Position numbers and translations under genes: made by a program. From the NCBI GenBank assembly GCA_965227295.1, contig OZ245742.1, positions 5,856,001 to 5,920,000 of the forward strand: a stretch of DNA of 64,000 nt. The letters run 5' to 3'. Positions 1 to 64,000 of this stretch are shown here, one piece after another (within the stretch, counting starts at the first letter, position 1; each line of letters starts with the position of its first letter). The notes beneath the pieces are model-generated. The model saw only the letters and a list, made by a program, of their open reading frames with translations, had not been told where the DNA came from and did no database searches. Source of the DNA: Leptonemataceae bacterium (GTDB taxonomy: Bacteria; Spirochaetota; Leptospiria; Leptospirales; Leptonemataceae).

Positions 1-97
1 TGTAGGTAGGCCGCCACCTTCTTTTCGTGCTGGGGCATGGTGCGCAGAGTATACCAGCGTTGGCCGGGTTGCGCGCGCTTCGTGTCCTGGTCGCCGG

Positions 98-1192
98 TCA
101 CGGCGCGGCCCCGTCGAGCAGACTTACCGGCAGGGCATCGCCCATCGCGAAGTTTTCCGGGGCCGCCACGCCGATCAGCGCGGACAGTCGATCCGCGGGG
201 ATGCCGCCGCCCGGACGTTGTGCGATTAACATATCTTCCGTAATTGTTTGCCCGGAGGAGATAGCGGTTCGGGCGTACACCGAACGTCGGCCGCCGGCGC
301 GCACGGTGGCTTCGCAGGGTTGCATGGTCTTCGCGAGAGACGGCTCCTCGGTGGGTATCGGTCGCGGATGCTCTGCAAAGGCAGCGGCGACGGCATCGGC
401 CAGGCGACGAAAGTCCGCGGGATCCAGGGAGAGTTGCTGATCCGGCCCGGGCAGATTGCGGTCGATGGTGAAGTGCCGCTCGACGGCCCGCGCTCCGTAC
501 CGCACGGCCTCGACGCTGACCTCGTTGCCCGTGCAGTGATCGGAGATGCCGGTGAGGCATTCGTAGCGCGCAGCCCACCGCGAAACCAGGGCCGGCCGAT
601 AGTCGGCCGGATTCGCCGGATACGAAGAAACGCATTCAAAGATCAGAAAAGCCGGCACCGCCCGACCCGCCGGCGCCCCGTCTCGCAACCAGCCGACCGC
701 CCGGGCGACCTCCGCTTCTTCGGCCGTGCCGGTGCTGAACAAAACGTGCCAGCGCCGGTCGGCAGCGATCTTCGCAAACAGATCGCGGTGGTTAATATCA
801 CACGAAGCAATCTTAAGCAGCCGGCAGTCCAGTTCCCGGTACAACTCCAGCGCGGCGTCGTCGAAGACCGAACAAAAGAAGTCCAGCCCCAGATCCTCGC
901 GCACGTACGCGGCGAGTTCCTTCCACTCGCCCGGCTGTAGTTCGAACTGCCGGAAGAACTCCTGCAATGTGCCGGGCGGGCCGTCTCCCAGACGCGCGTT
1001 GGCGTTCAGGAACGCCGCGGCATCGTACAGCTGAAACTTGGCCGCGTGGGCACCGGCGTCCCGGGCCGCGGCGGCAATGCGTTTCGCCAGGGCTAAATCC
1101 CCGTTATGATTCAGGCCGATCTCGGCGATGAGATACGGCGGCGCGTCCAGGGCAATGCGATGGAATTCGCTCTGTATGACAGGGGCGGTCAT
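98..1192 (-). CDS. N-acetylneuraminate/pseudaminate synthase family protein (NeuB/SpsE-like) with C-terminal SAF domain
   Basis: IAEIGLNHNGD, AAKFQ, KIASCDI, STG, CVSSYP, GISDH, ERHFT motifs; C-terminal RRSVYA...RPGGGI. Confidence 0.9.
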   Translation of the reverse strand: MTAPVIQSEFHRIALDAPPYLIAEIGLNHNGDLALAKRIAAAARDAGAHAAKFQLYDAAAFLNANARLGDGPPGTLQEFFRQFELQPGEWKELAAYVREDLGLDFFCSVFDDAALELYRELDCRLLKIASCDINHRDLFAKIAADRRWHVLFSTGTAEEAEVARAVGWLRDGAPAGRAVPAFLIFECVSSYPANPADYRPALVSRWAARYECLTGISDHCTGNEVSVEAVRYGARAVERHFTIDRNLPGPDQQLSLDPADFRRLADAVAAAFAEHPRPIPTEEPSLAKTMQPCEATVRAGGRRSVYARTAISSGQTITEDMLIAQRPGGGIPADRLSALIGVAAPENFAMGDALPVSLLDGAAP

Positions 1193-1277
1193 AGTTCGAC
1201 GTTTCCACAGGATCCTGCCCCGCCCTGCCGGTCAAAATGTTATTGATCCACCGACCCGCGCGGCGGCATGTTCCGAT

Positions 1278-2780
1278 GTGCCCGACAGATTTCGGAACAT
1301 CGGCGCCTATCTGCGCTACCAGTGTAGTCTCTACGAAGACCTGACCGCGCTGCGCTTCTATCGCAACTATCGTCCCCGCGAGGTCAGCTACCGGCTCCTG
1401 GGCGAGCTGGCGTCGGCCGTGGCCCTGGGCATGCGGCGCGCCGGCAAACTGCGCAGCGGTGATCGCGTCTGTATCGTCGGTGAATCTTCGGCGGAGTGGA
1501 TCGTCGCCTTCACGGCAACGCACTTTGCCGGCGGTGTCGACGTCGCCTTTGAATCGTACGCCGACGAACGCAAGATCCGTCGCATCATGCAACGCATGAA
1601 CGCGAAAGTACTGTTCTGCGATCGCGAGGGCCTGGTGCGTGCGCTGGCGAAGGACTCCGAATTTCTATGCGTGCACTTGAGCTGGCGCATCGTTCCGGAA
1701 GGGGCGTCTTACATGAGCCTCGCGGATCTGCGTCGGGAGGGCGACAGGAGCGGCGGCGCGACGGCGGTCGCGGAGCGATTGCGGCGCGGGCGCCTGCCGG
1801 ACGATCCCGCTTCGATTCTCTTTAAGCGCAGCGACCTGCGCCGGGAGAATCCCCGGGGCATAGTGCTCACGCATCGCGCGGTGCTGACGAACGCGCGTTC
1901 CTTCAACTCCATCTTTCCCGTGCAGGCGGGCGACGCACTACTGAGCGCGCTCCCGCTGTGGCATTCCTCCGGACGGCTGGCGCTCTACTTCGCCGTCGAC
2001 TCGGGCACGCCGCTGTGTCTTTCCAACGACACGGACTTTCTTACGGACCTGAAACGATTCGCGCCGACCCTCGCCATCGCCACTCCGGAAACCATCGAAA
2101 AGGTGTTTCGGCATCTACGCGAAGGCGCGCCGGGCGAGTCCTCTTCGATCGTAATGTTACGTCGCCTGCACTTAAAGCTCTGTCGCTTTTACTATCGTTG
2201 GGAAGACCTGCTCGGGGAACTGAGCGAGGGTCGCACGGACGACGCCCTGGCCTACTTCTTCGCGCGTTTGATGATGTTCGTATTGTTTCCGGTGAAGTTC
2301 GCCGGGGATACGCTCTTGCGCATGGCGGTGCTCCGTGGATTCGGCGGGCGTCTGCGGGCCATTCTTTCCGGCGGCGGCATGCTGGCCACGGCCTACGAAG
2401 ATCTCTTTCGCATGCTGGGCATTCCGGTTTTGCAGGGTTACTGGCTGACCGAGGCCGCTCACATTGTGGCCTGCCGCACGCTGGAGTTTACGGGGCAGGA
2501 ACGCCGGCTCGCGGCGAGCACCGTGGGGCCGGCCCTTCCGGGCGTGGAACTCAAGATCGTCGATCACCGCGGCGACGACGTCTCCAACGTGCCCGGCGCC
2601 GAAGGACAAATTCTCGTGCGCTCGGGTTCGATTATGCAGGGTTATTATCGTGATCCCGCGTTGACGGGCGATGTGCTGGGCGAGAGCGGCTGGCTTCGGA
2701 CCGGCGACCGCGGTCGATTGACGCCGGGCGGCGACCTGGTGCTGCTGGGCAAAGAAGGTCGACCGGCGGGATTGGATTAA
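1278..2780 (+). CDS. AMP-binding (long-chain acyl-CoA synthetase-like) protein, apparently degenerate
   Basis: GDRV, LPLWH, ILSGGG, GYWLTE, IMQGYYRDP, GWLRTGD motifs; GTG at 1278 chosen because the ORF from 1128 overlaps the divergent gene. Confidence 0.75.
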   Translation: MPDRFRNIGAYLRYQCSLYEDLTALRFYRNYRPREVSYRLLGELASAVALGMRRAGKLRSGDRVCIVGESSAEWIVAFTATHFAGGVDVAFESYADERKIRRIMQRMNAKVLFCDREGLVRALAKDSEFLCVHLSWRIVPEGASYMSLADLRREGDRSGGATAVAERLRRGRLPDDPASILFKRSDLRRENPRGIVLTHRAVLTNARSFNSIFPVQAGDALLSALPLWHSSGRLALYFAVDSGTPLCLSNDTDFLTDLKRFAPTLAIATPETIEKVFRHLREGAPGESSSIVMLRRLHLKLCRFYYRWEDLLGELSEGRTDDALAYFFARLMMFVLFPVKFAGDTLLRMAVLRGFGGRLRAILSGGGMLATAYEDLFRMLGIPVLQGYWLTEAAHIVACRTLEFTGQERRLAASTVGPALPGVELKIVDHRGDDVSNVPGAEGQILVRSGSIMQGYYRDPALTGDVLGESGWLRTGDRGRLTPGGDLVLLGKEGRPAGLD

Positions 2781-2929
2781 GTCGTGCCGGGCAGAAGTTA
2801 GCAAAGATCAAAGCAGGCCGAGTTTCCGGAGTTCTTCGTCGCTCAGGCCCGTGATATCGCGAATGAATTCCAGGGATTGGCCTTTCTCCGCAAGACGGCG
2901 CGCGGTGGCGAGACGTTCAGCGGGCGCTC

Positions 2930-3056
2930 GATCGTGTCAACAACTTCCGGGCCGCCCTTGAGCAGCGGGAGTATCGGCAGGACCGCCAGGTCCTCGTCCA
3001 GGAAGTCCCGCGCATCATACTCCCACAGGCGAATCAAATCAAACTGAAAACGCAAC
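2930..3056 (-). pseudogene. Fragment resembling Rpn/putative transposase (PD-(D/E)XK-like) family
   Basis: Peptide LRFQFDLIRLWEYDARDFLDEDLAVLPILPLLKGG resembles the 'VIRLWE...LLPLLPL' segment of Rpn-like proteins; no intact gene around it. Confidence 0.4.
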
Positions 3057-3128
3057 CGGCGACAAAATCGGCACCTGCGCGTGAAAAAAACTCGCGCGGA
3101 TCGAAAAAAATGCCAGGCTGCCGCGAGA

Positions 3129-3746
3129 ATGAGCATCGAACAAAGCGCCGGATCCGGCTACCGCAACACCTACTACGTCCTGCGTCACGGCATCAGCATC
3201 GCCAACGAAGAAGAACTGATCGTCTCGCAACCGGAAAACGGCGTGGGCAACTACGGACTCAGTGCAAACGGCGTCCCGCACACCGAAGAACGACTGCGCC
3301 CGGCCTACGTGGACGCGCGCTTCGGCTTTCAGTTTTCCCGGGATACTACGATCGTTTTTACCTCGGACTTCGCCCGGGCTTCGGAAACGGCGGCCATCTT
3401 CGTACGCATGTTCGATCTCGACGAAGCACGCATCGACGAGCGCCTGCGCGAGCGTAACTTCGGGTCGCTGGAACTTAAGTCCAGCAAAGAGTACAATCGC
3501 GTGTGGGCCTTCGACGAACAGCGCGTCGATCATAGCGAGTTCGACGCCGAGTCCACGGCAAAGGTCGCCGCGCGGTTGCAGGCCTTTCTGGACGAGTGCG
3601 AGAAGAATCACGCGGGCAAACACATCGTCTGCGTTTCCCACGGGGACCCCTCGCAGATCTTTCAGACGATCTTTGCAGGTCTCGCGCCGAATAAACACCG
3701 CACTCTGCCGCACCTGGAAAACGCGGAGTTGCGGAAACTCAACTGA
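3129..3746 (+). CDS. Histidine phosphatase (phosphoglycerate mutase) family protein
   Basis: LRHG, SDFARASETA, LRERNFG, VSHG motifs. Confidence 0.9.
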   Translation: MSIEQSAGSGYRNTYYVLRHGISIANEEELIVSQPENGVGNYGLSANGVPHTEERLRPAYVDARFGFQFSRDTTIVFTSDFARASETAAIFVRMFDLDEARIDERLRERNFGSLELKSSKEYNRVWAFDEQRVDHSEFDAESTAKVAARLQAFLDECEKNHAGKHIVCVSHGDPSQIFQTIFAGLAPNKHRTLPHLENAELRKLN

Positions 3747-3809
3747 CTTTCAGAAGCTTAAGAGCCGCGGGTATTGCGGCGAAGACGCCGTTCCGGTCGG
3801 CCGGGCGCG

Positions 3810-3876
3810 AAGGCGCACTCGCTCCGCCCCGCGGATAGAGCGGGGCTCCGGAGTGCGCCTTTGCTTGATGTTTTTT
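3810..3876 (+). terminator. Stem-loop, probable intrinsic terminator
   Basis: AAGGCGCACTC...GAGTGCGCCTT arms with inner GCCCCGC/GCGGGGC stem, followed by a T-rich tract. Confidence 0.5.
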
Positions 3877-3882
3877 CCGAAG

Positions 3883-4044
3883 CGAAGACGCCGTTCCGGT
3901 CCGCCTTACCACGTTCCCCGGCATAACCTCCGCACGTCGGCTGGAACCAGCCGTACCCATCAAAGGCTTAATATAAACTGGCCTTCACTTACTTCACAAT
4001 TCGGGGCGTGTGCGAACTGCCCGGGTGTTCCCGGTAGTTCAAGA
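3883..4044. repeat. Non-coding direct repeat copy 1 (78-bp identical core 3883-3960)
   Basis: Core identical to 4211-4288; flanking ~85 bp similar; 19-bp partial third copy at 3780-3798. Confidence 0.9.
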
Positions 4045-4210
4045 ACCGCGGTCCGTCGCGTTTGCCGCTGGAAACGTGAAGTAAATTGCGCAACCGTGAA
4101 AGGTCTTTTTGGCTACGGCTCTTCGGAGTTGTGGTGATTCGTTTTGCAAAGAATGCTGCGCTCGACCCGGACGCAGGTTTGCGACTCAGCGATCGTAACG
4201 TTTCTTACGA

Positions 4211-4373
4211 CGAAGACGCCGTTCCGGTCCGCCTTACCACGTTCCCCGGCATAACCTCCGCACGTCGGCTGGAACCAGCCGTACCCATAAAAGCCTTAAT
4301 GTATACTGACCGCCACTTACACCACGATCCGGGGCGTGTGCGAAAAAACCTGAGCGCTTTCCGTAGTTCAAGA
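4211..4373. repeat. Non-coding direct repeat copy 2 (78-bp identical core 4211-4288)
   Basis: Identical to 3883-3960 with similar extension. Confidence 0.9.
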
Positions 4374-4395
4374 GCTGCGCGTGGCGTGTCCGTAC

Positions 4396-6216
4396 TTACG
4401 TCTCCACGGCGGGATTCTTGAGGTGCTGGTGGTACGCCGCAAAGATGTCGTGGTAGCGCAGGTAGCCCTGGACCTTTTCTTCGGCATCGACGATGGCGAC
4501 TTTGTCCGTCTCGGATTCGGTGATGATGCGCAACGCCCGGGCCAGGGAATCGTCCGGGGTTACGGCGGCCACCCCGGTATCGGCGACGTCGTCGACCGTT
4601 ACGAGGCCGCGAATCGCCTGCATGTCCGAGGTAAGGCGGACCTTTTTTAACGAGAGCACGCCGTGGTACGTGCCGTCGGCGTTCGCGACGATGAAGTCGC
4701 TCGCCTGGAGTTCGAAGGAAAGTTCTTCCAGTTCCCCGAGCAACTGTGAGCGCGCAATAATGGCCCGATTGCGCAACGTCGGAAACTCGTCGCGGATGCG
4801 CAGTTGATTGAGGATGTCCAGTTGCATGTCCCAGTAGTGCGCCGGGGACTTGAAACGATTCAGGGCCTGCTCTTTATAGAGCGACCACTTGTGCGACATG
4901 ATGAACGCGATCATCGAAACGATCATCAGCGGCGGGAGCAGTGTGTACGTGCCGACGATGTCGCAGACCATGATCATCGCGGCGAAGGGCGCCCGGGCCA
5001 CGCCGGCGAAGAACGAACCCATGCCGACCACCATGAACGGGGCGATGTGTATGTCCCAACCGGGCAGCAGGTACTGACCCAGGGCGGCGACGAAACCGCC
5101 CAGCATGGCGCCGATGAACAACGACGGCGCAAACAGCCCGCCCGACCCGCCGGAGCCGATCGTAAACGAAGTCGTAAAGATCTTTAAGAACGTAATAAAC
5201 AGGAACATGCCCGCGAGGGCCAGGGTGTTTTCCGAACCCGGCAACGGACTGCGGCCGTTCAGCACCTCGTAGAGATAACCGAAGCCGCTGCCGATCGCTT
5301 CCGGAAAGATCAACGCCACCGCGCCGACGAAGACGCCGCCCACCGCCGGCTTGAGAATGCGATGGATGGGCAGCCAGGTAAAGAAATTCTCTACGGCATG
5401 GAAGATGCGCACGTAGACGTACCCCACCGAGTAACACGTTAACCCCAACAGAACGTAAATTAAGATCTCACGCAAATCGTTCAGCGCAATGATCGTACCG
5501 AGCTGGAACATCGAGCCCGGCCCCGCGATGGTCGTGAACGTGAGGTAGCCCGTAACCGAAGCGATGATGCACGGGACCAGGGAATCGCTCTCGATGTCTT
5601 CTTTGTAAATAATCTCCACCGCCACCATGGCGCCGCCGAGGGGGGCCTTAAAGATGGCGCCGAGACCGCCGGCAGTTCCCGCGAGCAAGAGCGTGCGCCG
5701 CGCCCGCGGACCGGCGCCGAGCAGATTGGCAAACCAGGAACCGAGGCCCGCACCGACGAACGCCGTAGGCCCTTCCCGTCCGGCGCTGCCGCCGGTGGAG
5801 AGCGTGCAGATTGTACCGAGCGCCTTGAACAAAGGACCGCGTCCTTTGATGCGCCCTTCTTTTTGATGAAAGGCGTGCACGAGGTTATCCGTGCCGGCGC
5901 CGGCGACTTCATCGTAGAAGAAGTGCGCGATCAATCCCACGACCAGGCCGCCGATGATCGGCAATGCGAAGAGTAAGTACGGATTCACGTGGGCCGCAGC
6001 CCCGGCCAGCTCCAGATCCAGGTGGATCTCCCCCGGCGGATGGACGCCGTGCACGCCGGCGAGATAGCGCTGGAGAAAGTATTCGGCGTACGCCAGGCCG
6101 TAACTGAAAAGCACGGCAAAGAGACCGGAGAACAGTCCGATCAGAACCGAGTAAAAGTACATCTGGCGCGGGGAACGAATGCGAAGAATATCACGGCCGC
6201 GCTGCCAGACGCTCAT
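4396..6216 (-). CDS. CLC family chloride channel/antiporter with C-terminal CBS pair
   Basis: GAGTD, GSAGREGP, GGSGGLFAP motifs, many TM helices, CBS-like tail. Confidence 0.92.
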   Translation of the reverse strand: MSVWQRGRDILRIRSPRQMYFYSVLIGLFSGLFAVLFSYGLAYAEYFLQRYLAGVHGVHPPGEIHLDLELAGAAAHVNPYLLFALPIIGGLVVGLIAHFFYDEVAGAGTDNLVHAFHQKEGRIKGRGPLFKALGTICTLSTGGSAGREGPTAFVGAGLGSWFANLLGAGPRARRTLLLAGTAGGLGAIFKAPLGGAMVAVEIIYKEDIESDSLVPCIIASVTGYLTFTTIAGPGSMFQLGTIIALNDLREILIYVLLGLTCYSVGYVYVRIFHAVENFFTWLPIHRILKPAVGGVFVGAVALIFPEAIGSGFGYLYEVLNGRSPLPGSENTLALAGMFLFITFLKIFTTSFTIGSGGSGGLFAPSLFIGAMLGGFVAALGQYLLPGWDIHIAPFMVVGMGSFFAGVARAPFAAMIMVCDIVGTYTLLPPLMIVSMIAFIMSHKWSLYKEQALNRFKSPAHYWDMQLDILNQLRIRDEFPTLRNRAIIARSQLLGELEELSFELQASDFIVANADGTYHGVLSLKKVRLTSDMQAIRGLVTVDDVADTGVAAVTPDDSLARALRIITESETDKVAIVDAEEKVQGYLRYHDIFAAYHQHLKNPAVET

Positions 6217-6328
6217 CCTGTCACGCTATGCGCATTGGCCAGGATGACAAATACATTCAATCTTACTGCCCGGCCGGAAACCTGGCTTGACCGGACGATC
6301 TTCCGTACGCAATCTGTAACCTGCGCCG

Positions 6329-7093
6329 ATGGTCGGCGTTGTTCGGGACACCGCTATGCACTCCGATATGATGGACTGGGAACCGGCCGGGCCCCTGCAC
6401 CCGGAAGCGCTGACCCACGGGCCGGGCGGCGGACCGAATCTCATCGAAATCTACCAGGCCTTAAAGAACAAGTATCGCAACTACGATACGAAGCACGCCC
6501 TTCGGCGCATGCAGGCCTTTCGACGTTCCGTCGCCGAACTCAGCGAGAAGGGTTTTCCCCTGGCTCTCGAAATCCTCGGCAGTATCAACTTCGGCATCGT
6601 CGAAGAAGGCTCCGACGCCGACGTCATCATCCTGCACAACTGCGATCTGCATTTGCACGACGGCGAATGCATGCCCACCTGCTCGAACCTTAAGTTCGAA
6701 CGCGATGAACTCGTGTCTCGCATGCGCCGGCAACCGGGCAGCGAAAACTTCAACATCGAAATCCTGGACTGCGTGAACCTGCGTTACGTCGAGCAGGCCA
6801 TGGCCGACAAACGCTTCGACGACTCCATTCTGTTACGCTTTATGTTCTATCGGAACATGGGCCGGCCGGTGAACCGGCCGCTGTTCATTCACATATACGA
6901 GGCGCTCGAAAGCAACCGCGAGCTTATGGACCGCTTCCGCCCCTGGGCCTCGGAAGCACTGGCCATCTACCTCAAGACCTCGGATCACCGGCATTCGTTC
7001 AGTAAGTACAACGAACGCATTGTGAACCAGGGTATCGATCTTCCGGAAGAGCTGCGGGACGAACTGCGGTTTTACCTGGAACAACGGAAGTAA
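6329..7093 (+). CDS. Hypothetical protein with Pol-beta-like nucleotidyltransferase motif
   Basis: LGSINFG...SDADVII (hGS-x9-DxD); start may be 6356. Confidence 0.6.
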   Translation: MVGVVRDTAMHSDMMDWEPAGPLHPEALTHGPGGGPNLIEIYQALKNKYRNYDTKHALRRMQAFRRSVAELSEKGFPLALEILGSINFGIVEEGSDADVIILHNCDLHLHDGECMPTCSNLKFERDELVSRMRRQPGSENFNIEILDCVNLRYVEQAMADKRFDDSILLRFMFYRNMGRPVNRPLFIHIYEALESNRELMDRFRPWASEALAIYLKTSDHRHSFSKYNERIVNQGIDLPEELRDELRFYLEQRK

Positions 7094-7095
7094 CT

Positions 7096-8526
7096 TCACT
7101 TGCCATCATCAAACACAATCGTCGTGCCTTCCACGTTGATCACGTCCCCCGACTCGAGCCGCCGCTGGCGCGCGGGTTTGTTGTTCACCAGCACGTCCTC
7201 GCGACTCACCAGCGTATACGCATCACGGCCTTTGTCGTACAACACCGCCGCGTGACGCGGTTGGAGTCGTGTGACACCGCCGTGGATCGTCAGGTCACTG
7301 CCCGCCGCGCTGCCGATGATGGTACGACCGCCGTTTAACTTCAGCGACGGCGTTACGTTGCGCGCTCCGCCGGGATCCAGGACGTAGAGACCGGCCGGGC
7401 CGGGATCGTGTTCGAAATTCAGCCGCGGCAGTAAAAAGAGCCCAAGCAATGCCAGCAAGAGCGGCAAGAGCAACAACGGCGTGAGTGAATCGAGAGGCAG
7501 ACCGAACACCGTGCCCGCGTAATAAAAACGTTCCGCTTCGGCCCGGGGTTGATCGGCGACGGTGGACTTCCGTCCGTAACTTACTTTCAGAGTACGTTTG
7601 TCCGCGGGCAGCATGGTGGCCCGATACGTAAGCAGGTACTCGTTGCGAATCTGCCCGGCAATCGACGCGTAGACGTTCGCCAGTTCGTCGCTGTTGCGCG
7701 CGTCGAAGACTGCGCCGCCGGTGCTCCGGGAAATTTCCGCGAGCCGGCGATCCTTACGAAAACGACCGGTGCCGTAGTTGATCGTAAAAACGGAAATGCC
7801 CGCGCGCTCCGCCGCACCGAGGGGCTCCGTATAGTCCCAGATCTTCGTGCCGTAACGCGGATGCGCCTGGTTCGTCAGCGTATGTAACGGACGGTTCTCG
7901 CCGTCCGAGAGGACGATGATGACCCGGCGCCCGCCGATTTTTTCCAGGTCTTCCACCGCATGATGCAACGAGGCATACAGCTCAGTATAACCGTCCACAC
8001 CGGACGGCGGCACAATATCTTTTTCCAACGCCCCGTGCAGGCCGTTCCAGTCGTCCGTGAAATCGAGGTGCCGATGGTAGTGACTGTTGTAGGAAACCAG
8101 CGAGACCCGGTCGCGCTCCGGATCGATGCGATTCAGAAAGTCCCGCACGGCCTCCCGGGCGCTGTCGATGCGGCGGCGCAGTACTCCGTTGGAATCACGA
8201 TGCCGACGATACATGCTGCCGGAGTTGTCGATCAATAGCAGAAAACGGATGCCGTCTTCGTAGTTCGTGCGATGGTCGAAGTCCGTGATCTCCACGGGCA
8301 GGTACTCCGTTTCGTCTTTAGATTCGTACAGTCTGAAGTTACGCCGGGTGAGCCCGCGCACCGGGCGGCCGGAGTCGTCCGTGACGCTGACGTAGGCCCG
8401 CACGTTTTGCTCGAAGAGTAATCCCCCGGCATCGATCTGCGAAATACGCACGGACTCCGCTCCGAGGCTTGCGGTCAGCGCCAGTCCGGCGGCGATCATC
8501 CAACACAATGTCTGTTTCATATTCAT
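7096..8526 (-). CDS. Signal peptide-VWA domain-TM-FHA domain protein
   Basis: MIDAS DNSGSM, T in GYTELY, LSDGEN; hydrophobic TM; FHA-like IIGS...DL..HA...VNN...LESGDVI. Confidence 0.88.
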   Translation of the reverse strand: MNMKQTLCWMIAAGLALTASLGAESVRISQIDAGGLLFEQNVRAYVSVTDDSGRPVRGLTRRNFRLYESKDETEYLPVEITDFDHRTNYEDGIRFLLLIDNSGSMYRRHRDSNGVLRRRIDSAREAVRDFLNRIDPERDRVSLVSYNSHYHRHLDFTDDWNGLHGALEKDIVPPSGVDGYTELYASLHHAVEDLEKIGGRRVIIVLSDGENRPLHTLTNQAHPRYGTKIWDYTEPLGAAERAGISVFTINYGTGRFRKDRRLAEISRSTGGAVFDARNSDELANVYASIAGQIRNEYLLTYRATMLPADKRTLKVSYGRKSTVADQPRAEAERFYYAGTVFGLPLDSLTPLLLLPLLLALLGLFLLPRLNFEHDPGPAGLYVLDPGGARNVTPSLKLNGGRTIIGSAAGSDLTIHGGVTRLQPRHAAVLYDKGRDAYTLVSREDVLVNNKPARQRRLESGDVINVEGTTIVFDDGK

Positions 8527-8544
8527 GGCGTTCCTCCGCTCGTT

Positions 8545-9471
8545 TCAGTAATGAAAGATCAACTTCGCTTTGCCGATGCGCACCACGTCGTCGATTTTCA
8601 GAACGTGTTCTTTTTCAATGCGATCGTCGTTGGCATACACCCGCGGCGACTCCGTCTTACGCCGGGGCGTGCGGATCGCCACGTCTTCGCCGTGAACCTC
8701 AAGCACGGCATGTTTCGAGGCCACGCCGGCATAACCGTCGAGTACGATGTCGTTCGACGAGGCCGATCCCAGGCTCAACCGCTGCCGCGAGATCAAAAAC
8801 TCCCGCCCGCGACGGCGGCCGTTCAAAAGCGTGAGCACGCCGTACGCGAAGCGCGCTTCCACGGCACCGTAGACGAATCCCAGGCAGGCGCCGAAGACGA
8901 TCAAACCCGCGAGACGCGCCGGGGCCAGTCCCGGAATCCCTAACTGTAGGTATTCTAAGATTAACCCGCCGAGGAAACCGCCGGCGCCGCCGCCGATCAA
9001 TCCCGTGCGCAGGCGTTCCTTCGAGCGGCGCATCAATGCATCGCTGACGGCGATACCCACGAAGGCGCCGAGAATCGCCCAGCCCACGGCCCGGGCGAAG
9101 GGGAAAAGCCAGAAATCTCCGGGATAACGGCCCATCTTCAACAGCACTTCACCGACGAAGAACAACAACGCCTGACCTGAAAAACAACCCGCGAGTCCGC
9201 CGAGGGCGCCCATCAGTGCGCCGCCGGCGGCCCGGGCGAGTACCGGCCCGGATGTCAGCGTACGGTGACCGCGGCCGGCGACGATGCTCTCCCCGGAGCC
9301 GAAACATCCGCCCATCAACGCCCCGAAGACCGCGCCCAGCACGACGCTGAACGCCAGGTACGAAGGAAACGACATCTGATAAAACACCGTCACCTCCGCC
9401 GCCGGCCAGGCCGCCAGGCCCGCCAGCGCGCCGATTCCAATGAACAACATTCTTCTCTTAAATACGGACAT
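8545..9471 (-). CDS. Multi-pass Gly-rich membrane protein with C-terminal FHA domain
   Basis: Six or so Gly-rich TM segments; LGS...NDIVL...VASKHA...LKIDDVVRIG. Confidence 0.85.
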   Translation of the reverse strand: MSVFKRRMLFIGIGALAGLAAWPAAEVTVFYQMSFPSYLAFSVVLGAVFGALMGGCFGSGESIVAGRGHRTLTSGPVLARAAGGALMGALGGLAGCFSGQALLFFVGEVLLKMGRYPGDFWLFPFARAVGWAILGAFVGIAVSDALMRRSKERLRTGLIGGGAGGFLGGLILEYLQLGIPGLAPARLAGLIVFGACLGFVYGAVEARFAYGVLTLLNGRRRGREFLISRQRLSLGSASSNDIVLDGYAGVASKHAVLEVHGEDVAIRTPRRKTESPRVYANDDRIEKEHVLKIDDVVRIGKAKLIFHY

Positions 9472-9505
9472 ATAATCCTCCCGCGACGCCGAGGCGCGCT
9501 AACTT

Positions 9506-10546
9506 TCATTGAACAAAGACTACGGCCGCACAACCGGCGGCCAGTACACCGAAGGTCACCAGCGAAAGGATTCGTCCGGCGTTCCGCAACACCGGCCGCA
9601 GACGAGCGCTCAGGCCGGCCTTTTTCGGCAGGCGGCGGCCGCGGCGGCGTTCGAAGATCCAGGCCCGCAGTTCTTCTTTCAGGCGCTCCGAATTGCGATA
9701 GCGCGAGCCGTAGCGGCGCTCCAGCTTTCGCACAAGAACGTCGAGATCGTCGTAACGTTTCTTCGGCGCGCGATGCATCATCGTACGGATGATGCTTTGA
9801 ACGAACGCGGACACGCGCGGGTTGATGCGTCGCGGCGGACGATACAACCCTTTCGTAATTAATGTGATCGTCTCCGGCGTCATGTTGCCGGGATAGGGTG
9901 ACTTGCCCGTTACCATCTTGTACAGAACGACTCCCAAACTATAGATGTCCGAACGTTTGTCGACGGCGCTGGAGTTTTCGATCTGCTCCGGCGACATATA
10001 GGCCGGCGTACCGAGGGTCATGTTGCGCGTGAGGCCCTCATCGTGGCTCGCGTCCGAGGTGGCGATGCCGAAGTCGGTAAGTTTCACCGCCCCGCTCCGG
10101 GCAATCAGCACGTTTTCCGGTTTTACGTCGCGATGGATCACGCCGCGATCATGGGCGTACTTCAACGCCCGGGCGATCTCACCGAGGATCAACAACGCGA
10201 CGTCGTTCGGAAGATAGCGCTCCTTTTCGATGAGCTCCGCCAGGGAGACGCCGTCCACGTACTCCATGGCGATGTAGTACGAAGCGCCTTCACGAAAATG
10301 ATCGTACACCTGCACAATGCGGTCGTCGCGAAAATCCAGCATGAGTTCCGCCTCGCGTTGGAACCGCCTGGTGAACGTCTTATTGCCGGCCAGGGTGAGC
10401 TGCTTCAGGATGATCGCCCGATTGAGCGTGGGGTGCTTCGCTTTATATATGCGTCCCATGCCGCCTTTCGCGATCATACGAATGACGGTATATTTCCCGA
10501 TGCTCGCGCTCGATGATGTGAGTGGTTTTCGTTGTGCTGCGTTCAT
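9506..10546 (-). CDS. Hanks-type Ser/Thr protein kinase with C-terminal TM anchor
   Basis: KGGMG, ILK, HRDVKPEN, DFG, GTPAYMSPEQ, SDIYSLG; ATG at 10546 with GGAG RBS. Confidence 0.95.
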   Translation of the reverse strand: MNAAQRKPLTSSSASIGKYTVIRMIAKGGMGRIYKAKHPTLNRAIILKQLTLAGNKTFTRRFQREAELMLDFRDDRIVQVYDHFREGASYYIAMEYVDGVSLAELIEKERYLPNDVALLILGEIARALKYAHDRGVIHRDVKPENVLIARSGAVKLTDFGIATSDASHDEGLTRNMTLGTPAYMSPEQIENSSAVDKRSDIYSLGVVLYKMVTGKSPYPGNMTPETITLITKGLYRPPRRINPRVSAFVQSIIRTMMHRAPKKRYDDLDVLVRKLERRYGSRYRNSERLKEELRAWIFERRRGRRLPKKAGLSARLRPVLRNAGRILSLVTFGVLAAGCAAVVFVQ

Positions 10547-10547
10547 C

Positions 10548-11612
10548 TCAATTCTCCACCAGATTTTCAATTTCAAAGACGTCGCGCTCCAGCCGCACGG
10601 GCCGATGCCGCGGAATCCAGGTCACGACGAAACGATCCGGATTGTGCACCTGAACGTAACGCCCGCCCGCGCGGCGCGAAAACAGCCCGGCGACGGGACG
10701 ATGGCCGCCGAAGTACAGCGAGCAGTTCCGAAACTTCGGATGAATGTACTCTAAGATCATGTTGTGCACGCTACCCGGTTCCGAGTAATCGTCGCCGGTC
10801 CAGGTGAGCCCCGTAACGACGTCCGGGAAGTGCCGGTAGTTCACGACCTCGCCGCGACGAAAGTGGCGCACAGGTTCGGCATGGGAAATGAGGTAGTGTT
10901 TGCCCCGGGCGAGCAACGGCAGATTCTTTTCGAAACGATCGTAGGCGCCGAGGAAGGCCGGGCCGTAGAATCGTTCGAGGTAATCCGTAACCATGGGGCC
11001 TTCGAGGGCGAACTTCATGAACGGAAAGTTGCCGTTGCCCCGCTCGTTCTTAATGTTATCATGATTGCCCTTTAGATAATGAAAGTAATCAGGGAACGCG
11101 CGCTTGAGTTCGAGGACCATCTCCATGAGCCCCAGGCTTTCGCGCATCTCCTCATCCATGTGGCGGCGCTTGCGAAAGCCTTTCATGTACTCCCGCTGGG
11201 CCAGGATCCAGCGCTCGGCGGCGCGGCGTTCGGCGTGCATGCCGTCACCGACGCACACAATCTGCAGCGAACCTTCGGCCAGGCGATCCAGGACACTGAG
11301 CGCCGGCAGGCCGGGCTGCGTCGGCGACTCGAAAAAACACAGCGAGTAGATGAAATCCATGCGCGCGTGCAGGTCCGGCACGACGATGGTATCGAGGTTC
11401 GGCCGCAGGTTCAGGAGACCGCCCGGCAAACCGTCGCGGTCCACCGGTCGCGTTTGCGGATCCTCCGAAAGCAAAATCCCGGTAACGTCTTCGACGAGAG
11501 CGCGATAGTCGGCCGGCTCCGAAAGTCCGGGACGTTCCAGGATCTCGGCGATGCGCTCGGCGATGGGTGAAATCGTTGCGGTTTGCACGGGCGGTTCTCC
11601 TGTAAGTTTCAT
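10548..11612 (-). CDS. Calcineurin-like metallophosphoesterase (putative protein phosphatase)
   Basis: PDLH, GDGMH, KGNHD, ISHA, GGH motifs. Confidence 0.85.
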   Translation of the reverse strand: MKLTGEPPVQTATISPIAERIAEILERPGLSEPADYRALVEDVTGILLSEDPQTRPVDRDGLPGGLLNLRPNLDTIVVPDLHARMDFIYSLCFFESPTQPGLPALSVLDRLAEGSLQIVCVGDGMHAERRAAERWILAQREYMKGFRKRRHMDEEMRESLGLMEMVLELKRAFPDYFHYLKGNHDNIKNERGNGNFPFMKFALEGPMVTDYLERFYGPAFLGAYDRFEKNLPLLARGKHYLISHAEPVRHFRRGEVVNYRHFPDVVTGLTWTGDDYSEPGSVHNMILEYIHPKFRNCSLYFGGHRPVAGLFSRRAGGRYVQVHNPDRFVVTWIPRHRPVRLERDVFEIENLVEN

Positions 11613-11622
11613 GGATCGATAG

Positions 11623-12153
11623 TTAGTCGATCACCAGCGTCTTGTTGATGTCGGCGAACTCCTGCGTCAGCACCATGGTGACGTTCGAGAGTTCCTCTTC
11701 CTGATCTTCTACGCTGAGATCGTCTTTGCATACGGCGATTTGAAACGCCGCCGAGGTACGGGACACCGGGCCTTCGTCGAACTCGACTTCGTTCCCGTTC
11801 TCCACGTCGCGGGCGAGCATGGCCGCCTCGCAATCCAGAATGTCCGGCACGTCCGTGCGCAGTCCGATGCTCGAATAGCCGGTGCTGCGACCGTCGCCGG
11901 TGAGCGGGCCGATGTTGATCAACGAGCCGGAGTAGGTCATCACCACCGCGCCGCGGGGATCGTCCTTATCGAGGCTGTCGACGACTTCCATGTCGCGCGC
12001 GCTGATCTCCCGTTCGAAGGCTTCCTGTTTGCCCAGCCAGGCCTCGGACATCATCTCCAGGGATTCGTCGCCCGCCGGCAGGCCGGAGGATTTCGTAATT
12101 CCCTTGAGGTGATCCCGCACCGCGGCGGGGATTTGTTCGAAGTAAACTCCCAT
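11623..12153 (-). CDS. Acidic hypothetical protein, first gene of the kinase/phosphatase operon
   Basis: GGAG RBS, genome-like codon usage, 10 bp from the next gene. Confidence 0.8.
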   Translation of the reverse strand: MGVYFEQIPAAVRDHLKGITKSSGLPAGDESLEMMSEAWLGKQEAFEREISARDMEVVDSLDKDDPRGAVVMTYSGSLINIGPLTGDGRSTGYSSIGLRTDVPDILDCEAAMLARDVENGNEVEFDEGPVSRTSAAFQIAVCKDDLSVEDQEEELSNVTMVLTQEFADINKTLVID

Positions 12154-12210
12154 CGTGTATCTCCATTTATTAAGTTCGGATGACGTTGACTTACGCTGCC
12201 CGACGCAAAC

Positions 12211-12238
12211 AAGACGGCTCGTTTATTGCGGCGGTTCC
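12211..12238 (-). promoter_or_regulatory. ECF sigma-type promoter (GGAACC-N16-CGTC)
   Basis: Minus strand GGAACC gccgcaataaacgagc CGTCTT, ~60 bp upstream of the 12153 start. Confidence 0.65.
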
Positions 12239-12270
12239 CAATGCGTAAAAAATCCGCGCACGACGGCGCA

Positions 12271-12918
12271 TCATACCGCACTCTCCGCGTGCAGGATTTC
12301 CGGCCACACGCCGAGCTGCGGAATCGTTTCGAAGTCGGCGGCGCTGACACCGCGCTGTTCCAGCTCACGTAGCAACACGTGCCGGGCGCGATTCAGGCGG
12401 GACTTAACCGTTCCCGCGGGCAAGTTAAGATCCAGGCACATCTCGGCGTAACCCAGGCCGCGATAGTAGTAGCGAATCAACACGTCCCGAAAGGCCTTCG
12501 GCCGCACGGCGAGCATGGCGTCGAGTACCGTTTCAATCGAGGCGGCCAGCTCCAGGCGATACCCGGGATCGTCGAACCGGCCGCTGGTCGGGTGAACCGA
12601 GGCGTCGTCCTCATCGGAAAACTCCGCCGGCACCTCGCGGCGATCTTTGCGCAACATGTCGATGCACTGGTGCGTAACGATGCGCGCGAGCCACGGAAAG
12701 AGTTTGTTCACATCGCGGAGTTGATGGCGACGCCGGGCGGCCTTAATGATCGCGTCACTGACGGCGTCCTCGGAGCGATCCCGATCCCTTAACCGCGCCT
12801 GAGCGACGATTAAGAGCCGCTCCCGGTGCTCGTAACAGGCTTCGAGAAATTCGGCGAAGGCCGCCCGGTCTTCGGCCAGGGCCAGGGCGCCCTGGGCTTC
12901 GCTGAGACTCTGGTTCAT
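12271..12918 (-). CDS. ECF (sigma70 group 4) RNA polymerase sigma factor
   Basis: Region 2 (SEDAVSD..., PWLARIVTHQCIDMLRK) and region 4 (GLGYAEM...GTVKSRLNRAR); GGAGG RBS before ATG 12918. Confidence 0.92.
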   Translation of the reverse strand: MNQSLSEAQGALALAEDRAAFAEFLEACYEHRERLLIVAQARLRDRDRSEDAVSDAIIKAARRRHQLRDVNKLFPWLARIVTHQCIDMLRKDRREVPAEFSDEDDASVHPTSGRFDDPGYRLELAASIETVLDAMLAVRPKAFRDVLIRYYYRGLGYAEMCLDLNLPAGTVKSRLNRARHVLLRELEQRGVSAADFETIPQLGVWPEILHAESAV

Positions 12919-12943
12919 GGTGTCCTCCATCATGCAGGAGGAG

Positions 12944-12961
12944 TAGCAGGAGCCGTGCCAG
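12944..12961 (-). promoter_or_regulatory. Sigma54-type -24/-12 promoter of the ECF gene
   Basis: Minus strand CTGGCACGGCTCCTGCTA, matching TGGCAC-N5-YTGC with exact GG-N10-GC spacing. Confidence 0.65.
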
Positions 12962-13041
12962 GGTCGGCGACGGGCGTAGAAGGGCGCAAATCGGCGATTG
13001 ACGGGGGAATCGGAAAAAGTCAAGGGCCTGCCTGGTATATA

Positions 13042-13064
13042 TTTATATCGCACCCTGATATAAA
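13042..13064. promoter_or_regulatory. AT-rich palindrome, candidate enhancer-binding-protein site
   Basis: TTTATATC-gcaccct-GATATAAA, ~110-130 bp upstream of the predicted sigma54 start site. Confidence 0.5.
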
Positions 13065-13071
13065 AAGTGGA

Positions 13072-13190
13072 GGGCGTTCCGGACGGCGCCAGGCCCAGGC
13101 GCCGTCCGTCGGGCCACTCCGGGCTCCGCGTTCGCTTCGGTCCTTCGGACTCGCGCTGCGCGCGACCCTGCGTGTCCCTAACGCGAAGAG
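13072..13190 (+). repeat. REP-like dispersed palindromic element (family A)
   Basis: GGGCG...GGGCTCCGCG...CGCTTCGGTCCT...GACCCT...TCCCTAACGCGAAGAG, shared with 35109, 36008 and 36154. Confidence 0.7.
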
Positions 13191-13227
13191 TGGTGATCCG
13201 TGACACGAATTATGATCATGTCCCGAC

Positions 13228-13770
13228 ATGAAGGACCAACCGCCCATCATCATCCGCGAAACCACCGCCGCCGATTCCGAAACGATCGCGCGCATCCACC
13301 GCGCAGCCTTCGGCCAACCGGACGAGGCCGATCTGACGCTGGCGTTGTTGGATGATCCCACGGCATCGCCGCTGCTTTCGCTGCTGGCATTCGACGGCAA
13401 CACGGCCGTCGGCCACGTTCTATTCACGCGCGTGCGCATGACAGATCAGGACGTCCTCGCGCACATACTGGCACCGCTGGCCGTGGTACCCGAGCACCAG
13501 CGCCACGGCGTGGGCGGGCAGTTGATTCGCGCGGGCCTGCAAATCTTACAACAACGCGGCAGCGCCCTGGTCTTTGTGCTGGGTTCGCCGGAATACTATC
13601 CGAAATTCGGCTTCGTCCCGGACGCTGCGGCGCAGGGCTTTACGACGCCGTATGCACTTCCCGCGGAGTATCGCGAGGCGTGGATGGTGCTTAAGTTACA
13701 CGATGCGAACATTAGCGGACGTGTGATTTGCGCGGATGCGTTGATGCAGCCGGAAGCGTGGCAGGGCTAG
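13228..13770 (+). CDS. GNAT family N-acetyltransferase (YhbS-like)
   Basis: LAPLAVVPEHQRHGVGGQLI, VLGSPEYYPKFGF. Confidence 0.9.
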   Translation: MKDQPPIIIRETTAADSETIARIHRAAFGQPDEADLTLALLDDPTASPLLSLLAFDGNTAVGHVLFTRVRMTDQDVLAHILAPLAVVPEHQRHGVGGQLIRAGLQILQQRGSALVFVLGSPEYYPKFGFVPDAAAQGFTTPYALPAEYREAWMVLKLHDANISGRVICADALMQPEAWQG

Positions 13771-13773
13771 ACG

Positions 13774-14193
13774 ATGGCGCACGCAATCTTCGAAATCACC
13801 GATCGCATTCAGGCCGCCGGGGAGCCGGTGGTGCACGTTCTTAAGGGACGCTGGGCCGGACTTACCACGCCGCGGATGCACGCTGTGTTGTGGCCGATCT
13901 GGGAACGGCAAATCAGCGGCGAACTTACGAAGGAAACTGCCCCGCAACTGACTGTCTGGCGCGCCGCGAACGGGGCGGCGTTTGTCGAGGGCCGCGAGTG
14001 GTTCGGCGCGATTCCGGGCGATGCGGTGCGCTCGGTGTTTCTGCTGCTGTTCGACGACGGGAGCTTGCTTGAGTTCAGTTGCGTGGATTCTTGTACGGAA
14101 ACGGAGCTGGATGTGCGCGTGTGGGATGATGGGGCGGCGGCGGCGGGCGTGGATGCTTTAATTATTTTGATAGAGAAAATAATTCTTGATTAA
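13774..14193 (+). CDS. Hypothetical protein
   Basis: ATG 3 bp after the GNAT stop; no recognised motif. Confidence 0.5.
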   Translation: MAHAIFEITDRIQAAGEPVVHVLKGRWAGLTTPRMHAVLWPIWERQISGELTKETAPQLTVWRAANGAAFVEGREWFGAIPGDAVRSVFLLLFDDGSLLEFSCVDSCTETELDVRVWDDGAAAAGVDALIILIEKIILD

Positions 14194-14225
14194 CCGGACC
14201 GCCCCATATCAAGAGGAACCTCGCT

Positions 14226-15227
14226 ATGTCAGATAACGCGACCTCGTGGTTACAGCCGAACATAGTCTTTATCCTGGGCTCAGGGTTCTCAAGGGCTTTT
14301 CATGATAGCATGCCGTTGACCTCGGGACTGCACAGTTATCTCGATCCGACAACGCGCACAATGATCGAGGACGAAGGCTATACTAACATTCTGGAGGATT
14401 TTGAGAGCTTATTCTCGATGTGCTTCAGCGACTATCCCTGGCTAATCCCTGAAGAAAAATTTCGCCTGAGGGCGCTCTATTATCGTCTCAGCGCTAGAAT
14501 TGCCCGAGGTCTTTATGATACCATGTCGTCACTTCCCATAACAGCTCCATCTCACATGACTAACCTGGCCTCTTTCTGGGAGGATCGCAGGTCATACGTT
14601 ATTACTTTCAACTACGACACTATAGTCGAGAGACTACTGCCCCCAAGGCCGGATAGAGACGACAACGACCTTTGGAAACTAACAATGCGTGGTCTAGATC
14701 ATAGGTTTTCGGGCGGCCTGATTGGCGGAGGTCCTCCACGGCAAGATGGGCCGACATTAATCAAGCTCCACGGCTCAATTAACTGGTGGCATTCAGGCGA
14801 TTTTGAAGATCATAGCGAGGAGATTTATTATGGAGATGCTCGCCGCAATGACGTAGTGGTCGCAGATCTTGTTCAAATGCTGATCCCTCCCACCATTGAG
14901 AAGACGCAGTTCTATCGGCATAGAATCATTCAATTGCTCTGGAGACGTGCGCGCTTTCTACTAGATACTGCCCAAATAGTAGTAGTGATTGGTTATTCAC
15001 TTCCGCCTTCTGATACACCGATACGACTACTCATGAGGCAAACGCTACGCGGAAAAAATATCATCTTCGTAAACCCGTCAACCAGCCAGTCATTTCGCCG
15101 GGACATTGTAGGTTTCTTCGAATCGGCCGGCGCCACGCTGAATCAGGATTACTTCGGGGTCGAGAACGCTGTGGGAGAATTTATCAATGAAGAATTACCG
15201 ACACTGAGAGGCCTGAAATTCCACTGA
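14226..15227 (+). CDS. SIR2-like (SIR2_2) domain protein
   Basis: FILGSGFS, ITFNYDTIVE, LIKLHGSINW, VIGYSLPPSD; visibly lower GC than neighbours. Confidence 0.85.
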   Translation: MSDNATSWLQPNIVFILGSGFSRAFHDSMPLTSGLHSYLDPTTRTMIEDEGYTNILEDFESLFSMCFSDYPWLIPEEKFRLRALYYRLSARIARGLYDTMSSLPITAPSHMTNLASFWEDRRSYVITFNYDTIVERLLPPRPDRDDNDLWKLTMRGLDHRFSGGLIGGGPPRQDGPTLIKLHGSINWWHSGDFEDHSEEIYYGDARRNDVVVADLVQMLIPPTIEKTQFYRHRIIQLLWRRARFLLDTAQIVVVIGYSLPPSDTPIRLLMRQTLRGKNIIFVNPSTSQSFRRDIVGFFESAGATLNQDYFGVENAVGEFINEELPTLRGLKFH

Positions 15228-15231
15228 TCCC

Positions 15232-15942
15232 CTACTCCACATTATCCATATGCCTCACGTCTTCGCCGGTACTCAACCGCACAAGTTCTTCCCCGACGTT
15301 CACCGCTAAATCCCCCACCCGTTCCATGCTCACGATAATTCGGTACAAATCCGCAAACTGCCGGCGGGTCATCGACTCATCGTCGACGTACTTTTGAAAC
15401 GCACGATCGCACAGGCGGTCCAGTTCTTCGTCCACGGCCTGGATGGAACCGAAGAAACGGTTCTTTTCTTCGACCAGGGACTCCACCGCCATGCCGACGA
15501 TGGTGGTCATCCGCGATTGAATGAGACACATGATCTCGTCGTCGTGGAAGATGCCGGGGCGAATGAGGCCGTTGCGAAAGGAAGACGCGGCGTTGACAAC
15601 GTTGTCGCCCAGACGTTCGAGGTTCCGCGTAATGCGGATGGCCGAAAGCGCGAACCGCAGCGGGTCCCGCAGCAGAATGCGGTTCTCGTCCAGGTTCTCC
15701 ATGCCCATGGCCCGCCGCGTGGCGACGGCCTCCAGGATGGCGTTCTGGGAAATGTTGTCGTTTTCCTTTTCGAGGCGGTCCAGCTCATCGTCACGATCGA
15801 TGACTTCCTGCGCCATGTCGTAGTCGTCTTTCTCAAGACTGTCACCGAGCATCAAAACCTGTTCGAGCACCAGCTCCGCCATGCTGGACAGGTTGCGCTT
15901 GAGGTAGTCGAACTTGGGATGAGTGGCAACGGCGGGGGACAT
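15232..15942 (-). CDS. phoU: Phosphate signalling/uptake regulator PhoU family
   Basis: Two PhoU repeats: [10 protein letters not shown]...[10 protein letters not shown] and DEELDRL...[13 protein letters not shown]. Confidence 0.85.
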
Positions 15943-16039
15943 GACAGGCCTCGACGACCGGATTCCACACCACCGCCCCTGATTTGTATAGCACGATTTT
16001 ATGTCGGCCTGCAAAAAACCGACGAACACCGTTCACGAG

Positions 16040-16246
16040 CTAGGCAAATCGCCTTAACGTCTCCGGGTCCGTCTCTACGGCAAACTTGCGGCCGTTCTTG
16101 CATTCATACGTGACTTTTTTCGGCACCACGGTCACGCCGAAGGCCAGCAAAAACCAGCCCCACAACGAATACTCCGGATGCGGCGTGACGCCCTCGCTCC
16201 CCGGCGTACTGCCGCAACACGCACAAGTAATTACTGACTCATTCAT
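16040..16246 (-). CDS. Small Cys-containing (zinc-ribbon-like) membrane-associated hypothetical protein
   Basis: CACC...hydrophobic stretch...C; ATG at 16246. Confidence 0.55.
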   Translation of the reverse strand: MNESVITCACCGSTPGSEGVTPHPEYSLWGWFLLAFGVTVVPKKVTYECKNGRKFAVETDPETLRRFA

Positions 16247-16323
16247 AGTATTATCTGACAGCATCGCTAACGCGTAAGACCAAAACAAACTCCTTCTTCT
16301 CTCGAAGCCTCGGAGCCTCGGTG

Positions 16324-17625
16324 TCAATCTTCCTTTTTCCCATAATCCCGCCCCGGCCACAAACTCCGCAAGCGATCGCGTAACCGCATCTCCTGGCCCT
16401 GGTCGGTCGGTCGGTAGAACTGCATCTTACGAAAGTCGTCCGGTAAGTACTCCGCGCGCACGAAGTGGCCCGCGAAATCATGCGGATACTGATAGCCCTG
16501 GCCGGCGCCCTCCGCGCGATGCGTGGCCGTCGGCGCGTTACGCAAATGATTCGGCACGCGCACCTCACGATGACGCACGGCGGAAAGCGCGGCGTCGATG
16601 CCGAGATACGCGGCGTTGCTCTTCGGACAACCCGCGAGAAACGTAGCCGTCTGACCGAGGACGATGCGCCCCTCCGGCATGCCGATGCGTTCGATCGCCT
16701 GGAAGGCCGACGTCGCCACACCCACCGCCTGGGGATACGCGTTGCCCACGTCCTCGGCCGCAAAGATCACCATGCGCCGCGCAATAAAGAGCGGATCCTC
16801 TCCGCCTTCGATCATGCACGCCAGGTACAATAGCGCCGCGTCCGGGTCCGAACCGCGCATGCTCTTAATGAACGCGGAGATGTAATCATAGTGATTCTCC
16901 CCGCCCTTATCGTAATGACGAATGCGTCCCTCTAATGCCAGGCGCGCGTCGTCCGCGGAGATCGACTGCGCCTCGCGCTGCGCGGCAATGCCCGCGGCGA
17001 GTTCCAGACAGAGCAGCAAACGCCGGCCGTCACCGCCGGCCGCTTCGAGGAGCACATCGCGCGCGTTGTCTTCCAAAGAATAGCGCGAGAGCATGGAGTC
17101 ATCGCGCAGAGTACGCTCCAGCAGATGGCGCAGGTCTTCTTCCGTAAGATTCTCCAGGCGATAGACCTGGCAGCGCGAGAGCAACGGGCCCACCACTTCG
17201 AACGACGGGTTTTCCGTGGTCGCGCCGATCAGCGTCAGCCAGCCGGACTCCACTGCTTCAAGCAGCGCGTCCTGTTGCGATTTCGAGAAGCGATGGATCT
17301 CGTCGAGGAACAACACCACGCCCCGTCCCTGATTCAGGAAACGCTCTTTGCCGGTTTCGATCACCGCCCGCACGTCTTTGACGCCGGACGACACCGCACT
17401 CAGATGATGAAAGGGCAACCCCGCGTTACGCGCCAGGATGCCGGCCAGGGTCGTCTTGCCGCAGCCCGGCGGGCCGTAAAGGATCATGGAGTGGATGGGC
17501 CGGCCCTCGAGTTTTTTCCGCAGCTTCGCCTGGCCCACGAAGCCGTCCCAGTTCCACGGGCGCATGCGCGCCGCGAGCGGAGAACCAGCGGAGCGTTCCT
17601 GATCGAATAAACCGGGGCCGGTCAT
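16324..17625 (-). CDS. rarA: Replication-associated recombination protein A (RarA/MgsA)
   Basis: [60 protein letters not shown]. Confidence 0.95.
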
Positions 17626-17644
17626 AACTGCGAATCACCGAAAG

Positions 17645-19069
17645 TTAGCCGCGGCGCTCGACCACGGACTTCACCTGATCCTGCATGCCTTCGAGCAACT
17701 TCGCGATGTTGCGTTCCATGACGGCGATGTTCTCTTCTTTGGCCAGCTCTTCCATGAGCACATGCACGAAGGTCCGCTGGATTTCGCTGAGCCGCTTCAC
17801 GCCCTCCGGCGAGTTCATGGAACTCTCGAGGCCCATGCGCACGTGCGCGTGCACGTTCGCGAGCACCGGCTTCAGCGCCACGGCCAGGGGCGAATTGAGT
17901 TCCTTCTGCATCGAAGCGTCGATGGACATGGCCACCAGATCGCTCACCTGGGGCTGAATCTGCGGCACGACTTTTTTGCTGATGAGTTCGGTCTGGCTCT
18001 CCAGAAACTCCTGGACCTCGTCCAGCACGCCTTCCTCGGACGCGGTGAGAATCTCCTTGAGCCCGCGGTTCTCGACAATGCCCTTGCTCTGCCGCAGAAT
18101 ATTCAACAACACCATGCCCGAAATTTCCTCGGCGATGATGCCGGCGTTTTCGTGGATGATCTGCGGAGCCAGACCGCTGTCCGGCAAAAACCCGTTGTCG
18201 CCCATGCGATACAGAAACGGAATCACGCGCAGCATGCGAAACCAGGCGGCGTGTTGCACGGGAATCAGCAGAAACAACTCGTACCAGTGCCGCACGACGA
18301 AAACGTACCACAGGCGATAGCGTTTCGTTGCAATGGCGTGAACCCAGCGCACGAGAAAGTCCACCAGAAAGAACAGCACGAACCAGAGGTCGTAGCGATA
18401 AAAGAAGTCCGTGGGTTCTCCGTCCTCGCCGATCCAGCGAAAGTAGTTCTGCTCCATGAGCGGGCGAATCTCAGCCTCGAACCAGGCGATTTCCGAAACG
18501 ACGCGCTCTTCCGTAAGATGCTCCACGCTCCAGAATTCCCGAAAGGAATCCTTGCCGGACTCGTTGTCCATGTGCGCACGCATGCGATTCTTGATCATCT
18601 CGAGCGTGCCGGACTTGCGCGCAATCTGGAACGGATCGTCGTTGACCATCTCCGCGCTTAAGTTGCGCAACTCGTCCAACACCGGGGCGGCAGAGCGCAC
18701 ATCTCCCGCGGCCAGCAGTTCTTCGGCCCGGTCCACGGTGTCCAGGTAACTCACGGTAAAACGATGCGGCTTGATGCCCTTAACATCGTCGTAAATGAGC
18801 AGCAGCGGGTCGTACTCGCCGTCATCGCCCCGGGCATGTAACTCCGGCGGACCGTAAGTTAAGTAGACATCCCGCATGGTGAGCCCGGTGAACGGAACGC
18901 GCATGAGGTAGGTGGCGTCGAAGAAGACGAGCAGCAGATTCACACCGAGGACGGTGCAGTACAGTATTTCATAAATGAGCGACGCAATGCGTGCGAGACC
19001 ACGCGGACGGGGATCATCGAGACTCTTCATAAGCAAGGCCAGTTCCTGATTTTCGACGGAGGGTTTCAT
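17645..19069 (-). CDS. Hypothetical membrane protein with ion-channel S2-S4-like segment
   Basis: FFLVDFLVRW...WYELFLLIP...FRMLRVI resembles voltage-sensor helices; helical cytoplasmic tail. Confidence 0.65.
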   Translation of the reverse strand: MKPSVENQELALLMKSLDDPRPRGLARIASLIYEILYCTVLGVNLLLVFFDATYLMRVPFTGLTMRDVYLTYGPPELHARGDDGEYDPLLLIYDDVKGIKPHRFTVSYLDTVDRAEELLAAGDVRSAAPVLDELRNLSAEMVNDDPFQIARKSGTLEMIKNRMRAHMDNESGKDSFREFWSVEHLTEERVVSEIAWFEAEIRPLMEQNYFRWIGEDGEPTDFFYRYDLWFVLFFLVDFLVRWVHAIATKRYRLWYVFVVRHWYELFLLIPVQHAAWFRMLRVIPFLYRMGDNGFLPDSGLAPQIIHENAGIIAEEISGMVLLNILRQSKGIVENRGLKEILTASEEGVLDEVQEFLESQTELISKKVVPQIQPQVSDLVAMSIDASMQKELNSPLAVALKPVLANVHAHVRMGLESSMNSPEGVKRLSEIQRTFVHVLMEELAKEENIAVMERNIAKLLEGMQDQVKSVVERRG

Positions 19070-19220
19070 GCGAACATCGCGGGCGAAGGACGCGAACGCA
19101 CCTTAGCGCCCCGGGGCATTCCGTCATGTAATTTTTGGCCGGCCCGCTCCGCGACGTGTCTACAAACACTCCATTAACAATTCCGCATGACAGCACGGCC
19201 GCGCGGATCGATACGGACGC

Positions 19221-19859
19221 GTGCGAGGATTCTTTTGCGTCGTAGAGGGCATCGACGGCTCCGGTAAGAGCACGCTCATCGAAGGCCTGGACGTGCGCCT
19301 GCGTGAATTCGTGCAGGCCGGTAGCTTTACAGGCTGCGATCGTCTGCGCGAACCCACGGACGGAACCTACGGCCGCCGCATTCGCGAGCATCTCCGCAAC
19401 CGCGACGATCTCGCGCGCAAGGCCTGGCTCGAACTGTTCCTGCTCGATCGCGCGGAAAACGTCGAAGCCAACATTCAACCGGCGTTGCGCGACGGCCGGT
19501 TCATCTTACAGGATCGCTACTTCTACTCCACCGCCGCTTACCAGGGATTTGTGAACGACTCGCCGACACCGGCGGACATCGTCGCCGTCAGCCTCGGTCG
19601 TGGTTTTCCGGAGCCGGACCTTGTACTGTATCTCGACCTCGCACCGGAGCTGGCCCTGGAACGCATCACCGGCAATCGCGCGAGCACTGAAAGCTTCGAA
19701 ACGCACGAACAACTACAACGTATTCATGCGAACTACGCGAGCATACTGCCGAACGTCACAGTGAAGCTCGATGCTACACGGTCTCCGCAAGATGTTTGTG
19801 ATCAGGCCTGTGCCGCGGTCCTTGCGGCGGTACAAAAACGCGCCCGCGCCGAATCTTAA
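19221..19859 (+). CDS. tmk: Thymidylate kinase
   Basis: EGIDGSGKST, REP, DRYFYSTAAYQG, PDLVLYLD. Confidence 0.95.
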   Translation: MRGFFCVVEGIDGSGKSTLIEGLDVRLREFVQAGSFTGCDRLREPTDGTYGRRIREHLRNRDDLARKAWLELFLLDRAENVEANIQPALRDGRFILQDRYFYSTAAYQGFVNDSPTPADIVAVSLGRGFPEPDLVLYLDLAPELALERITGNRASTESFETHEQLQRIHANYASILPNVTVKLDATRSPQDVCDQACAAVLAAVQKRARAES

Positions 19860-20941
19860 GGTACGATCGACGCTTCGCTGACTTCCACCGACCAGGCGCC
19901 ATCGGATTGGTGTTCGAAGCGGATCGTACAATCCAGGAACTTCGCAATCACGTCGGCGTTGGTCCGTGTATGCAGCGACAACTCCGTCGTCGTAAAACGG
20001 CCGCCGCCGCACAATGCCAGGGGCAGCAGCAGTTGATCGGCCAGGTGTTCACCGACGGCGCCCGCGCCGTGTTCATAGTCCTGCGCCTCCTTCACCGCCG
20101 CCGCGGCCACGGCCTCCGCCGGGCGGCCCTTTTCGCCGATCACGGCGAAGACTTCGGTCACGCGCGCGTACTCAACGTCCAGCAACACCACGTTCCCCGG
20201 TCCGGCGCAGTCTTTCAGGTGACGTACCACCACATGCTCCGGCCCGGCCCCGAACTCCTGCCAGGCCTTTGCGATGGTTCCGGCCTCGCGTTCGGCCACG
20301 TGCGTCGGCAATCGCGACGAGAGCACCGTCGCCCGGCGTCCCCGCAGCGGCCCTCGCTCCACTAAGGCAAACTTGCTGACTTCTTGCGAGATGTGATTAT
20401 CACACGGCGCAATCCGCGCCCGCAGCCTGCCCCCGCCGGCCGGATAAAAGCCGTGCCGCCCCAGCTCGATTCCCACCGTCCCGTCGCGACCACCGGCAAT
20501 GGTATTCAGCAACGGCAGAAAAGATCGTTCCAGAAAATCGAACGAGGGCGCCAGGGGATTGTGCGTGCCACCGCGAATGTCCACCCGGAACGGCGGGCCC
20601 GCGCCCCGGCCGAACAACAGCGGCGGCAGCACCGTCTGCAAGACCAGCGCCGCACTGCCCGCGGTGCCGATGTCGAACTGAAACTCGCGCCGGTGTACGT
20701 CCTGGACACCGGGCCTGAACTCCAGGGTCATCGAAGAAATCGCGTCGCCGCTCAGGGTTCCGCCGCCCACGACAGCGGCGGCGCGTACCGCGGCGAGATG
20801 TTGCGGACGCAACCCGGGCTTCGATCGCCGGGCACGCACGTTTTCGATGCGCACCGGGCGCCCGCTTAAAATTGAAAGTGCCAGGGAAGAACGGAGGATT
20901 TGCCCTCCACCTTCCCCCTCACTGCCGTCGATAATGATCAT
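19856..20941 (-). CDS. rtcA: RNA 3'-terminal phosphate cyclase
   Basis: DGSEGEGGGQILR, PGLRPQHL, GGTH, GFYPAGGG, HLADQL. Confidence 0.95.
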   Translation of the reverse strand: MIIIDGSEGEGGGQILRSSLALSILSGRPVRIENVRARRSKPGLRPQHLAAVRAAAVVGGGTLSGDAISSMTLEFRPGVQDVHRREFQFDIGTAGSAALVLQTVLPPLLFGRGAGPPFRVDIRGGTHNPLAPSFDFLERSFLPLLNTIAGGRDGTVGIELGRHGFYPAGGGRLRARIAPCDNHISQEVSKFALVERGPLRGRRATVLSSRLPTHVAEREAGTIAKAWQEFGAGPEHVVVRHLKDCAGPGNVVLLDVEYARVTEVFAVIGEKGRPAEAVAAAAVKEAQDYEHGAGAVGEHLADQLLLPLALCGGGRFTTTELSLHTRTNADVIAKFLDCTIRFEHQSDGAWSVEVSEASIVP

Positions 20942-21062
20942 AGAACTTTGCACCGGTCCTGCACGGGTTTCACACCACGTTCACCAGGCTGTCACATATT
21001 TTTAACTTTGTCCGGGCACCTTTCGCCAACACTGGAGATTGCGCAAGCCTGCGCGTGCACCT

Positions 21063-21743
21063 ATGATCGTTTACGCCCACCGCGGCGACAACCGCCACTT
21101 CCAGGAAAACACGAAGGCCGCCTTCGATAGCTCGGTGGCCCGCGGCTTCCGCGCCCTGGAACTGGACCTGCGCCGCCTCGGCGACGATTCGGTGGTCGTC
21201 TTTCATGACGCCGACTTCCTGCGCATGGCCGGCCTCGACCGGGATCTCGAGGAACTGGATCTCGCCACTGCCCGGGAACATTTGCCCGAACTGCTGAGCG
21301 CTTACGAATTCATCGCGATGTACGGCCGCACGGACGATCTCAGCATCAACTTCGAAATCAAGGACGATCTGCACACGCTGGATCTCGTCGAGCCGTTCCT
21401 GCGCCTCTGCCCAGGAGCGGTGGTCTCCTCGTTCCGGCACGAGATCGTGGACGCCGCCCTGGATCGCGGCTTCGACGCCGCCTACCTGGTGGAAACGGAA
21501 CAGGTACTCTTCGACGGCCTGCGCCGATTCCGCGGTGACCGCGTCCACGTTTCCACTCAGCTCATCCCGATCATCGCGGAGCAGCCCTCACGCTTTCTCT
21601 ATCACGATCTTTACGTGTACACCATCAATGCAGCGGAGATGGCGGCCCAACTCTTTGAGCACGCCTTCTTCCGCGGCTTCTTTACGGACAATCCGGAACT
21701 GCTGAGCTTCGATACCGGCGTCTCCCTGGAACGCGCGTCGTAA
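21063..21743 (+). CDS. Glycerophosphodiester phosphodiesterase family protein
   Basis: AHRG, ENT..AF, ELD, VFHD, NFEIK, YTIN, FTDNP. Confidence 0.9.
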   Translation: MIVYAHRGDNRHFQENTKAAFDSSVARGFRALELDLRRLGDDSVVVFHDADFLRMAGLDRDLEELDLATAREHLPELLSAYEFIAMYGRTDDLSINFEIKDDLHTLDLVEPFLRLCPGAVVSSFRHEIVDAALDRGFDAAYLVETEQVLFDGLRRFRGDRVHVSTQLIPIIAEQPSRFLYHDLYVYTINAAEMAAQLFEHAFFRGFFTDNPELLSFDTGVSLERAS

Positions 21744-21754
21744 ACATTGCATGA

Positions 21755-23053
21755 CTAACTGTTTGCGAAGACTTCCGTAAGGAACGTCTTCACAAACTGC
21801 GCCGCCCCGCCCTCTCGGGCCTTGAGGTACTCTTCCGCCCGACGACCGGCCTGGCGCCGCGTTTCGTCGTCACTCATCCAGGCCCGGGCCGTGTCGCGAA
21901 TCTGCGCGCCGTGCTCACAGCGCACCAGGCAGCCCTCGCTTTCCAGTTCCAGCGCCACCGGCGACGTATCGATGCGCGGGCCGGTAATGACCGGACGCGC
22001 GAGAGCCGCGGGCTCCGCCGTGTTGTGAATGCGATGATGAAAACCTCCGCCGACGTAACAAAAGTCCGCGTTGCGATAGGCCAGGGCCAGAATGCCCATG
22101 CGGTCCACCAGGACCAGGCGTTCTTTGCCGAGATCGTCCCCGGCCCGGGTAAAACGCGCGCAGGACAGGCCGACTCCGGCGAGGCCGTCTTCGACTTCGC
22201 GCAGGCGTCCCTCGTCGATCTTATGCGGAAAGATCAGCACCTGCCAGCGCGGAAACTCATCCAGCAGCGCGGGCAGCGCCGGGAAGATCTCCGCGTCGTC
22301 CGCCGCGTAGGTGGATGCGAGGATCCACACCGGATTGCGCAGCCGGCGAATGCGCGCCAGCAGGCGTTTGTCGTCGGAGCCCGGTGAGCCGTGGCGAATG
22401 CGAAAGAGGATGGTATCGTAGCGGGTGTCCCCGGTAACCTGCACACGCTCGGGCCGGCTTACGAGTCTACGAAACGTGTCGCGGTTCTCGTCGTTCACGA
22501 CGCCGATGCCGGTGAAGCGATCGTAAGTTGGTCCCCACAAACTTTTAGCGAAGGTACGTGTGCGCCAGGAGTCCGCGGCAAGGGCCGCGCTGCACAGAAA
22601 GCGCGGTACATTTTCTCGTTCCATGCGATACAGCAAATTCGGAAAGACATCCCAGGTCATGGTGGCGAAGGCGCGCACCCGGGCCAGGCGCACCACGTCG
22701 GTCCAGTTCCAGAACAAATCCAGCGGCAAATAAAACATGAGATCGACGCCGGGCAGACGACGCAGGCGCACGCTCAAGCTGAACACGCTGATGATGATGC
22801 GCTGGTTCGGATAACGCACGCGGATTTCCCGGGCGAGGGCCAGGGCCTGGTCCAGCTCCCCGGCGGAGGAACCGTGCAGCCAGATGACACCGTTGTCGTG
22901 GTTGCTGCGATGCAGGCGGGCATAGTCCCGGAGCAAACGATAGCCCTCGCGGCGCGAACGCATGAAGAGGCGCAACTTCGGATGAAGCCTGCCGAAGGTC
23001 TGGTACACCGGCCAGAGTAACAACAGCAGGATATTATAAAAGAAGAGCGCCAT
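21755..23053 (-). CDS. waaA: 3-deoxy-D-manno-octulosonic acid (Kdo) transferase
   Basis: IWLHGSSAGE, YLPLD, TGDTRYD, ASTY, DRMGILALAY, YVGGGF, HNTAEPA. Confidence 0.88.
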   Translation of the reverse strand: MALFFYNILLLLLWPVYQTFGRLHPKLRLFMRSRREGYRLLRDYARLHRSNHDNGVIWLHGSSAGELDQALALAREIRVRYPNQRIIISVFSLSVRLRRLPGVDLMFYLPLDLFWNWTDVVRLARVRAFATMTWDVFPNLLYRMERENVPRFLCSAALAADSWRTRTFAKSLWGPTYDRFTGIGVVNDENRDTFRRLVSRPERVQVTGDTRYDTILFRIRHGSPGSDDKRLLARIRRLRNPVWILASTYAADDAEIFPALPALLDEFPRWQVLIFPHKIDEGRLREVEDGLAGVGLSCARFTRAGDDLGKERLVLVDRMGILALAYRNADFCYVGGGFHHRIHNTAEPAALARPVITGPRIDTSPVALELESEGCLVRCEHGAQIRDTARAWMSDDETRRQAGRRAEEYLKAREGGAAQFVKTFLTEVFANS

Positions 23054-23127
23054 GAGACGGAGATCCGACAATGTCCTCGCCGGAGCGCGGAGAGTCATCC
23101 GAAAACCAGGCAGTCGGGACTACACAA

Positions 23128-23769
23128 ATGAAAGTCATACTCTTCGACATGATGCAAACGCTGATCCATGAGCCGTACTTTGCGGCCATCGGTCGGTTGC
23201 TGCCGGCGGATCTGGACGCGAAAACCTACTTTCACTGGCGCGACAAAGAATCCTTCATCCGCTTCGAGCGCGGTGAGATCGCCGAACACGAACACCTGCA
23301 GCAATTCTATCTACCCGATACACCGGCGGACTTGCTCGAGCGCTTTCCCCGGCCGGAGAAAGTCCGCAAAGCTCTCTTCCAGCAGCTCCGCTACATCGAG
23401 GGCATTCCCGAACTCCTGGCCGAACTCCAGCGCCGGGACGACGTGCGCACGGGCATCGCTTCGAATTACGCGGAGTGGTACACGGAAATCCTGAAGCGCC
23501 TCCCGCGCATTCACGAGGGCATGGACTATCTCTTTTTTTCGTGTGAGATGGGCGTGCGTAAACCCGACGCGTCTTACTATGAGTTGATCGAAACCGCGCT
23601 TCGCAAGGGGCTGCCGCAGTTGAAGGCGTCCGAGATCTTCTTCACGGACGACCGGCAGATCAACCTGGACGCGGCGCAGGAACGTGGCTGGGCGACGTTC
23701 CGGATGCAGGACGATGCGGCAGCGCTACAATCTGCAATCCGGAGATTTCTGAAGGAGCCGGCGTCTTAG
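23128..23769 (+). CDS. HAD superfamily hydrolase
   Basis: ILFDMMQTL, ASN, GVRKPD, FTDDRQINL. Confidence 0.85.
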   Translation: MKVILFDMMQTLIHEPYFAAIGRLLPADLDAKTYFHWRDKESFIRFERGEIAEHEHLQQFYLPDTPADLLERFPRPEKVRKALFQQLRYIEGIPELLAELQRRDDVRTGIASNYAEWYTEILKRLPRIHEGMDYLFFSCEMGVRKPDASYYELIETALRKGLPQLKASEIFFTDDRQINLDAAQERGWATFRMQDDAAALQSAIRRFLKEPAS

Positions 23770-24524
23770 CCGTTGCGGAGCTGCCCTTCCAGTTCGCGGA
23801 TGCGGAATTCCGCGCGCCGACGGGCCGCGCGTTCTTCGTCGTAGTCCGCAAAGGCCTCGCCTCCGTACCGGATTTCGATTTTCCGGCCGGCGGACCAGCC
23901 GGAGCGCGGCAGCACGCGCATGGCCAGGCCCGGCAACACGATGCTTTCGATCCAGCCGTTTGGCCCCGGCTCCCGTTCCAGGTAGGCGCCGTGGACCTGC
24001 TCTCCCGGAACCAGGCTGTACCATTGCAACGAACGCTCGTCGCTGAGCTCCGGAAAGTACAGCAGGAACTCGGGAACACCGTGGCGTTCGTGAAGTTCTT
24101 TCATGAATACCGTGTCTTTCTCTTCTTTGCGGCGATCGTGGATGCTCACGACCTCCAGGGCCAGCAAGAGATCGTTGGCCGTAACGCTGGCGGGTTCGTC
24201 GGTCCAGGCGAGGGCTACATCCGGAGCGAAGACCTTGCGATCCAGAGAACCTCCGGCACCGGCATACCAGACCGGATGATCCGTAAAGAAGCTCAGTCCC
24301 TGCGCTCCCGCAATCGAAGAGAACGCGTTCGAGAGGAAACGAACGGCGTCGTTGTGAGCTCCGCGGTTCACGAAACCCAGTTCCTCATCGAAGTACGGGA
24401 TGCCGGAACCGAAGTCCCGGTGCTCCGCATGCGAGATAGGCTGTGTGCGGTACTGACGAAAGAGCGTTTGATTCAACACGAGCGGCCTCCGGGGCGCGTG
24501 CGGGAACGCTTCTGCGCTTTGCAT
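23766..24524 (-). CDS. Uma2/DUF820 family PD-(D/E)XK endonuclease-like protein
   Basis: APDVA, ALEVVS, K..., GVPEFLLY; C-terminal coiled EERAARRRAE; AGGAGG RBS. Confidence 0.8.
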   Translation of the reverse strand: MQSAEAFPHAPRRPLVLNQTLFRQYRTQPISHAEHRDFGSGIPYFDEELGFVNRGAHNDAVRFLSNAFSSIAGAQGLSFFTDHPVWYAGAGGSLDRKVFAPDVALAWTDEPASVTANDLLLALEVVSIHDRRKEEKDTVFMKELHERHGVPEFLLYFPELSDERSLQWYSLVPGEQVHGAYLEREPGPNGWIESIVLPGLAMRVLPRSGWSAGRKIEIRYGGEAFADYDEERAARRRAEFRIRELEGQLRNG

Positions 24525-24855
24525 GGTTTCCACCTCCTGAATTGGGAAAGAGCAAGCATTGGAGTAGCATGCTCGTGGAGGTAGACCCGCACGCGGATCG
24601 TTCCGCACGATTTTCCAAAAATCGAGAGAAAATTCAGAATTTCGCCAAATCGCCCGGATGGATGGGGGATTTCAGGCTCCGGTGTCCTCGCTCAGGGGGA
24701 CGGCAGCTCTTCCGGATCTACGCGAGTACGAAAAAAAACCCCGGGGGGGAATCCGGGGTTACAGAAGAGTGTTCATGCGAAAAGCGTCTTACGCGGACCG
24801 GCCAGGCCGATCCAGACGCAGACACAAGAATTCGCCCCTGTTTGAAAGTGTCAAT

Positions 24856-26205
24856 TCAGAAATCCGCCGATTGCGCAGATTTTTCCCGGGCCAGCTCCAG
24901 ATAGAACTCCGCCGGGGGGGCCGAGGCCTCTCCGCCGTTCGCAATCAGGTGCCGCGCCCAGCGCCGCTCGGCATACTCGCAAACATCCTGGATGCTCCGC
25001 CCGGACAGCCCGTCGGAAGATCGCGCCAGGGCCTCTAAATCTTCCCGTTCCAGGTGCCGGGCGTAGCGACGGAAAATGGAAGCCCGCTCGCTCGCATTCG
25101 GCAGGGGAAAGCTGATGATGGTATCGAAACGGGACAGCAGCGCCCGGTCCAGGTCCTGGGCCCGGTTGGTGGCGCCGATGGTCAGGATGCCCTCGTGACT
25201 GTCCAGGCCGTCGATTTTACGGAGCAGCACCGAGAGGATGCGCCGCGTGGCCTCGAAGAGGCCGCCCTCCCGGGAGCCGGCCAGGGAATCGATCTCATCG
25301 AGGAACAGAATCGCGCGATCGTAACGGGCGGAGATGTCGAAGATCTGCGCCATGTTCTGGGCCGACTCGCCGTAGTACTTGCTGACGATGTTTTCCACCG
25401 GGACGTAGACCATGGGAATGCCCGTCTCGGACGCGATGATGCGGGCCATGCTGGTCTTGCCGACCCCCGGCGGGCCCTCAAACAGGACCGCTCGCGGGAC
25501 AGTCCCCTGGCTGGTGCCCCGGGCCAGCTTTGCCACGTCGGCGTAGACGCCGGGATGTTTCAACGGGAGAATCACACTCTCGAGGACTTCCTGCTTGGTC
25601 TTTTTGTATCCGGCGAAGCCGTGTTTCTTTACAAAACCGGCCTTTTTTGCGTCGGCGTCTTCCTCGGCCGCCTCGCTGGCCGGGGCCTCCTCCTCGCTGC
25701 GGTAGACCTGCACGCCGATTTCGGCGAGCTTGCGCGTGGGATCGTCCGTGACGGCCCGGGGGTGGAAGAGCTTGAACAGGCTGATCTGGGCCTGGAGTTC
25801 GTCCTGGGTAAGATTGCCCTTGCGGCTCACCTCGATGCGATGACTCGTGGAAATGGAGATGAACTTGAACTTGATGCCCTCGGTGATCTTGCCGCTGAAG
25901 GGATTGCCGGCGTCCTGGAAGATGACGTAGCCGGGCTCCAGGGTATGCACCCGGATGTGATCGACGTGATTCTTGATGAGATTCAGAGCATCGAAGACGC
26001 GTTCTTTGTCGATGTGGGCCACGGGGAACGTGAATTTCGTTTCCCCGCGTTCGAAGACGAAGTTCGGCACCTCACTGAGGCCGCCGCCGACGGCGCTGAG
26101 ATGCGACTCCACCTCGGCCTCCAACTGGGCCCGGGCCCGGGGGAATTCCAGTTCTCCGGAGCGGGCGGTGTCGCTGTCGTTCGTCATAAGCGTTGCTGCG
26201 GTCAT
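24856..26205 (-). CDS. AAA+ family ATPase
   Basis: GPPGVGKT, FLDEIDSL, GATNR..DLDRALLSRFD. Confidence 0.9.
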   Translation of the reverse strand: MTAATLMTNDSDTARSGELEFPRARAQLEAEVESHLSAVGGGLSEVPNFVFERGETKFTFPVAHIDKERVFDALNLIKNHVDHIRVHTLEPGYVIFQDAGNPFSGKITEGIKFKFISISTSHRIEVSRKGNLTQDELQAQISLFKLFHPRAVTDDPTRKLAEIGVQVYRSEEEAPASEAAEEDADAKKAGFVKKHGFAGYKKTKQEVLESVILPLKHPGVYADVAKLARGTSQGTVPRAVLFEGPPGVGKTSMARIIASETGIPMVYVPVENIVSKYYGESAQNMAQIFDISARYDRAILFLDEIDSLAGSREGGLFEATRRILSVLLRKIDGLDSHEGILTIGATNRAQDLDRALLSRFDTIISFPLPNASERASIFRRYARHLEREDLEALARSSDGLSGRSIQDVCEYAERRWARHLIANGGEASAPPAEFYLELAREKSAQSADF

Positions 26206-26323
26206 ACTATCTCTTTCGGCGCGGTTGAAAAATGAATTTGCCCGTTTTTTTCGTTCGAAGAGCCTGTCCGGATGGCCGCGGCGCCCCCGCGCCCGGCCCG
26301 GATACACTCCGTAGATCTCACGC

Positions 26324-26857
26324 ATGAGCGCGAAATGGAAGGCACCCCTGGGCTCCGGCCCCTCCCCGGCCCGTCCGTACCTGCTGGCGGCCTTCGACGA
26401 CGCCGACGCGTTCTTGAGCCTGCGCAAGGACGTGGAGAAGCGCTTCGGCCAGGCCGACTACGAAAGCGAGGCCGTCTCCGGCGATACCCGGGAATCCCTC
26501 TACGGCTTCCTGCCCCGGCGCATGGTCCGTGTGCTGAGCTTCCAGCGCCCGGTCTCCCGGGAGGAGTTGGTCGACATCCGCCAGAGCTGCATCGCCATCG
26601 AGACGAAACACCAGGTGCACGGCCGGCCGATTGTGGAACTGGACCCGGGCTATGTGAGCGAGTTCACCGTGGTTCGCACGTCGCTGGCCGAGGACTTTCA
26701 CCGGATCTATCTCTACGGCGGCGTATTCGCCGAAACGCTCTTCTTCTTTGAACGTCTGTCGTTCCGCCCGCAAATCCACACGCCGCAGTTCTTCCGGAAA
26801 AAAGAAGTGGTCTCCGTCTTCAACGACCTGCGTTTGATTCACATGGCGGACGGATAA
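26324..26857 (+). CDS. DUF4416-like protein
   Basis: IAIE...R.VELDPGY...HRIYL..GVFAE pattern. Confidence 0.65.
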   Translation: MSAKWKAPLGSGPSPARPYLLAAFDDADAFLSLRKDVEKRFGQADYESEAVSGDTRESLYGFLPRRMVRVLSFQRPVSREELVDIRQSCIAIETKHQVHGRPIVELDPGYVSEFTVVRTSLAEDFHRIYLYGGVFAETLFFFERLSFRPQIHTPQFFRKKEVVSVFNDLRLIHMADG

Positions 26858-26863
26858 GATTTT

Positions 26864-27030
26864 GACTCCGAGGACCGAGGTACCGAGATGAAGACAAGTC
26901 TTGAGGGGGTAGCGGAGGACCGGGAGCGCGAGTCAGCGCTGCCCGGAGGGTGGCGCGGTCGCCGCAGGCGAGACTCGCGCGTTCGCGCAGCGACCCGGGC
27001 CGGAGCGAGGGGGAGCGTAGCTCCCCCCTT
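26864..27030. repeat. REP-like palindromic segment beginning with ACTCCGAGGACCGAGG
   Basis: Shares ACTCCGAGGACCGAGGT with 28303; GC-rich hairpins. Confidence 0.5.
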
Positions 27031-27577
27031 AAAATATGTTTTACTCTTCTTTCTTCTTCTCGGAACGGCGCATTGCCACTGGTTTGTGCCGCTCGAAATC
27101 GAAGCGGTGTCATTTTGTGATCTGTACGAAGAGAACGGTTGCGTGGAACCCTGGAACGGAACGCGGCGGACTTACTCGCCTGAGATCCCGGAGTACAAGC
27201 AGGATTCGTGGTACGATCTCGGCTATCACATGTACTTTCACACACGCGAGACGCCGGGCGTGCGTGTGAAATTCAATCGCGGCCTCAGTTCCGGCGAAAT
27301 CGCCGGTCTGGAAAAAAACCTGCACTGCGAGTACGAACTGGAACGCGATGGCAAGATCGTAAGCGGGCACCTGGAAGGCACGCGGGTGGACGCCGACGGC
27401 ATCTGGTGCTTCGATTACCTCGGCACCATGCTCGTGAACTGGCACAAAGAGAACGGCTCGGAACAACAGCGGCCGTCCGCGGACTTTTTTCCGGTGCAGT
27501 TACGCCTGTTTTTCGCCGCGGGGCAGCCGGCCATCGACGGTGAGATCGAAGGCGCGGTAGTCGTGAATTTCGAGTAG
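26888..27577 (+). CDS. Hypothetical exported protein/lipoprotein (true start uncertain, coding-like part from ~27030)
   Basis: KYVLLFFLLLGTAHC signal/lipobox-like segment followed by a globular region. Confidence 0.6.
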   Translation: MKTSLEGVAEDRERESALPGGWRGRRRRDSRVRAATRAGARGSVAPPLKYVLLFFLLLGTAHCHWFVPLEIEAVSFCDLYEENGCVEPWNGTRRTYSPEIPEYKQDSWYDLGYHMYFHTRETPGVRVKFNRGLSSGEIAGLEKNLHCEYELERDGKIVSGHLEGTRVDADGIWCFDYLGTMLVNWHKENGSEQQRPSADFFPVQLRLFFAAGQPAIDGEIEGAVVVNFE

Positions 27578-27668
27578 CCGGCCGCCGCGAAGCGCGATTC
27601 GACGCGGTGATTCTGAAAAAAAACAGTTTCATTCACGGCCGGAGCGTTTATCCTGGCGGCAAGCGCCG

Positions 27669-28292
27669 ATGTTGCCGGATAATCTACTCGAAGTTACTAT
27701 CTCCGACGTATCGATCACGAATGTGGGCTTTGCCATCTTCCTGAAGCCCTCCGATTCGACGTCCAGCAAAGTCGTACCCATCTTCATCGGGCCGCTCGAA
27801 ACCTACTCCATCTCCAGCGCCCTGGACGGTGTCACCCCGCCGCGGCCGAACACCCACGACCTCATCGTAAACATGTTACAGGAGATGGAGGCGCGCATCC
27901 TGCACATCATCATCAACGACATCATCGGCTCCATCTTCTACGCGCGCATCGTTATTCAAACGAACGAAGGCATCGTGGAACTGGACGCGCGGCCGTCGGA
28001 CTCGGTGGCGGTGGCCATTCGCACGCGCTGCCCCATGTACATGCACGAAAAGGTCTACAAAGAAGCCGCCGTGGTCATCGGGGAAGAGGGTTCCGCCCAG
28101 GCCGCTCCGGAAAACGAAAGCGAAGAGGAAGAGGTCGCCGAGGCCCCGCCGCAACAGGACCTGCTGCTTTCCGAACCCCGCTCCGAACTGGAAGAACTCA
28201 AACAAGAGTTAAACAAGGCCGTCGAGGCCGAGAACTTCGAACGCGCGGCCATGCTGCGGGATAAGATCAAGCAAATCCTTCAGGAAAACTGA
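27669..28292 (+). CDS. Bifunctional nuclease (DUF151) family with C-terminal UVR domain
   Basis: VPIFIG..E, PRPNTHDL, FYARI, LDARPSD; AVEAENFERAAMLRD. Confidence 0.9.
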   Translation: MLPDNLLEVTISDVSITNVGFAIFLKPSDSTSSKVVPIFIGPLETYSISSALDGVTPPRPNTHDLIVNMLQEMEARILHIIINDIIGSIFYARIVIQTNEGIVELDARPSDSVAVAIRTRCPMYMHEKVYKEAAVVIGEEGSAQAAPENESEEEEVAEAPPQQDLLLSEPRSELEELKQELNKAVEAENFERAAMLRDKIKQILQEN

Positions 28293-28302
28293 AGAGTTTT
28301 TA

Positions 28303-28432
28303 ACTCCGAGGACCGAGGTGCCGAGGAGAAGACGAGTTTGCTTTTCATCGGCGCATGAATGCAGGCGTAGCCGGAAAGCATTCTAACACGAAGACCCTTC
28401 CGAAAAAACCTCGCTACCTCGGTCCTCGGAGT
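28303..28432. repeat. 130-bp element with 24-bp terminal inverted repeats between convergent genes
   Basis: ACTCCGAGGACCGAGGTGCCGAGG ... CCTCGCTACCTCGGTCCTCGGAGT (22/24 complementary). Confidence 0.75.
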
Positions 28433-28443
28433 AACACTTCTTC

Positions 28444-29034
28444 TCAAGCATCTCCTTTCGCCCGCGACGTCCACTTGATGTCTTCCACACCCTCCACATG
28501 GTTGCAGTACCGCGCTGCAACGAAGAGATAATCCGACAATCGATTGATGTACTGTAACGCCGTCGCGCTGACGATGTCGGTGCCCGTGGCGTCTTTGTTG
28601 CCGTGTGCGTCCATGACCTCCACGCAGCGACGTTCCAGGCGCCGGCAGATGGTGCGGCAAACGTGCAGATGCGCCGAGGCGCCGGTGCCGCCGGGCAGGA
28701 TGAACGCCTTCATGGGTTCCAGTTCGTCGTTCATGCGATCCATGGCGGCCTCGAGCGCCGTGACGTCTTCGTCGCGAATGACCGGAACGCCGTCGGGTTT
28801 GTAGCCGGCAAGTTCGCTGCCGAGTTCGAACAGCAGGTTCTGCTGGGTTATGAGTTCTCCGCGCAACTGCGCGTAGGCCGAGCCGCCGGTGGCGGTGAGC
28901 GCCACGCCGATGTATGAGTTCAGTTCGTCGGCGATGCCGTAGAGGTCCACCCGGGGATGATGTTTCGCCACCCGGGAGTCGCCGACGAGGATGTGCGTTT
29001 TGCCGTCGTCGCCTTTCTTCGTGTAGATCTTCAT
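28444..29034 (-). CDS. PduO-type ATP:cob(I)alamin adenosyltransferase
   Basis: KIYTKKGDDGKT, YGIADELNS, FILPGG, RTICRRLER, YINRLSDYLF. Confidence 0.93.
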   Translation of the reverse strand: MKIYTKKGDDGKTHILVGDSRVAKHHPRVDLYGIADELNSYIGVALTATGGSAYAQLRGELITQQNLLFELGSELAGYKPDGVPVIRDEDVTALEAAMDRMNDELEPMKAFILPGGTGASAHLHVCRTICRRLERRCVEVMDAHGNKDATGTDIVSATALQYINRLSDYLFVAARYCNHVEGVEDIKWTSRAKGDA

Positions 29035-29121
29035 GGCAGGAAAACTGCAGCGCCACCATTTGCCCGCATAGGATTTTTTAGATGACAACGTCCCCGGCGA
29101 TGCGGTAGGGTCGGGGCCTGC

Positions 29122-29604
29122 ATGGCCGAAGTAGAACGCATCAACCTGGCGGAATTCTACAAGCGCTTCGCCGTTAATGCCGCACGCAAGAAGCTGTACC
29201 GTAAGTTCGTGGCGGAGCTCGCCATGCTGCGCCGCCAGAGCGAAGAGATCCGCATCGTCGTCTTCGGCAGCTACGTTACCGATAAAGAAACGCCGGGCGA
29301 CATCGACGTGCTCGCTTCGATCATTGTGGACGACGACAACTTCCTGGACCTGGTGCAGAACGGCGTGCGCCAGCGCTTCCCCGACGCGGTGGACTTTCAC
29401 ATGCATCGCGCGAGTCGTTTCCTGAAAACCGGCGAGAAGCTCGTCGAGAACTTCAATGAGTTTTCGTTGAATCGCGAGAAGGGCATCCGCATCGAAACCG
29501 GCGGCGCCGTGGAAATCGTAGATGCCGGCCTTGTGAAGTTACGCAATCGCGACGGCGAACCGGTGCCGCCGGCTCCCCCGTCCGATATCGACGGCCCGGC
29601 CTGA
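29122..29604 (+). CDS. Small nucleotidyltransferase-fold protein
   Basis: VFGSYVTDKETPGDIDVL. Confidence 0.65.
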   Translation: MAEVERINLAEFYKRFAVNAARKKLYRKFVAELAMLRRQSEEIRIVVFGSYVTDKETPGDIDVLASIIVDDDNFLDLVQNGVRQRFPDAVDFHMHRASRFLKTGEKLVENFNEFSLNREKGIRIETGGAVEIVDAGLVKLRNRDGEPVPPAPPSDIDGPA

Positions 29605-29731
29605 GCCGTGTCCCGTCGCCTTCCATCGGCTGGAACGCCGTCCGACTCTTCGGCGACGATGACCGTGCGGCCCGGTACCGCATTGACACGCAGGTCGCCC
29701 CGCGTTATGAATGCAGTGAGGAACGCGCCGA

Positions 29732-30472
29732 ATGTATGATCGATTCATGATACCCTCCGTGTTTGCGTGCGTCGCGGCCGCCATGCTGGCCGTACTCGGA
29801 TCATCACCGGCGCTGGCCGGTCCCGGTGACGGCTATGAAGAACTGCGCACCTGTCAGAACCGCGAGTACATCCGCTCCGTCGCCTCGCACGAGTCGAAGC
29901 AAAACTCCGACGCCGCCGAGGTGAAACAACGTTACACGAACGTACCGGCGGCCAACGTGGTGTACTCGGTCAGCATGGAACGGCTGATCGTACTGGAGAT
30001 GGAAAACATCGAGCAGAGCCTGAAGACCATCGCCGAAAAGTACGCCGAACTTCAAGAAGTTACGGGACGCCGCCCTTCGCCGTACACCATGGTCCTGGAA
30101 AAATTTCCAGGGGTGTGGCGCGACGGCCAGTTCGTGCGCGCCGAGAAGGCCATGCATCTGCACTTCGACGAAGCCGGCCAGGTTACCTGCGTGGTCCTCG
30201 AAGCCATGAACGTTCCGGTGAATCTGCCCGCCCACTGGACGCGTAAGTACATCCGCCTGTATCTTCCCCACGTGCGCATCCTCGAAATGGAAACCTTCCG
30301 CAAGAACTACCGCCTCTACAATACCCTGAACGAGGCGTCCATCGCCCACCGCCTGGACGGACTCCGGGTGATGAACGAACACGTGCGCACAGTGGTCTAT
30401 CGCATGGACATGGAAATCGCTTCGTTTTACGATCGGCGTGAAAACCGGGCCGGCTGGCAGACCGACATCTAA
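29732..30472 (+). CDS. Exported hypothetical protein
   Basis: Signal peptide ending SPALA; genome-like codon usage. Confidence 0.7.
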   Translation: MYDRFMIPSVFACVAAAMLAVLGSSPALAGPGDGYEELRTCQNREYIRSVASHESKQNSDAAEVKQRYTNVPAANVVYSVSMERLIVLEMENIEQSLKTIAEKYAELQEVTGRRPSPYTMVLEKFPGVWRDGQFVRAEKAMHLHFDEAGQVTCVVLEAMNVPVNLPAHWTRKYIRLYLPHVRILEMETFRKNYRLYNTLNEASIAHRLDGLRVMNEHVRTVVYRMDMEIASFYDRRENRAGWQTDI

Positions 30473-30580
30473 GCGGCAAACCGATCTTCGATTTTACGCG
30501 TGAATGAAACACGCGCCCATTCCGCGATTTCGAGTGGACAGCTTCCCGGTGGTCGGATGTGATCGTGCGCAGCATTCATC

Positions 30581-31180
30581 TTGCGGAGGATTCCTTTGAA
30601 ACGTTTCTGTGTTTTTCTTGTATGTGCAAGCCTGAGTATGTTCGCGGCCTGCGGCGACGGCGGTTCCGGCATCAGCATGTACGTAACGGCGAAGTCCGGC
30701 CTGTTGATTCGCGCGGACGCCAACACCAACGCCTCGAAGCTCGGCCTGGCACCCTACGGAGCGCGCGTCGAGGTCCTGGAACAATCGGACCAGACCATGA
30801 CCATCGGCGGTAAGACCGGTCACTGGACCCGCGTGAACTACGAGGGCACCGAGGGCTGGTCCTTCGGCGGATTTCTATCGGCTACGCCGCCGGAAGAAAA
30901 CAGCGGGCTCTCCGAAGCCGAGGCGCGGGCGTTCTTGATGAAGCCGGAGTACGGCTGGGTGCAACAGGGTGAGCAATTCTACATCGCGTTCTTTCCCGAC
31001 GGACGTCTGTCCATCCAGGGCGACGACGGGGAAGCCACGATGTGGGAAGGCACCTGGAAGCTCAACGGCAACAAAGTGACGATGATCTGCCAGGACATCA
31101 ACATGAACGAAACCCACGAAGTGAAGAAGGACGGCCACACGCTCATCCTCGGTAACAAAAAATACGACATGTCGTCGTAA
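30581..31180 (+). CDS. SH3b-domain lipoprotein
   Basis: Lipobox FAAC; YVTAKSGLLIR...W.RV...EGWSFGGFLS. Confidence 0.85.
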   Translation: MRRIPLKRFCVFLVCASLSMFAACGDGGSGISMYVTAKSGLLIRADANTNASKLGLAPYGARVEVLEQSDQTMTIGGKTGHWTRVNYEGTEGWSFGGFLSATPPEENSGLSEAEARAFLMKPEYGWVQQGEQFYIAFFPDGRLSIQGDDGEATMWEGTWKLNGNKVTMICQDINMNETHEVKKDGHTLILGNKKYDMSS

Positions 31181-31355
31181 GTTGAAATTCGCGCGGGGCA
31201 GCACGCGGCTCCCGAATCCAGCGCGAATTTTTTCAACCTCTGTGTCGATTTGTGCTCCTGTGGTTTGCCTTCGCCGTAGACCAACCACAGGAGCATTTCA
31301 TGCGCATCTTACTCAAAAAGCTCGACGACAATCGCACGGAATTCGAATCAAAACG

Positions 31356-31373
31356 ATAGTTTGACTAAACTAT
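31356..31373. promoter_or_regulatory. Palindromic operator candidate upstream of large lipoprotein gene
   Basis: ATAGTTT-gact-AAACTAT in an AT-rich intergenic region. Confidence 0.45.
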
Positions 31374-31526
31374 ATTGTGTAATCAACGGCAAAATGTCAT
31401 TAGTGGTGCGCCGTTTAAAATAGACCCCAAATAAAAAGTGCTCGACAGCCTCCACTCCCCTCTCCTTGCTCAAACATTGCTAATTATTAGTGATCTACAC
31501 TTAGTAGTCACAATTAAGGAGAACGC

Positions 31527-33908
31527 ATGAGGCATTTCTTAGTCGCATTCCTCGCGGCGACGCTAACCATAGTGACAACGGCGTGCGCAGACGGTTCCGG
31601 CAACGCCGACGACGGCAGCGCCGTGCTGCTCGCTCTGGCGGCGGCGGACCGCACTCCTCCCGTGGACCTGAGTCCGCTGATGGACCCGAACGCTGCGCCG
31701 GTAGCCCCGCGCTCGACTCCGCCCGCCGTCTGGATTCACAGCCCGCCGAGCGGTTCGTCGTTTCTGAACCTGAACCCCATCTACATCATTTTCACGGAGA
31801 GCATGGACCCGGCAACGCTCTCCCTCGGCGGCACCATGGCGTCCCAGGCTTCGGCTTTGTGGTATCCGTATCAGTTTGCGGATCAGTACCTGATACTCCT
31901 GCCCACGAGCGGCTGGCCCGTCGGCCCCGGGCAAACCCTCACGATTGACGCGGACGACCTCAGCGGCGATCCCCTGCCTACCTTCTCGCTGACCTATACC
32001 ATTACGCAGGATACGACGGCGCCGACGCTATCCTCGGTTACGCCGACCGACGGGGCAAGCATCTGGGACGTTACGGAAATTCGTTTCGTTTTTGATGAAA
32101 CCCTGAACAGCGCGGTCGCCCCGACCTTCGGCGGCAGCATGGCTTCCCAGGTCAACGGCTATCAGTACAGCTCCACGAACATCGGCGGCGACACGCTGAT
32201 CGTGCAAACGAAGACCACCGCCGTACCCGGCGGGCGCTGGACCGCCGGTACGGCGCGCACCCTCGACGTAACCGTGGAGGATCCCTCCGGTAACTCCACG
32301 ACCACCAGCGGCATCGACTTCGATATCTCCGCGATCAGCACCGGCATTGTCTACGTGTCTACCTCCGGCAACGACGCGAACGCCGGAACCGCCGACGCTC
32401 CTAAACTTACGGTGGGCGCAGGTTACTCTGCAGTGCAACAGTTAATGGGTACGGGCCGGGTGCACGTCGCGGCGGGCTCGTACACCGAGAATCTCTGGCC
32501 GCAAACGGAGGGCATCTCGCTCTACGGCGGCTACTCGGCGGCGAGCTGGGCGATCCGCGATCCGGCTGTGCACGTTACGACTTTGAACGCGGCCACTTCG
32601 ACGCAACCGGCCATCTGGATGAGCGGCTATTCCACCACCATCACCAATGCCACCGTGATCGACGGTTTCACACTCAGCGGCGACAAAGGTTTGATCGTCC
32701 AGTACGCCTCGCCGACGATTTCCAACAACGTCATCAACTCCACTACCTGGCTCGCGCTGTTGGTGGGCAACCACGGTAGCCCCGTCATTACGAACAACGT
32801 GATCAACGCCCCGCACCAGACCGGTACGCCGAACGGCAGCCAGGGCGTTGACATTCAACTGCTCGATACGGGCACGGCATCGAATGTAACGTTCACGAAC
32901 AACACGGTCAACCCGGGCAGTTGCGTTTCGCCGTGCACGGCCACGGCGGTACGCGTGACGATCGCCAACGGTTCAGCCACGATTTCCGGAAACACGATGA
33001 CGGCCGGCGCCGCGCGGGATACGCGCGGTTTGCTCATTTCGAACAAGGCCGCCTACACCGTGACGAACAACGTCATCAGCGCCGGCGGGGCCACCCGGGA
33101 TACGAAGGGCCTCTACTACCAGGGCGGCGTCGGCTCGACGATTACGATTCGGGATAACGTCATCGACGGCAGCGACGCACTCTGGGCCATGGGCCTCGAC
33201 CTGGAACACAACGGCACAGCGATCGTGGAACGCAATACGGTTTACGCGCGCAGCAACGGCAGCAGCGTTAGCGGAAGTATTTCCACGAGCCACGCCTTGC
33301 ACGGCAGCATTGACGCGATGACGATTCGCAACAACGTGTTCATCGGCGGGATCGGTTTCCACAACACCACGGTATCCTTCGGCGGCACCGGCAGCCGCGA
33401 TCTATTGAACAATACGATCATCGGCGGTACGGGCTCGCATAACATCAATGTGGCGTTGATCATCGGCGGCGCGGCCGGCCGGATCGAAAACAATATCGTG
33501 ATCGATACCGGCAACCGCATGAGCGGGGGCGCAACGTGCATTCAGGGCGATATGAACAGCGCGGCCCCGGTGTTTACGCTGAAGAACAACGACATCTTCG
33601 GGCCGTGTACCAACCTGGTGTACGACAGCGACGGCGGCTGCGGCGGCGGAAACTACTGCAATCTGACGCAGTTGAATTCCCTCGGAGCGAACTTTGGCGG
33701 CAACGTCGAGACGGATCCTCTGTTCACCGACGCCGACGGCGCCGACAACGATGTCTCCACGCCGGCGGACAACGTTTATACGCTGTCGTCTTCCACGCCG
33801 GTATCGGTCTACGAGGGCGGTCTTGACCTTTCGCTCGAGTTCACGACGGACCGGCTGAATGTCACGCGGACGAGTGACTGGTCCATGGGCGCCTACGAAA
33901 AAGACTGA
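31527..33908 (+). CDS. Surface lipoprotein with Ig-like (Big_5-type) domains and right-handed beta-helix (DUF1565/pectin-lyase-like)
   Basis: Lipobox TTAC; DTTAPTLSSVTP; VYVSTSGNDANAGT..P; repeated ITNNVI/IRNNVF; terminal MGAYE. Confidence 0.85.
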   Translation: MRHFLVAFLAATLTIVTTACADGSGNADDGSAVLLALAAADRTPPVDLSPLMDPNAAPVAPRSTPPAVWIHSPPSGSSFLNLNPIYIIFTESMDPATLSLGGTMASQASALWYPYQFADQYLILLPTSGWPVGPGQTLTIDADDLSGDPLPTFSLTYTITQDTTAPTLSSVTPTDGASIWDVTEIRFVFDETLNSAVAPTFGGSMASQVNGYQYSSTNIGGDTLIVQTKTTAVPGGRWTAGTARTLDVTVEDPSGNSTTTSGIDFDISAISTGIVYVSTSGNDANAGTADAPKLTVGAGYSAVQQLMGTGRVHVAAGSYTENLWPQTEGISLYGGYSAASWAIRDPAVHVTTLNAATSTQPAIWMSGYSTTITNATVIDGFTLSGDKGLIVQYASPTISNNVINSTTWLALLVGNHGSPVITNNVINAPHQTGTPNGSQGVDIQLLDTGTASNVTFTNNTVNPGSCVSPCTATAVRVTIANGSATISGNTMTAGAARDTRGLLISNKAAYTVTNNVISAGGATRDTKGLYYQGGVGSTITIRDNVIDGSDALWAMGLDLEHNGTAIVERNTVYARSNGSSVSGSISTSHALHGSIDAMTIRNNVFIGGIGFHNTTVSFGGTGSRDLLNNTIIGGTGSHNINVALIIGGAAGRIENNIVIDTGNRMSGGATCIQGDMNSAAPVFTLKNNDIFGPCTNLVYDSDGGCGGGNYCNLTQLNSLGANFGGNVETDPLFTDADGADNDVSTPADNVYTLSSSTPVSVYEGGLDLSLEFTTDRLNVTRTSDWSMGAYEKD

Positions 33909-34027
33909 GGCCCTCACATCAGCCGGCCTTTCCCGGGCCGGCCGATGTTCAGTCGATCGGGCCAATCGTGTGTTTCCTGTCGCCGGCAGCCTGTTTGGCC
34001 CGGTCACTCGATGAGACGGGAGCCAGG

Positions 34028-34552
34028 TCAACGCATGAGAAAGTATGCAGCAACGAGAATCGTGCAGGCCCAGGTCACGCCGGTGAATACGATCTTCAGC
34101 GCGTAACGCAGCCGCGCGAACACGATCGCCCGCACGACAATCTTACGATCGAGCGTTTGTGTGGGGAACATGGCCAGGTTCTGCAGGCCGCGCAACCAGC
34201 GATGACGGCTGCGGGTCCACACCTGAATGAGCGGTTTCAGAAAGCCCGGATCATCGTAAGCGCCCTTAAAGCGCAGTACGTCGGGATCATGAGGACTGCT
34301 GTGATAGATGCGATTGCCGCAATGCGGACAGAGATAACAATCGACGGTGTTGCCGCTTTCGGCGCCGCGTTGAAAGTGTTTCAGCTCGCCGTCGATGCGA
34401 ACGTCCTCGGCGCGCACGTACGACGTGATGCTGAACGCGCTGCTGCTTAACTTCTGGCAGTCCTTGCAGTGACAGACGGCGGTGAAGTACGGTTCTCGTT
34501 CTAAGGTATAACGGACATTGCCGCACTGACAGCTTCCGGTGATCATGGGCAT
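34028..34552 (-). CDS. GFA (glutathione-dependent formaldehyde-activating/CENP-V) family protein
   Basis: GSCQCG, CHCKDCQ, CPHCG. Confidence 0.9.
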   Translation of the reverse strand: MPMITGSCQCGNVRYTLEREPYFTAVCHCKDCQKLSSSAFSITSYVRAEDVRIDGELKHFQRGAESGNTVDCYLCPHCGNRIYHSSPHDPDVLRFKGAYDDPGFLKPLIQVWTRSRHRWLRGLQNLAMFPTQTLDRKIVVRAIVFARLRYALKIVFTGVTWACTILVAAYFLMR

Positions 34553-34659
34553 TGCTAGCACCGAATTAGCAGTTTGTCGCTTGTTTTTCGAGGCGCGGCA
34601 ACGGCCGCAGGCCGCAAGCGCAGCGAGCCGCGCGAAGAGATCGTAGCAGAAACCAGGGG

Positions 34660-35030
34660 CTGACTAAAAAGGCCGCTCAGGGATGACGGAGCGGCCGCAG
34701 ACTATCAATTCTTGCGTTAGTGATTGGAAGGGTCGCGCGAAGCGCGAGTCACCGCGAAGCGGGTGCAGCTCTCGGCCCTCCTGGCCTTCGCTGCATAAAG
34801 CCCTCCGTGGCTAAAACCGAAGCCGACGGCACGGAATCGGCGTAGCCGATTCCTCACCCGACGACGCGAAGGCGCGTCGCTATCTTCAAGCCCTGGGCCG
34901 CTCTCGGACATCCTGTCCTTCGCGGCATAAGACCATCCATGGCCAAAAAAGCGCGACCAATTCCGCCCCGCTTGTCGGGGCGGAATTCCTTCTCTTCCCC
35001 ACCGAGCGCGAAGCGCGGTGGGGAACGCCC
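34660..35030. repeat. Cluster of REP-like GC-rich hairpins
   Basis: GGAATCGGC/GCCGATTCC, GACGCG/CGCGTC, AATTCCGCCCCG/CGGGGCGGAATT, TCCCCACCG/CGGTGGGGA stems; GCCCCGCTTGTCGGGGC recurs at ~36269. Confidence 0.55.
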
Positions 35031-35108
35031 ATACAAGAATTACTTTACTGTAAGTTAACGTTGCGATTTTTGGCTTAAAATTACGATGGAATTAAAGCGA
35101 GATTTTTT

Positions 35109-35230
35109 GGGCGCCTCGCCGCTTACGCGGCGACCGGGCTTTCCAGGGCTCCGCGCTACGCGCTTCGGTCCTCCGCTACGCTCCGGACTCGCGGCTGCGC
35201 CACGACCCTTCCAATCCCTGGCGCGAAGAG
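35109..35230 (+). repeat. REP-like dispersed element (family A)
   Basis: Same GGGCG...GCTTCGGTCCT...CCCT..ATCCCTGGCGCGAAGAG architecture as 13072. Confidence 0.7.
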
Positions 35231-35361
35231 CTGCAAGTTCGACGATGTCACTTTTTGATGGCGACATCGTCGCCCGCGACTTATTGGTCATCCCCGTACG
35301 AACACAGGGTCTCAATCGTGCAGTGACGCGGACAGGAAGTCCGCGTCACTGCACACCTATA

Positions 35362-35898
35362 TTAGTTCACAATAAACTCGTTGAAGTAGACTTCGGTGAT
35401 CTTGCCTTCCGAGAGCACGTGATTCACCGACGCCTTGATCTCTTCGCGCAGCTCCAGGCGATCCTGCACCGAAGACAGGCCGTCTTTCGTTTTGCCCATG
35501 AGAATGAGGTTGATGATGTTCCGCAATTGGGGCATACGATCGGCGAGTTCGGCGGACAGGGCCGGGTTGCCTTTGTCGAAGCCGAGGGAGAGTCGCATCT
35601 TAATGAAGTGCGGGTCGCCGCGGTCGGCGGTGTTCACGCGAAAGTCCTCGGGAAAGTTGAACGTCTCCGGCGGCGGCGGCGGTTTGACCACGGCGATGGA
35701 GGCCACCTCGCGGTATTGTTGCGCCGCGGCCTGCTGGGCCACGAAGTAACTGATGACCGCCATCAGTACGAGTCCCACGGCGCCCAGGGCGACGTAGATT
35801 AAGATCTTTACGATTTTGTTTAGTCCGGATGATGCTGAGGGCTCAAAGCCCCCACCCCCGGAGTCGTCGTCTTCTACTAAATCTTCTTCATCTGCCAT
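35362..35898 (-). CDS. fliL: Flagellar basal body-associated protein FliL
   Basis: Single TM, F.VN, RMPQLRNII, VYFNEFIVN; downstream of motAB. Confidence 0.9.
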   Translation of the reverse strand: MADEEDLVEDDDSGGGGFEPSASSGLNKIVKILIYVALGAVGLVLMAVISYFVAQQAAAQQYREVASIAVVKPPPPPETFNFPEDFRVNTADRGDPHFIKMRLSLGFDKGNPALSAELADRMPQLRNIINLILMGKTKDGLSSVQDRLELREEIKASVNHVLSEGKITEVYFNEFIVN

Positions 35899-36007
35899 TG
35901 TGTTGCTCCAGGACGCAGCACGCCCTGTTTAGTTTATCGATGGTTTCGGCAAATGGCTGAAGATTTCTTTGGGGCGGAGGAGGATGGTACGGTCACAAGA
36001 AATTTTT

Positions 36008-36342
36008 GGGCGTCTGCCCGGCCGCGCCGCGGTTGCGGCCGGGCACCGCGCTTTCCGGGGCTCCGCCTTGAGGCTTCGGTCCTCCGCTTCGCTCCGGACG
36101 CGCGCTAACGCGCGCCCCCTCCAATCGCTGACGCAAGAGACATCAATGCACAACTCTTTCGCGCCAGGGATGCGCAGGGTCGCGGCGTAGCCGCGAGTCC
36201 GGAGCGCGAAGCGCGGAGGACCGAAGCGCGAAGCGCGGAGGACCGAAGCGACAGCGGACGCCGGCGCAGCCCCGCTTGTCGGGGCTGCGCCAGTTGGTTC
36301 CCCACCGAGCAGCCCGACCGCCGCAACGCGGCGGGGGCGCCC
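36008..36342. repeat. Inverted pair of REP-like family A elements between motB and fliL
   Basis: 36008-36139 forward, 36154-36342 reverse with internal duplication GCGCGAAGCGCGGAGGACCGAA. Confidence 0.7.
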
Positions 36343-36395
36343 AAAATAAATCTATCGCACTATTATGCGGGGCGGAGCGAGTGTGGATTCGCGCA

Positions 36396-37235
36396 TCACT
36401 GCTGATCCGGCACCAGCGATTCGCTGCCCGGCACGCGTGTATCCGGCAGGCGGTTCGAAGGTTCGTCGGCGCCGCGCTTCGCTTCTTTGAGCGGCTGCAG
36501 CACGATGTCGATGCGCCGGTTGTGCGCCGCGGCTTCCGGCGTGCCCTCATCTTCCAGCACGGCCAGGGGACGATACTCGCCGAAGCTGACGGCCTGGATG
36601 GTATCGGGGGGCACGCCCTGGTTACTCAAGAACGTGGCCGTTTGCACGGCGCGGGCGCCGGCCAGGTCCCAGGAGTTGGCGTAGATGCGTTCGTCGCGCG
36701 CCGACGTGGGTGAGCCCTGGAGAACCTGATCTTCGCCGCGGGACGAGTGCCCCTCGACACGGACGAAACGATTGAGATCGCGGGTGAGCGCGGCGACGCG
36801 CACGAGAACACGCTCGGCGCTTTCGGTAAGGATGGCGCTGCCTTCTTGAAAATAATCCGCGCTGATGAGGCTGATCACTAAGCCGCGTTCATCTTCAGTT
36901 ACGCGCACCTGTTTGGCTTTGATCTCCGGCTTGAAGACGCTCTGGGCCTGTTGTTTGGCCCGGCTGAGCGAACGACCGGTGGTCTGAGACGGCAACGACT
37001 CGACGTTCATGCCCATCTCTTCGAGGCGACCGCGACTTAAGGTCTGACCGCCGGTGAAGAATCCCAACGAGTTGTTGAAGGCCGAAAGGATGAGCTGGAT
37101 TTCGACGGGTGTGGCCTTGCCGGTGGTAAAGAGCATGACGAACAGACACAAGAGCAACGTCACCATGTCCCCGTAGGTAACCATCCATTGCGGGGCCCCT
37201 TCTTCGCAGGGAGGACACTTCTTATCGTCTGCCAT
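36396..37235 (-). CDS. motB: Flagellar motor stator protein MotB
   Basis: WMVTYGDMVTLLLCLFVML; OmpA-like VEGH, SFGEYRP, NRRIDI. Confidence 0.95.
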   Translation of the reverse strand: MADDKKCPPCEEGAPQWMVTYGDMVTLLLCLFVMLFTTGKATPVEIQLILSAFNNSLGFFTGGQTLSRGRLEEMGMNVESLPSQTTGRSLSRAKQQAQSVFKPEIKAKQVRVTEDERGLVISLISADYFQEGSAILTESAERVLVRVAALTRDLNRFVRVEGHSSRGEDQVLQGSPTSARDERIYANSWDLAGARAVQTATFLSNQGVPPDTIQAVSFGEYRPLAVLEDEGTPEAAAHNRRIDIVLQPLKEAKRGADEPSNRLPDTRVPGSESLVPDQQ

Positions 37236-37236
37236 A

Positions 37237-38019
37237 TTAGCCGCCCACGTCTTCGAGAGCCCCGCGTTCCGACGGCGGCAGGAAGGACGACAGTTTGTCT
37301 TTCACGATCCGCGGGTTATCGCCGGACTGAATCGAGAGAATGCCCTCGATCATGATGGATTTCACGGTCATCTCTTCGTCGCTGCGCAGTTGTAGTTTGC
37401 GGGCAACGGGAATTGCAAACAAGTTCGCGCCCAGCGAGCCGTAGAGCGTGGTAATGAGGGCCGCGGCCATACCGGCACCGATGGCGGCCGGGTCGCCGGA
37501 GCCCAGGTTCTTGAGCATTTGGATGAGGCCGATGAGCGTGCCCACCATACCGAAGGCCGGGAAGAAGGTTCCCAGGTCGTTCCAGAACTTGATGCCGTCG
37601 GCGTGGCGTTCGCCGATGTTGTTCATGTCCGTCTGCAAAATGTTGCGCACGAGTTCCGGGTCCGTGCCGTCCACCACGAGCTGAATGCCCTTACGCAAGA
37701 ACGGCTCGTCCAGGTTTACGAGATCGTCCTCGAGGGAGAGCAGACCTTCACGGCGAGCGCGCTCGGAGAAGTTCACGAGAGTGAGGATGAGATTGCCGAC
37801 GTCCGAAAAGCGCGGGGAGAACGCGAACTTGGTGTAGTTCGGAAAGTTCATGAGCCGCGCCATGGGCGAGGAGATGACCGCCGCCGCCGCGCCGCCCCCG
37901 AACGTGATGAACAGCGACGGGACGTTGAAGATGTCGAGGGGCGACAGGCCGGCCGTGATCGTGCCGAACATGACCAGGCCGAAGCCGACGACCAATCCAC
38001 CTACTGTTGCTAAATCCAT
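37237..38019 (-). CDS. motA: Flagellar motor stator protein MotA
   Basis: ARREGLLSLE, PAFGMVGTLIGLIQML, ALITTLYG, GDNPR. Confidence 0.95.
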   Translation of the reverse strand: MDLATVGGLVVGFGLVMFGTITAGLSPLDIFNVPSLFITFGGGAAAAVISSPMARLMNFPNYTKFAFSPRFSDVGNLILTLVNFSERARREGLLSLEDDLVNLDEPFLRKGIQLVVDGTDPELVRNILQTDMNNIGERHADGIKFWNDLGTFFPAFGMVGTLIGLIQMLKNLGSGDPAAIGAGMAAALITTLYGSLGANLFAIPVARKLQLRSDEEMTVKSIMIEGILSIQSGDNPRIVKDKLSSFLPPSERGALEDVGG

Positions 38020-38052
38020 ACGTGCTTTTCGTATTCCGCGGTCGGCCCGGCG

Positions 38053-38274
38053 CTACGGGCTTTCTCTGGTTATCGACCCGCTTTGCTGGTTGTATGTCAA
38101 AATTTTTTGCTCGTACTCCACGATCCGGTCGATGATCTCGTCGGGGCTTTCCTTCACGGTGTAGCGGCGTTCGTTCGTGAGGACGATCATGGTATCCGGC
38201 ACGCGTTCTACGGTTTCGATGAGCCGGTGATTTAAGTAGAACTCTTCGCCTTTTAATCTGTGCAGCAGGATCAT
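38053..38274 (-). CDS. flbD: Flagellar protein FlbD
   Basis: MI.LHRL.GEEFYLN..LIE..E..PDT.I.L. Confidence 0.9.
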   Translation of the reverse strand: MILLHRLKGEEFYLNHRLIETVERVPDTMIVLTNERRYTVKESPDEIIDRIVEYEQKILTYNQQSGSITRESP

Positions 38275-38574
38275 ACGTGTTTACGCGCTTTGCGCGTCGT
38301 CCGGCGCGGACTCGCGGTCCTCCGCCACCCCCGGCTGCCCTGCACGGAACCGGCTGCGCCGACGGATCACGGAATCGCAAGACGCCCTGCTATCTTATGG
38401 AAGATGATCCAGCGTGTACAGGTTTTTTCGGCCCTGGTACGGTCCGGCTTTGATTTTTTCCACCTGACGTTTCCGGTCTTTCCGGCGACGGCGTCCCGGC
38501 GAATTGCTGGACGCGGGATCATCTTATAGAAGATTATCCGACGCGTATCGCTTCCGCGCTGACTCGGGCCCATC

Positions 38575-40422
38575 TTGATTTTTTCAACTTACACGTTCCT
38601 GGTCTTTTTCGCCTGCGTCTTCGTCGCGCAGTGGATTCTGCTGCCGACCCTGGTGCCGGAGCGGTTCCGGCTGCGGGCGCTGCACGTCCTGCTGCTCGTC
38701 GCATCGTACATCTTTTACATGTTCAGCGTGTGGGAGTACGGGTTGCTGATCGCCGTCTCCACCCTCGTCGACTACGTCGCCGGTCTCATCCTCGCGCATT
38801 ATGATCGCGCGTTGCCGGAGGCCCCGCCGCTCCCGCCGCGGGTGGCGACGAACTTCGGCGTCGACGGCGTGGAACCCGCGGCCCGGGAAGCCGACACCCC
38901 CAACGATGCCGAAGTCGAAGCCCACGTCGCCCGGCACGGCGCGGCGCGGGAGGCCGCCGGCGAGATGGAGCTCAAAAACACGGCGTTGATCCGGCGCACG
39001 GCACTGCTGCTGAGCCTCGCGATGAACCTGGGGATTCTCGCGTACTTTAAGTACTCGGACTTCTTCATCGTCTCCGTGATCCAGTCCATCAACGCGATTG
39101 CGCCGGGCACGGTGGGCCCGGAGGATACGGACGCGCTGTTGTTTCGGTTCATTCTACCGGTGGGCATTTCGTTTTTTACGTTTCAGTCCATGAGCTACAC
39201 CATCGACGTGTACCGCGGCGTAATGTTCGTCGAACGCAACTTTGTGCGCTTCGCGCTCTTCGTTTCGTTTTTTCCGCAGTTAGTGGCCGGGCCCATCGTC
39301 ACGGCCAAAGAGTTTATTCCGCAATTGTACCGGCTGCCGCGCTTCGACTTCGAGCGCATGCGCACCGCGGGGCGCTGGTTCGCCCTGGGGTATTTTAAGA
39401 AGGTGGTGCTCGCCGACAACATGGCGCCGATAGTGGATCAGATCTATGCGCGGCCGGAGTTGTATGACGCCGCCGGTCACTGGCTCGGCGCCTGGGCGTT
39501 CTGGGTGCAGGTCTACTGTGATTTTTCCGGTTATTCGGACATGGCCTGGGGCACGGCCATCTTTTTGGGGTACGCGCTGCCGGAGAACTTTCGTTTGCCG
39601 TACTTGAGCAAGTCCGTCACCGAACACTGGCAGCGCTGGCACATTTCGCTGATTCGCTGGAACCGCGATTATCTGTATTTTCCGCTCGGCGGCAACCGCG
39701 CGGGGTTCTGGCGGCACAAGTTCAACGTCTGGTTTACGATGTTCGCCGCCGGCGTGTGGCACGGCGCCAACTGGACGTTCGCGCTCTGGGGCGCGATCCA
39801 CGGATTGATATTAGCGGTAGAGTCTGCTGTGCGTGAGTTAAGGAAGAAGTCGAAGGATGCCTCGGAAGCGGCGATGCGGGCGGCTCAGCAGGCGCGAGCG
39901 GGAGCTGTACAGGGCGCGGGCGGCGAACGGGGCGCGCGCGAAAAATTGAGTGCGAGTTCTGCATCCACGAGTGCCCAGGGTGCGGGTGAAAACGGACGGG
40001 GCGCGGGCAAAAAATTGTTGACATCTGAGAAAAAACGTGCTCGCCCCCTGCCGCGGTGGCGCTCGGAGCGCTGGTATCTGGACGTGCTGAAGTTCACTGC
40101 GACTTCTTTCGTTACGGTGTTCTTCGGCACTATGTTTCGCTCGGCAAATATTAACGATGCGTTCTTGATTATGGAACGCATGTTGTTTCTGAACGTTCCG
40201 GTGCAGGCATTGTCGGTGGCGGCTCTGGAAGACAGCGTGATGTGGGGCGTGTTGTTCGTCTATGCCGGGCATGTGTTGGGCTGGTATGTGTTCGAGCGCA
40301 AATGGTTGCGGGACTTCCGGTTGCACGCCTGGGTGGAGTGCGTGTTGTGGGTCGTGTTCGTGTTTGTGTGCTGGCAGTTCGGCTACTCGGGCGTGGCCCC
40401 GTTTATCTACTTTGTGTTCTAG
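38575..40422 (+). CDS. MBOAT family O-acyltransferase (AlgI/DltB-like)
   Basis: LPVGISFFTFQSMSY, FPQLVAGPI, DFSGYSDMA, WHISL, GVWHGANWTF. Confidence 0.93.
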   Translation: MIFSTYTFLVFFACVFVAQWILLPTLVPERFRLRALHVLLLVASYIFYMFSVWEYGLLIAVSTLVDYVAGLILAHYDRALPEAPPLPPRVATNFGVDGVEPAAREADTPNDAEVEAHVARHGAAREAAGEMELKNTALIRRTALLLSLAMNLGILAYFKYSDFFIVSVIQSINAIAPGTVGPEDTDALLFRFILPVGISFFTFQSMSYTIDVYRGVMFVERNFVRFALFVSFFPQLVAGPIVTAKEFIPQLYRLPRFDFERMRTAGRWFALGYFKKVVLADNMAPIVDQIYARPELYDAAGHWLGAWAFWVQVYCDFSGYSDMAWGTAIFLGYALPENFRLPYLSKSVTEHWQRWHISLIRWNRDYLYFPLGGNRAGFWRHKFNVWFTMFAAGVWHGANWTFALWGAIHGLILAVESAVRELRKKSKDASEAAMRAAQQARAGAVQGAGGERGAREKLSASSASTSAQGAGENGRGAGKKLLTSEKKRARPLPRWRSERWYLDVLKFTATSFVTVFFGTMFRSANINDAFLIMERMLFLNVPVQALSVAALEDSVMWGVLFVYAGHVLGWYVFERKWLRDFRLHAWVECVLWVVFVFVCWQFGYSGVAPFIYFVF

Positions 40423-40639
40423 ATCTCCGGTCTACAATCCACACAGGCCCGCGAGCGCGCGCGCCGAGGTTCGGTAGCCTCGGCGCGCGCGTTCGCGGGG
40501 CGGACCGTGTCAGACTCGCAGCGGGGCGGCGAAATCGCGCGCGTTCTCGGGAGCCCCGCCCGTGAGACTCACAGCCGCGGCCCTCTTTCGCCCCCCTGCC
40601 GGACGCCCGCTGCGAAAACAAGATTCAATCGGCGATTTC
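40423..40639 (+). repeat. Left 217-bp inverted repeat
   Basis: ATCTCCGGTCTACAATCC...GGCGATTTC. Confidence 0.95.
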
Positions 40640-42291
40640 CTCAGCTGAATCTGCTCTATTATACTGCGCTAGCGCAGGATGTTCTGGGCCGGGCGTATCC
40701 GAAGTTCTGTCCGCATTGTGATGTTGAAATGCACACGCCTGTGGCCGGGCGCGAGACCGCGGTGCGTTGCGAAACCTGTCACTACATGGGCTCGCGCACG
40801 GCGGGCACCCCGCTGGATCACTTAAAGTTACCTCTCTGGACGTTTAGCTATGTGCTTGGCGAGGCCGTGCAGACGTTCCCGCAGATGATCTCCGCGGCGC
40901 AGATTCAACGGCGGCTCGGATGTTCGAAACAGGCTTCGCTGAATCTCAAGCGGCGCCTGCAATTGTTCCTCACGGACCTCGTGCCGGCCGTCCGCGAACT
41001 GGTGAAGCGCGATCTTGAAGAGGCGTTTTCTGACCTGAAATTGCCGGAAAATCAAGACGTTTCGAAGTTTGTCGCGAATAAGCCCGTGGTGCACAGCGAC
41101 ACCCTCGCCTTGTTCTCGGCAACGCAGCGCAGTAACGGCGGTCGCGCAAGATGGAAACATACCGGACAGACCGCAAGCATCTATCTTTCGGACAAAGTCG
41201 CGGAGCAACGTGGCAAAGTCCAGATCGGAACGCTCGCGCATACCGTTGCGATTATGAACGGGCCGGTGCTACTTACGTCCGTTCGCGATCAAACACAGAA
41301 GAGTCTTGAACCTTCTTTCAACTTCTTGCCGCGCCTGACGCCGATCATGACGGACGAAGGCACGCCGTGGCTGTCGCGTTACTTTCCGAATCATCGCGCC
41401 GTAAATCACAGCGCCCGCGCGAAGGACAAACAGCGCAGCAAGTGGGCGCGGGATCGCTGGAGCCGCAACGGCGTCCACAATCAGGTCGCCGAAGGCAACC
41501 AGCGAATCGTTAAGATGAGTTTCCTCGCAGCTTACGGATACTTCGATCCGAAGTACTCGCAGTTGTATCTCAATGAATACTCCGCGCTCAAGGCCCTGAA
41601 GCTCCACGGCCTCGATAGTCTGCTTTCTCTATCAAATCCGACCGGTGTGGGGAATGTAGACCACAGATATAGCGCCCTGCCCTCCGGGCTTCCCGTCGGC
41701 ACGGGCCTCAGCATATTTCATCGCAAAGTGCAGGAGAATCTGTATATCCCACCGCAATTGCACGATCGCAAGGGCCTCGACTATAGCGACTCGCGGCGGC
41801 AGATTCGCGGAAATCTCAAGCTGATGTTGGACGAACCGGACCTGTTTGCCGCCAAACAGGCCCATGTAGATTACCTGAATTCGTTTCAAGGCCTGCCGCC
41901 GTTTCGAAAGCAGAACGAAAAGAAATACGCCGCGCAAGCGTCGGCGCTCTGGAACGCGCTATCGCGACACGACGCGAAGCTATCCGCCGACGTCGCGCGC
42001 TCCGTGCGCGTCAATCATCGCATGGTATTAAGGATGATTCGACTGTGGACGAAGCTCGGCCTCGTCGAGGCGCGTGAGATTCGCGGCGAGAAGGATCGCC
42101 GTAAACAGTTCTGGGTGTCGCGGCGCGTGTCGCTTCTGCCAGCGCTGCTGTATACCTGGGATCTCGACGGATTCCGCAATCAAACCGAGGCAGGCGTGCC
42201 CGTGGACCGCACGAAGAAAACCCGGCGCGGTAAGCACGGGATAACCGGCAAAGAACGTTCTAAATTTATTCAGGAGATGTATGATGGGTAA
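40507..42291 (+). CDS. IS1595-family-like DDE transposase with long C-terminal extension
   Basis: F.RRFP start, CPHC/CETC zinc ribbon, HTH (AQIQRRLG), HSD...MTDEG...VNHS...HNQVAEG...YLNEY; start codon uncertain. Confidence 0.8.
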   Translation: MSDSQRGGEIARVLGSPARETHSRGPLSPPCRTPAAKTRFNRRFPQLNLLYYTALAQDVLGRAYPKFCPHCDVEMHTPVAGRETAVRCETCHYMGSRTAGTPLDHLKLPLWTFSYVLGEAVQTFPQMISAAQIQRRLGCSKQASLNLKRRLQLFLTDLVPAVRELVKRDLEEAFSDLKLPENQDVSKFVANKPVVHSDTLALFSATQRSNGGRARWKHTGQTASIYLSDKVAEQRGKVQIGTLAHTVAIMNGPVLLTSVRDQTQKSLEPSFNFLPRLTPIMTDEGTPWLSRYFPNHRAVNHSARAKDKQRSKWARDRWSRNGVHNQVAEGNQRIVKMSFLAAYGYFDPKYSQLYLNEYSALKALKLHGLDSLLSLSNPTGVGNVDHRYSALPSGLPVGTGLSIFHRKVQENLYIPPQLHDRKGLDYSDSRRQIRGNLKLMLDEPDLFAAKQAHVDYLNSFQGLPPFRKQNEKKYAAQASALWNALSRHDAKLSADVARSVRVNHRMVLRMIRLWTKLGLVEAREIRGEKDRRKQFWVSRRVSLLPALLYTWDLDGFRNQTEAGVPVDRTKKTRRGKHGITGKERSKFIQEMYDG

Positions 42292-42610
42292 AGTATCGAA
42301 GAAGAAAGCCAGTAAAAAAGCGAAGGAGGAACCGCTGAAGTTCTTCGCATCGCACTTTTGGGACCTCATGAAGTCTCAGGACTACAAGTGCGCACTCACC
42401 GGGCGTGAGTTGACACCGGACAACACCGAAGTCGAGCTGCGCGTGCCGTTCAAGAGCGTGGGCCGGACGGAGTTCTCGAATCACTACATCGTCGTGCGAC
42501 AGTTGGCATACACGGCACGGCATGTGAGCGAAGACGAGATCGTCGAGCTGGCGGCCGACATCATCCGGCATCGCGGCAAGGAGTTCGGCTATGCGCTCCG
42601 CAAAGCGTGA
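42281..42610 (+). CDS. Small HNH-like protein, probably catalytically degenerate
   Basis: QDYKCALTGRELT...ELRVP....G....N pattern; AGGAG RBS; overlaps the transposase stop. Confidence 0.6.
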   Translation: MMGKVSKKKASKKAKEEPLKFFASHFWDLMKSQDYKCALTGRELTPDNTEVELRVPFKSVGRTEFSNHYIVVRQLAYTARHVSEDEIVELAADIIRHRGKEFGYALRKA

Positions 42611-43247
42611 AGACCTGTTCCCGGCGTGGGGCGTCGAGGCGGCGCTCTCGCGCTTAAGAGGCCGGCAGAAGAAGTTTGCTGCGTCGCCGATGGAACGCAA
42701 GCACGTCGCGCGTGACAAACGCTCGTGGAGCTATGCCTGCGTCTCGGCCGTGAACAAGATGCGCTATCGGCACCGCGCCGTCTTTCAGGAATCGCGCGAG
42801 CCGGATGCGTGGTCGTGGGTGATTGCCGTGCAGAAAAAGAAGCTCGTGCGGAAGGTTGACCCGGTCGCGGCGTGGCGGGATGCAGAGTATCGGATTCTGG
42901 AACGATACTACGGCCGGCTGCGCGAACCTCAATCCAAGCAGGATCGCGATCGCTGGCGGTATGTGATTATTCGGCAGCGGTCGTACTTGCGGCGACTACA
43001 GGGGCGAGCAAAATCCGGTCCGCCTTCAAACGACTGGGCCAGAGTTCTTAAAAAAATGGCCCGGATCTCTGCGACACCATCGGAACATAGCAGTGGCCGT
43101 GGTTCCTGGAACTGGCGAACGACTGTGGCAGCCCAACGAGAGAAGCTACGGAACGCCCGCAGGCAGACGGGATGGATGAAGCTTGAAAGCCGACTCCAGT
43201 TCAATCCCGCAGCTCGACCATATCATATTTCTGAACCTGTCCACTAA
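42591..43247 (+). CDS. Highly basic Trp/Arg-rich hypothetical protein
   Basis: Overlaps the previous gene by 20 bp; recurring W-led basic helices. Confidence 0.6.
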   Translation: MRSAKREDLFPAWGVEAALSRLRGRQKKFAASPMERKHVARDKRSWSYACVSAVNKMRYRHRAVFQESREPDAWSWVIAVQKKKLVRKVDPVAAWRDAEYRILERYYGRLREPQSKQDRDRWRYVIIRQRSYLRRLQGRAKSGPPSNDWARVLKKMARISATPSEHSSGRGSWNWRTTVAAQREKLRNARRQTGWMKLESRLQFNPAARPYHISEPVH

Positions 43248-43557
43248 GGATTTGAGCCTTTGCGTAGTGTTCATCGATCACGGACGTGATGCGAATACTG
43301 CCAACCTCTTCGCGCTGATAGTAAACATCATCAGTTCCCGTATCTATAGCTTTTGTCCGAAAGACTTCAAGCTTCTGCCCGGGCTCCGCACCGTCTCGAT
43401 CACCGATACAAATCACGACTACTTCTTCTTTCACATCGACAACGTTGCCTCGCATGCCGTACTTGTGATAGAACTTCGAAAAGCTTGCACACGCGAGCGC
43501 ACTCGAAATCAAAAACAGACATGTCATCAATCGAATCGTTAATTTTATATGTTTCAT
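43201..43557 (-). CDS. Small lipoprotein (FlgT C-terminal-like beta domain)
   Basis: Lipobox ALAC; ICIG..DGA..GQ.L.V...VG.I.I..V....A.A. Confidence 0.65.
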   Translation of the reverse strand: MKHIKLTIRLMTCLFLISSALACASFSKFYHKYGMRGNVVDVKEEVVVICIGDRDGAEPGQKLEVFRTKAIDTGTDDVYYQREEVGSIRITSVIDEHYAKAQILSGQVQKYDMVELRD

Positions 43558-43768
43558 AGAGGATAGATTCAACGTAGAATCGGATTAAGTCCATCAAATT
43601 CGCGACGGCACTCCAAAAAATTCATAGCCTTCGGAGAACCGCACCTCGCGACAATGATCGTTTCATAATGCACGAGAAAGACTACGAGTGCCTGTCGATA
43701 CACTTCACGAACCATGAATGATACAGTGAGCCGTGACCTGACCAAAACTACTTCAATCGTCAGTTTTC

Positions 43769-45826
43769 TTAATCATCGGTCTCGTCGCGCGAAAGATCCA
43801 CGCTGCGCTTAAGCAACTGCGCGTTCACCGCGACGATCACGGTGCTGAGACTCATAAACACCGCGCCCACCGCCGGACTCAGCATGATCCCCAGCGGCGC
43901 GAGCACACCTGCCGCGAGGGGAATGGCAACGACGTTGTAGGCCGTCGCCCAGATTAGATTCTGAATCATCTTGCGATGCGTCGCACGACCGAAGAGCACC
44001 AGGTTGCTGATGTCTTTGGGATTGCTGTGCACGAGCACGATGTCCGCCGTCTCCGCGGCGACGTCGGTGCCGGAGCCGACGGCAATGCCCACGTCCGCCT
44101 GGGCCAGGGCCGGCGCGTCGTTGACGCCGTCACCGGTCATGGCGACGAACTCGCCGTCGCCTTGCAGTTCTTTAACGATGTCCTGTTTCTCGTGAGGCAG
44201 CACGCCCGCATAAAACCCGTTCAGGCCCAGCTCGTCGTGGACGCTCTTCGCGACGGTCTCATTGTCGCCGGTGGCCATCATCGTTTTGATGCCGGTGTCG
44301 TGCAAAATGCGAATCGCCTCGGGAGACTCGGGGCGTATGGAGTCCGCCAGGCCGACAAAACCCTTGAGTTCTCCGTCCACGACCAGAAAGACCACCGTCT
44401 CCGCGCCGGACGCGGCGGCCGAATCGGGAATCGTTATGCCGTTTTCCTTTAAGAAGCCCGGGCTGACCACCTTCACCTCGCGGGAATCCACGGACGCCTG
44501 CACACCCTTGCCGGTGATCGATTGAAAGCCTGACGCCTCCGGGACCGACAGCTCGCGCTTTTCACAGGCTTGAACGATGGCCTGCGCAATAGGATGCTCC
44601 GAATTTTTTTCGAGGGCCCCCGCAAAGCGCAGCACGTCATCCTCCGAAAACGAGTCCGACACGCTCACGACCCGCTGCACGCCGAATTCGCCGGTGGTCA
44701 GGGTGCCGGTCTTGTCGAAGACGATCGTAGAAATTTTGCGCGCGCTTTCGAAGGCGGTCCGATTGCGAATCAGCAGGCCGTTTTGTGCGGAGATGGCCGT
44801 CGAAATCGCGGCCACCAGGGGAATCGCCAGACCGAGGGCGTGCGGACAGGAAATCACCATCACGGTCACCATGCGTTCCAGAGCGAAGACGAACTCGTAG
44901 CCGAGATAGAGCCAGACCGCTAAGGTCAGCGCGCCGGCGGTTAAGGCGACGAAGGTCAGCCAGCGCGCGGCCCGGTCGGCCAGGCGCTGGGTGCGGGACT
45001 TCGTTTGCTGGGCCTCTTCGACCAGGCGAATCACTTTAGAAAGATACGAGTCCTCGCCGGTCTTGTTGACGCGAATGCGCAGCGAGCCCTCACCGTTGAC
45101 GGAGCCGCCGATCACTTCGTCGCCCGCGGACTTGCGCACCGGCTCCGACTCGCCGGTGAGCATGGATTCATTGAGATAGCTGTTACCGTCTTCGATGGTG
45201 CCGTCGGTGGGAACCTTTTCCCCGGGCTTGATCAGCAACAGATCGCCGGACTGTACGTCCTCCAGCGCCACGTCGTTCACGTCGCCGTCCTCGTCGATGC
45301 GATGCGCTTCGTTGGGCATCATCTCCACGAGCAGTTCCAGGGCGCGGGACGCACCGAGCACCGAGCGCATCTCGATCCAGTGGCCGAGCAGCATGATGTC
45401 GATCAGCGTCGCCAGCTCCCAGAAGAACATCTTGCCGGACAGGCCGAAGACCACCGCCGAACTGTAAGCGTAGGCCACGAAGATGGCCAGGCCGATTAGA
45501 GTCATCATGCCCGGGTTGGCCCGGCGCACCTCATCGAACGTGCCGCGCAGAAACGGCCAACCGCCGTAGAAAAAGATCATCGACGACAGCCCGAACAGAA
45601 CGTAGCGGCTCCCTGGAAACTCCAGGGAGAAACCGAGAAACGACTGGATCATCGGCGAAAGAACGAGGACCGGCACGGTCAGGACGGCCGATACCGCCAG
45701 GCGCTTCTTGAAGTCCCGGATCATTTGCCGGTGATGATCGCCGTGATTGTGACCGCCGTGGCCGTCGTGATTACCGTGGTCGTGATTGTGTTCGGCGTGT
45801 TTTTCGTGGTCTTCGTGATGTTTCAT
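43769..45826 (-). CDS. copB: Copper-translocating P1B-3 type ATPase
   Basis: His-rich N-terminus, TGES, CPH, DKTGT, SEHP, GDGVNDAP, YN/MS motifs. Confidence 0.93.
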   Translation of the reverse strand: MKHHEDHEKHAEHNHDHGNHDGHGGHNHGDHHRQMIRDFKKRLAVSAVLTVPVLVLSPMIQSFLGFSLEFPGSRYVLFGLSSMIFFYGGWPFLRGTFDEVRRANPGMMTLIGLAIFVAYAYSSAVVFGLSGKMFFWELATLIDIMLLGHWIEMRSVLGASRALELLVEMMPNEAHRIDEDGDVNDVALEDVQSGDLLLIKPGEKVPTDGTIEDGNSYLNESMLTGESEPVRKSAGDEVIGGSVNGEGSLRIRVNKTGEDSYLSKVIRLVEEAQQTKSRTQRLADRAARWLTFVALTAGALTLAVWLYLGYEFVFALERMVTVMVISCPHALGLAIPLVAAISTAISAQNGLLIRNRTAFESARKISTIVFDKTGTLTTGEFGVQRVVSVSDSFSEDDVLRFAGALEKNSEHPIAQAIVQACEKRELSVPEASGFQSITGKGVQASVDSREVKVVSPGFLKENGITIPDSAAASGAETVVFLVVDGELKGFVGLADSIRPESPEAIRILHDTGIKTMMATGDNETVAKSVHDELGLNGFYAGVLPHEKQDIVKELQGDGEFVAMTGDGVNDAPALAQADVGIAVGSGTDVAAETADIVLVHSNPKDISNLVLFGRATHRKMIQNLIWATAYNVVAIPLAAGVLAPLGIMLSPAVGAVFMSLSTVIVAVNAQLLKRSVDLSRDETDD

Positions 45827-45856
45827 AGATTCCTCCGATGTACCCGGGTGCCTTAT

Positions 45857-46147
45857 TCAGGGACGCCGGGCCGTCGCCTCGCGCAGCGAAAAGTTGTAAA
45901 TCCCGGCGATGCACGCACCACAGAGATACGCCAGCACGAAGCTCTGGAAAAAACCCAGGCCGGCCTCCCACCAGGGCACGTCCATGCGAATCACGCCGCT
46001 GACGTCCAGGCCGTGCAACAGGCTGTTGAAAAAGAGAATCGTCCCTTCGCGTCCCACGCTCATCATCAGAATGATGCAGCCGGCGTACAGCAGCGCCGCC
46101 GTGACGCCCCAGGCGATACCGAACTTAAGTACGTTTATGCGAATCAT
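45857..46147 (-). CDS. Small membrane protein (DUF5676-like)
   Basis: Two TM helices, LYAGC, FFNSLLHG, IYN. Confidence 0.7.
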   Translation of the reverse strand: MIRINVLKFGIAWGVTAALLYAGCIILMMSVGREGTILFFNSLLHGLDVSGVIRMDVPWWEAGLGFFQSFVLAYLCGACIAGIYNFSLREATARRP

Positions 46148-46349
46148 GCGAACCTCCCCGGTGAGAATGACCTTCGTGGCCGTCTCCGCCGTGCATGCCG
46201 CTCATAAGAAAAAAATGCGCGGCGAAACAAATCATCAAAAAGAAGAACAGTGACCACGAGTCGCCGGGCAAAAAGGCCGGTGCGAAAAATATCAACAGCA
46301 GCGGCAGCACGCAGATCAAAAGCATCCATATCATGTGAAATCTCATCAT
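46125..46349 (-). CDS. Small His-rich membrane protein (DUF2933-like)
   Basis: HMIWMLLICVLPL...CFAAHFFLM...His-rich tail; GGAGG RBS. Confidence 0.65.
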   Translation of the reverse strand: MMRFHMIWMLLICVLPLLLIFFAPAFLPGDSWSLFFFLMICFAAHFFLMSGMHGGDGHEGHSHRGGSHDSHKRT

Positions 46350-46407
46350 CAAACCTCCGAAACCAGAACAGCTCCCCGCCGCTTTTTCCGGGACGGGGAG
46401 CTTCGTT

Positions 46408-46950
46408 TTACATTTGAAACTCGGCTTCGTGAACGTGCTTCTTTCCACCGTAGGTGAACTCGGCCTTCACTTTGTAAGTTCCGGAACCCTGCATGGAAAA
46501 ACCGATGCCGTGGTGGTGCATGCCGCCGCCGGCCATCACGTGGCCCTCACCGTCGGCCAGGACCTTGCCGTCCGGCCCGGTGACCGTGATCTTGAGGCCC
46601 TTGGCGTCCTTGATGACCTTCTTCGTATCGAGTTTCATCAGCGTCAGGCTGAGGTGATGCTGACCGGTGTCGTGCATACCGTGCATGTCCACGTTCATCA
46701 TCTTCGCCATATCCGCGTGGCCTTCGGCGGTCATGAGGTCGAAGGCGACCTGAACGCCGTCGTGTTTGACGACCTTCGTCATGTTTTTTCCCGAGTGCAT
46801 GCCGGGATTATGGCCGTCCATCATATCGCCGGAGTGATGGTCACTCATCGCACCGCCGTCATGGTGATCCCCCGGCTCGCCGCCGCAGGCAACGCCCAAT
46901 AAGGCGCCCAAGACGAGGACCGGAATCAATTTCAATAAACTCATAAACAT
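46408..46950 (-). CDS. Met/His-rich lipoprotein, putative periplasmic copper-binding protein
   Basis: Lipobox GVAC; multiple M/H clusters; Ig-like beta C-terminus. Confidence 0.75.
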   Translation of the reverse strand: MFMSLLKLIPVLVLGALLGVACGGEPGDHHDGGAMSDHHSGDMMDGHNPGMHSGKNMTKVVKHDGVQVAFDLMTAEGHADMAKMMNVDMHGMHDTGQHHLSLTLMKLDTKKVIKDAKGLKITVTGPDGKVLADGEGHVMAGGGMHHHGIGFSMQGSGTYKVKAEFTYGGKKHVHEAEFQM

Positions 46951-46985
46951 CTCCTTATATTAAGTTAAATAAAGACTGGCGCCCT

Positions 46986-47603
46986 TCAATGGTCTCCGGT
47001 TTCCAGAAATTCTCCCCGCGGGCCGACGCCGTGCAGGTGCGTGAGTTCGGCCCCGAAGTGCCCCGCCGCGGAGACCAGGACCGCGGCAGCCAGCATCGTA
47101 GCGGCGGCCACGAATTCCAGCCAGCGGCGACGCAGCCCAAGGCCGGCGAGTTGCAAAGCAAGCGCCGCGGCGGCCGTGTAGATCGTGGCGTAGGCGAAAA
47201 AATCGTGGTTGGCGAGGACCGCCCGGGCTTCCGGAGTAAGACCGGTCGTGTGCGGGTGCACGAAGTAGGCCGCAACCACGCCGCCGATCAGTCCGACGGC
47301 GCCCACGGCGATACCCGTCCGGATCAGCGTGTCGTTTCGGAAGATTAAACCGACCGGATACAGAATCGCCGCGAGCAACAACAGGACGATCGGGAAGTGA
47401 ACGACCAAAGGATGCAGCGTCGGAAAGGCCGCGAGAGGCGGCGCGACCGCTTCCAGAAGTCCGGCCTCGGGAGTGGATTCCGCGGCACTCTCCCCGGATG
47501 CGTGGTCCCCGGGCCCGTGGGCATGCAATGGCAGCGCCGCCAGATAGATGGCCAACCCCAGGGCTAATATTTTCTGAATGATATTTAAGACCCTTGCTTT
47601 CAT
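46986..47603 (-). CDS. DUF2231-like membrane protein
   Basis: LHPLVVHFPI, AGHFGAEL..HGVG. Confidence 0.8.
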   Translation of the reverse strand: MKARVLNIIQKILALGLAIYLAALPLHAHGPGDHASGESAAESTPEAGLLEAVAPPLAAFPTLHPLVVHFPIVLLLLAAILYPVGLIFRNDTLIRTGIAVGAVGLIGGVVAAYFVHPHTTGLTPEARAVLANHDFFAYATIYTAAAALALQLAGLGLRRRWLEFVAAATMLAAAVLVSAAGHFGAELTHLHGVGPRGEFLETGDH

Positions 47604-48847
47604 TAGGAGCTCCCCCGGACGACCGCGGCCAGAAGCAACCCCGCGGCGAGCCAGGCCGCGCAGAGATAAACCACGATTCGTTTCAAGCTTACGCCCGCGT
47701 CGCCGCCGTGGTCGTGATCATGACCGCCCGCGCTCTGCTCCCGGCGCGCCCGACGATAACGATACGCGAGCCAGGCCATTCCGAGGCTTACCAGAACGAA
47801 GCCGAGGTTTAGATAGAACGTGTAGTCGATCTTAATGCGCGTCACTTCCTCGACGACCCGGCGGCTCTCCGGCGTGATCCCGAACCAGGCGAAAGCGCCG
47901 TTGAGAATCAGGGCGGTGGATACCATGCTGATATACATAATCAGCGCAATATAGAGCGCGATCCTGGTGCCGTAGTACTTGCGATTGACCATGACCAGAG
48001 GCGGCACGATCAAATCCGAATAGATGAACGCCATAATGCCCGCGAAAAGCACGCCGTTGGCGTTCAGAACCGTGGCGAGGGGAATATTACCCATAGAACC
48101 GATGAATGTGGCCGCGGCGACAAAGGGACCGACGAGGGCGTTCTCGACGGCGATCAACCACGCCGGTAACGTCTCCGTGTACCCGGTTAAGAAGATCGCC
48201 TCCCAGAACGACTGCGGGACCAGCGTCGCGATGATGCCGGCGATGGTGAAGCCGATGAGGATCTCTTCCCAGACCATGCCCCACTCCGCGAAAAAATTCC
48301 GCCCGACGCGATTCCAGCCGTCGGCGCTACGAATGCGTTCGCGCCACGAAAAATCTTCGGTGGCTTCGGTGGCGTGCTTCTCGACGCGACGCCGGGCCGC
48401 CTCGGCCCATTCGCGGGGCAACGTCCCACGCATGAGCACGCTGCTGATCGCAATCAGGACTATGCCGCCGACGAGTTCAGCCATGAGGAACTCAAAGCCG
48501 AGAAAGATATAAATCAAAATGCCCAGCTCGATGACGAGGTTCGTCGAGGCGAACATAAAGGCGACCGTCGCAATAAAATGCGCCCCCTTGGCGACCAGGG
48601 TCCGGGCCGCCGCCAGGGCCGCGAAAGAACACGACGACGACAGCGCTCCGAAGGCCGTGGCGATGCCGATGCTGCGCGGCCCGGCCTCGCCCAGATTCTC
48701 CGCCAGGCGCCGACGCGGTACGAAGGCCTGGATCATCGCGCTGATCGTGTAGCCGAGGACGAAGGCCCAGCCGGCCTTCCAGAAAAACCCCAGCGACGCG
48801 TACGCGGAATCGCTGATAGCCGGAATCATCGATACGATAGTTTCCAT
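47603..48847 (-). CDS. Putative permease (DUF318/ArsP-like)
   Basis: SSSCSFAA, FMFASTNLVIELG, SMGNIPLA. Confidence 0.8.
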   Translation of the reverse strand: METIVSMIPAISDSAYASLGFFWKAGWAFVLGYTISAMIQAFVPRRRLAENLGEAGPRSIGIATAFGALSSSCSFAALAAARTLVAKGAHFIATVAFMFASTNLVIELGILIYIFLGFEFLMAELVGGIVLIAISSVLMRGTLPREWAEAARRRVEKHATEATEDFSWRERIRSADGWNRVGRNFFAEWGMVWEEILIGFTIAGIIATLVPQSFWEAIFLTGYTETLPAWLIAVENALVGPFVAAATFIGSMGNIPLATVLNANGVLFAGIMAFIYSDLIVPPLVMVNRKYYGTRIALYIALIMYISMVSTALILNGAFAWFGITPESRRVVEEVTRIKIDYTFYLNLGFVLVSLGMAWLAYRYRRARREQSAGGHDHDHGGDAGVSLKRIVVYLCAAWLAAGLLLAAVVRGSS

Positions 48848-48871
48848 AAAATTATCTCCACTGAACAAGAA

Positions 48872-51800
48872 TCATAGATTGCGCCCGGGCTTCGGGACGG
48901 TCGCCGCAACTTCCGGCGTGAGCACTTCATCCGCCTCGACTTCGTGAAACGGACTCGCCGCTCCGTCCCTGCGCAGGCGCCGCAACTGCAACCATTCGTA
49001 GATGGTCGGAATCAACACGAGCGTCACCAGGGTGTCGGTGACCAGGCCGCCGATCATCGGCGCGGCCAGGCGTTTCATTACGGAAGAGCCGGAGTCCGTG
49101 GCCCACATGATTGGAATCAAACCCAGCAAGGTCGTCGCCACAGTCATGATCTTCGGCCGCACGCGGCCCACGACGCCTTCAAGCATCGCGGCGCGCAGTT
49201 TCTCCGGTGTATCCAGGCCGTGTTCGCGTTTGTGTTTCGCGAGCACCGTGTCGAGGTACACAAGCAGCACGATGCCCGTCTCCACGGACAAACCCGCCAG
49301 AGCAATGAAGCCAACGTCCGTGGCCACGCTTCGATTGTAGCCGAGCAGGAACATCAACCATACGCCGCCGGTTACCGCGAAGCCCAGGCAGCCCAGGATG
49401 ATCGTCGTCTCGGTAAAGTTCTTAAAGTGCAGGTAGAGGAGCACGATGATGGCGATAAGCGTCAGTGCGCCGGCGATGCGCAGCCGTTCGGCGGCGCGCT
49501 CCAGATACTCGTATTGGCCGCTCCACACCAGGGTTACGCCCGGGGGCTGCTGCAACTCGCCGGCCTTCAGCTTGTTGCGAATCAGCGCCTTCGCGTTCTC
49601 AACGTAGCCGGCCACGTCCTGGGAACTCTTCAAATCCACGAAGATCCACGCGGTCTTGCGGGCGTTTTCGGTTTTGATGCCCGGCGGCCCGGTGCGCAGG
49701 CGCAGCTCCGCCACGTGGGAAATCGGAATGTTCGCCCCCGACGGCGTGCGCACCCAGACGTCTTTTAACTTCTCCAGATCATCTCTTAGCTCGCGAGGAT
49801 AACGCACGTTCACGGGATAGCGCGCCAGGCCCTCGACCGTTTCGGTGACGTTCATCCCGCCCACGGCCGTCATGATCGTATCCTGCACGTCGCCGACGGT
49901 CAGCCCGTACCGCGCCGCCGCCTCGCGATTGATGACGTAGTCGATGTAGCGGCCGCCCGTAACGCGCTCCGAAACCACCGAGGCCGTGCCGGGCACGGTC
50001 TTGAGCACGGCTTCGAGTTCGCTGCCGTAGCGCGCCAGTTCGCTTAAGTCGTCCCCGAGCAACTTTACGCCCACCGGCGTCTTGATGCCCGTCGCCAGCA
50101 TATCGATGCGCGTGCGAATGGGATACGTCCAGGCGTTGGTCAGCCCCGGGAACTGAATTTTGTCGTCCAGCTCTCGCATGATTTTTTCGACCGTCATGCC
50201 CGACCGCCACTCCGAGCGGTCTTTCAGGATGATCGTAGTCTCGATCATGGTGAGCGGGGCCGGGTCCGTGGCCGTCTCCGCGCGGCCGATCTTACCGAAG
50301 ACGTGCTTTACCTCGGGCTGCTCCATGATGATGGCGTCCGTGCGCTGCAGAATTTCCCGGGCCTTGGTAATCGAAATGCCGGGCAGCGTGGTGGGCATGT
50401 ACAGGATGTCGCCCTCGTTCAGCGGAGGCATGAATTCACCGCCGATGCCTTTCACCAGCTTCTTGCCGTTCGAAAAAGGAACGGGAATGCCGTAGATTGG
50501 GATCAGGGTCAGTAACATAAAACCACCGAAAGCTAAGAGAAACGTCGCCTTGCGGTCCAGAGCGGCGTCGATCAGCGGGCGGTACGTGCGCACGAAAAAG
50601 CGCGCGATGGGGTTGTCCTCTTCCGCCCGGGTGTCGCCGCGCACAAAAAGCGAAATCAGCACCGGGATGATCGTAATTGCGATGACGGCGGCGAAGGCCA
50701 TGGCGAAGGTCTTGGTCAACGCCAGGGGGCGAAAGAGCCGGCCGGACTGCTCTTCCAGCACCAGGATCGGCAGAAACGAAACGGTAATGATCAACAGCGA
50801 AAAGAAGAGCGCCGGCCCGACTTCGAGAGACGCCCGCCGGACGACGACGTCGTGGGCGGCGTCGGGATCGTGCTCCCGGTGCTTGTGCACGTTTTCGACG
50901 AGCACGATCGAGGCGTCCACCATCACCCCGATGGCGATGGCGATGCCGCCGAGGGACATGATATTGGCGTTGATGCCGAGAAAGTCCATCAGCGCCAGGG
51001 ACGCGAGAATCCCGATGGGCAGCGTCACCACGGCCACTAAGGCCGAGCGAGCGTGCATTAAGAAAACGGCGATAACGATCGCCACGACGAGCATCTCCTC
51101 GACCAGCTTCCAGGAAACGTTTTTGACGGCGCGATAGATCAAATTCGAACGATCATAGGCCGTGCGAATTTCGACCCCCTCCGGCAGCGACGGTCGAATC
51201 TCTTCGATGCGCTGCTTCACGCGTTCAATGATTTCGAGCGCGTTTTCGCCGAAGCGCATCACGACGATGCCGGCCACCACCTCCCCCTCGCCGTTCCACT
51301 CGGCGATGCCCCGGCGAATCTCCGGGCCGATCTGCACGTGGGCGACGTCGTCGATGGTGATGGGATTGCCCTGATCGTCCACGCGCAACACCACACTGCG
51401 AATATCGTCGACGGACTGGATGTAACCCAGGCCCCGCACCATGTACTCGGTCTCGCCCATCTCGATCAGTCGCCCGCCGGTGTCGCGGTTCGAACGCGCC
51501 AGACGCGAGCGCACGGTTTCGAGGGAAATGTCGTGCAGCAGCAAGCGCGTGGGATCCACCTCGACCTGGTACTGCTTCACGAAGCCGCCGATGCTCGCGA
51601 CCTCGGCCACGCCTTTGAGGCTGGCGAGTTCGTAGCGAATGCTCCAGTCCTGGAGCGAACGCAGCTCCTGGTTGTTTAACTTTCCGCTGGTGTCGGTTAC
51701 TATGTACTGATAGACCCAGCCCACGCCGGTGGCGTCGGGACCGAGCTGCGGCTTCACGCCCGGCGGCAGGCGCGACGACGAGTTGATGTACTCCAGCACC

Positions 51801-52126
51801 CGCGAGCGCGCCCAGTAGATGTCCGTGCCGTCCTCGAAGATCACGTAGACCATCGAGAAACCGAAGAACGAATAGCCCCGCACCACCTTGGCGTGGGGCA
51901 CGGCCAGCATGGCCGACGTCAGCGGGTAGGTAACCTGGTCTTCGACGACCTGGGGGGCCTGGCCGGTGTACTCGGTGTAGATGATCACCTGCACGTCGGA
52001 GAGATCCGGAATGGCGTCGATAGGAATGGTCTGGATCGCCCGCAGTCCGGCGAAGACCACGGCCCCGGCGGCGATCAAGACGAGCGCCTTGTTCTTGAGC
52101 GAAAATTCGATAATGCGTGCAATCAA
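48872..52126 (-). CDS. cusA: CusA/SilA-type heavy-metal RND efflux permease
   Basis: DAIPDLSDVQV, GPDATGVGW, NIMSLGGIAIAIGVMVD, EFMP, RIDML, RPKIMT. Confidence 0.93.
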   Translation of the reverse strand: MIARIIEFSLKNKALVLIAAGAVVFAGLRAIQTIPIDAIPDLSDVQVIIYTEYTGQAPQVVEDQVTYPLTSAMLAVPHAKVVRGYSFFGFSMVYVIFEDGTDIYWARSRVLEYINSSSRLPPGVKPQLGPDATGVGWVYQYIVTDTSGKLNNQELRSLQDWSIRYELASLKGVAEVASIGGFVKQYQVEVDPTRLLLHDISLETVRSRLARSNRDTGGRLIEMGETEYMVRGLGYIQSVDDIRSVVLRVDDQGNPITIDDVAHVQIGPEIRRGIAEWNGEGEVVAGIVVMRFGENALEIIERVKQRIEEIRPSLPEGVEIRTAYDRSNLIYRAVKNVSWKLVEEMLVVAIVIAVFLMHARSALVAVVTLPIGILASLALMDFLGINANIMSLGGIAIAIGVMVDASIVLVENVHKHREHDPDAAHDVVVRRASLEVGPALFFSLLIITVSFLPILVLEEQSGRLFRPLALTKTFAMAFAAVIAITIIPVLISLFVRGDTRAEEDNPIARFFVRTYRPLIDAALDRKATFLLAFGGFMLLTLIPIYGIPVPFSNGKKLVKGIGGEFMPPLNEGDILYMPTTLPGISITKAREILQRTDAIIMEQPEVKHVFGKIGRAETATDPAPLTMIETTIILKDRSEWRSGMTVEKIMRELDDKIQFPGLTNAWTYPIRTRIDMLATGIKTPVGVKLLGDDLSELARYGSELEAVLKTVPGTASVVSERVTGGRYIDYVINREAAARYGLTVGDVQDTIMTAVGGMNVTETVEGLARYPVNVRYPRELRDDLEKLKDVWVRTPSGANIPISHVAELRLRTGPPGIKTENARKTAWIFVDLKSSQDVAGYVENAKALIRNKLKAGELQQPPGVTLVWSGQYEYLERAAERLRIAGALTLIAIIVLLYLHFKNFTETTIILGCLGFAVTGGVWLMFLLGYNRSVATDVGFIALAGLSVETGIVLLVYLDTVLAKHKREHGLDTPEKLRAAMLEGVVGRVRPKIMTVATTLLGLIPIMWATDSGSSVMKRLAAPMIGGLVTDTLVTLVLIPTIYEWLQLRRLRRDGAASPFHEVEADEVLTPEVAATVPKPGRNL

Positions 52127-53535
52127 TGGTTGTGCCCTCCCATCGGATCGGGTGCTTCATCCATAGAATCGCCGTCGCCCGCTCCCGCGGAGCCGCTCCC
52201 GCCCCGCATTTTACGCACGGCCTCCTGGATGCGCGACTCGGAGTCTAACAAAAACTGACCGGAAGTTACCACGGCCTCGTGTTCGGAGAGGCCGTCGAGG
52301 ATTTGCAGGCGGTCGTTTTCGTCGGTGACGCCCACGCTTACGATCCGCGGCTCGAAGGCGCCGTTGCCGCGGTAGACGAAGGCGAGCGTGCGTTCCCCGG
52401 TGCGGATGACCGCCGAAGACGGCACCGTCAGAAACTCCCCGTCCAGCGTGCGGCGCAGCTTGAGCGTAGCGTACATGCCGGGCTTCAACGTGCGCCCCGG
52501 ATTCGCGAAGGATACACGGACGCGCAGGTCCCGGGTCTCCGCCCGCATAAACGGAAACACGAAGCTGACCCGTCCCTCGAAGGTCTTCCCCGGTACCTGG
52601 GGGACGATCATCTCCACCGGCAGCCCGGTCTCCACGAAGGGAATATCTTTTTCGGGAATGTGAATGTAGGCCCACACGGTCGAAAGATCGACGATGCGAA
52701 ACAGATCCGTGCCCTCGGCGATCTTCGCGCCCTGGACGACGTTTTTTTCGACGACGACGCCGGAAATGGGCGCGTGGATCGTGAGCAGCCGCGACGGCGT
52801 GCCGCGCTTCTCCAGCGCCGCGATCTGCGCCGCGCTGATGTTCCAGTACTGTAATCTACGGCGAGCGGCGCTTAAGAGGCGCTCCACCTCCGGCGAAGGC
52901 CCCAGACTCTGCTTGCTTTTATAGAGCTGAAGATACTCCTCCTGAGTCGCCACCAGCTCCGGGCTGTAGACGCCGGCCAGGGCCTGGCCCCGGCGCACGC
53001 TGGCGCCGGTAATGTTCACGTAGAGTTTTTCGACCCAGCCGCCGAAGCGGGCGTTCACCACGGCTTCGGCGTTTTCGGCAAAGTCGATGTGCGCCACGGC
53101 GCGAATCTCTTTCGTAATCTCCCGGCGCGTAACGATCTCGGTGTTCACACCCATTTTTTGAATGACCGCCGGGTCCACCCGCACGATGGGCGGGGCCGGC
53201 GCACTGCTCGCATCATCGGCAGCTCCGTCGCCGTCGGCCGCGCTCATGTTGGCGCCGTCAGCCTCCGCCCCGGAGCCGCCGTCGTCGCCGCCGTGCACCG
53301 TGCCGTCGTCGTGCAGGTGCGGCTTCATCGGAACCAGGTCCATACCGCAAATCGGGCACGAGCCCGGGCCGTCCTGAATGACCTGGGGATGCATGGGGCA
53401 CGTGTACAGACTCGACGCCTCCGGCGCCGACGCACCGCCCCCGCGCAGAGCCGGGACGGCGAAGTAGATACCGGCGCCGAGTCCGCCCAGAGCCAGGACA
53501 ATGATTAACATGGTAATATACTTTTTCCGATTCAT
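52123..53535 (-). CDS. cusB: CusB-type RND periplasmic adaptor with heavy-metal-binding domain
   Basis: YTCPMHP...CPICGMDL, YSPEL..QEEYL, LKPGM, FLLDSES. Confidence 0.9.
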   Translation of the reverse strand: MNRKKYITMLIIVLALGGLGAGIYFAVPALRGGGASAPEASSLYTCPMHPQVIQDGPGSCPICGMDLVPMKPHLHDDGTVHGGDDGGSGAEADGANMSAADGDGAADDASSAPAPPIVRVDPAVIQKMGVNTEIVTRREITKEIRAVAHIDFAENAEAVVNARFGGWVEKLYVNITGASVRRGQALAGVYSPELVATQEEYLQLYKSKQSLGPSPEVERLLSAARRRLQYWNISAAQIAALEKRGTPSRLLTIHAPISGVVVEKNVVQGAKIAEGTDLFRIVDLSTVWAYIHIPEKDIPFVETGLPVEMIVPQVPGKTFEGRVSFVFPFMRAETRDLRVRVSFANPGRTLKPGMYATLKLRRTLDGEFLTVPSSAVIRTGERTLAFVYRGNGAFEPRIVSVGVTDENDRLQILDGLSEHEAVVTSGQFLLDSESRIQEAVRKMRGGSGSAGAGDGDSMDEAPDPMGGHNH

Positions 53536-54950
53536 GGTGTTTCCTCCGCATCCGCGGTGTACGCGGGGATGATGACGTTCAGCAGGCGGGCCTCTTCGAA
53601 GACGAGTCGCTCACGTTCGCCGCGCAGGCGGATCACCTCGGCCTCCTGCATAAAGAGGGTATTCCAGCTTTCCAGCAGCGCGAAGAAGTCGATGCGACCG
53701 GTCTCGTAAGCGAGGCGCGCCGAGTCCCGGGCCCGGGCGGCCTGGGGAATCAGGCTGTCCTGGAACAGACGGATGCGCTCCGTAAGCGAACGGCGGTCCG
53801 CCGCGAGGGAACGCAGGCGATACTGGATGCGCTGGATCACCTCGACCCGCGAGATCCGCGTGGCCCGGTCGCGTTTCTCCTGAGCGTCCACGGCGGAGCC
53901 CGCGGAGAGCGCCGACCAGAGCGGCACCGTCATGGTAAAGCCGAAGCTGTAAAAGTCCTCGCCGAAGGCGGGATCGCCGCTGATTTTCTCTCGTTCGCGA
54001 TACGAGGCGAAGACCTCGAAGTCCGGCAGGTACTCCATCCGGGCGAGGCGGCGCCGCTCGCGCACGGCCTGTAGTTCCAGGTCCATCATCGCGACGTCGA
54101 GGGAAGCGGCGGCCACTGCCTCTTCCTCGACGCCGATGCGCCGGACCTGCTCCGACAGCGTCGCTCGATACTCATCAAGGACGCCGTCGGCGCTCAGCGC
54201 GCGCAGCAGTTGTTGCGCCCCGGCGTCGTCGGCCCGCTCCGCGTCAGATTTCGCCGGGTCCGGGATAAGATAGTAGGCGAGCATGGCCAGCTTCGCCTGG
54301 CGCCGGCCCTCAAATTCCGTGTTCCGCTGTTCGAACGTGGAAAAATTGAGCTCGGCCCGGGAGACGTCGGCCAGCGATCCGCGGCCGACGGAGTATCGCG
54401 TGCGCGCCACGTTGCTGACCAGTTGAAACCGGCGCGCGTAGTCCTGATTGAGTCGCAGGAGCCGGTCCAGGACCACGGCCTCGGAAGCGTCTTTCAAAAA
54501 TTCATAGGCGAGATTATTTTTATCGACCGCCAGCCGGAGCAGGGCCTGCCGGGCCTCAAGGTCGGAGACGTTGGCCTGAGTCGTCAGGCGTCCGGGAAAC
54601 GGGATCGGCTGGCGCACCGAAAACTCAATGCCCGTCATGGGCGTTTGATCTCGAATGATGCGCAGATTTTTCTTGTACGGCAGATTCGACCAGGCGACCC
54701 CGACCCTCGGGTCCGGGTACTTCCAGGCGGCGTACTCCGCCAGATCCTTGCGCGCGGCGGCCTCAAGAGCCTGCAAGCGAATCCGCGGGTGGTGCGTGCT
54801 GATCTCGACCACAATGCGATCCACGCCCGGGGATTCCCGGTCCGGCGCTTCGGCTTCGACAGCCGAACGTTCTTCCGCCGGGAGCACGCGGCCCGTGATC
54901 AGTACGAGCAGGCAGAGCACTCCCCAACGGGCAATTCTGTGGTGGTGCAT
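53532..54950 (-). CDS. TolC/CusC family outer-membrane efflux protein
   Basis: Signal peptide, PDP, Q.IPFPG, LPDF, AYETGRIDF; upstream of cusBA. Confidence 0.85.
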   Translation of the reverse strand: MHHHRIARWGVLCLLVLITGRVLPAEERSAVEAEAPDRESPGVDRIVVEISTHHPRIRLQALEAAARKDLAEYAAWKYPDPRVGVAWSNLPYKKNLRIIRDQTPMTGIEFSVRQPIPFPGRLTTQANVSDLEARQALLRLAVDKNNLAYEFLKDASEAVVLDRLLRLNQDYARRFQLVSNVARTRYSVGRGSLADVSRAELNFSTFEQRNTEFEGRRQAKLAMLAYYLIPDPAKSDAERADDAGAQQLLRALSADGVLDEYRATLSEQVRRIGVEEEAVAAASLDVAMMDLELQAVRERRRLARMEYLPDFEVFASYREREKISGDPAFGEDFYSFGFTMTVPLWSALSAGSAVDAQEKRDRATRISRVEVIQRIQYRLRSLAADRRSLTERIRLFQDSLIPQAARARDSARLAYETGRIDFFALLESWNTLFMQEAEVIRLRGERERLVFEEARLLNVIIPAYTADAEETP

Positions 54951-55043
54951 AGGACCTCCATTCCTTCGATACAATCCGGGGCGAACCCGGCGGTACGCGG
55001 GCAGACCGCGCCGATGCAGTCGTAACTACGAAGAAATGGAGGT

Positions 55044-55487
55044 TTAGATCAGCAGGATTTGCAGTCGCATGTGCAGCGCGACATTCGACGGCGGAGGGGC
55101 GTGCGGAATCAATCGATCGGCAGAAACACGGCGGGTGGGCGCGGAGACCGGAAGGTCACGCCGGGATTCCAACAGCGGGACAAAGGCCAACTCGGGCGCC
55201 GGAAAGAACACGCTGTCCACCGGAGCAAGGACGGCGGCGTGAGCCCGAACGCAACAGTCCGTCTCGCCGGGCTCGGGAGCGGACGGCGCCGGGGATTCAG
55301 CGGCGACCCGATGACAAGAAGGCAGCGTATCTGTTGCGGACGCGTCCATCGCCGACTCCGATAACGGCGACGCACATAGTCCCAGCGGGCAGAGCGTCAG
55401 CTGTAGAACGGCACCGAGTGCCGCCACCGATCCCATCCAGCGCAGGCCGGAGGATCCCGGCCGTATTTGCTTGCTCACTGCTCGCAC
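55044..55487 (-). CDS. Cys/His-containing hypothetical leader gene of the cus operon (DUF2946-like)
   Basis: TM, PSCH, DCC, PPP...LHMRLQILLI tail; start uncertain. Confidence 0.55.
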   Translation of the reverse strand: MRAVSKQIRPGSSGLRWMGSVAALGAVLQLTLCPLGLCASPLSESAMDASATDTLPSCHRVAAESPAPSAPEPGETDCCVRAHAAVLAPVDSVFFPAPELAFVPLLESRRDLPVSAPTRRVSADRLIPHAPPPSNVALHMRLQILLI

Positions 55488-55551
55488 GACTCCAGCATAA
55501 AGGTGCGACTGTGTAACTTCGTCAAGAAAAAAACGTGGACGGAACTCGATG

Positions 55552-55568
55552 ATACCGCATATGGGTAT
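55552..55568. promoter_or_regulatory. CsoR-type operator candidate
   Basis: ATACC-gcatatg-GGTAT between divergent csoR and the cus operon. Confidence 0.55.
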
Positions 55569-55575
55569 GCAGTAT

Positions 55576-55872
55576 ATGGCATCCCGAAAGCTTCGTAAGA
55601 AAACAGTGCGACAACCCCGCAAGAGCACCATGCAAACACGCATGAACAAGATCGCCGGACAGGTCGCGGGAATCCAGGACATGATCGAACGAGATCGCTA
55701 CTGCGTGGACATTATGACGCAAATCAGCGCTGTAAAGTCCGCTCTGGACAGCGTCGCCATGCTTTTGTTGGAAGACCACACCCGGCACTGCGTTAAGGAT
55801 GCCCTCGTCGGCGGCAACGGAACTCAAAAAATCGAAGAACTCGTTCGCGTCGTGAAGAAATACACAAAGTAA
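55576..55872 (+). CDS. csoR: CsoR family copper-sensing repressor
   Basis: RMNKIAGQV.GI..M, RYCVDI, HTRHC (C-H-C ligand set). Confidence 0.88.
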   Translation: MASRKLRKKTVRQPRKSTMQTRMNKIAGQVAGIQDMIERDRYCVDIMTQISAVKSALDSVAMLLLEDHTRHCVKDALVGGNGTQKIEELVRVVKKYTK

Positions 55873-55917
55873 AGGAGCGCCTCGTTGATCCGGGGCGCTC
55901 CCTGTGAATGCGCGGGC

Positions 55918-56160
55918 TCAGGCCAACGCCGCCTTCACCGTGGCCACATCGACGCCGCGACCGGCGCAACAATCCGCAGGCTTGCCGTTGACGAGCACAG
56001 CCGGAATGGATGCAATCCCCAGGGACTTTGCCCGGGACACGACCGCTGGATCGTCCATGTCCAATATCGTAACTTCTTTAGAACCGGCGATTCCATTCAA
56101 TTCGACAATCGTGTCTTCGCAGAGAGCGCATCCGGCGCTGAATACTTCGACTTTTTTCAT
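55918..56160 (-). CDS. Small thioredoxin/glutaredoxin-like protein with CxxC and CC
   Basis: SAGCALC, SIPAVLVNG, DCC. Confidence 0.8.
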   Translation of the reverse strand: MKKVEVFSAGCALCEDTIVELNGIAGSKEVTILDMDDPAVVSRAKSLGIASIPAVLVNGKPADCCAGRGVDVATVKAALA

Positions 56161-56165
56161 AATTT

Positions 56166-56909
56166 TTACCTCACTTGTTTAAATTCACATTGAGTGCAAT
56201 CTTGTATCTGAGCAGGCTGCGGCCACGCGTTCCACAGGGAGACGCATAGCAGGCCGGCGGTTCCAGCGTAGAGCAGCGGATCCGAGTTCCAGTAAAACTT
56301 TCCGAGCAGAATGACCGCTGACGCGACGAGCCCGGCGGCGAACGGAAGATAGCCGCGTCGTTGCTTCGCTCGAAAAGCCAGCAGGAACAGCACGACGCCG
56401 AGAGAGACCGCTGTGATGGGCAGCAGGTACGGCGTATAATTCCAGAAGCCGATGCCGAGCGACCCGAGGATCGCGGCGTAGGCCGGCAGGCAGGCGGCGC
56501 ACGTCAGCTTCGGCAGCAGGGCCGGGACAATCGCCACTATCGATCCAAGAATGCCGCGCAGACCCCGCGATGGGCCGGCGTCGATCGCGTGATCAGGCCC
56601 GGCTGAGAGAGCGGCCAGTACTCTGTCGACCGGTGGCGCCCCGGTTTTTTCATTTGAACCATAGAGCCGACACGCATTCGCCGTGTCACCGGGCGGAGCG
56701 CCGCCGACATCCACACCGTCCACGAGAATGGTCGGTGAGCCGTAGGCTTTCGCGTAAGCGGGGGCGTCTTGCGCCGCGCTGTCCCACTCCACCCAACGTG
56801 ATGGCAGGCGCAACGTTGTCAGGGCCTCGATAATTACCTGCCGGGCCCGATGCGTATTCGGGCAATCAGCACTAAAAATGAGTTCTACGTCTTTCAAATC
56901 TGCCTCCAT
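56166..56909 (-). CDS. Thioredoxin-like domain fused to MerC-like mercury transporter
   Basis: DCPN...GSPTILVDG...ACRLY, then LTCAACLPAYA and four TM helices. Confidence 0.75.
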   Translation of the reverse strand: MEADLKDVELIFSADCPNTHRARQVIIEALTTLRLPSRWVEWDSAAQDAPAYAKAYGSPTILVDGVDVGGAPPGDTANACRLYGSNEKTGAPPVDRVLAALSAGPDHAIDAGPSRGLRGILGSIVAIVPALLPKLTCAACLPAYAAILGSLGIGFWNYTPYLLPITAVSLGVVLFLLAFRAKQRRGYLPFAAGLVASAVILLGKFYWNSDPLLYAGTAGLLCVSLWNAWPQPAQIQDCTQCEFKQVR

Positions 56910-57313
56910 TAATTCACTTCCTCTTCCAATGCCTCAAGAATCGGACAGCGATTGCTCTGCTCCTCGGCCAGACAGGCGTCGGCGAGTCGCGAAAGGACCT
57001 GTTCCATTTTCTTCAGTGCTTTGATTTTCGCGCGCACCTCGGCGAGCTTTTGCTCGGTATTGCGGCGGACCTGGCCGCAGTCGGTGGGATTGCTACGGCG
57101 CAGGAGGAGTAGCTCCTGAATCTGGGCCAGCGTAAAGCCGAGGGATTTAGCCTGCTTGATAAACAGGATCGTCTGGAGCACTTCTTCCGGGTAACGGCGA
57201 TAGGTATCCGCCCGTTCCGGTTGCTGAATCAGCCCTTTCCGTTCATAGAAGCGAATGGTTTCTACGTTTACTGCTGCTTTATCGGCGAGCTGCCCGATGG
57301 TGAAAGACTCCAT
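56909..57313 (-). CDS. merR: Hg(II)-responsive MerR family regulator
   Basis: TIGQLA...VETIRFYERKGL, LGFTL.QI, three Cys (TDC, DAC, CPIL). Confidence 0.88.
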   Translation of the reverse strand: MESFTIGQLADKAAVNVETIRFYERKGLIQQPERADTYRRYPEEVLQTILFIKQAKSLGFTLAQIQELLLLRRSNPTDCGQVRRNTEQKLAEVRAKIKALKKMEQVLSRLADACLAEEQSNRCPILEALEEEVN

Positions 57314-57322
57314 AACAGGGTT

Positions 57323-57354
57323 AATATACACTCCGTACTGTAGTACGGTGTCAA
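57323..57354 (-). promoter_or_regulatory. MerR operator/promoter with elongated 20-bp spacer
   Basis: TTGACA-CCGTAC taca GTACGG agtg-TATATT. Confidence 0.9.
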
Positions 57355-57541
57355 TACCGGAGAGTAAATTTTTCTAACCGGGTTTGCTCTGATGAAGAAC
57401 TCTCAGGACACTAAATCACCCGGTCTGAAGGTTCAGACCCCTGAGGCTACCGCTCGACAATCATAAAGCAAGGATCAATGGAAGTTCCGCCTGGTAGACA
57501 AGGCCGCTCTATCCGGCAAAAGAAACACAAGTGTCAAACCA

Positions 57542-57758
57542 GAAATCGCCGATTGAATCTTGTTTTCGCAGCGGGCGTCCGGCAGGGGGGCGAAAGAGGG
57601 CCGCGGCTGTGAGTCTCACGGGCGGGGCTCCCGAGAACGCGCGCGATTTCGCCGCCCCGCTGCGAGTCTGACACGGTCCGCCCCGCGAACGCGCGCGCCG
57701 AGGCTACCGAACCTCGGCGCGCGCGCTCGCGGGCCTGTGTGGATTGTAGACCGGAGAT
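57542..57758 (-). repeat. Right 217-bp inverted repeat
   Basis: Reverse complement of 40423-40639. Confidence 0.95.
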
Positions 57759-57855
57759 ATGCGCGGATTTTCGAGCGGCTGCGGGCATGAAACGAGGGTC
57801 GATGACGTACAGTGAAGCTGTCCAGCAGAAATTCACAAAAACGGCCTCGGTGGAT

Positions 57856-58133
57856 TTGTGGCCACAAAGGCGGAGCATTTGTCGAGGCGCGTGGTGCGGT
57901 CGGGGGACATCGCGCCGGCGGAAACCGGACGCATCCCGGGGTTCACGGCCGGCCGGCGGATCTGGCGGGCGGTGCGGCCTGGTGTGAATCCGGGGATTAA
58001 GAAAACCGGGGCGGTGGCGGTCGGATCGCGGGGGCCTCGCGCCGCGGACAGCCTTCGAAGCGGGGCGGCGCGGAAATCGGCCTGCCCGCGAGCGCCGCGC
58101 GCCTCGACAAATGCGAGGGGCGTGTGGCCACAA
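57856..58133 (+). other. Multi-stem structured non-coding element (candidate ncRNA or ssDNA structure)
   Basis: 42-nt arms 57856-57897/58092-58133 pair (11+23 bp, G-U compatible); inner stems at 57933-57997 and ~58038-58072. Confidence 0.6.
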
Positions 58134-58231
58134 GAACGGAAGAGAGGTAAAGAACATCATCAGCGGCAAGGGAACCACGGACGACGGAATCAGAAAACTG
58201 TACAAGCTTGAGATGAAAAGAGACTAACTCG

Positions 58232-58348
58232 CGATCACGGAAGACGATCACGGAAGACGATCACGGAAGACGATCACGGAAGACGATCACGGAAGACGAT
58301 CACGGAAGACGATCACGCAAAGGAATCACGCAAAGGAATCACGCAAAG
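58232..58348 (+). repeat. Tandem array of nine 13-bp units
   Basis: 6x CGATCACGGAAGA, 1x CGATCACGCAAAG, 2x GAATCACGCAAAG. Confidence 0.95.
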
Positions 58349-58792
58349 AGGGCAAACATCAGATGAGGAACACTTAGAGATCCGGAGCGCCTGGCGTCGC
58401 CGGATTCAATGAGCTTGCCCGGGAGAAATCCGGCCGCTTTTCCGGGACGTGGATTCCAGCAATCGAAGACGTCGGTGCTAACTAATTTCGGCCGAATCCT
58501 AACCCCCGCCGCTCCAGCTCGTATTGGTTTTTCCAGGCAATCACGGGAAGTCGAAGTTCACAGCCAGCGCCGAGATTCCGCGCCGCGTTTCGTCGGCAAC
58601 GCGTCTCTGCTTATCGCATGCTGCGCCTGGGAACCGCCGTATACAAATATCCCATGCAGGCGAAAACCCACCGGGTCTTCGCCTGCATGGGCGACAACGT
58701 TATCGCTCCTCTTCCCAGCCGTGAGCCTGCTGCGTGCTATGCGGTCGCGGCAATGTAACACCTGACAGGCCTCTATCCCTTCCTGCCCACCC

Positions 58793-59677
58793 TCAGTCAT
58801 GACATGCCCTGTACTCTTGATCGCCCCAGTTTTTCTCGATTTGCAACGTAGTATGAGTAATCTTGAACTTTTCGTAGAGCCCTTCCCTTATCTCATACAA
58901 CAGTTGATCGTCATGCTCCTCCGGAATGATAAGATGAGCAGTGAGCGCAACTTCGGTGGTACTCAAGGCCCAGATATGCAAATCATGGACTTCTTTCACT
59001 GTCTTGAGCCCTTCAAGAAAGAGCCTTACCTGCTCATGATCAATATCTTCAGGAACTCCGTCGAGGGCCAGCCGTACCGATTCGCTCAAGAGTCCCCAGG
59101 TGCTGTAGGCAATCACAACGACAATGATCAAACCCAGAACAGGATCGATCCAGGTCGCGCCCGTGAACATGATCGCGAGGCCGCCCAATAGAACGCCAAG
59201 GGTAACACCGGCGTCCGCAGCCATGTGCAGGAACGCACCCTGGATATTCAGGTCACTTTTGCGATCTCGAAAAAACAGGAAGGCGGTGCCTGTATTTACG
59301 ACGAGACCCATGGCGGCGACAATAAAGACAGTGATGCCCGGTACGTCCGCGGGCTGGCTGAATTTCTTGACAGCTTCCAGCACAATAAAGCCGGCGGCAA
59401 AGATTAAAATAATTCCATTGAACATCGAGGCCAGAATAGTTGCTTTCCGAAAGCCATATGTGTAATTCTTTGACGGACGTTGCCCGGCCAGCCACATCGC
59501 TGCCCAGGCCAGAATGAGACCAAAGACGTCCCCTGCGTTGTGCCCGGCGTCAGCCATCAAAGCCGTCGAATCGACCGAAAAGCCATAAGCAAATTCGACA
59601 ATTACATAGATAGTGTTCAGAGCAATGCCGATAGCAAACGCCTTGCCGTACTCCATGGATGAATGTGAATGAGTCAT
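58793..59677 (-). CDS. czcD: Cation diffusion facilitator (CzcD-like)
   Basis: ADAGHNAGD, TYGF, LNIQGAFLHMAADA, VHDLHIW, HTTLQIE. Confidence 0.88.
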   Translation of the reverse strand: MTHSHSSMEYGKAFAIGIALNTIYVIVEFAYGFSVDSTALMADAGHNAGDVFGLILAWAAMWLAGQRPSKNYTYGFRKATILASMFNGIILIFAAGFIVLEAVKKFSQPADVPGITVFIVAAMGLVVNTGTAFLFFRDRKSDLNIQGAFLHMAADAGVTLGVLLGGLAIMFTGATWIDPVLGLIIVVVIAYSTWGLLSESVRLALDGVPEDIDHEQVRLFLEGLKTVKEVHDLHIWALSTTEVALTAHLIIPEEHDDQLLYEIREGLYEKFKITHTTLQIEKNWGDQEYRACHD

Positions 59678-59696
59678 CAGCCGCCCCCAATTAAGT

Positions 59697-60503
59697 TCAG
59701 TTAGCTAATTTTAGAATCCGTGTTGCTCCGCGAAAAACAACGGCAAACACGATCGCGCCCACGACCAGATCCGGCCATTTGCTTTCCAGCCAGTAGACGA
59801 GAAGTCCGGCGAGGATGACCCCGCCGTTTACAATAATGTCATTCGACGTAAAGATCGCGCTGGCCTGCATATGGGCTTCTTTGCTTCGTGCTTTCGTTAT
59901 TAGCCAGAGTGAGACAACATTCCCCAGGAGGGCCACGCACGAAACGAGGATCATCCACCGAAAGAGCGGCGTATCACCTTCGCCAAAAAACCTTCTCACG
60001 ACTTCCGAAAAACCCAGAATCGCCAGGCTTATTTGAAAATAACCGCTAATCTTCGCGACTTGCTTCTGTCGAGACGCCGCCGCCCCAACGGCCATGAGGC
60101 TCAGGCCGTATACAATCGAATCGGCGAGCATATCGAGGGAGTCGGCGATCAATCCCAGCGAATTGGAAATCCAACCGGCGAGCATTTCCGCAATAAACAA
60201 CGTAAAGTTTATGCCCAGAACAGACCACAGAATACTTTTCTGGCGAACAGGGCCGGAATTAAGCAACGGCAAATCAGACGCAGAAGTATCTTGAAGCTCG
60301 TCCTGCAGGTCCAGCTCACTGATGGCCTGCTGAATGGGCAGCACGTCCCCGGTGTAAAAGACTTCCAGCGTCCGCGCCGGAATGTCAAACTCAAGACGCC
60401 GCACCCGGTCAAAACCGGCCAGCTTCATGCGAATCATTTGCTCCTCGGACAGGCAATCCATCTGGCGAATGATAAACTTGCTTTTTTGGACACGATCAGT
60501 CAT
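59697..60503 (-). CDS. Cation transporter: HMA-like domain plus truncated CDF domain
   Basis: MDCLSEE; LIADSLDMLAD, HMQAS.IFTSND. Confidence 0.8.
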   Translation of the reverse strand: MTDRVQKSKFIIRQMDCLSEEQMIRMKLAGFDRVRRLEFDIPARTLEVFYTGDVLPIQQAISELDLQDELQDTSASDLPLLNSGPVRQKSILWSVLGINFTLFIAEMLAGWISNSLGLIADSLDMLADSIVYGLSLMAVGAAASRQKQVAKISGYFQISLAILGFSEVVRRFFGEGDTPLFRWMILVSCVALLGNVVSLWLITKARSKEAHMQASAIFTSNDIIVNGGVILAGLLVYWLESKWPDLVVGAIVFAVVFRGATRILKLAN

Positions 60504-60876
60504 AGGAGTCAACTCCTGCCTGCTCAAGAACGGCGACGAGATCCGCTTCGATTTTCATATGTTGTAGCGCAGGCACATTCGCCCCGCCCGTGTTCCCGGT
60601 CGGATAATTGTTCACAAAGGACATCGCTCCGCCGACCAACAAGCGCGGGATTTGCCCGATCACTTCTTTCGCGTTTCGATTGCGCAGACCGAAAACCAGC
60701 ATTCGCCAGTGCACATAAGTGTGCTGCCAGGGATAGGCCTGCCCGATGATATGCGCTCGTTCGAGGTGACGCCACGCGGCGGGCGAATCGCCGGCCGCAA
60801 GCTGCTTGCGATACTCCTCAAGTTCGCTCTGAAAATAAGGCCGCAGGCCGGCCGGCATTCTTGTATTGAATCTCAT
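60496..60876 (-). CDS. DUF3703-like protein
   Basis: WRHLERAHIIGQ...H..VH..ML...GQI.R...P.GNTGG. Confidence 0.8.
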   Translation of the reverse strand: MRFNTRMPAGLRPYFQSELEEYRKQLAAGDSPAAWRHLERAHIIGQAYPWQHTYVHWRMLVFGLRNRNAKEVIGQIPRLLVGGAMSFVNNYPTGNTGGANVPALQHMKIEADLVAVLEQAGVDSYD

Positions 60877-60895
60877 ACACTTCTCCTTTACGCAG

Positions 60896-63800
60896 TTATT
60901 CTACATGGCTTTGCGGATCGCCGTCCCGATGCAGCCATGAGTAGGCCAGCGGAAGTAATGCGAGCGTTGCCACGGTGGCCGTAAAGATCCCACCGACGAC
61001 GACTGTCGCGAGCGGGCGCTGGACCTCGGCCCCCATTCCCGTCGCCAGCATCATCGGGAAAAAGCCGAGGATGTCCGTAAACGCCGTCATCAACACCGCT
61101 CGCAAGCGCAGTGCGGCTCCGCGTCGAATCAAAGCGTTACCATCACTTTCTCCGCCGGCACGCAATTCATTGTAGAAGTTCACAAGGACGACCCCGTTCA
61201 GAACAGCAATCCCCGACAGAGCAATCAGACCGACGCCGGCGGAAATGCTGAACGGTAGTCCCATCAGCTGCAGGCTAACGGCGCCTCCGGCCAGAGCGAA
61301 GGGCACCAGCGCGAAGATCAACACGGTCTGTTTTACGCTACGGAAGGCCGAAAAAATCATAAACGCGACAATCAATAAAGCCAGCGGTGCGACAATCAAC
61401 AGGCGACTGCGCGCCTGCTCTAGATTGCGAAAGTTTCCGCCCCATTCCAGAAAGATTCCTTCCGGCAACCGCACCTTCGTTTCGATCGCACGCTGTGCGT
61501 CCTCGACGACGCTGGCCGTATCTCTGCCGCGCGGGTTTATCAACACGGCGGTGCGGCGCCGGGCGGACTCACGTTTAATCATGTCGAAGGCGTCGACGAA
61601 TTCGATGCGTGCCAGAGAATGTAGCGGCGCCGTAAGGTTGTCCGCCACGCCGACCGGCAGATTGTAGATCGTCTCGAAGGAGCGCCGGGCATCGCCGTCC
61701 AGACGCAGCACGACGGGAAAACGTCGTACGCCGCGATAGAGATAGCCGACCTCGGTCCCACCCAGAGCCAGTTGCACCGTATCCAGAACTTCGTGCGCCG
61801 GGACGCCGAATTGACGCAGGCGCTGTAGGTCCGGAGTTACGCTGAGAATCGGAGACTTGCCCTGAAGTTCCGCTTCGACGTCGCCCGCGCCCGGAACGGA
61901 GGAAATCGCCGCGACGAGTTGCTCGCTGACCGATTGCAGTTCGTCGAGATCTTCGCCGTAGACCTTGAGCGCGACGTCGGCCCGCGCGCCCTCCATTAAT
62001 TCGTTGAAGCGCAGCTGAATGGGCTGACTCATCAGAATGCGCTGGCCGGGGATTTCCGCTTTCAGGCGCGCGGCCAGTTCTTCGCGTAGTTCGTCCGGCG
62101 TTCGGGGACGACCCGTATCCGGCACGACCGTCCAGTCCTCCGGAGCCTTGAGCATTACGATCGTATCGGCGGTGTTCACGCCCATTGGGTCCGTCGCGAT
62201 TTCCGCGGTACCGATTCGCGAGAATACCCGGTGAACCTCAGGAAACTCTTTGATCAAATTCTGGGAAATCCTTTCCAGTTCGATCGAACGATCGATGCCG
62301 ACCGTCACCGGGCGTACAAACTGCACGGCGATAGAACCTTCGTAAAGCCGCGGAATAAATTCGCTGCCGGCGCGCCAGAGCAGTAAGGCCCCGAGACCCG
62401 GTACGATCAGCGACGAGGCGAGAATTGGTCCGCGATAGCGGATCAGGAAAGTGAGCAAACGCTGATAGAGGGCTTCCAGCCGCTGCATCAACCAGTGCGG
62501 GCGGGCGCGCCGCCGGCCTGACAGGAGCGCCCCGGCGAGAGCCGGAACCAGCGTGAACGATAGCACGAAGGCGCAAAACAGTGCGAATACGAAAGCGATC
62601 GCCATAGGCCGGAACATTTTGCCTTCGATGCCGGTCAACGTCAGAATCGGAATGAATACAATCACGATAATCAACTGACCGAAACCGGCGGCGTTTCGAA
62701 TCTCCACGGCCGCGTCGGCGACGACTTCGCGAACTTCCGGGCGGCTCAGGGTTCGGCCGAGCTCCTCTCCGCGTGCTTCCACCCGCTGCATACAGTTGTC
62801 GATAACGATCACCGCTCCGTCGATGATGATGCCGAAATCCAGAGCGCCGAGTGACATCAGGTTGGCCGAATAGCCCGCCGCATCCATCAACGCCAGAGTA
62901 CCCAGCATAGACAGCGGAATTACAAAGGCGCTGATCAACGCGGCGCGAAAATTACCGGTCAGCACGAACAACACCACGATCACCAGCGCGGCGCCGAATA
63001 TAAGATTTTCCCGCACGGTGGAGATGGTCGCGTCGACCAGCTCGGAACGATCATAAAGAATTTCAAGTTCCGCCCATTCCGGCAGATCGACCGCTATCGC
63101 TTCCAGCCGTGCGGCGGCGTCGGCGGCGACAGCGCGACTGTTCTCTCCAAGCAGCATGAAGACGGTGCCAAGCACGCCTTCCTGTCCATCGATCACCGCC
63201 GCCCCCGTGCGCAGCTCGCGGCCCGGCCGCACAACGGCGACATCACCGACCGTGACCACCGTGAGATCCGGCAGGGTGGCCACGGGCAGCGCCCGAATCT
63301 GATCCAATGAGCGAAAAACACCGTCGGCCTGCACCAGAAATTGTTCGGCAGTTTGCTGGACGTAAGCTCCGCCGGTGTTCTTGTTGCTCGCCTTGAGTGC
63401 CGCAGCGAATTCGTCGATGTGCAGACCGAAACGCGCCAGACGCGCCGGGGACGGCTGCACATGATATTCTTCTGGATAACCGCCGATCGTATTTACCTCA
63501 GCGACGCCCCGCGTCTGAAGTAGCCGCGGCTTAATGTCCCATTCTTGCAGTGTGCGCAGGTCCATTAATTGCCGCAGACGTTGATCGGAATCCTCGGCGG
63601 GTTCTTTCGCGCGCACGGTATAATGGAGGATTTCGCCCAATCCCGTCGAGATCGGGCCGAGGCGCGGCTGCACGCCCTCGATCAATTCCACGGACTGGAG
63701 TTGTTCGGAGATCAATTGTCGCGCCCGATACAGATCTGTGCCTTCTTCGAACTCCACGGTAACCTGAGAAAGGCCGTAGCGCGTGATTGAACGAACGCCG

Positions 63801-63979
63801 GCCACGCGCGGAATCGTGCGCATCGCGTTTTCGATCGGATAGGTCACATTCATTTCAGCGGTCTCCGGCGTGAGCGCCGGCACCGCCGTGTTGACCTGCA
63901 CCTGCACATTGGTAATATCCGGCACGGCGTCGATGGGAATGGAATAGAACGCGGCGACGCCGGCCAGAATCAGGCACAA
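60896..63979 (-). CDS. czcA: CzcA-type heavy-metal RND efflux permease (5' end outside the window)
   Basis: DAVPDITNVQV, GPISTGLGEI, NLMSLGALDFG, GAEVQRPLATVVVGG. Confidence 0.9.
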   Translation of the reverse strand: MCLILAGVAAFYSIPIDAVPDITNVQVQVNTAVPALTPETAEMNVTYPIENAMRTIPRVAGVRSITRYGLSQVTVEFEEGTDLYRARQLISEQLQSVELIEGVQPRLGPISTGLGEILHYTVRAKEPAEDSDQRLRQLMDLRTLQEWDIKPRLLQTRGVAEVNTIGGYPEEYHVQPSPARLARFGLHIDEFAAALKASNKNTGGAYVQQTAEQFLVQADGVFRSLDQIRALPVATLPDLTVVTVGDVAVVRPGRELRTGAAVIDGQEGVLGTVFMLLGENSRAVAADAAARLEAIAVDLPEWAELEILYDRSELVDATISTVRENLIFGAALVIVVLFVLTGNFRAALISAFVIPLSMLGTLALMDAAGYSANLMSLGALDFGIIIDGAVIVIDNCMQRVEARGEELGRTLSRPEVREVVADAAVEIRNAAGFGQLIIVIVFIPILTLTGIEGKMFRPMAIAFVFALFCAFVLSFTLVPALAGALLSGRRRARPHWLMQRLEALYQRLLTFLIRYRGPILASSLIVPGLGALLLWRAGSEFIPRLYEGSIAVQFVRPVTVGIDRSIELERISQNLIKEFPEVHRVFSRIGTAEIATDPMGVNTADTIVMLKAPEDWTVVPDTGRPRTPDELREELAARLKAEIPGQRILMSQPIQLRFNELMEGARADVALKVYGEDLDELQSVSEQLVAAISSVPGAGDVEAELQGKSPILSVTPDLQRLRQFGVPAHEVLDTVQLALGGTEVGYLYRGVRRFPVVLRLDGDARRSFETIYNLPVGVADNLTAPLHSLARIEFVDAFDMIKRESARRRTAVLINPRGRDTASVVEDAQRAIETKVRLPEGIFLEWGGNFRNLEQARSRLLIVAPLALLIVAFMIFSAFRSVKQTVLIFALVPFALAGGAVSLQLMGLPFSISAGVGLIALSGIAVLNGVVLVNFYNELRAGGESDGNALIRRGAALRLRAVLMTAFTDILGFFPMMLATGMGAEVQRPLATVVVGGIFTATVATLALLPLAYSWLHRDGDPQSHVE

Positions 63980-64000
63980 CGTTCCAACGTATACGAACGC

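Follow-up and report, generated by a model that had tools for sequence, protein, structure and literature searches.

A 217-bp inverted repeat within a 29-kb cargo unit bounded by direct copies of an IS1595-like element in a Leptospirales bacterium

Introduction

Transposases of the IS1595 family are defined by a catalytic motif of D, D and E/N/H, followed seven residues downstream by K/R, and the family includes the passenger-carrying ISNha5, ISNwi1 and ISSod11 groups. We know of no demonstration of replicative transposition by IS1595-family enzymes. Tn7-like elements, which use attTn7 (glmS), and other 'safe-site' islands lie at the 3' end of a gene that is conserved and is kept active; the Tn7-like elements generate a 5-bp duplication and carry TnsABCD-type genes. 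IS26 and the IS6 family are described with cargo flanked by direct, identical IS copies, an 8-bp duplication outside the pair, cointegrates, a solo IS after resolution, and arrays (PMC7986276).

The locus described here lies in the window, the whole 64,000-nucleotide stretch of DNA that was analysed. An earlier note had placed the host among the spirochetes, which was supported (a Leptospirales bacterium), and had described a 17.3-kb transposon delimited by 217-bp inverted repeats. The locus was compared with related units elsewhere in the window's own genome (G000, 5.94 Mb) and in other genomes, among them a sister genome (G001) and a Leptospira-like genome (G030).

Results

Layout of the 29-kb unit

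The 17.3-kb segment forms the left 60% of a larger unit, U_E, of 29,119 bp (genome 5896423-5925541; its end corresponds to the would-be window coordinate 69541). U_E runs from the left repeat through a second, direct copy of the IS-like unit T, which is 100% identical to the first. Its order is T, K, cargo 1, an inverted block of R and the first 217 bp of T, cargo 2, R, and T (direct), where K comprises the transposase C-terminal domain, ORF2 and ORF3. Direct copies of T with 100% identity are located at genome 5924296-5925541 and 8754-9999. TGTTCTAG, the 8 bp with which the upstream MBOAT gene ends, flanks U_E on both sides. The features in the window are listed in Table 1.

Table 1. Features of the locus in window coordinates
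Feature	Position	Strand	Basis or remark
MBOAT/DltB-like O-acyltransferase ORF, target gene, ending ..PFIYFVF*	38575..40422	+	Pfam MBOAT 85 bits; NCBIfam DltB 130 bits, below cut-off
Duplicated target TGTTCTAG, including stop codon	40415-40422	+	Recurs at every unit junction
Left arm of inverted repeat	40423..40639	+	Left end of T (terminus ATCTCCGGTCTACAATCCACACA) and subterminal GC-rich hairpin
T, left copy	40423..41668	+	1,246-bp IS-like unit with ~23-bp terminal inverted repeats; Zn ribbon and DDE catalytic core
Long transposase ORF, 594 aa from GTG	40507..42291	+	Frame open from T base 1
IRR', internal right end of T, ..GGGGAATGTAGACCACAGAT	41646..41668	+	Inside transposase ORF, in variable low-confidence linker
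K module, accessory part (ORF2 and ORF3), conserved	42281..43247	+	
ORF2, 109 aa	42281-42610	+	56% identical to counterpart in Leptospira-like genome
ORF3, 218 aa	42591-43247	+	27% identical to counterpart in Leptospira-like genome
Cargo 1, metal/efflux	43769..57331	-	Pfam
Right arm of inverted repeat	57542..57758	-	Inverted copy of first 217 bp of T
R region, inverted copy of flank preceding right-hand T	57759..58722	-	Comparison with R-T junction
Conserved ATG in R, 30 nt outside T terminus	57786-57788	-	
13-bp tandem repeat in R	58206-58348		
Cargo 2 / middle segment M, start: two CDF transporters and RND pump	58793..64000	-	Pfam; continues past window

Pfam searches of cargo 1 identified a P-type ATPase, DUF5676, DUF2231, an ArsP permease, an RND pump, a CusB-like adaptor, an outer-membrane factor, a MerC-like protein (23 bits, below the Pfam cut-off) and MerR. 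The earlier count of about 14 metal-resistance genes proved generous; about 9 of about 13 ORFs carry a transport or metal-related domain. Metal genes also occur beyond the right arm, with two CDF genes and another RND pump at 58793-63979.

ORF2, ORF3 and the ORFs of the R region had no family match in Pfam, NCBIfam or PHROG, and the annotated units yielded no genes for replication, conjugation or a resolvase. A promoter scan of R returned no sigma-70-like promoters (0 versus 0.7 expected) and yielded only a terminator-like hairpin with a 19-bp stem (58691-58651, minus strand).

Target sites and stacking of related units

An 8-bp repeat flanked the whole T-bounded unit in 15 of 18 units, and the remaining three were not scorable. 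The 15 were E and B of G000, four units of G001, two of G030 and 7 of 10 further pairs, the last at seven different targets. The spacer co-varied with the final 8 bp of the upstream gene across four loci or genomes, namely TGTTCTAG at G000 locus 1, AGTTTTAG at G000 locus 2, TGTTTTAG in G001 and TTGTAGTT in G030. Units of the family measure 18-73 kb.

Every T terminus in the 5.94-Mb genome sits at the two MBOAT loci, where units and solo T copies form head-to-tail stacks behind the MBOAT stop codon. Solo T copies with flanking spacers numbered two in G000 and three in G001. Stacking was also observed at the paralogous MBOAT gene and at the sister-genome orthologue; in Leptospira-like genomes, the stacks stand behind a phosphatase gene. 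Stop-codon insertion was found at MBOAT genes (twice in G000, and in G001, G002 and G005), at a PP2C phosphatase gene (G030 and G027) and in one more case (G085:C16), and insertion-free orthologues in four other genera keep the MBOAT end ..FIYFVF*. A stop codon is not a universal target, since six other sites have no ORF end on that strand, nor is TAG required, as G002 has TGA.

The two T copies were 100% identical in 15 of the 18 units and 99.8%, 99.0% and 92% identical in the other three, the last pair belonging to G027. Different units within one genome were 14-30% divergent. In the G001 units whose T copies were compared, the inverted R arms had diverged, down to 95.8% identity.

A peptide-pattern scan of genome contigs returned the sister genome G001 alone. 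The family spans relatives of the leptospires and appears to be undescribed. In line with the earlier suggestion of a possibly new cargo-carrying family, searches of the literature yielded no description of this architecture.

A transposase gene that exceeds both ends of T

The single transposase claimed for the left end was supported by Pfam as one IS1595/ISXO2-like DDE transposase ORF (40507-42291). PF12762 (DDE_Tnp_IS1595) was its sole Pfam hit, at 31.5 bits in E and 37.6 bits in B against a cut-off of 27, and it matched phrog_1076 in PHROG (E=2e-74). The protein consists of a Zn ribbon, an HTH, a DDE core, a linker and a conserved C-terminal winged-helix-like domain that is encoded outside T. 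The catalytic residues D198, D283, E329 and K336 were invariant in 18 aligned sequences and conform to the IS1595 motif; all of them lie upstream of residue 390 and inside T. The cysteines of the N-terminal zinc ribbon (C68, C71, C88 and C91) were likewise invariant in the alignment, and a beta-ribbon was modelled at residues 77-96.

The AlphaFold model of the transposase had a mean pLDDT of 72.9, with values <50 at linker residues 378-400, where the alignment is length-variable. A PDB fold search with this model gave no match at E<=0.001. The weak best matches were a retroviral integrase (E=0.018), the ISCth4 transposase and MarR/TFE-type winged helices, which would weakly fit a predicted RNase-H-like core with a winged helix. 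In Leptospira-like genomes, relatives of this transposase are annotated merely as hypothetical or ISXO2-like proteins.

Whereas the transposase gene of an IS1595-family element lies within the IS ends, this one extends beyond both. The ATG lies 30 nt to the left, in R, and approximately residues 391-594 are encoded to the right, in K; therefore, the gene is whole only in a form with a single T. All 6 R-adjacent copies in G000 and G001 have this conserved ATG 30 nt outside the left end; in G030 it stands at -15 or -33. A canonical start before the invariant CxxC was absent from 4 of 9 left copies. GTG or TTG starts are, however, present in certain left copies (GTG at T base 85 in E), which may be expressed. 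By inference, the target selector could be the C-terminal winged-helix domain, ORF2 or ORF3.

A classical compound transposon like Tn9 would imply that DNA was captured between two complete, directly repeated copies of an IS, here T. The 29-kb unit would move as a whole by two-ended transposition, with the outer left end of one copy and the outer right end of the other, and gene conversion would keep the T copies identical. The direct T copies and the 8-bp flanking repeats are just as compatible with this explanation, independent IS insertion could account for the solo T copies, and a possible second U_E adjoining the first (T-8 bp-E junction, genome 5925541-5925550) resembles movement of a whole unit. 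However, the DNA just inside both T copies, K with the C-terminal domain and ORF2 and the ATG-bearing flank, is conserved across the order, which counts against a Tn9-type origin because random capture does not predict such conservation. Furthermore, the full conserved protein exceeds what T can encode by itself, and T remained 100% identical in the 15 units even where other repeats of a unit differed by as much as 4%. We consider a Tn9-type transposon a credible but rather unlikely explanation.

The inverted repeat and the segment between its arms

The exact reverse complementarity of the two arms was borne out over 217 nt at 100%, with 16,902 nt between them and 17,336 bp in total. Only three inverted pairs of at least 25 nt occurred within 22 kb, two of them measuring 27-49 nt at 76-85% identity; thus, the 217-nt pair is far beyond chance. 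The pairing of the GC-rich hairpin in the left arm (~40448-40499) is kept by compensatory changes in 11 aligned variants.

The earlier note took these repeats, in effect two 'left ends', as the ends of a unit transposon moved by the IS1595-like transposase. This agrees with the perfection of the repeat and with a genuine transposase-recognised terminus facing outward at each end. Element B (genome 10008-19888), 86% identical to the first 2560 bases of E, also has its own perfect 217-bp arms, 79% like those of E, around a different cargo. However, no target duplication was present around any of the 7 IR-bounded segments (the window segment and six sister segments, from two genomes in all). Their left flanks were TGTTCTAG, TGTTTTAG or AGTTTTAG versus ATGCGC.. 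or ATGCAC.. on the right, and the right flank was invariably homologous R sequence. Arm length was inconstant (217, 217, 222, 319, 251, 332 and 316 bp). All seven segments lie inside T-bounded units at MBOAT loci, no copies were found outside the unit stacks, and the related units of G030 have no inverted repeat.

The right arm is a portion of a longer inverted copy, which includes the transposase 5' region and its upstream flank. When it was compared with the R-T junction 10 kb downstream, identity ran on to 331 bp and beyond (57542-57872 versus genome 5924182-5924512, inverted, 99.7%), and a further match of 96% joined 58107-58722 and genome 5923549-5924190. Against such junctions the repeat lengthened to 331-426 bp, plus up to 2.4 kb. 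What the earlier note named as refuting its own reading, a right copy that is a truncated second IS end, comes near to this arrangement. Genuine short terminal repeats (~23 nt, 19/23 positions matching between IRR' and the left T terminus) bound the 1,246-bp unit, and the 8-bp duplication bounds the 29-kb unit. The reading of the 17.3-kb segment as an IR-bounded unit transposon is already disfavoured, and we regard it as highly improbable. As part of the best explanation, the 217-bp repeat is probably a genus-specific internal inverted duplication rather than a transposon end. It may have arisen by replicative inversion within one molecule or from two elements fused head to head, but in either case the duplicated R arms would need extra steps.

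Assembly and read-level evidence

The locus belongs to a single contig of 5.94 Mb, and 18.5 kb separate the window from the contig end. The final 22.9 kb of this contig repeats earlier sequence. Genome 5915634-5925549 equals 1-10007, save in the 13-bp tandem repeat. The contig end runs on as a 100% copy of bases 1..13001 of E and then stops, and the contig start runs into element B. These features, and a genome rated 93.6% complete with 3.5% contamination, would suit a mis-join in the long-read metagenome assembly as the source of the inverted repeat or of the T duplication. However, the identical architecture occurs four times in a row in the independent sister genome and again at the second locus of G000, direct T pairs are present in many complete genomes, and junction k-mers are present in contigs of two public runs. 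An assembly artefact is thus a most improbable explanation.

In the two public runs, which are possible source samples, the locus was represented by k-mer contigs only, which are unable to span T, and inversion between perfect arms generates no new k-mers. The junction types of both arms (MBOAT/8 bp, repeat/cargo and flank/repeat) appeared there as loose contig ends. Among the contig pieces listed for these runs, none crossed the T-8 bp-E junction. Contig depth for E-type versus B-type T was 696 versus 397 in one run and 52.6 versus 15.7 in the other, depths that do not equal copy numbers.

Discussion

The best model for these units is integration by replicative, cointegrate-type transposition like that of IS26 pseudo-compound transposons, and we judge it reasonably probable. 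The topology target-T-K...R-T-target is an exact match to the replicative cointegrate of IS6/IS26, as presented in PMC7986276. The active form would carry one T, with R, T and K contiguous, and would probably be circular. The transposase may nick both ends of T and join them to the 8-bp target at or just beyond the stop codon, and replication through T would leave the entire donor inserted in the chromosome with a T copy on each side, as a cointegrate like that of IS26. Upon integration the gene would be split into a left copy without a start and a right copy without the C-terminus. Homologous recombination between the T copies could free the single-T form, with a solo T left behind, and repeated insertion at the gene-proximal 8-bp copy could build the tandem stack.

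Several observations count against the cointegrate model. Gene conversion could equally keep the T copies identical, and those of G027 are merely 92% alike. No circle or plasmid with a single T was seen, the two public runs consisting of k-mer contigs that do not reach across T. In the annotated units no replication, conjugation or resolvase genes were identified by which a circle might persist or transfer, left copies with GTG or TTG starts are possibly expressed, and the assembly is ambiguous around contig ends.

A bolder and less probable reading is that Leptospirales, Leptospira-like genomes among them, carry an undescribed class of integrative cargo elements of 18-73 kb, with an end-straddling transposase gene for which integration may be the off switch and inverted-repeat flipping a means of rebuilding the gene. 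The gene would be whole in the free single-copy form only, and the integrated state, with a start-less and a truncated copy, would provide a built-in off switch. In the window's genus, the 217-332-bp inverted repeat could offer a second route to a complete transposase gene; a flip between the arms would put the ATG-bearing R before the full-length gene without excision.

If the cointegrate model is true, these units represent a distinct construction of genomic islands, in which a DDE enzyme serves as the integration module of large cargo elements. They would combine site-specific 'safe' insertion at stop codons, polar stacking as a record of insertion history, and self-limitation through the integration-split gene. 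The model would also explain how Leptospirales, Leptospira-like genomes among them, exchange cargo for metal resistance, anti-phage defence (Gabija-like) and toxins, and would offer a testable replicative mechanism for the IS1595 family, which is poorly understood. The identical 1.2-kb repeats cause breaks in short-read assemblies, and such units can resemble circular 'prophage' contigs.

Like Tn7-like elements and safe-site islands, the units insert at a 3' end without inactivating the gene, cargo islands accumulate successively at one site, and the cargo includes metal resistance and anti-phage defence. Unlike Tn7-like elements, they have no TnsABCD-type genes, they duplicate 8 bp rather than 5 bp, and the stop codon is itself part of the target.

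The DDE_Tnp_IS1595 domain, the N-terminal Zn ribbon and the D-D-E motif, in which K follows E at a distance of seven residues, are shared with the IS1595 family, and so are the short inverted repeats at the termini and the duplication of 8 bp around solo T and whole units. However, the Pfam score is barely over the cut-off, the 594-aa protein has an extra conserved C-terminal domain, its start codon and C-terminus are encoded beyond the ends, and the units are of 18-73 kb and stacked in tandem at stop codons.

Compared with IS26/IS6, the transposase is IS1595-like (Zn ribbon, DDE and K), matching only PF12762 and not the IS6 family. The repeated unit is 1.2 kb with a transposase gene that overruns both its ends, adjacent units share no IS copy and are separated by the 8-bp target, and insertion is site-specific in several lineages. 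Cointegrate formation, for its part, is here deduced from sequence architecture. Nevertheless, as in IS26/IS6, cargo lies between directly repeated identical T copies and an 8-bp duplication lies outside them (each in 15 of 18 units), and the cointegrate topology, the solo copies and the unit arrays are the same. No resolvase being present, resolution would therefore depend on host homologous recombination, as it does in IS26/IS6.

Limits of segment E

Segment E had been described in the earlier note as a 17.3-kb unit transposon delimited by 217-bp inverted repeats. The repeats were confirmed: window 40423-40639 is the exact reverse complement of 57542-57758, and together the two arms enclose 17,336 bp. 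The reading of E as a repeat-bounded transposon did not hold, because TGTTCTAG flanks it to the left and ATGCGCGG to the right, and thus no target duplication is present. Further metal transporters were found beyond the right arm, and therefore the repeat is not the boundary of the metal-resistance region.

The right arm also matched the R-T junction at genome positions 5924182-5924512 over 331 bp at 99.7% identity, and over about 1.2 kb when gaps were allowed. Here T is the IS-like unit formed by the initial 1,246 bp of E, which recurs by itself at the genome positions tabulated below, and R is the flank preceding the right-hand T copy. Thus, the right arm belongs to an inverted duplication that exceeds it in length. 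The 217-bp repeat reproduces, in inverted orientation, R together with the first 217-332 bp of T; it takes in the ATG and about 82 codons, and a long inverted repeat of this kind is a trait of this genus only.

The left arm adjoins the TAG stop of an MBOAT/DltB-like ORF (615 aa, window 38575-40422). The last ~200 MBOAT codons before the conserved ..FIYFVF* tail (window 39804-40400) are weakly conserved; DNA matches in relatives end at about 39803, beyond which protein identity is about 40% and lengths differ. The left end contains a subterminal, GC-rich hairpin of about 22 bp (window 40448-40499), with an equivalent in 10 other left ends. Compensatory changes between E-type and B-type elements preserve its pairing, with double changes in 6/16 predicted pairs. 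The hairpin might serve as a terminator-like insulator or as a site for protein binding. In the R region, the 13-bp tandem repeat CGATCACGGAAGA occurs about seven times, followed by the variant GGAATCACGCAAA (window 58206-58348), and its copy number varies among otherwise identical R copies.

Features of the T-bounded units and their loci
Feature	Coordinates	Description
DDE_Tnp_IS1595-domain ORF	window 40507-42291	after the left arm; 31.5 bits, cut-off 27
Rest of E		minus-strand block; P-type ATPase, ArsP permease, tripartite RND efflux system, MerC-like protein, MerR
Middle segment M of U_E		two CDF transporters, RND pump, outer-membrane factor
Element B	genome 10008-19888	9.9 kb; first 2,560 bp shared with E at 86%
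T copy	genome 5924296	100% E-type
T copy	genome 8754	100% E-type
T copy	genome 34459	100% B-type
T copy	genome 35713	77%
T copy	genome 36976	85%
T copy, partial	genome 39632	431 bp
Second stack of G000 (L021)	genome 5030399-5034962	minus strand; T-like unit, spacer AGTTTTAG, 3.2-kb element, R-like sequence
Two units of G030 (GC 39%)	740847-783983 and 783991-816865	behind a SpoIIE/PP2C phosphatase gene

The 29-kb unit and element B

The segment that does bear the hallmarks of an insertion is the unit U_E, which extends from the left arm at 5896423 to the right end of an E-type T at 5925541 (29,119 bp), with TGTTCTAG on both sides. Its order is T, K, cargo 1, an inverted copy of the first 217 bp of T plus R, M, R and T, where K comprises the transposase C-terminal part, ORF2 and ORF3.

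Element B has its own perfect 217-bp arms, just 79% like those of E, and its unit (10008 to 35704) is laid out like U_E, with TGTTCTAG at both flanks. Its R arms carry SNase and DUF6908 genes. The middle segment holds a PT-HINT ORF of the polymorphic-toxin type, encoding 2,184 aa, and small ORFs between the inverted arms (genome 20484-32068; locus L019, 484-12068); the right arm is broken by an IS481/IS3-like transposase and by the reverse transcriptase of a group II intron. The cargo of B differs from that of E. It encodes an AAA_15 plus OLD-type TOPRIM protein (772 aa), then a UvrD-like helicase (635 aa) and after these a TPR protein (genome 13070-17292; locus L018, same positions); the first two form a Gabija-like anti-phage pair.

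The source genome, G000, is represented here by a single contig of 5,938,550 bp, of which the window covers 5856001-5920000. Its stretch 5915634-5925549, which includes window 59634-64000, equals 1-10007 (L018) save for the copy number and variants of the 13-bp tandem repeat. Beyond the shared stretch, the contig end reads T, 8 bp and a second copy of E (E[1..13001] at 100%, 5925550-5938550, reaching the contig end), and the contig start reads T, 8 bp and B. These ends are consistent with a tandem pair of the 29-kb unit in which the contig breaks off within the second copy; heterogeneity of the sample would explain the discrepancy equally well. The repetition is either a repeat left uncircularised or unresolved, or a genuine tandem duplication of 29 kb.

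Spacers and stacks behind MBOAT genes

The right end of T reads ..GGGGAATGTAGACCACAGAT, and its reverse complement matches the left terminus ATCTCCGGTCTACAATCCACACA at 19/23 positions; with R, T and K on one molecule, ATAGCGCC.. would stand to the right of T. Each right end of T is invariably separated from the following left end by 8 bp, TGTTCTAG, the final octamer of the MBOAT ORF (gtg ttc TAG). One spacer, TGTACTAG, is split by an IS5-like insertion with CTAG duplication. This element (DUF772 + DDE_Tnp_1) lies in genome 38221-41989 (L019, 18221-20000, and L020, 1-1989), the region in which a group II intron (RT, maturase and HNH) truncates the last T-like unit, leaving 431 bp of it.

All T termini of both kinds in G000 were located at the window locus or at a second locus, where a smaller stack stands behind a paralogous MBOAT gene that ends ..FVYFQF* with octamer AGTTTTAG. 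The 3.2-kb element there has 222-bp inverted arms at 93.7%, and the downstream sequence yielded no second T copy.

In G001, of the same genus, the MBOAT orthologue ends ..FIYFVF* with octamer TGTTTTAG. Behind it lie four units built like U_E, three solo T and one more left end, and all spacers (8/8) are TGTTTTAG. The inverted arms measure 319, 251, 332 and 316 bp (99.4-100%), and in 4/4 units the direct T copies match each other at 100%. The R arms, up to 2.4 kb and 95.8-100% identical, encode DprA-like, double-zinc-ribbon, DUF6908 and SNase proteins directed towards T. An element is also directly 3' of an MBOAT-type stop codon in G005 and G002. Empty sites occur in four genera that lack the transposase: their MBOAT orthologues end ..FIYFVF*, and unrelated DNA comes next; therefore, the octamer is native target sequence.

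A transposase gene that extends past T on either side

Across an alignment of 18 long homologues, C68, C71, C88 and C91 (zinc ribbon) and D198, D283, E329 and K336 are invariant, all encoded within T. The right end of T falls in a length-variable linker (residues 378-400, pLDDT <50), and a conserved C-terminal region (~residues 410-594), with helices and a winged helix predicted by modelling, is encoded beyond T.

The frame is open from T base 1 in all variants. For T copies preceded by R, an ATG in frame lies 30 nt beyond the left end in G000 and G001 (6/6) and at -15 or -33 in G030, and other genomes offer similar cases. Left T copies start directly after the spacer stop codon, and in 4/9 no canonical start precedes the invariant CxxC. 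The frame of the right T copy terminates at the spacer TAG. Therefore, a complete gene is present only if R, T and K adjoin one another. Arm-to-arm recombination would put the ATG-bearing R flank ahead of the full-length gene; as assembled, the split form was found in 7/7 units.

Occurrence in Leptospirales

The T-encoded protein had matches in 90/151 Leptospirales genomes (E<=1e-20), usually as a long open frame (~600-650 aa) and a short one (~410-500 aa) on the same strand, 18-73 kb apart. In G030, each unit has 1,219-bp direct T copies at 100%, octamer TTGTAGTT is present at 3/3 junctions, and inverted repeats are absent from both units. Their accessory cargo includes a sigma factor, LRR protein, HNH, reverse transcriptase, recombinases, MerR with a P-type ATPase, and AAA_15 with DUF6602. 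Among ten further T pairs, identity was 100% in seven and 99.8%, 99.0% and 92% in the others; an 8-bp repeat surrounds the whole unit in seven (seven different octamers), and in the other three a contig end or unclear boundaries obscure the flanks. Taken together, T copies are 100% identical in 15/18 units, and a flanking 8-bp repeat is present in 15/18.

GenBank KF114878.1 (L109, 47,417 bp), deposited as a Leptospira 'phage', has both ends inside partial CDSs matching the transposase, its 3' end matching residues 35-306. It encodes sigma-70, LRR, PolB, RHS and integrase proteins and has no annotated phage structural genes. This record is probably a unit of the T-bounded family collapsed at the T repeat.

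Proposed mechanism and comparison with known systems

Replicative cointegrate formation would be expected to yield the target-T-K...R-T-target topology, an 8-bp duplication, identical T copies and solo T, all of which occur here, and we infer this mechanism. A donor carrying a single T would form a replicative cointegrate at the target, which host recombination would later resolve. T copies are identical although other repeats in the same unit have diverged, which suggests that the T duplication is renewed at integration. Alternatively, these could be Tn9-like compound transposons whose T copies were homogenised by gene conversion. This is less likely, as it leaves the extension of the gene past T on both sides, in all lineages, unexplained. 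Decayed and solo units are the most distant from MBOAT in both stacks, suggesting that new units enter at the gene-proximal octamer.

In the literature covered, there was no account of T-bounded units, stop-codon stacking or a gene spanning the ends, and IS1595 transposases of Leptospira were named solely as annotations. The closest course of events is that of IS6/IS26 and its pseudo-compound transposons, for which PMC7986276 describes cointegrate formation later resolved by host recombination.

Follow-up and report, generated by a model that had tools for sequence, protein, structure and literature searches.

The junction and its surroundings

The window, a stretch of 64,000 nt from a Leptonemataceae bacterium (contig OZ245742.1, positions 5,856,001 to 5,920,000), carries a 278-nt hairpin between the end of an insertion sequence (IS) and an array of short repeats. 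The features of this junction, in window coordinates, are as follows.

57542..57758, minus strand: 217-nt left-end fragment of an IS1595-like IS (1246 bp), IRL at 57734-57758; the "right inverted repeat" of the first-pass annotation
57759..57855, plus strand: 97-nt flank from the IS end to the hairpin, recurring in the partner arm along with the hairpin site
57856..57867, plus strand: box 1, TTGTGGCCACAA, 5′ strand of closing helix P1 (inverted-repeat search and fold)
57864..57868, plus strand: left copy of the direct repeat ACAAA, right copy at 58107-58111 (short-form sequences)
57868..57874, plus strand: 5′ side of the internal loop, AGGCGGA, purine-rich, single-stranded in every fold
57875..57904, plus strand: 5′ strand of closing helix P2, a 23-bp core (57875-57897) and then a weaker extension (fold and alignment)
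57905..58084, plus strand: apical domain, variable and G-rich, containing the inner stems of the first-pass annotation (comparison with paralogues and with the same-genus genome G001)
58085..58114, plus strand: 3′ strand of P2, core at 58092-58114 (fold and alignment)
58115..58122, plus strand: 3′ side of the internal loop, GAGGGGCG, retained in the short form (fold and alignment)
58123..58133, plus strand: box 2, 3′ strand of P1; intron seat between the homologous positions 58130 and 58131 in three short-form copies
58134..58231, plus strand: purine-rich leader with GGA motifs (sequence, skew and motif count)
58232..58348, plus strand: 13-nt tandem repeats, CGATCACGGAAGA about seven times and then GAATCACGCAAAG three times, with ANGGA in each unit (direct-repeat search)
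58349..58650, no strand assigned: conserved non-coding stretch "X", sharing about 72% identity with its counterpart at 4545977-4546390 (module comparison)
58651..58691, minus strand: terminator-like hairpin followed by a T-rich tail, located at the module's inner edge (terminator scan)

The IS fragment is identical (100%), in inverted orientation, to 40423-40639, and the full IS was identified by the Pfam domain DDE_Tnp_IS1595. A stretch homologous to the flank (GTCCAG..AAT) is found in G001, which also carries 13-nt GGGAAA repeats at the place equivalent to the array. The array differs in length among copies and reaches about 1 kb at 4552317-4553328. At this junction ANGGA is confined to the plus strand, with 12 occurrences in 227 nt against 0 on the minus strand, and elsewhere it reaches 79 in 1056 nt; both GC and AT skew stay positive between about 57700 and 58450. 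In the arm at 20484-20981 a gene for an SNase homologue takes the place of stretch X, and the terminator-like hairpin shows compensatory changes among paralogues (ATGCAGGCGAA/TTCGCCTGCAT versus GTGCAAGCGAA/TTCGCTTGCAC).

These elements form modules in which outward-facing DUF6908 genes surround metal-efflux, toxin or defence cargo; in PHROGs and the protein atlas DUF6908 is listed only as "unknown, phage-associated". The modules occur as inverted pairs around the cargo, 5-14 kb apart, and the arms of the inverted repeats reach 97-330 nt past the hairpin. The region is rich in segmental duplications, IS copies and inversions, and the ends of the assembly are redundant.

The junction had been described as lacking a credible gene, and this holds. 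A minus-strand ORF at 57534-58205 (223 aa) crosses the IS end, has no Pfam match and was rejected as a gene, its translation being Arg/Pro-rich junk. No sigma-70-like promoter was found in 57300-58900, and a terminator scan of the same interval gave only 58691-58651 and 57348-57333, with nothing at the hairpin, where box 2 is followed by CAAGAACGGAAG without a U-run. At the IS-associated copies there is no plus-strand gene upstream, so transcription would need to start within the IS end or the flank. At the two IS-free loci (4545749 in this genome, G000, and locus L188 in G001) the stop codon of a serine-recombinase ORF abuts P1; these ORFs are homologous, with 54% identity between the species, and correspond to a C-terminal fragment of a large serine recombinase.

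A 278-nt hairpin confirmed by short-read contigs

The arms at 57856-57904 and 58085-58133 are 49 nt each, 76% complementary and separated by a 180-nt spacer; the ends of the hairpin read TTGTGGCCACAA ... TGTGGCCACAA. The P2 core (57875-57897 with 58092-58114) comprises 23 bp, its sole deviations being two T:G pairs, and extends to ~30 bp; the unpaired stretches between P1 and P2 measure 7-8 nt. The first-pass annotation had proposed arms closing a domain with inner stems. As sequence these are present, the inner stems being imperfect: ATCCCGGGGTTCAC (57933-57946) pairs with GTGAATCCGGGGAT (57984-57997) at 12/14 positions, whilst CGCGCCGC (58038-58045) and GCGGCGCG (58065-58072) enclose CTTCGAAG (58053-58060).

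Folded as RNA, the plus strand reaches -172.5 kcal/mol (z -6.17, equalled by 0/200 shuffles) and the minus strand -147.0 kcal/mol (z -6.60); with DNA parameters the values are -98.5 vs -84.6 kcal/mol. The z-scores by themselves thus give no strand preference. An assembly artefact was ruled out, as the 277-nt piece 57860-58136 was recovered with 0 differences in contigs of two public short-read runs, at a single-copy depth (294, against 314-315 for the unique flanks). Together with the comparisons below, this confirms the 278-nt structure as a real, evolutionarily conserved hairpin.

Homologues are confined to modules of two genomes

Sequence comparison places the hairpin in a repeated module that is confined to G000 and G001, which are related genomes. 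Long copies number 3 in G000 and 5 in G001, where they were located via the neighbouring DUF6908 gene; their length ranges from 205 to 278 nt. All long copies of G000 occupy the same position in the module, and no copy of the structure was found elsewhere in that genome. Conservation beside related transposases, which had been suggested as a check, was borne out: in the second species, homologues stand 95-97 nt beyond the left ends of related IS1595-like copies. The hairpin is nevertheless also present without any IS (4545749 and L188), and the resemblance of its arms to the IS ends is no greater than chance, contrary to the suggestion that the element's "true, longer end" lies here.

The TTGTGGCCACAA box motif occurs 8 times in G000, always within these modules, and 0-2 times per genome in 60 relatives. 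The occurrences in the relatives have unrelated contexts. BLAST of 57800-58400 against 40 relatives left the structure unmatched; a single match in G007 was to a coding lysine/serine repeat and was discarded. Among 156 genomes of the order, genuine matches to the short-form pattern came only from G000 and G001; seven matches in genus g24 all fell inside one conserved coding gene and were rejected. Exact arm and short-form motif patterns gave 0 matches in genome contigs (two patterns), metagenome contigs and viral contigs, and blastn against plasmids and phages matched nothing. The box-pair pattern was found at at least 123 metagenomic loci, nearly all unrelated 21-nt tandem repeats; only L046, whose ORFs lack Pfam matches, resembles the short form followed by a purine-rich leader.

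An Rfam search had also been advised. No family matched the structure in 55000-60000 at E up to 1, and the only match there, MIR8788 (25.1 bits, gathering score 124), lies outside it at the IS end (57682-57733). Two further loci yielded no relevant family either; on one of them, L004, which contains the 4545749 copy, nothing was found at E up to 0.01.

Closing helices covary and the interior does not

Covariation was assessed on seven copies over the 35 pairs of P1 (10 bp) and P2 (about 25 bp), i.e. 245 cells, of which 219 are Watson-Crick, 18 G·T, 1 A·C and 7 other. Pairing is thus retained in 96.7% of the cells of the closing helices, compared with 32-47% in slid controls, and 8/35 pairs show two or more Watson-Crick states, indicating compensatory change. 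The covariation score was 0.302 (0.172 in shuffles) and 18 cells were changed on both sides (7.5 in shuffles), neither value being reached by any of 500 shuffles. P1 is 98.6% paired in the seven homologues, with 2 compensated pairs; helix 2 is likewise 98.6% paired, with 4 pairs altered on both sides; an eighth copy has a perfect 17-bp P2 with C>U/G>A compensation. It should be noted that the homologues span two genomes of one genus and that most compensated pairs are fixed differences between the clades, so that independent events are few.

The first-pass annotation had stated that most deviations in the stems are G-U-compatible on the plus strand only, and the 18 G·U against 1 A·C cells of the closing helices agree with this, suggesting that closing-stem pairing is maintained on that strand only. 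Moreover, the plus-strand fold is the more stable in 8/8 copies. However, the wobble bias is compatible with a single-stranded DNA hairpin too, because G·T is the least harmful DNA mismatch.

The covariation check therefore came out in favour of P1 and P2 and against the inner stems. In the three copies of G000 pairing of the inner helices is 70-89%, and their covariation is not significant (4 double-sided changes vs 1.9 in shuffles, reached by 29/500), the predicted topologies vary, and the 4545749 copy lacks ~100 nt of interior. The apical domain is 86.7% identical to that of the 19986 copy and about 50% identical to that of the 4545749 copy, and the G001 interiors, which have a different apical hairpin, are unalignable to that of the window. 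Interior orientation is the same in 3/3 copies of G000. In contrast, the arms share 96% identity between paralogues whose flanks share 87% or about 50%. Thus, the selected part is the base of the structure (P1, internal loop, P2), and the ~180-nt G-rich interior is free to vary; the claim of a conserved multi-stem interior fell, and the earlier interpretation as a whole is partly supported. The 5′ side of the internal loop is conserved as AAKGCGGA in 6/7 aligned copies, and within a species the arms are nearly invariant, the unpaired loop included. Such near-invariance would be expected of a site read by a sequence-specific protein just as much as of an RNA.

Long and short forms follow the direction of replication

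All eight long copies lie in one arm of an inverted repeat of 1-2.4 kb whose opposite arm has a 35-nt short form, such that 8/8 inverted pairs consist of one long and one short form. The short form lacks the 243 nt between the ACAAA repeats. In the short-read contigs it appears as a joint of 57863 to 58107 that skips 243 nt (5 ambiguous bases, depth 321.6), and both forms are present at about single-copy depth. In G001 the direct repeat is CAAATGCG or CAAATAC, so that the repeats bounding the deletion measure 5-8 nt overall. Deletion sizes are 243, 196, 195, 195 and 169 nt, with about 183 nt in the fifth G001 pair; as not all are multiples of 3, an in-frame optional coding segment was rejected. 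The short form may have arisen by slippage across the hairpin between the 5-8-nt direct repeats, with loss of the inner part.

The replication origin of G000 maps to about 1.18 Mb, that of G001 to 2.98-3.30 Mb. In 8/8 pairs the sense strand of the long form is the leading-strand template, and that of the short form is the lagging-strand template; the L188 pair, which lies flipped on the other replichore, still follows this rule. The eight pairs represent only five separate islands, tandem pairs not being independent, and the rule could reflect chance (about 0.03-0.06) or inheritance.

The short form is a homing site of a group II intron

A group II intron was found inside the short form at all three module sites in G000 (34330, 4555341 and 5030311), whilst the long form was uninvaded (0/3). 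A fourth copy (3742426-3744427) lies behind a similar sequence. The intron is 1984 nt long, matches the Rfam family group-II-D1D4-6 at 130.7 bits and encodes a protein with RVT_1 and GIIM domains only. In the three short-form copies it adjoins the 3′ side of an 8-bp stem, TGGCCACA/TGTGGCCA, in sense (plus) orientation. The short form is therefore a homing site of this intron, whose sense strand is on the lagging-strand template in 4/4 copies.

An inverted repeat directly 5′ of a sense-oriented insertion, as for group IIC introns, is thus found at the short form only. According to PMC1702495, group IIC introns are positioned 3′ of terminator motifs or other inverted repeats. The sense-oriented intron directly 3′ of a stem resembles such sites, although the hairpin differs from terminator-like ones in having no T-run on either strand. 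The endonuclease-less intron RmInt1 is described in PMC8914252 as reverse-splicing into the single-stranded lagging-strand template.

A putative RNA hairpin downstream of a transcription unit

Our preferred explanation, held with moderate confidence and argued from sequence features, is that the long form acts as a plus-strand RNA hairpin for processing, stabilisation or insulation at this junction. It would constitute a conserved, strand-specific stem-loop with P1 formed by two TGTGGCCACA boxes, a purine-rich internal loop of 7-8 x 8 nt and a P2 of 23-30 bp, carried as RNA rather than single-stranded DNA by a putative plus-strand transcript. Its placement, directly after an upstream transcription unit and before the leader and GGA array on the same strand, would suit such a role. 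The near-perfect duplex of 23-30 bp is a candidate substrate for double-strand-specific RNases, and processing, stabilisation or insulation would accordingly be its most likely role. An intrinsic (Rho-independent) terminator was rejected: the G+C-rich stem with an immediate U-run that defines one is not seen here, and intrinsic termination is disfavoured because there is no U-tract.

One close parallel is sib of phage lambda. In int retroregulation by sib, a long RNase III hairpin lies downstream of the integrase gene. Similarly, at the two IS-free loci a long near-perfect duplex (P2 of 23-30 bp plus P1) lies directly 3′ of a recombinase frame on its sense strand, thereby providing about 20 bp or more of near-perfect duplex 3′ of a gene; cutting by RNase III would be by analogy. 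However, the gene upstream of sib encodes a tyrosine integrase, as opposed to a C-terminal fragment of a large serine recombinase, most copies here have an IS end upstream instead, and there is no sequence relation.

If this explanation is correct, the hairpin would be a conserved cis element under one-strand selection, matching no described RNA family and marking a junction that recurs in mobile islands with genes for metal resistance, toxins and defence. The existence of two forms would provide a natural experiment on the survival or loss of a long hairpin relative to replication direction, on the target needs of an endonuclease-less group II intron, and on the ability of a mobile island to bring along a GGA-repeat RNA of its own. 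Were it merely a structural junction element, it would still be a useful marker delimiting modules whose boundaries are otherwise mistakable for the ends of a neighbouring IS-flanked transposon.

A wider proposal, which we regard as doubtful, is that hairpin and GGA array together form a new unit on mobile islands: a plus-strand RNA whose 5′ duplex would serve as a processing or stability switch for a "sponge" of 10 to about 80 GGA motifs, possibly titrating CsrA, with the long or short state set by replication direction and marking both ends of undescribed inverted-repeat cargo modules. The genome has one CsrA gene (85.7 bits), and no CsrB/Rsm family matched in 55000-60000 in Rfam at E up to 1.

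Alternative explanations

The main rival, possible though rather unlikely, is that the plus strand folds as single-stranded DNA at replication forks or during strand transfer. The fold would then mark a boundary of the inverted-repeat cargo modules or be a site of their recombination, much as attC sites or hairpin-recognising transposon ends do, and RNA would be irrelevant. Several observations suit it. Module homology breaks exactly at the hairpin, as at a recombination site (flanks about 50% and 33%, arms 94-98%), the pairs are inverted around cargo, and the long or short state tracks replication direction. Moreover, the short form is used by an intron with RVT_1 and GIIM only, all four copies of which have the sense strand on the lagging-strand template, the template that RmInt1 uses according to PMC8914252.

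Integron attC sites are single-strand hairpins with paired boxes, an unpaired central spacer and a variable terminal structure, and their core consensus is RYYYAAC ... GTTRRRY. The hairpin shares with them a paired outer box, an unpaired spacer, a second helix, a top of very variable length and one-strand action. The attC cores are missing from it, though, and in place of a cassette array there are inverted pairs 5-14 kb apart with hairpins of 205-278 nt. A genome search gave no integron integrase above the cut-off; the best TIGR02249 score was 85.6 bits against a cut-off of 265, and its matches (2.96 and 5.67 Mb) lie away from the islands. PMC7923331 names attC sites as known targets of IIC introns.

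Members of the other searched enzyme families that act on such hairpins were likewise missing. Profile searches of the genome gave 0 matches each for the relaxases PF03432 and PF08751 and for Rep_trans (PF02486), with working controls, so that an oriT or rolling-circle origin, as in the earlier idea of an origin or transfer structure, has no cognate protein from these families. The Y1 transposase (RAYT/IS200-type, PF01797) also gave 0, its control working in 6/14 genomes. Furthermore, the repeated unit does not end at the hairpin, because the arms continue 97-330 nt beyond it.

The proposal of the first-pass annotation, a structured non-coding RNA gene that takes in all 278 nt of the multi-stem fold and has functional inner stems, is improbable. 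The window copy does give a closed multi-branch domain (z -6.2), helix 4 is 88.9% paired and some inner pairs are retained between the two closest copies. However, departures in the inner helices are mostly unpaired and their double changes are matched by 29/500 shuffles, the 4545749 copy does without ~100 nt of interior, interior and apical hairpin differ in G001, topologies differ between copies, and there is no Rfam family.

Equally improbable in our view is a miniature inverted-repeat element (MITE), or a pair of inverted double-stranded protein-binding sites whose arms would be bound by a transposase or recombinase, with an interior that is filler or invertible. The conserved arms and variable interior would fit, as would the 5-8-nt direct repeats bordering the segment absent from the short form and the IS1595-family elements 97 nt away. 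With REPIN and MITE elements the hairpin shares a size of 200-280 nt, long inverted arms and a variable interior; it differs in having only 3 copies, one module context and no target duplication. Terminal inverted repeats with a target-site duplication and dispersed copies, which a MITE would show, were not seen: every copy occupies one module position, the flanks of the 278 nt (GGTGGAT on the left, GAACGG on the right) are unrepeated, and the 243-nt segment has no terminal inverted repeats at its own ends. P2 also extends into the right direct repeat, so any inserted segment would have needed to match the target site. A REP/REPIN with RAYT was rejected on the missing Y1 transposase and the mere 8 occurrences of the box in the genome.

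An origin of the arms from IS1595-like ends was also rejected, similarity being at chance level (score 8, shuffle means 7.2 and 7.8; 630 and 1107 of 2000 shuffles as good). As for binding sites on double-stranded DNA, the boxes of G001 read TGTGGTTACAA twice and are non-palindromic, yet still pair via G·T on one strand, and the 18 G·T vs 1 A·C one-sided changes are unpredicted by a double-stranded site. The constant interior orientation in 3/3 copies of G000 argues against inversion. A palindromic operator of a clade-wide regulator was rejected as well, the boxes being non-palindromic in G001 and not enriched in 60 relatives.

Lastly, a functionless quasi-palindrome, a by-product of rearrangement in a highly recombining island full of duplications, IS copies and inversions, in an assembly with redundant ends, is very improbable given the compensatory changes, 96.7% pairing over two species, arms far better conserved than flanks or interior, and the same long/short arrangement in 8/8 pairs. 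Interrupted palindromes form hairpins on the lagging-strand template, according to PMC4245961. The 49-nt arms with a 180-nt spacer, a short form that matches a deletion between direct repeats, and a long/short state that follows replication direction resemble such long palindromes; here, however, compensatory changes have preserved the palindrome in two species, so it is more than a hazard.

Structure of the hairpin

A multi-stem ncRNA or ssDNA structure had been proposed in the first-pass annotation just outside a "right inverted repeat", and its description of the sequence was borne out. Window 57856-58133 carries two inverted arms of 49 nt each (76% complementary, 180-nt gap), running inwards from a 12-nt box (TTGTGGCCACAA) through 7-8 unpaired purine-rich bases to a 23-bp stem between 57875-57897 and 58092-58114, perfect but for two T:G pairs. 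We refer to the outer closing helix, made by the two boxes, as P1, to the inner closing helix (~25 bp) as P2 and to the part enclosed by P2 as the interior. The inner stems that had been named are present but imperfect. Folded as RNA, the plus strand reaches -172.5 kcal/mol (z -6.17; equalled by 0 of 200 shuffles) and the minus strand -147.0 kcal/mol (z -6.60); under DNA parameters the same strands come to -98.5 and -84.6 kcal/mol, respectively. The exact piece 57860-58136 was found with 0 differences in contigs from two public runs, at a depth of 294 compared with 314-315 for unique flanks, and the hairpin is therefore not an assembly artefact. A coding role was rejected on ORF translation and on long/short size differences; the 223-codon minus-strand ORF across the hairpin is Arg/Pro-rich junk that runs on through the IS end and lacks a Pfam match.

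The source genome (G000) is a single contig of 5.94 Mb, with the window at 5856001-5920000, and Pfam matches identify the window region as a metal-resistance island.

Features of the island (window coordinates)
40423-41668: full IS1595-like copy, ends ATCTCCGGTCTACAATCCACACAGG and ATCTGTGGTCTACATTCCCCACACC
48872-54974: RND pump, three genes (Pfam)
56909-57331: MerR (Pfam)
57542-57758: IS left-end fragment, inverted, 100% identical to 40423-40639
58793-60527: two CDF transporters (Pfam)
Also matched by Pfam: MerC-like protein, CsoR-type repressor, P-type ATPase

The "right inverted repeat" is the first 217 nt of this 1246-bp IS1595-like insertion sequence (IS), and the hairpin starts 97 nt outside the fragment end. 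Derivation of the hairpin arms from the IS ends was rejected, the similarity being at chance level: local alignment scored 8, shuffles averaged 7.2 and 7.8, and the observed score was reached by 630 and 1107 of 2000 shuffles. The hairpin is not an end of the IS1595-like transposon, one of the possibilities raised earlier, but part of a hairpin-plus-array module of inverted-repeat cargo units.

The inverted-repeat module

There are three long copies of the hairpin in G000, each with a short partner 9.6-14 kb away in inverted orientation. Both partners lie within inverted repeats of ~1-2 kb that are 96-100% identical inside a pair and only 72-90% identical between pairs.

Order of one arm, inward along the plus strand of the hairpin
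Outer flank
Hairpin
Purine-rich leader
13-nt tandem array: ~10 units in the window, ~1 kb at G000 4552317-4553328
Conserved non-coding stretch; in one pair an SNase-homologue gene instead
Terminator-like hairpin: window 58651-58691, minus strand, inner module edge
DUF6908 gene, outward transcription direction

As cargo, the arms of the window pair enclose CDF and RND efflux genes, those of pair 19986/34330 a 2184-aa PT-HINT protein, and those of pair 4545749/4555341 ORFs of unknown function. Diverged paralogues have kept the terminator-like hairpin, two of its pairs having changed in a compensatory way. The PT-HINT protein is of polymorphic-toxin type; its gene and small downstream ORFs (G000 21783-28337, outside the window) are flanked by the inverted DUF6908/SNase arms that bear the hairpins.

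The 13-nt arrays lie directly 3′ of the hairpin; each unit has one GGA, as ANGGA or GGGAAA, and only the plus strand carries it (window 58232-58348; G000 4552317-4553328, 20259-20448 and 8240-8613; loci L185, L187 and L188 of G001, a second genome of the same genus). In the window 12 GGA motifs fall within 227 nt, and at G000 4552300-4553355 there are 79 within 1056 nt, compared with 3.0 per kb genome-wide. GAUC...GAUC in the main array unit could make a 4-bp stem with ACGGAAGAC as its loop. G000 has one CsrA gene (1294010-1294165), and the array is a possible CsrA-titrating RNA on a mobile island; no Rfam CsrB/Rsm match to it was found.

Long and short forms

Hairpin copies in G000
57856-58133 (window): long copy
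19986-20261: long copy, 90% identical to the window copy
4545749-4545972: long copy, arms conserved, interior partly replaced
5924164-5924198, 8622-8656, 34330-34361, 4555341-4555372: short forms
5030311: short form, diverged version

The 35-nt short form reads TTGTGGCCACAAATGCG[A/T]GGGGCGTGTGGCCACAA and always lies on the strand opposite to the long copies. It equals the long form without the 243 nt between two ACAAA repeats (57864-57868, 58107-58111), and the joint of 57863 to 58107 was seen in short-read contigs at a depth of 321.6. A long-to-short deletion fits better than an insertion, because the short form retains the last four P2 bases and the right-hand loop, P2 extends into the right direct repeat, and the two halves of the long form mirror each other (box, 8 nt, stem ... 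stem, 8 nt, box). Copy numbers close to the G000 contig ends should be treated with care, as these repeat internal sequence (5915634-5928112 with 1-12570 and 5896415-5909425 with 5925542-5938550, at 96.3% and 100% identity); depths of 322 at the joint, 600 in the flank, 314 in unique sequence and 294 at the long form suggest that a single locus was assembled twice, as sites 5924164 and 8622.

The left direct repeat (CAAAGGC, in G001 CAAATGC) can also pair locally with the P2 start (GCATTTG); the small alternative hairpin that this allows, at window 57864-57882 and at the corresponding place in the G001 copies, has GGA in its loop. At G001 locus L189 both direct repeats and the P2 strand are altered together (CAAATAC/GTATTTG), a joint change for which a structural switch is one possible reason and gene conversion of one arm by the other another.

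Homologues outside G000

Direct searches for the hairpin structure beyond G000 found no homologue. Searching with the neighbouring DUF6908 protein recovered five inverted gene pairs in G001, all with the module architecture: a long hairpin (204-231 nt) in one arm, the short form in the other, and arrays of the 13-nt GGGAAA type after the hairpin. Direct repeats of CAAATGCG or CAAATAC bound the long/short difference (196, 195, 195, 169 and ~183 nt). In four of the five pairs the long form has an IS1595-like left-end fragment next to it, and the short form has tandem full IS copies. A short-form pattern scan of 156 genomes of the order gave true matches in G000 and G001 only, and nothing in a further genome, G002. 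The sole outside sequence resembling the short form was on a metagenome contig (L046 1-120; TTTGTGGCCACAAACCTGAGGGGGATGTGGCCACAA followed by a purine-rich stretch), which begins 20 nt ahead of it and whose neighbouring ORFs lack Pfam matches. By these searches, the hairpin element occurs in one genus only, and no described family matches it.

Covariation of the closing helices

Seven long forms were aligned (three from G000, four from G001), and RNAalifold retained the closing helices alone. Across 35 pairs (245 cells) there were 219 Watson-Crick, 18 G·T, 1 A·C and 7 other combinations, and 8 of the 35 pairs had at least two Watson-Crick states. Paired cells made up 96.7%, compared with 32-47% when partners were slid by 1-3 columns. 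Both the covariation score (0.302 vs 0.172 in shuffles) and the number of cells changed on both sides (18 vs 7.5) were reached by 0 of 500 shuffles, with the aligned sequences forming two clades and hence few independent events. An eighth long copy has a perfect 17-bp P2 and an additional C>U/G>A compensation. The G001 boxes are non-palindromic, and one pair has TGTGGTTACAA twice, still pairing via G·T on the plus strand. The plus strand folded better than the minus in 8/8 long forms. Inner helices within G000 were 70-89% paired without significant covariation, and the interiors of the G000 and G001 hairpins are not alignable. The proposed plus-strand selection of the fold is supported, through closing-helix covariation and the 18:1 wobble bias, for the base of the structure only; the interior is not conserved.

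A group II intron in the short form

A 1984-nt element splits box 2 between TGTGGCCA and CAA at three short forms (34330, 4555341 and 5030311); none of the three long forms is invaded.

Intron copies in G000
32346-34329, 4553357-4555340 and about 5028306-5030305: inside box 2 of short hairpins
3742426-3744427: behind sequence similar to the short form

The four copies are at least 99.4% identical. Rfam matches were group-II-D1D4-6 (130.7 bits) and Intron_gpII (33.9 bits), and the 437-aa intron protein has RVT_1 and GIIM domains only, no endonuclease domain being found. The intron shares its sense with the hairpin plus strand and sits directly 3′ of the stem TGGCCACA/TGTGGCCA; IIC introns are reported (PMC1702495) to follow terminator motifs or inverted repeats of other kinds. 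Its sense strand is the lagging-strand template in 4/4 copies, matching the orientation reported in PMC8914252 for RmInt1, an endonuclease-less intron.

Orientation relative to replication

By cumulative GC skew and dnaA, replication of G000 starts near 1.18 Mb and ends near 4.09 Mb, so all G000 sites lie on one replichore. In G001, dnaA is at 3.15 Mb and skew was negative in 9/9 samples from 0.42 to 2.98 Mb and positive in 10/10 from 3.30 to 6.18 Mb. The sense strand of the long form is on the leading-strand template in 8/8 pairs and that of the short form on the lagging-strand template; L188, the sole G001 pair on the other replichore, is flipped accordingly. Such an arrangement is consistent with the short form having arisen by slippage. 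The 8 pairs represent only 5 separate islands, and the rule may have arisen by chance (about 0.03-0.06) or been inherited from one ancestral asymmetric pair.

Sense strand and likely mechanism

Besides the wobble bias (18 G·T vs 1 A·C), the pointers to the plus strand as sense strand are positive GC and AT skew from ~57700 to 58450, GGA motifs confined to that strand, the intron orientation and an ORF stop codon abutting P1 in both IS-free loci. The ORFs ending at P1, 54% identical between G000 and G001, match a large serine recombinase over its C-terminal part. The wobble bias needs either G·U selection or non-template-strand deamination during transcription, because replication-linked C-to-T change would act on the opposite strand; both explanations, we infer, would imply plus-sense transcription.

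The most likely mechanism, to which we give an even chance, is that the hairpin would form a plus-strand RNA duplex at the junction between the upstream unit and the GGA-repeat region, for processing, stabilisation or insulation. Counting against an RNA duplex, no promoter-like or terminator-like site was found at the hairpin, and a G·T pair is tolerated in DNA too. The latter leaves room for the main rival, a single-stranded-DNA site, which we consider rather improbable. Neither a relaxase (PF03432 or PF08751) nor Rep_trans was found in G000.

Other candidates were rejected: an intrinsic terminator (no terminator-like site), an Rfam family (none matches the ncRNA that had been proposed), an attC site (the core motifs are absent, and no integron integrase in the genome passes the cut-off), a REP/RAYT element, and a MITE (copies are not dispersed, a target duplication is lacking and the arms are unlike IS ends).

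Neighbouring mobile elements

In both species the serine-recombinase C-terminal fragment and a fuller copy lie a few kb apart in opposite orientation (G000 4539313-4545746; G001 locus L188 11944-16999). Defence-like genes separate the two, coding for an SbcC-like protein in G000 and for an HD-CE/HATPase protein in G001. The full copy and fragment in G000 share 623 bp at 100% identity, and the fragment stop codon touches the long hairpin.

The IS1595-like IS also occurs as head-to-tail tandem copies with an 8-nt spacer, TGTTCTAG (further sites at G000 5924296-5926795, 8754-11253, 34459-38228 and 5032378-5034970). Three composites in G000 each comprise a full IS and an inverted solo left end of 217-222 nt, an arrangement present in G001 too.

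Composites in G000
Window 40423..57758: encloses metal-resistance genes
10008..19888: encloses OLD-TOPRIM and UvrD genes
5030391..5033641: third composite

Inside one IS-flanked composite, outside the window, an OLD-like ATPase/TOPRIM gene is followed by a UvrD-type helicase gene (G000 13070-17292), a pair that is Gabija-like.
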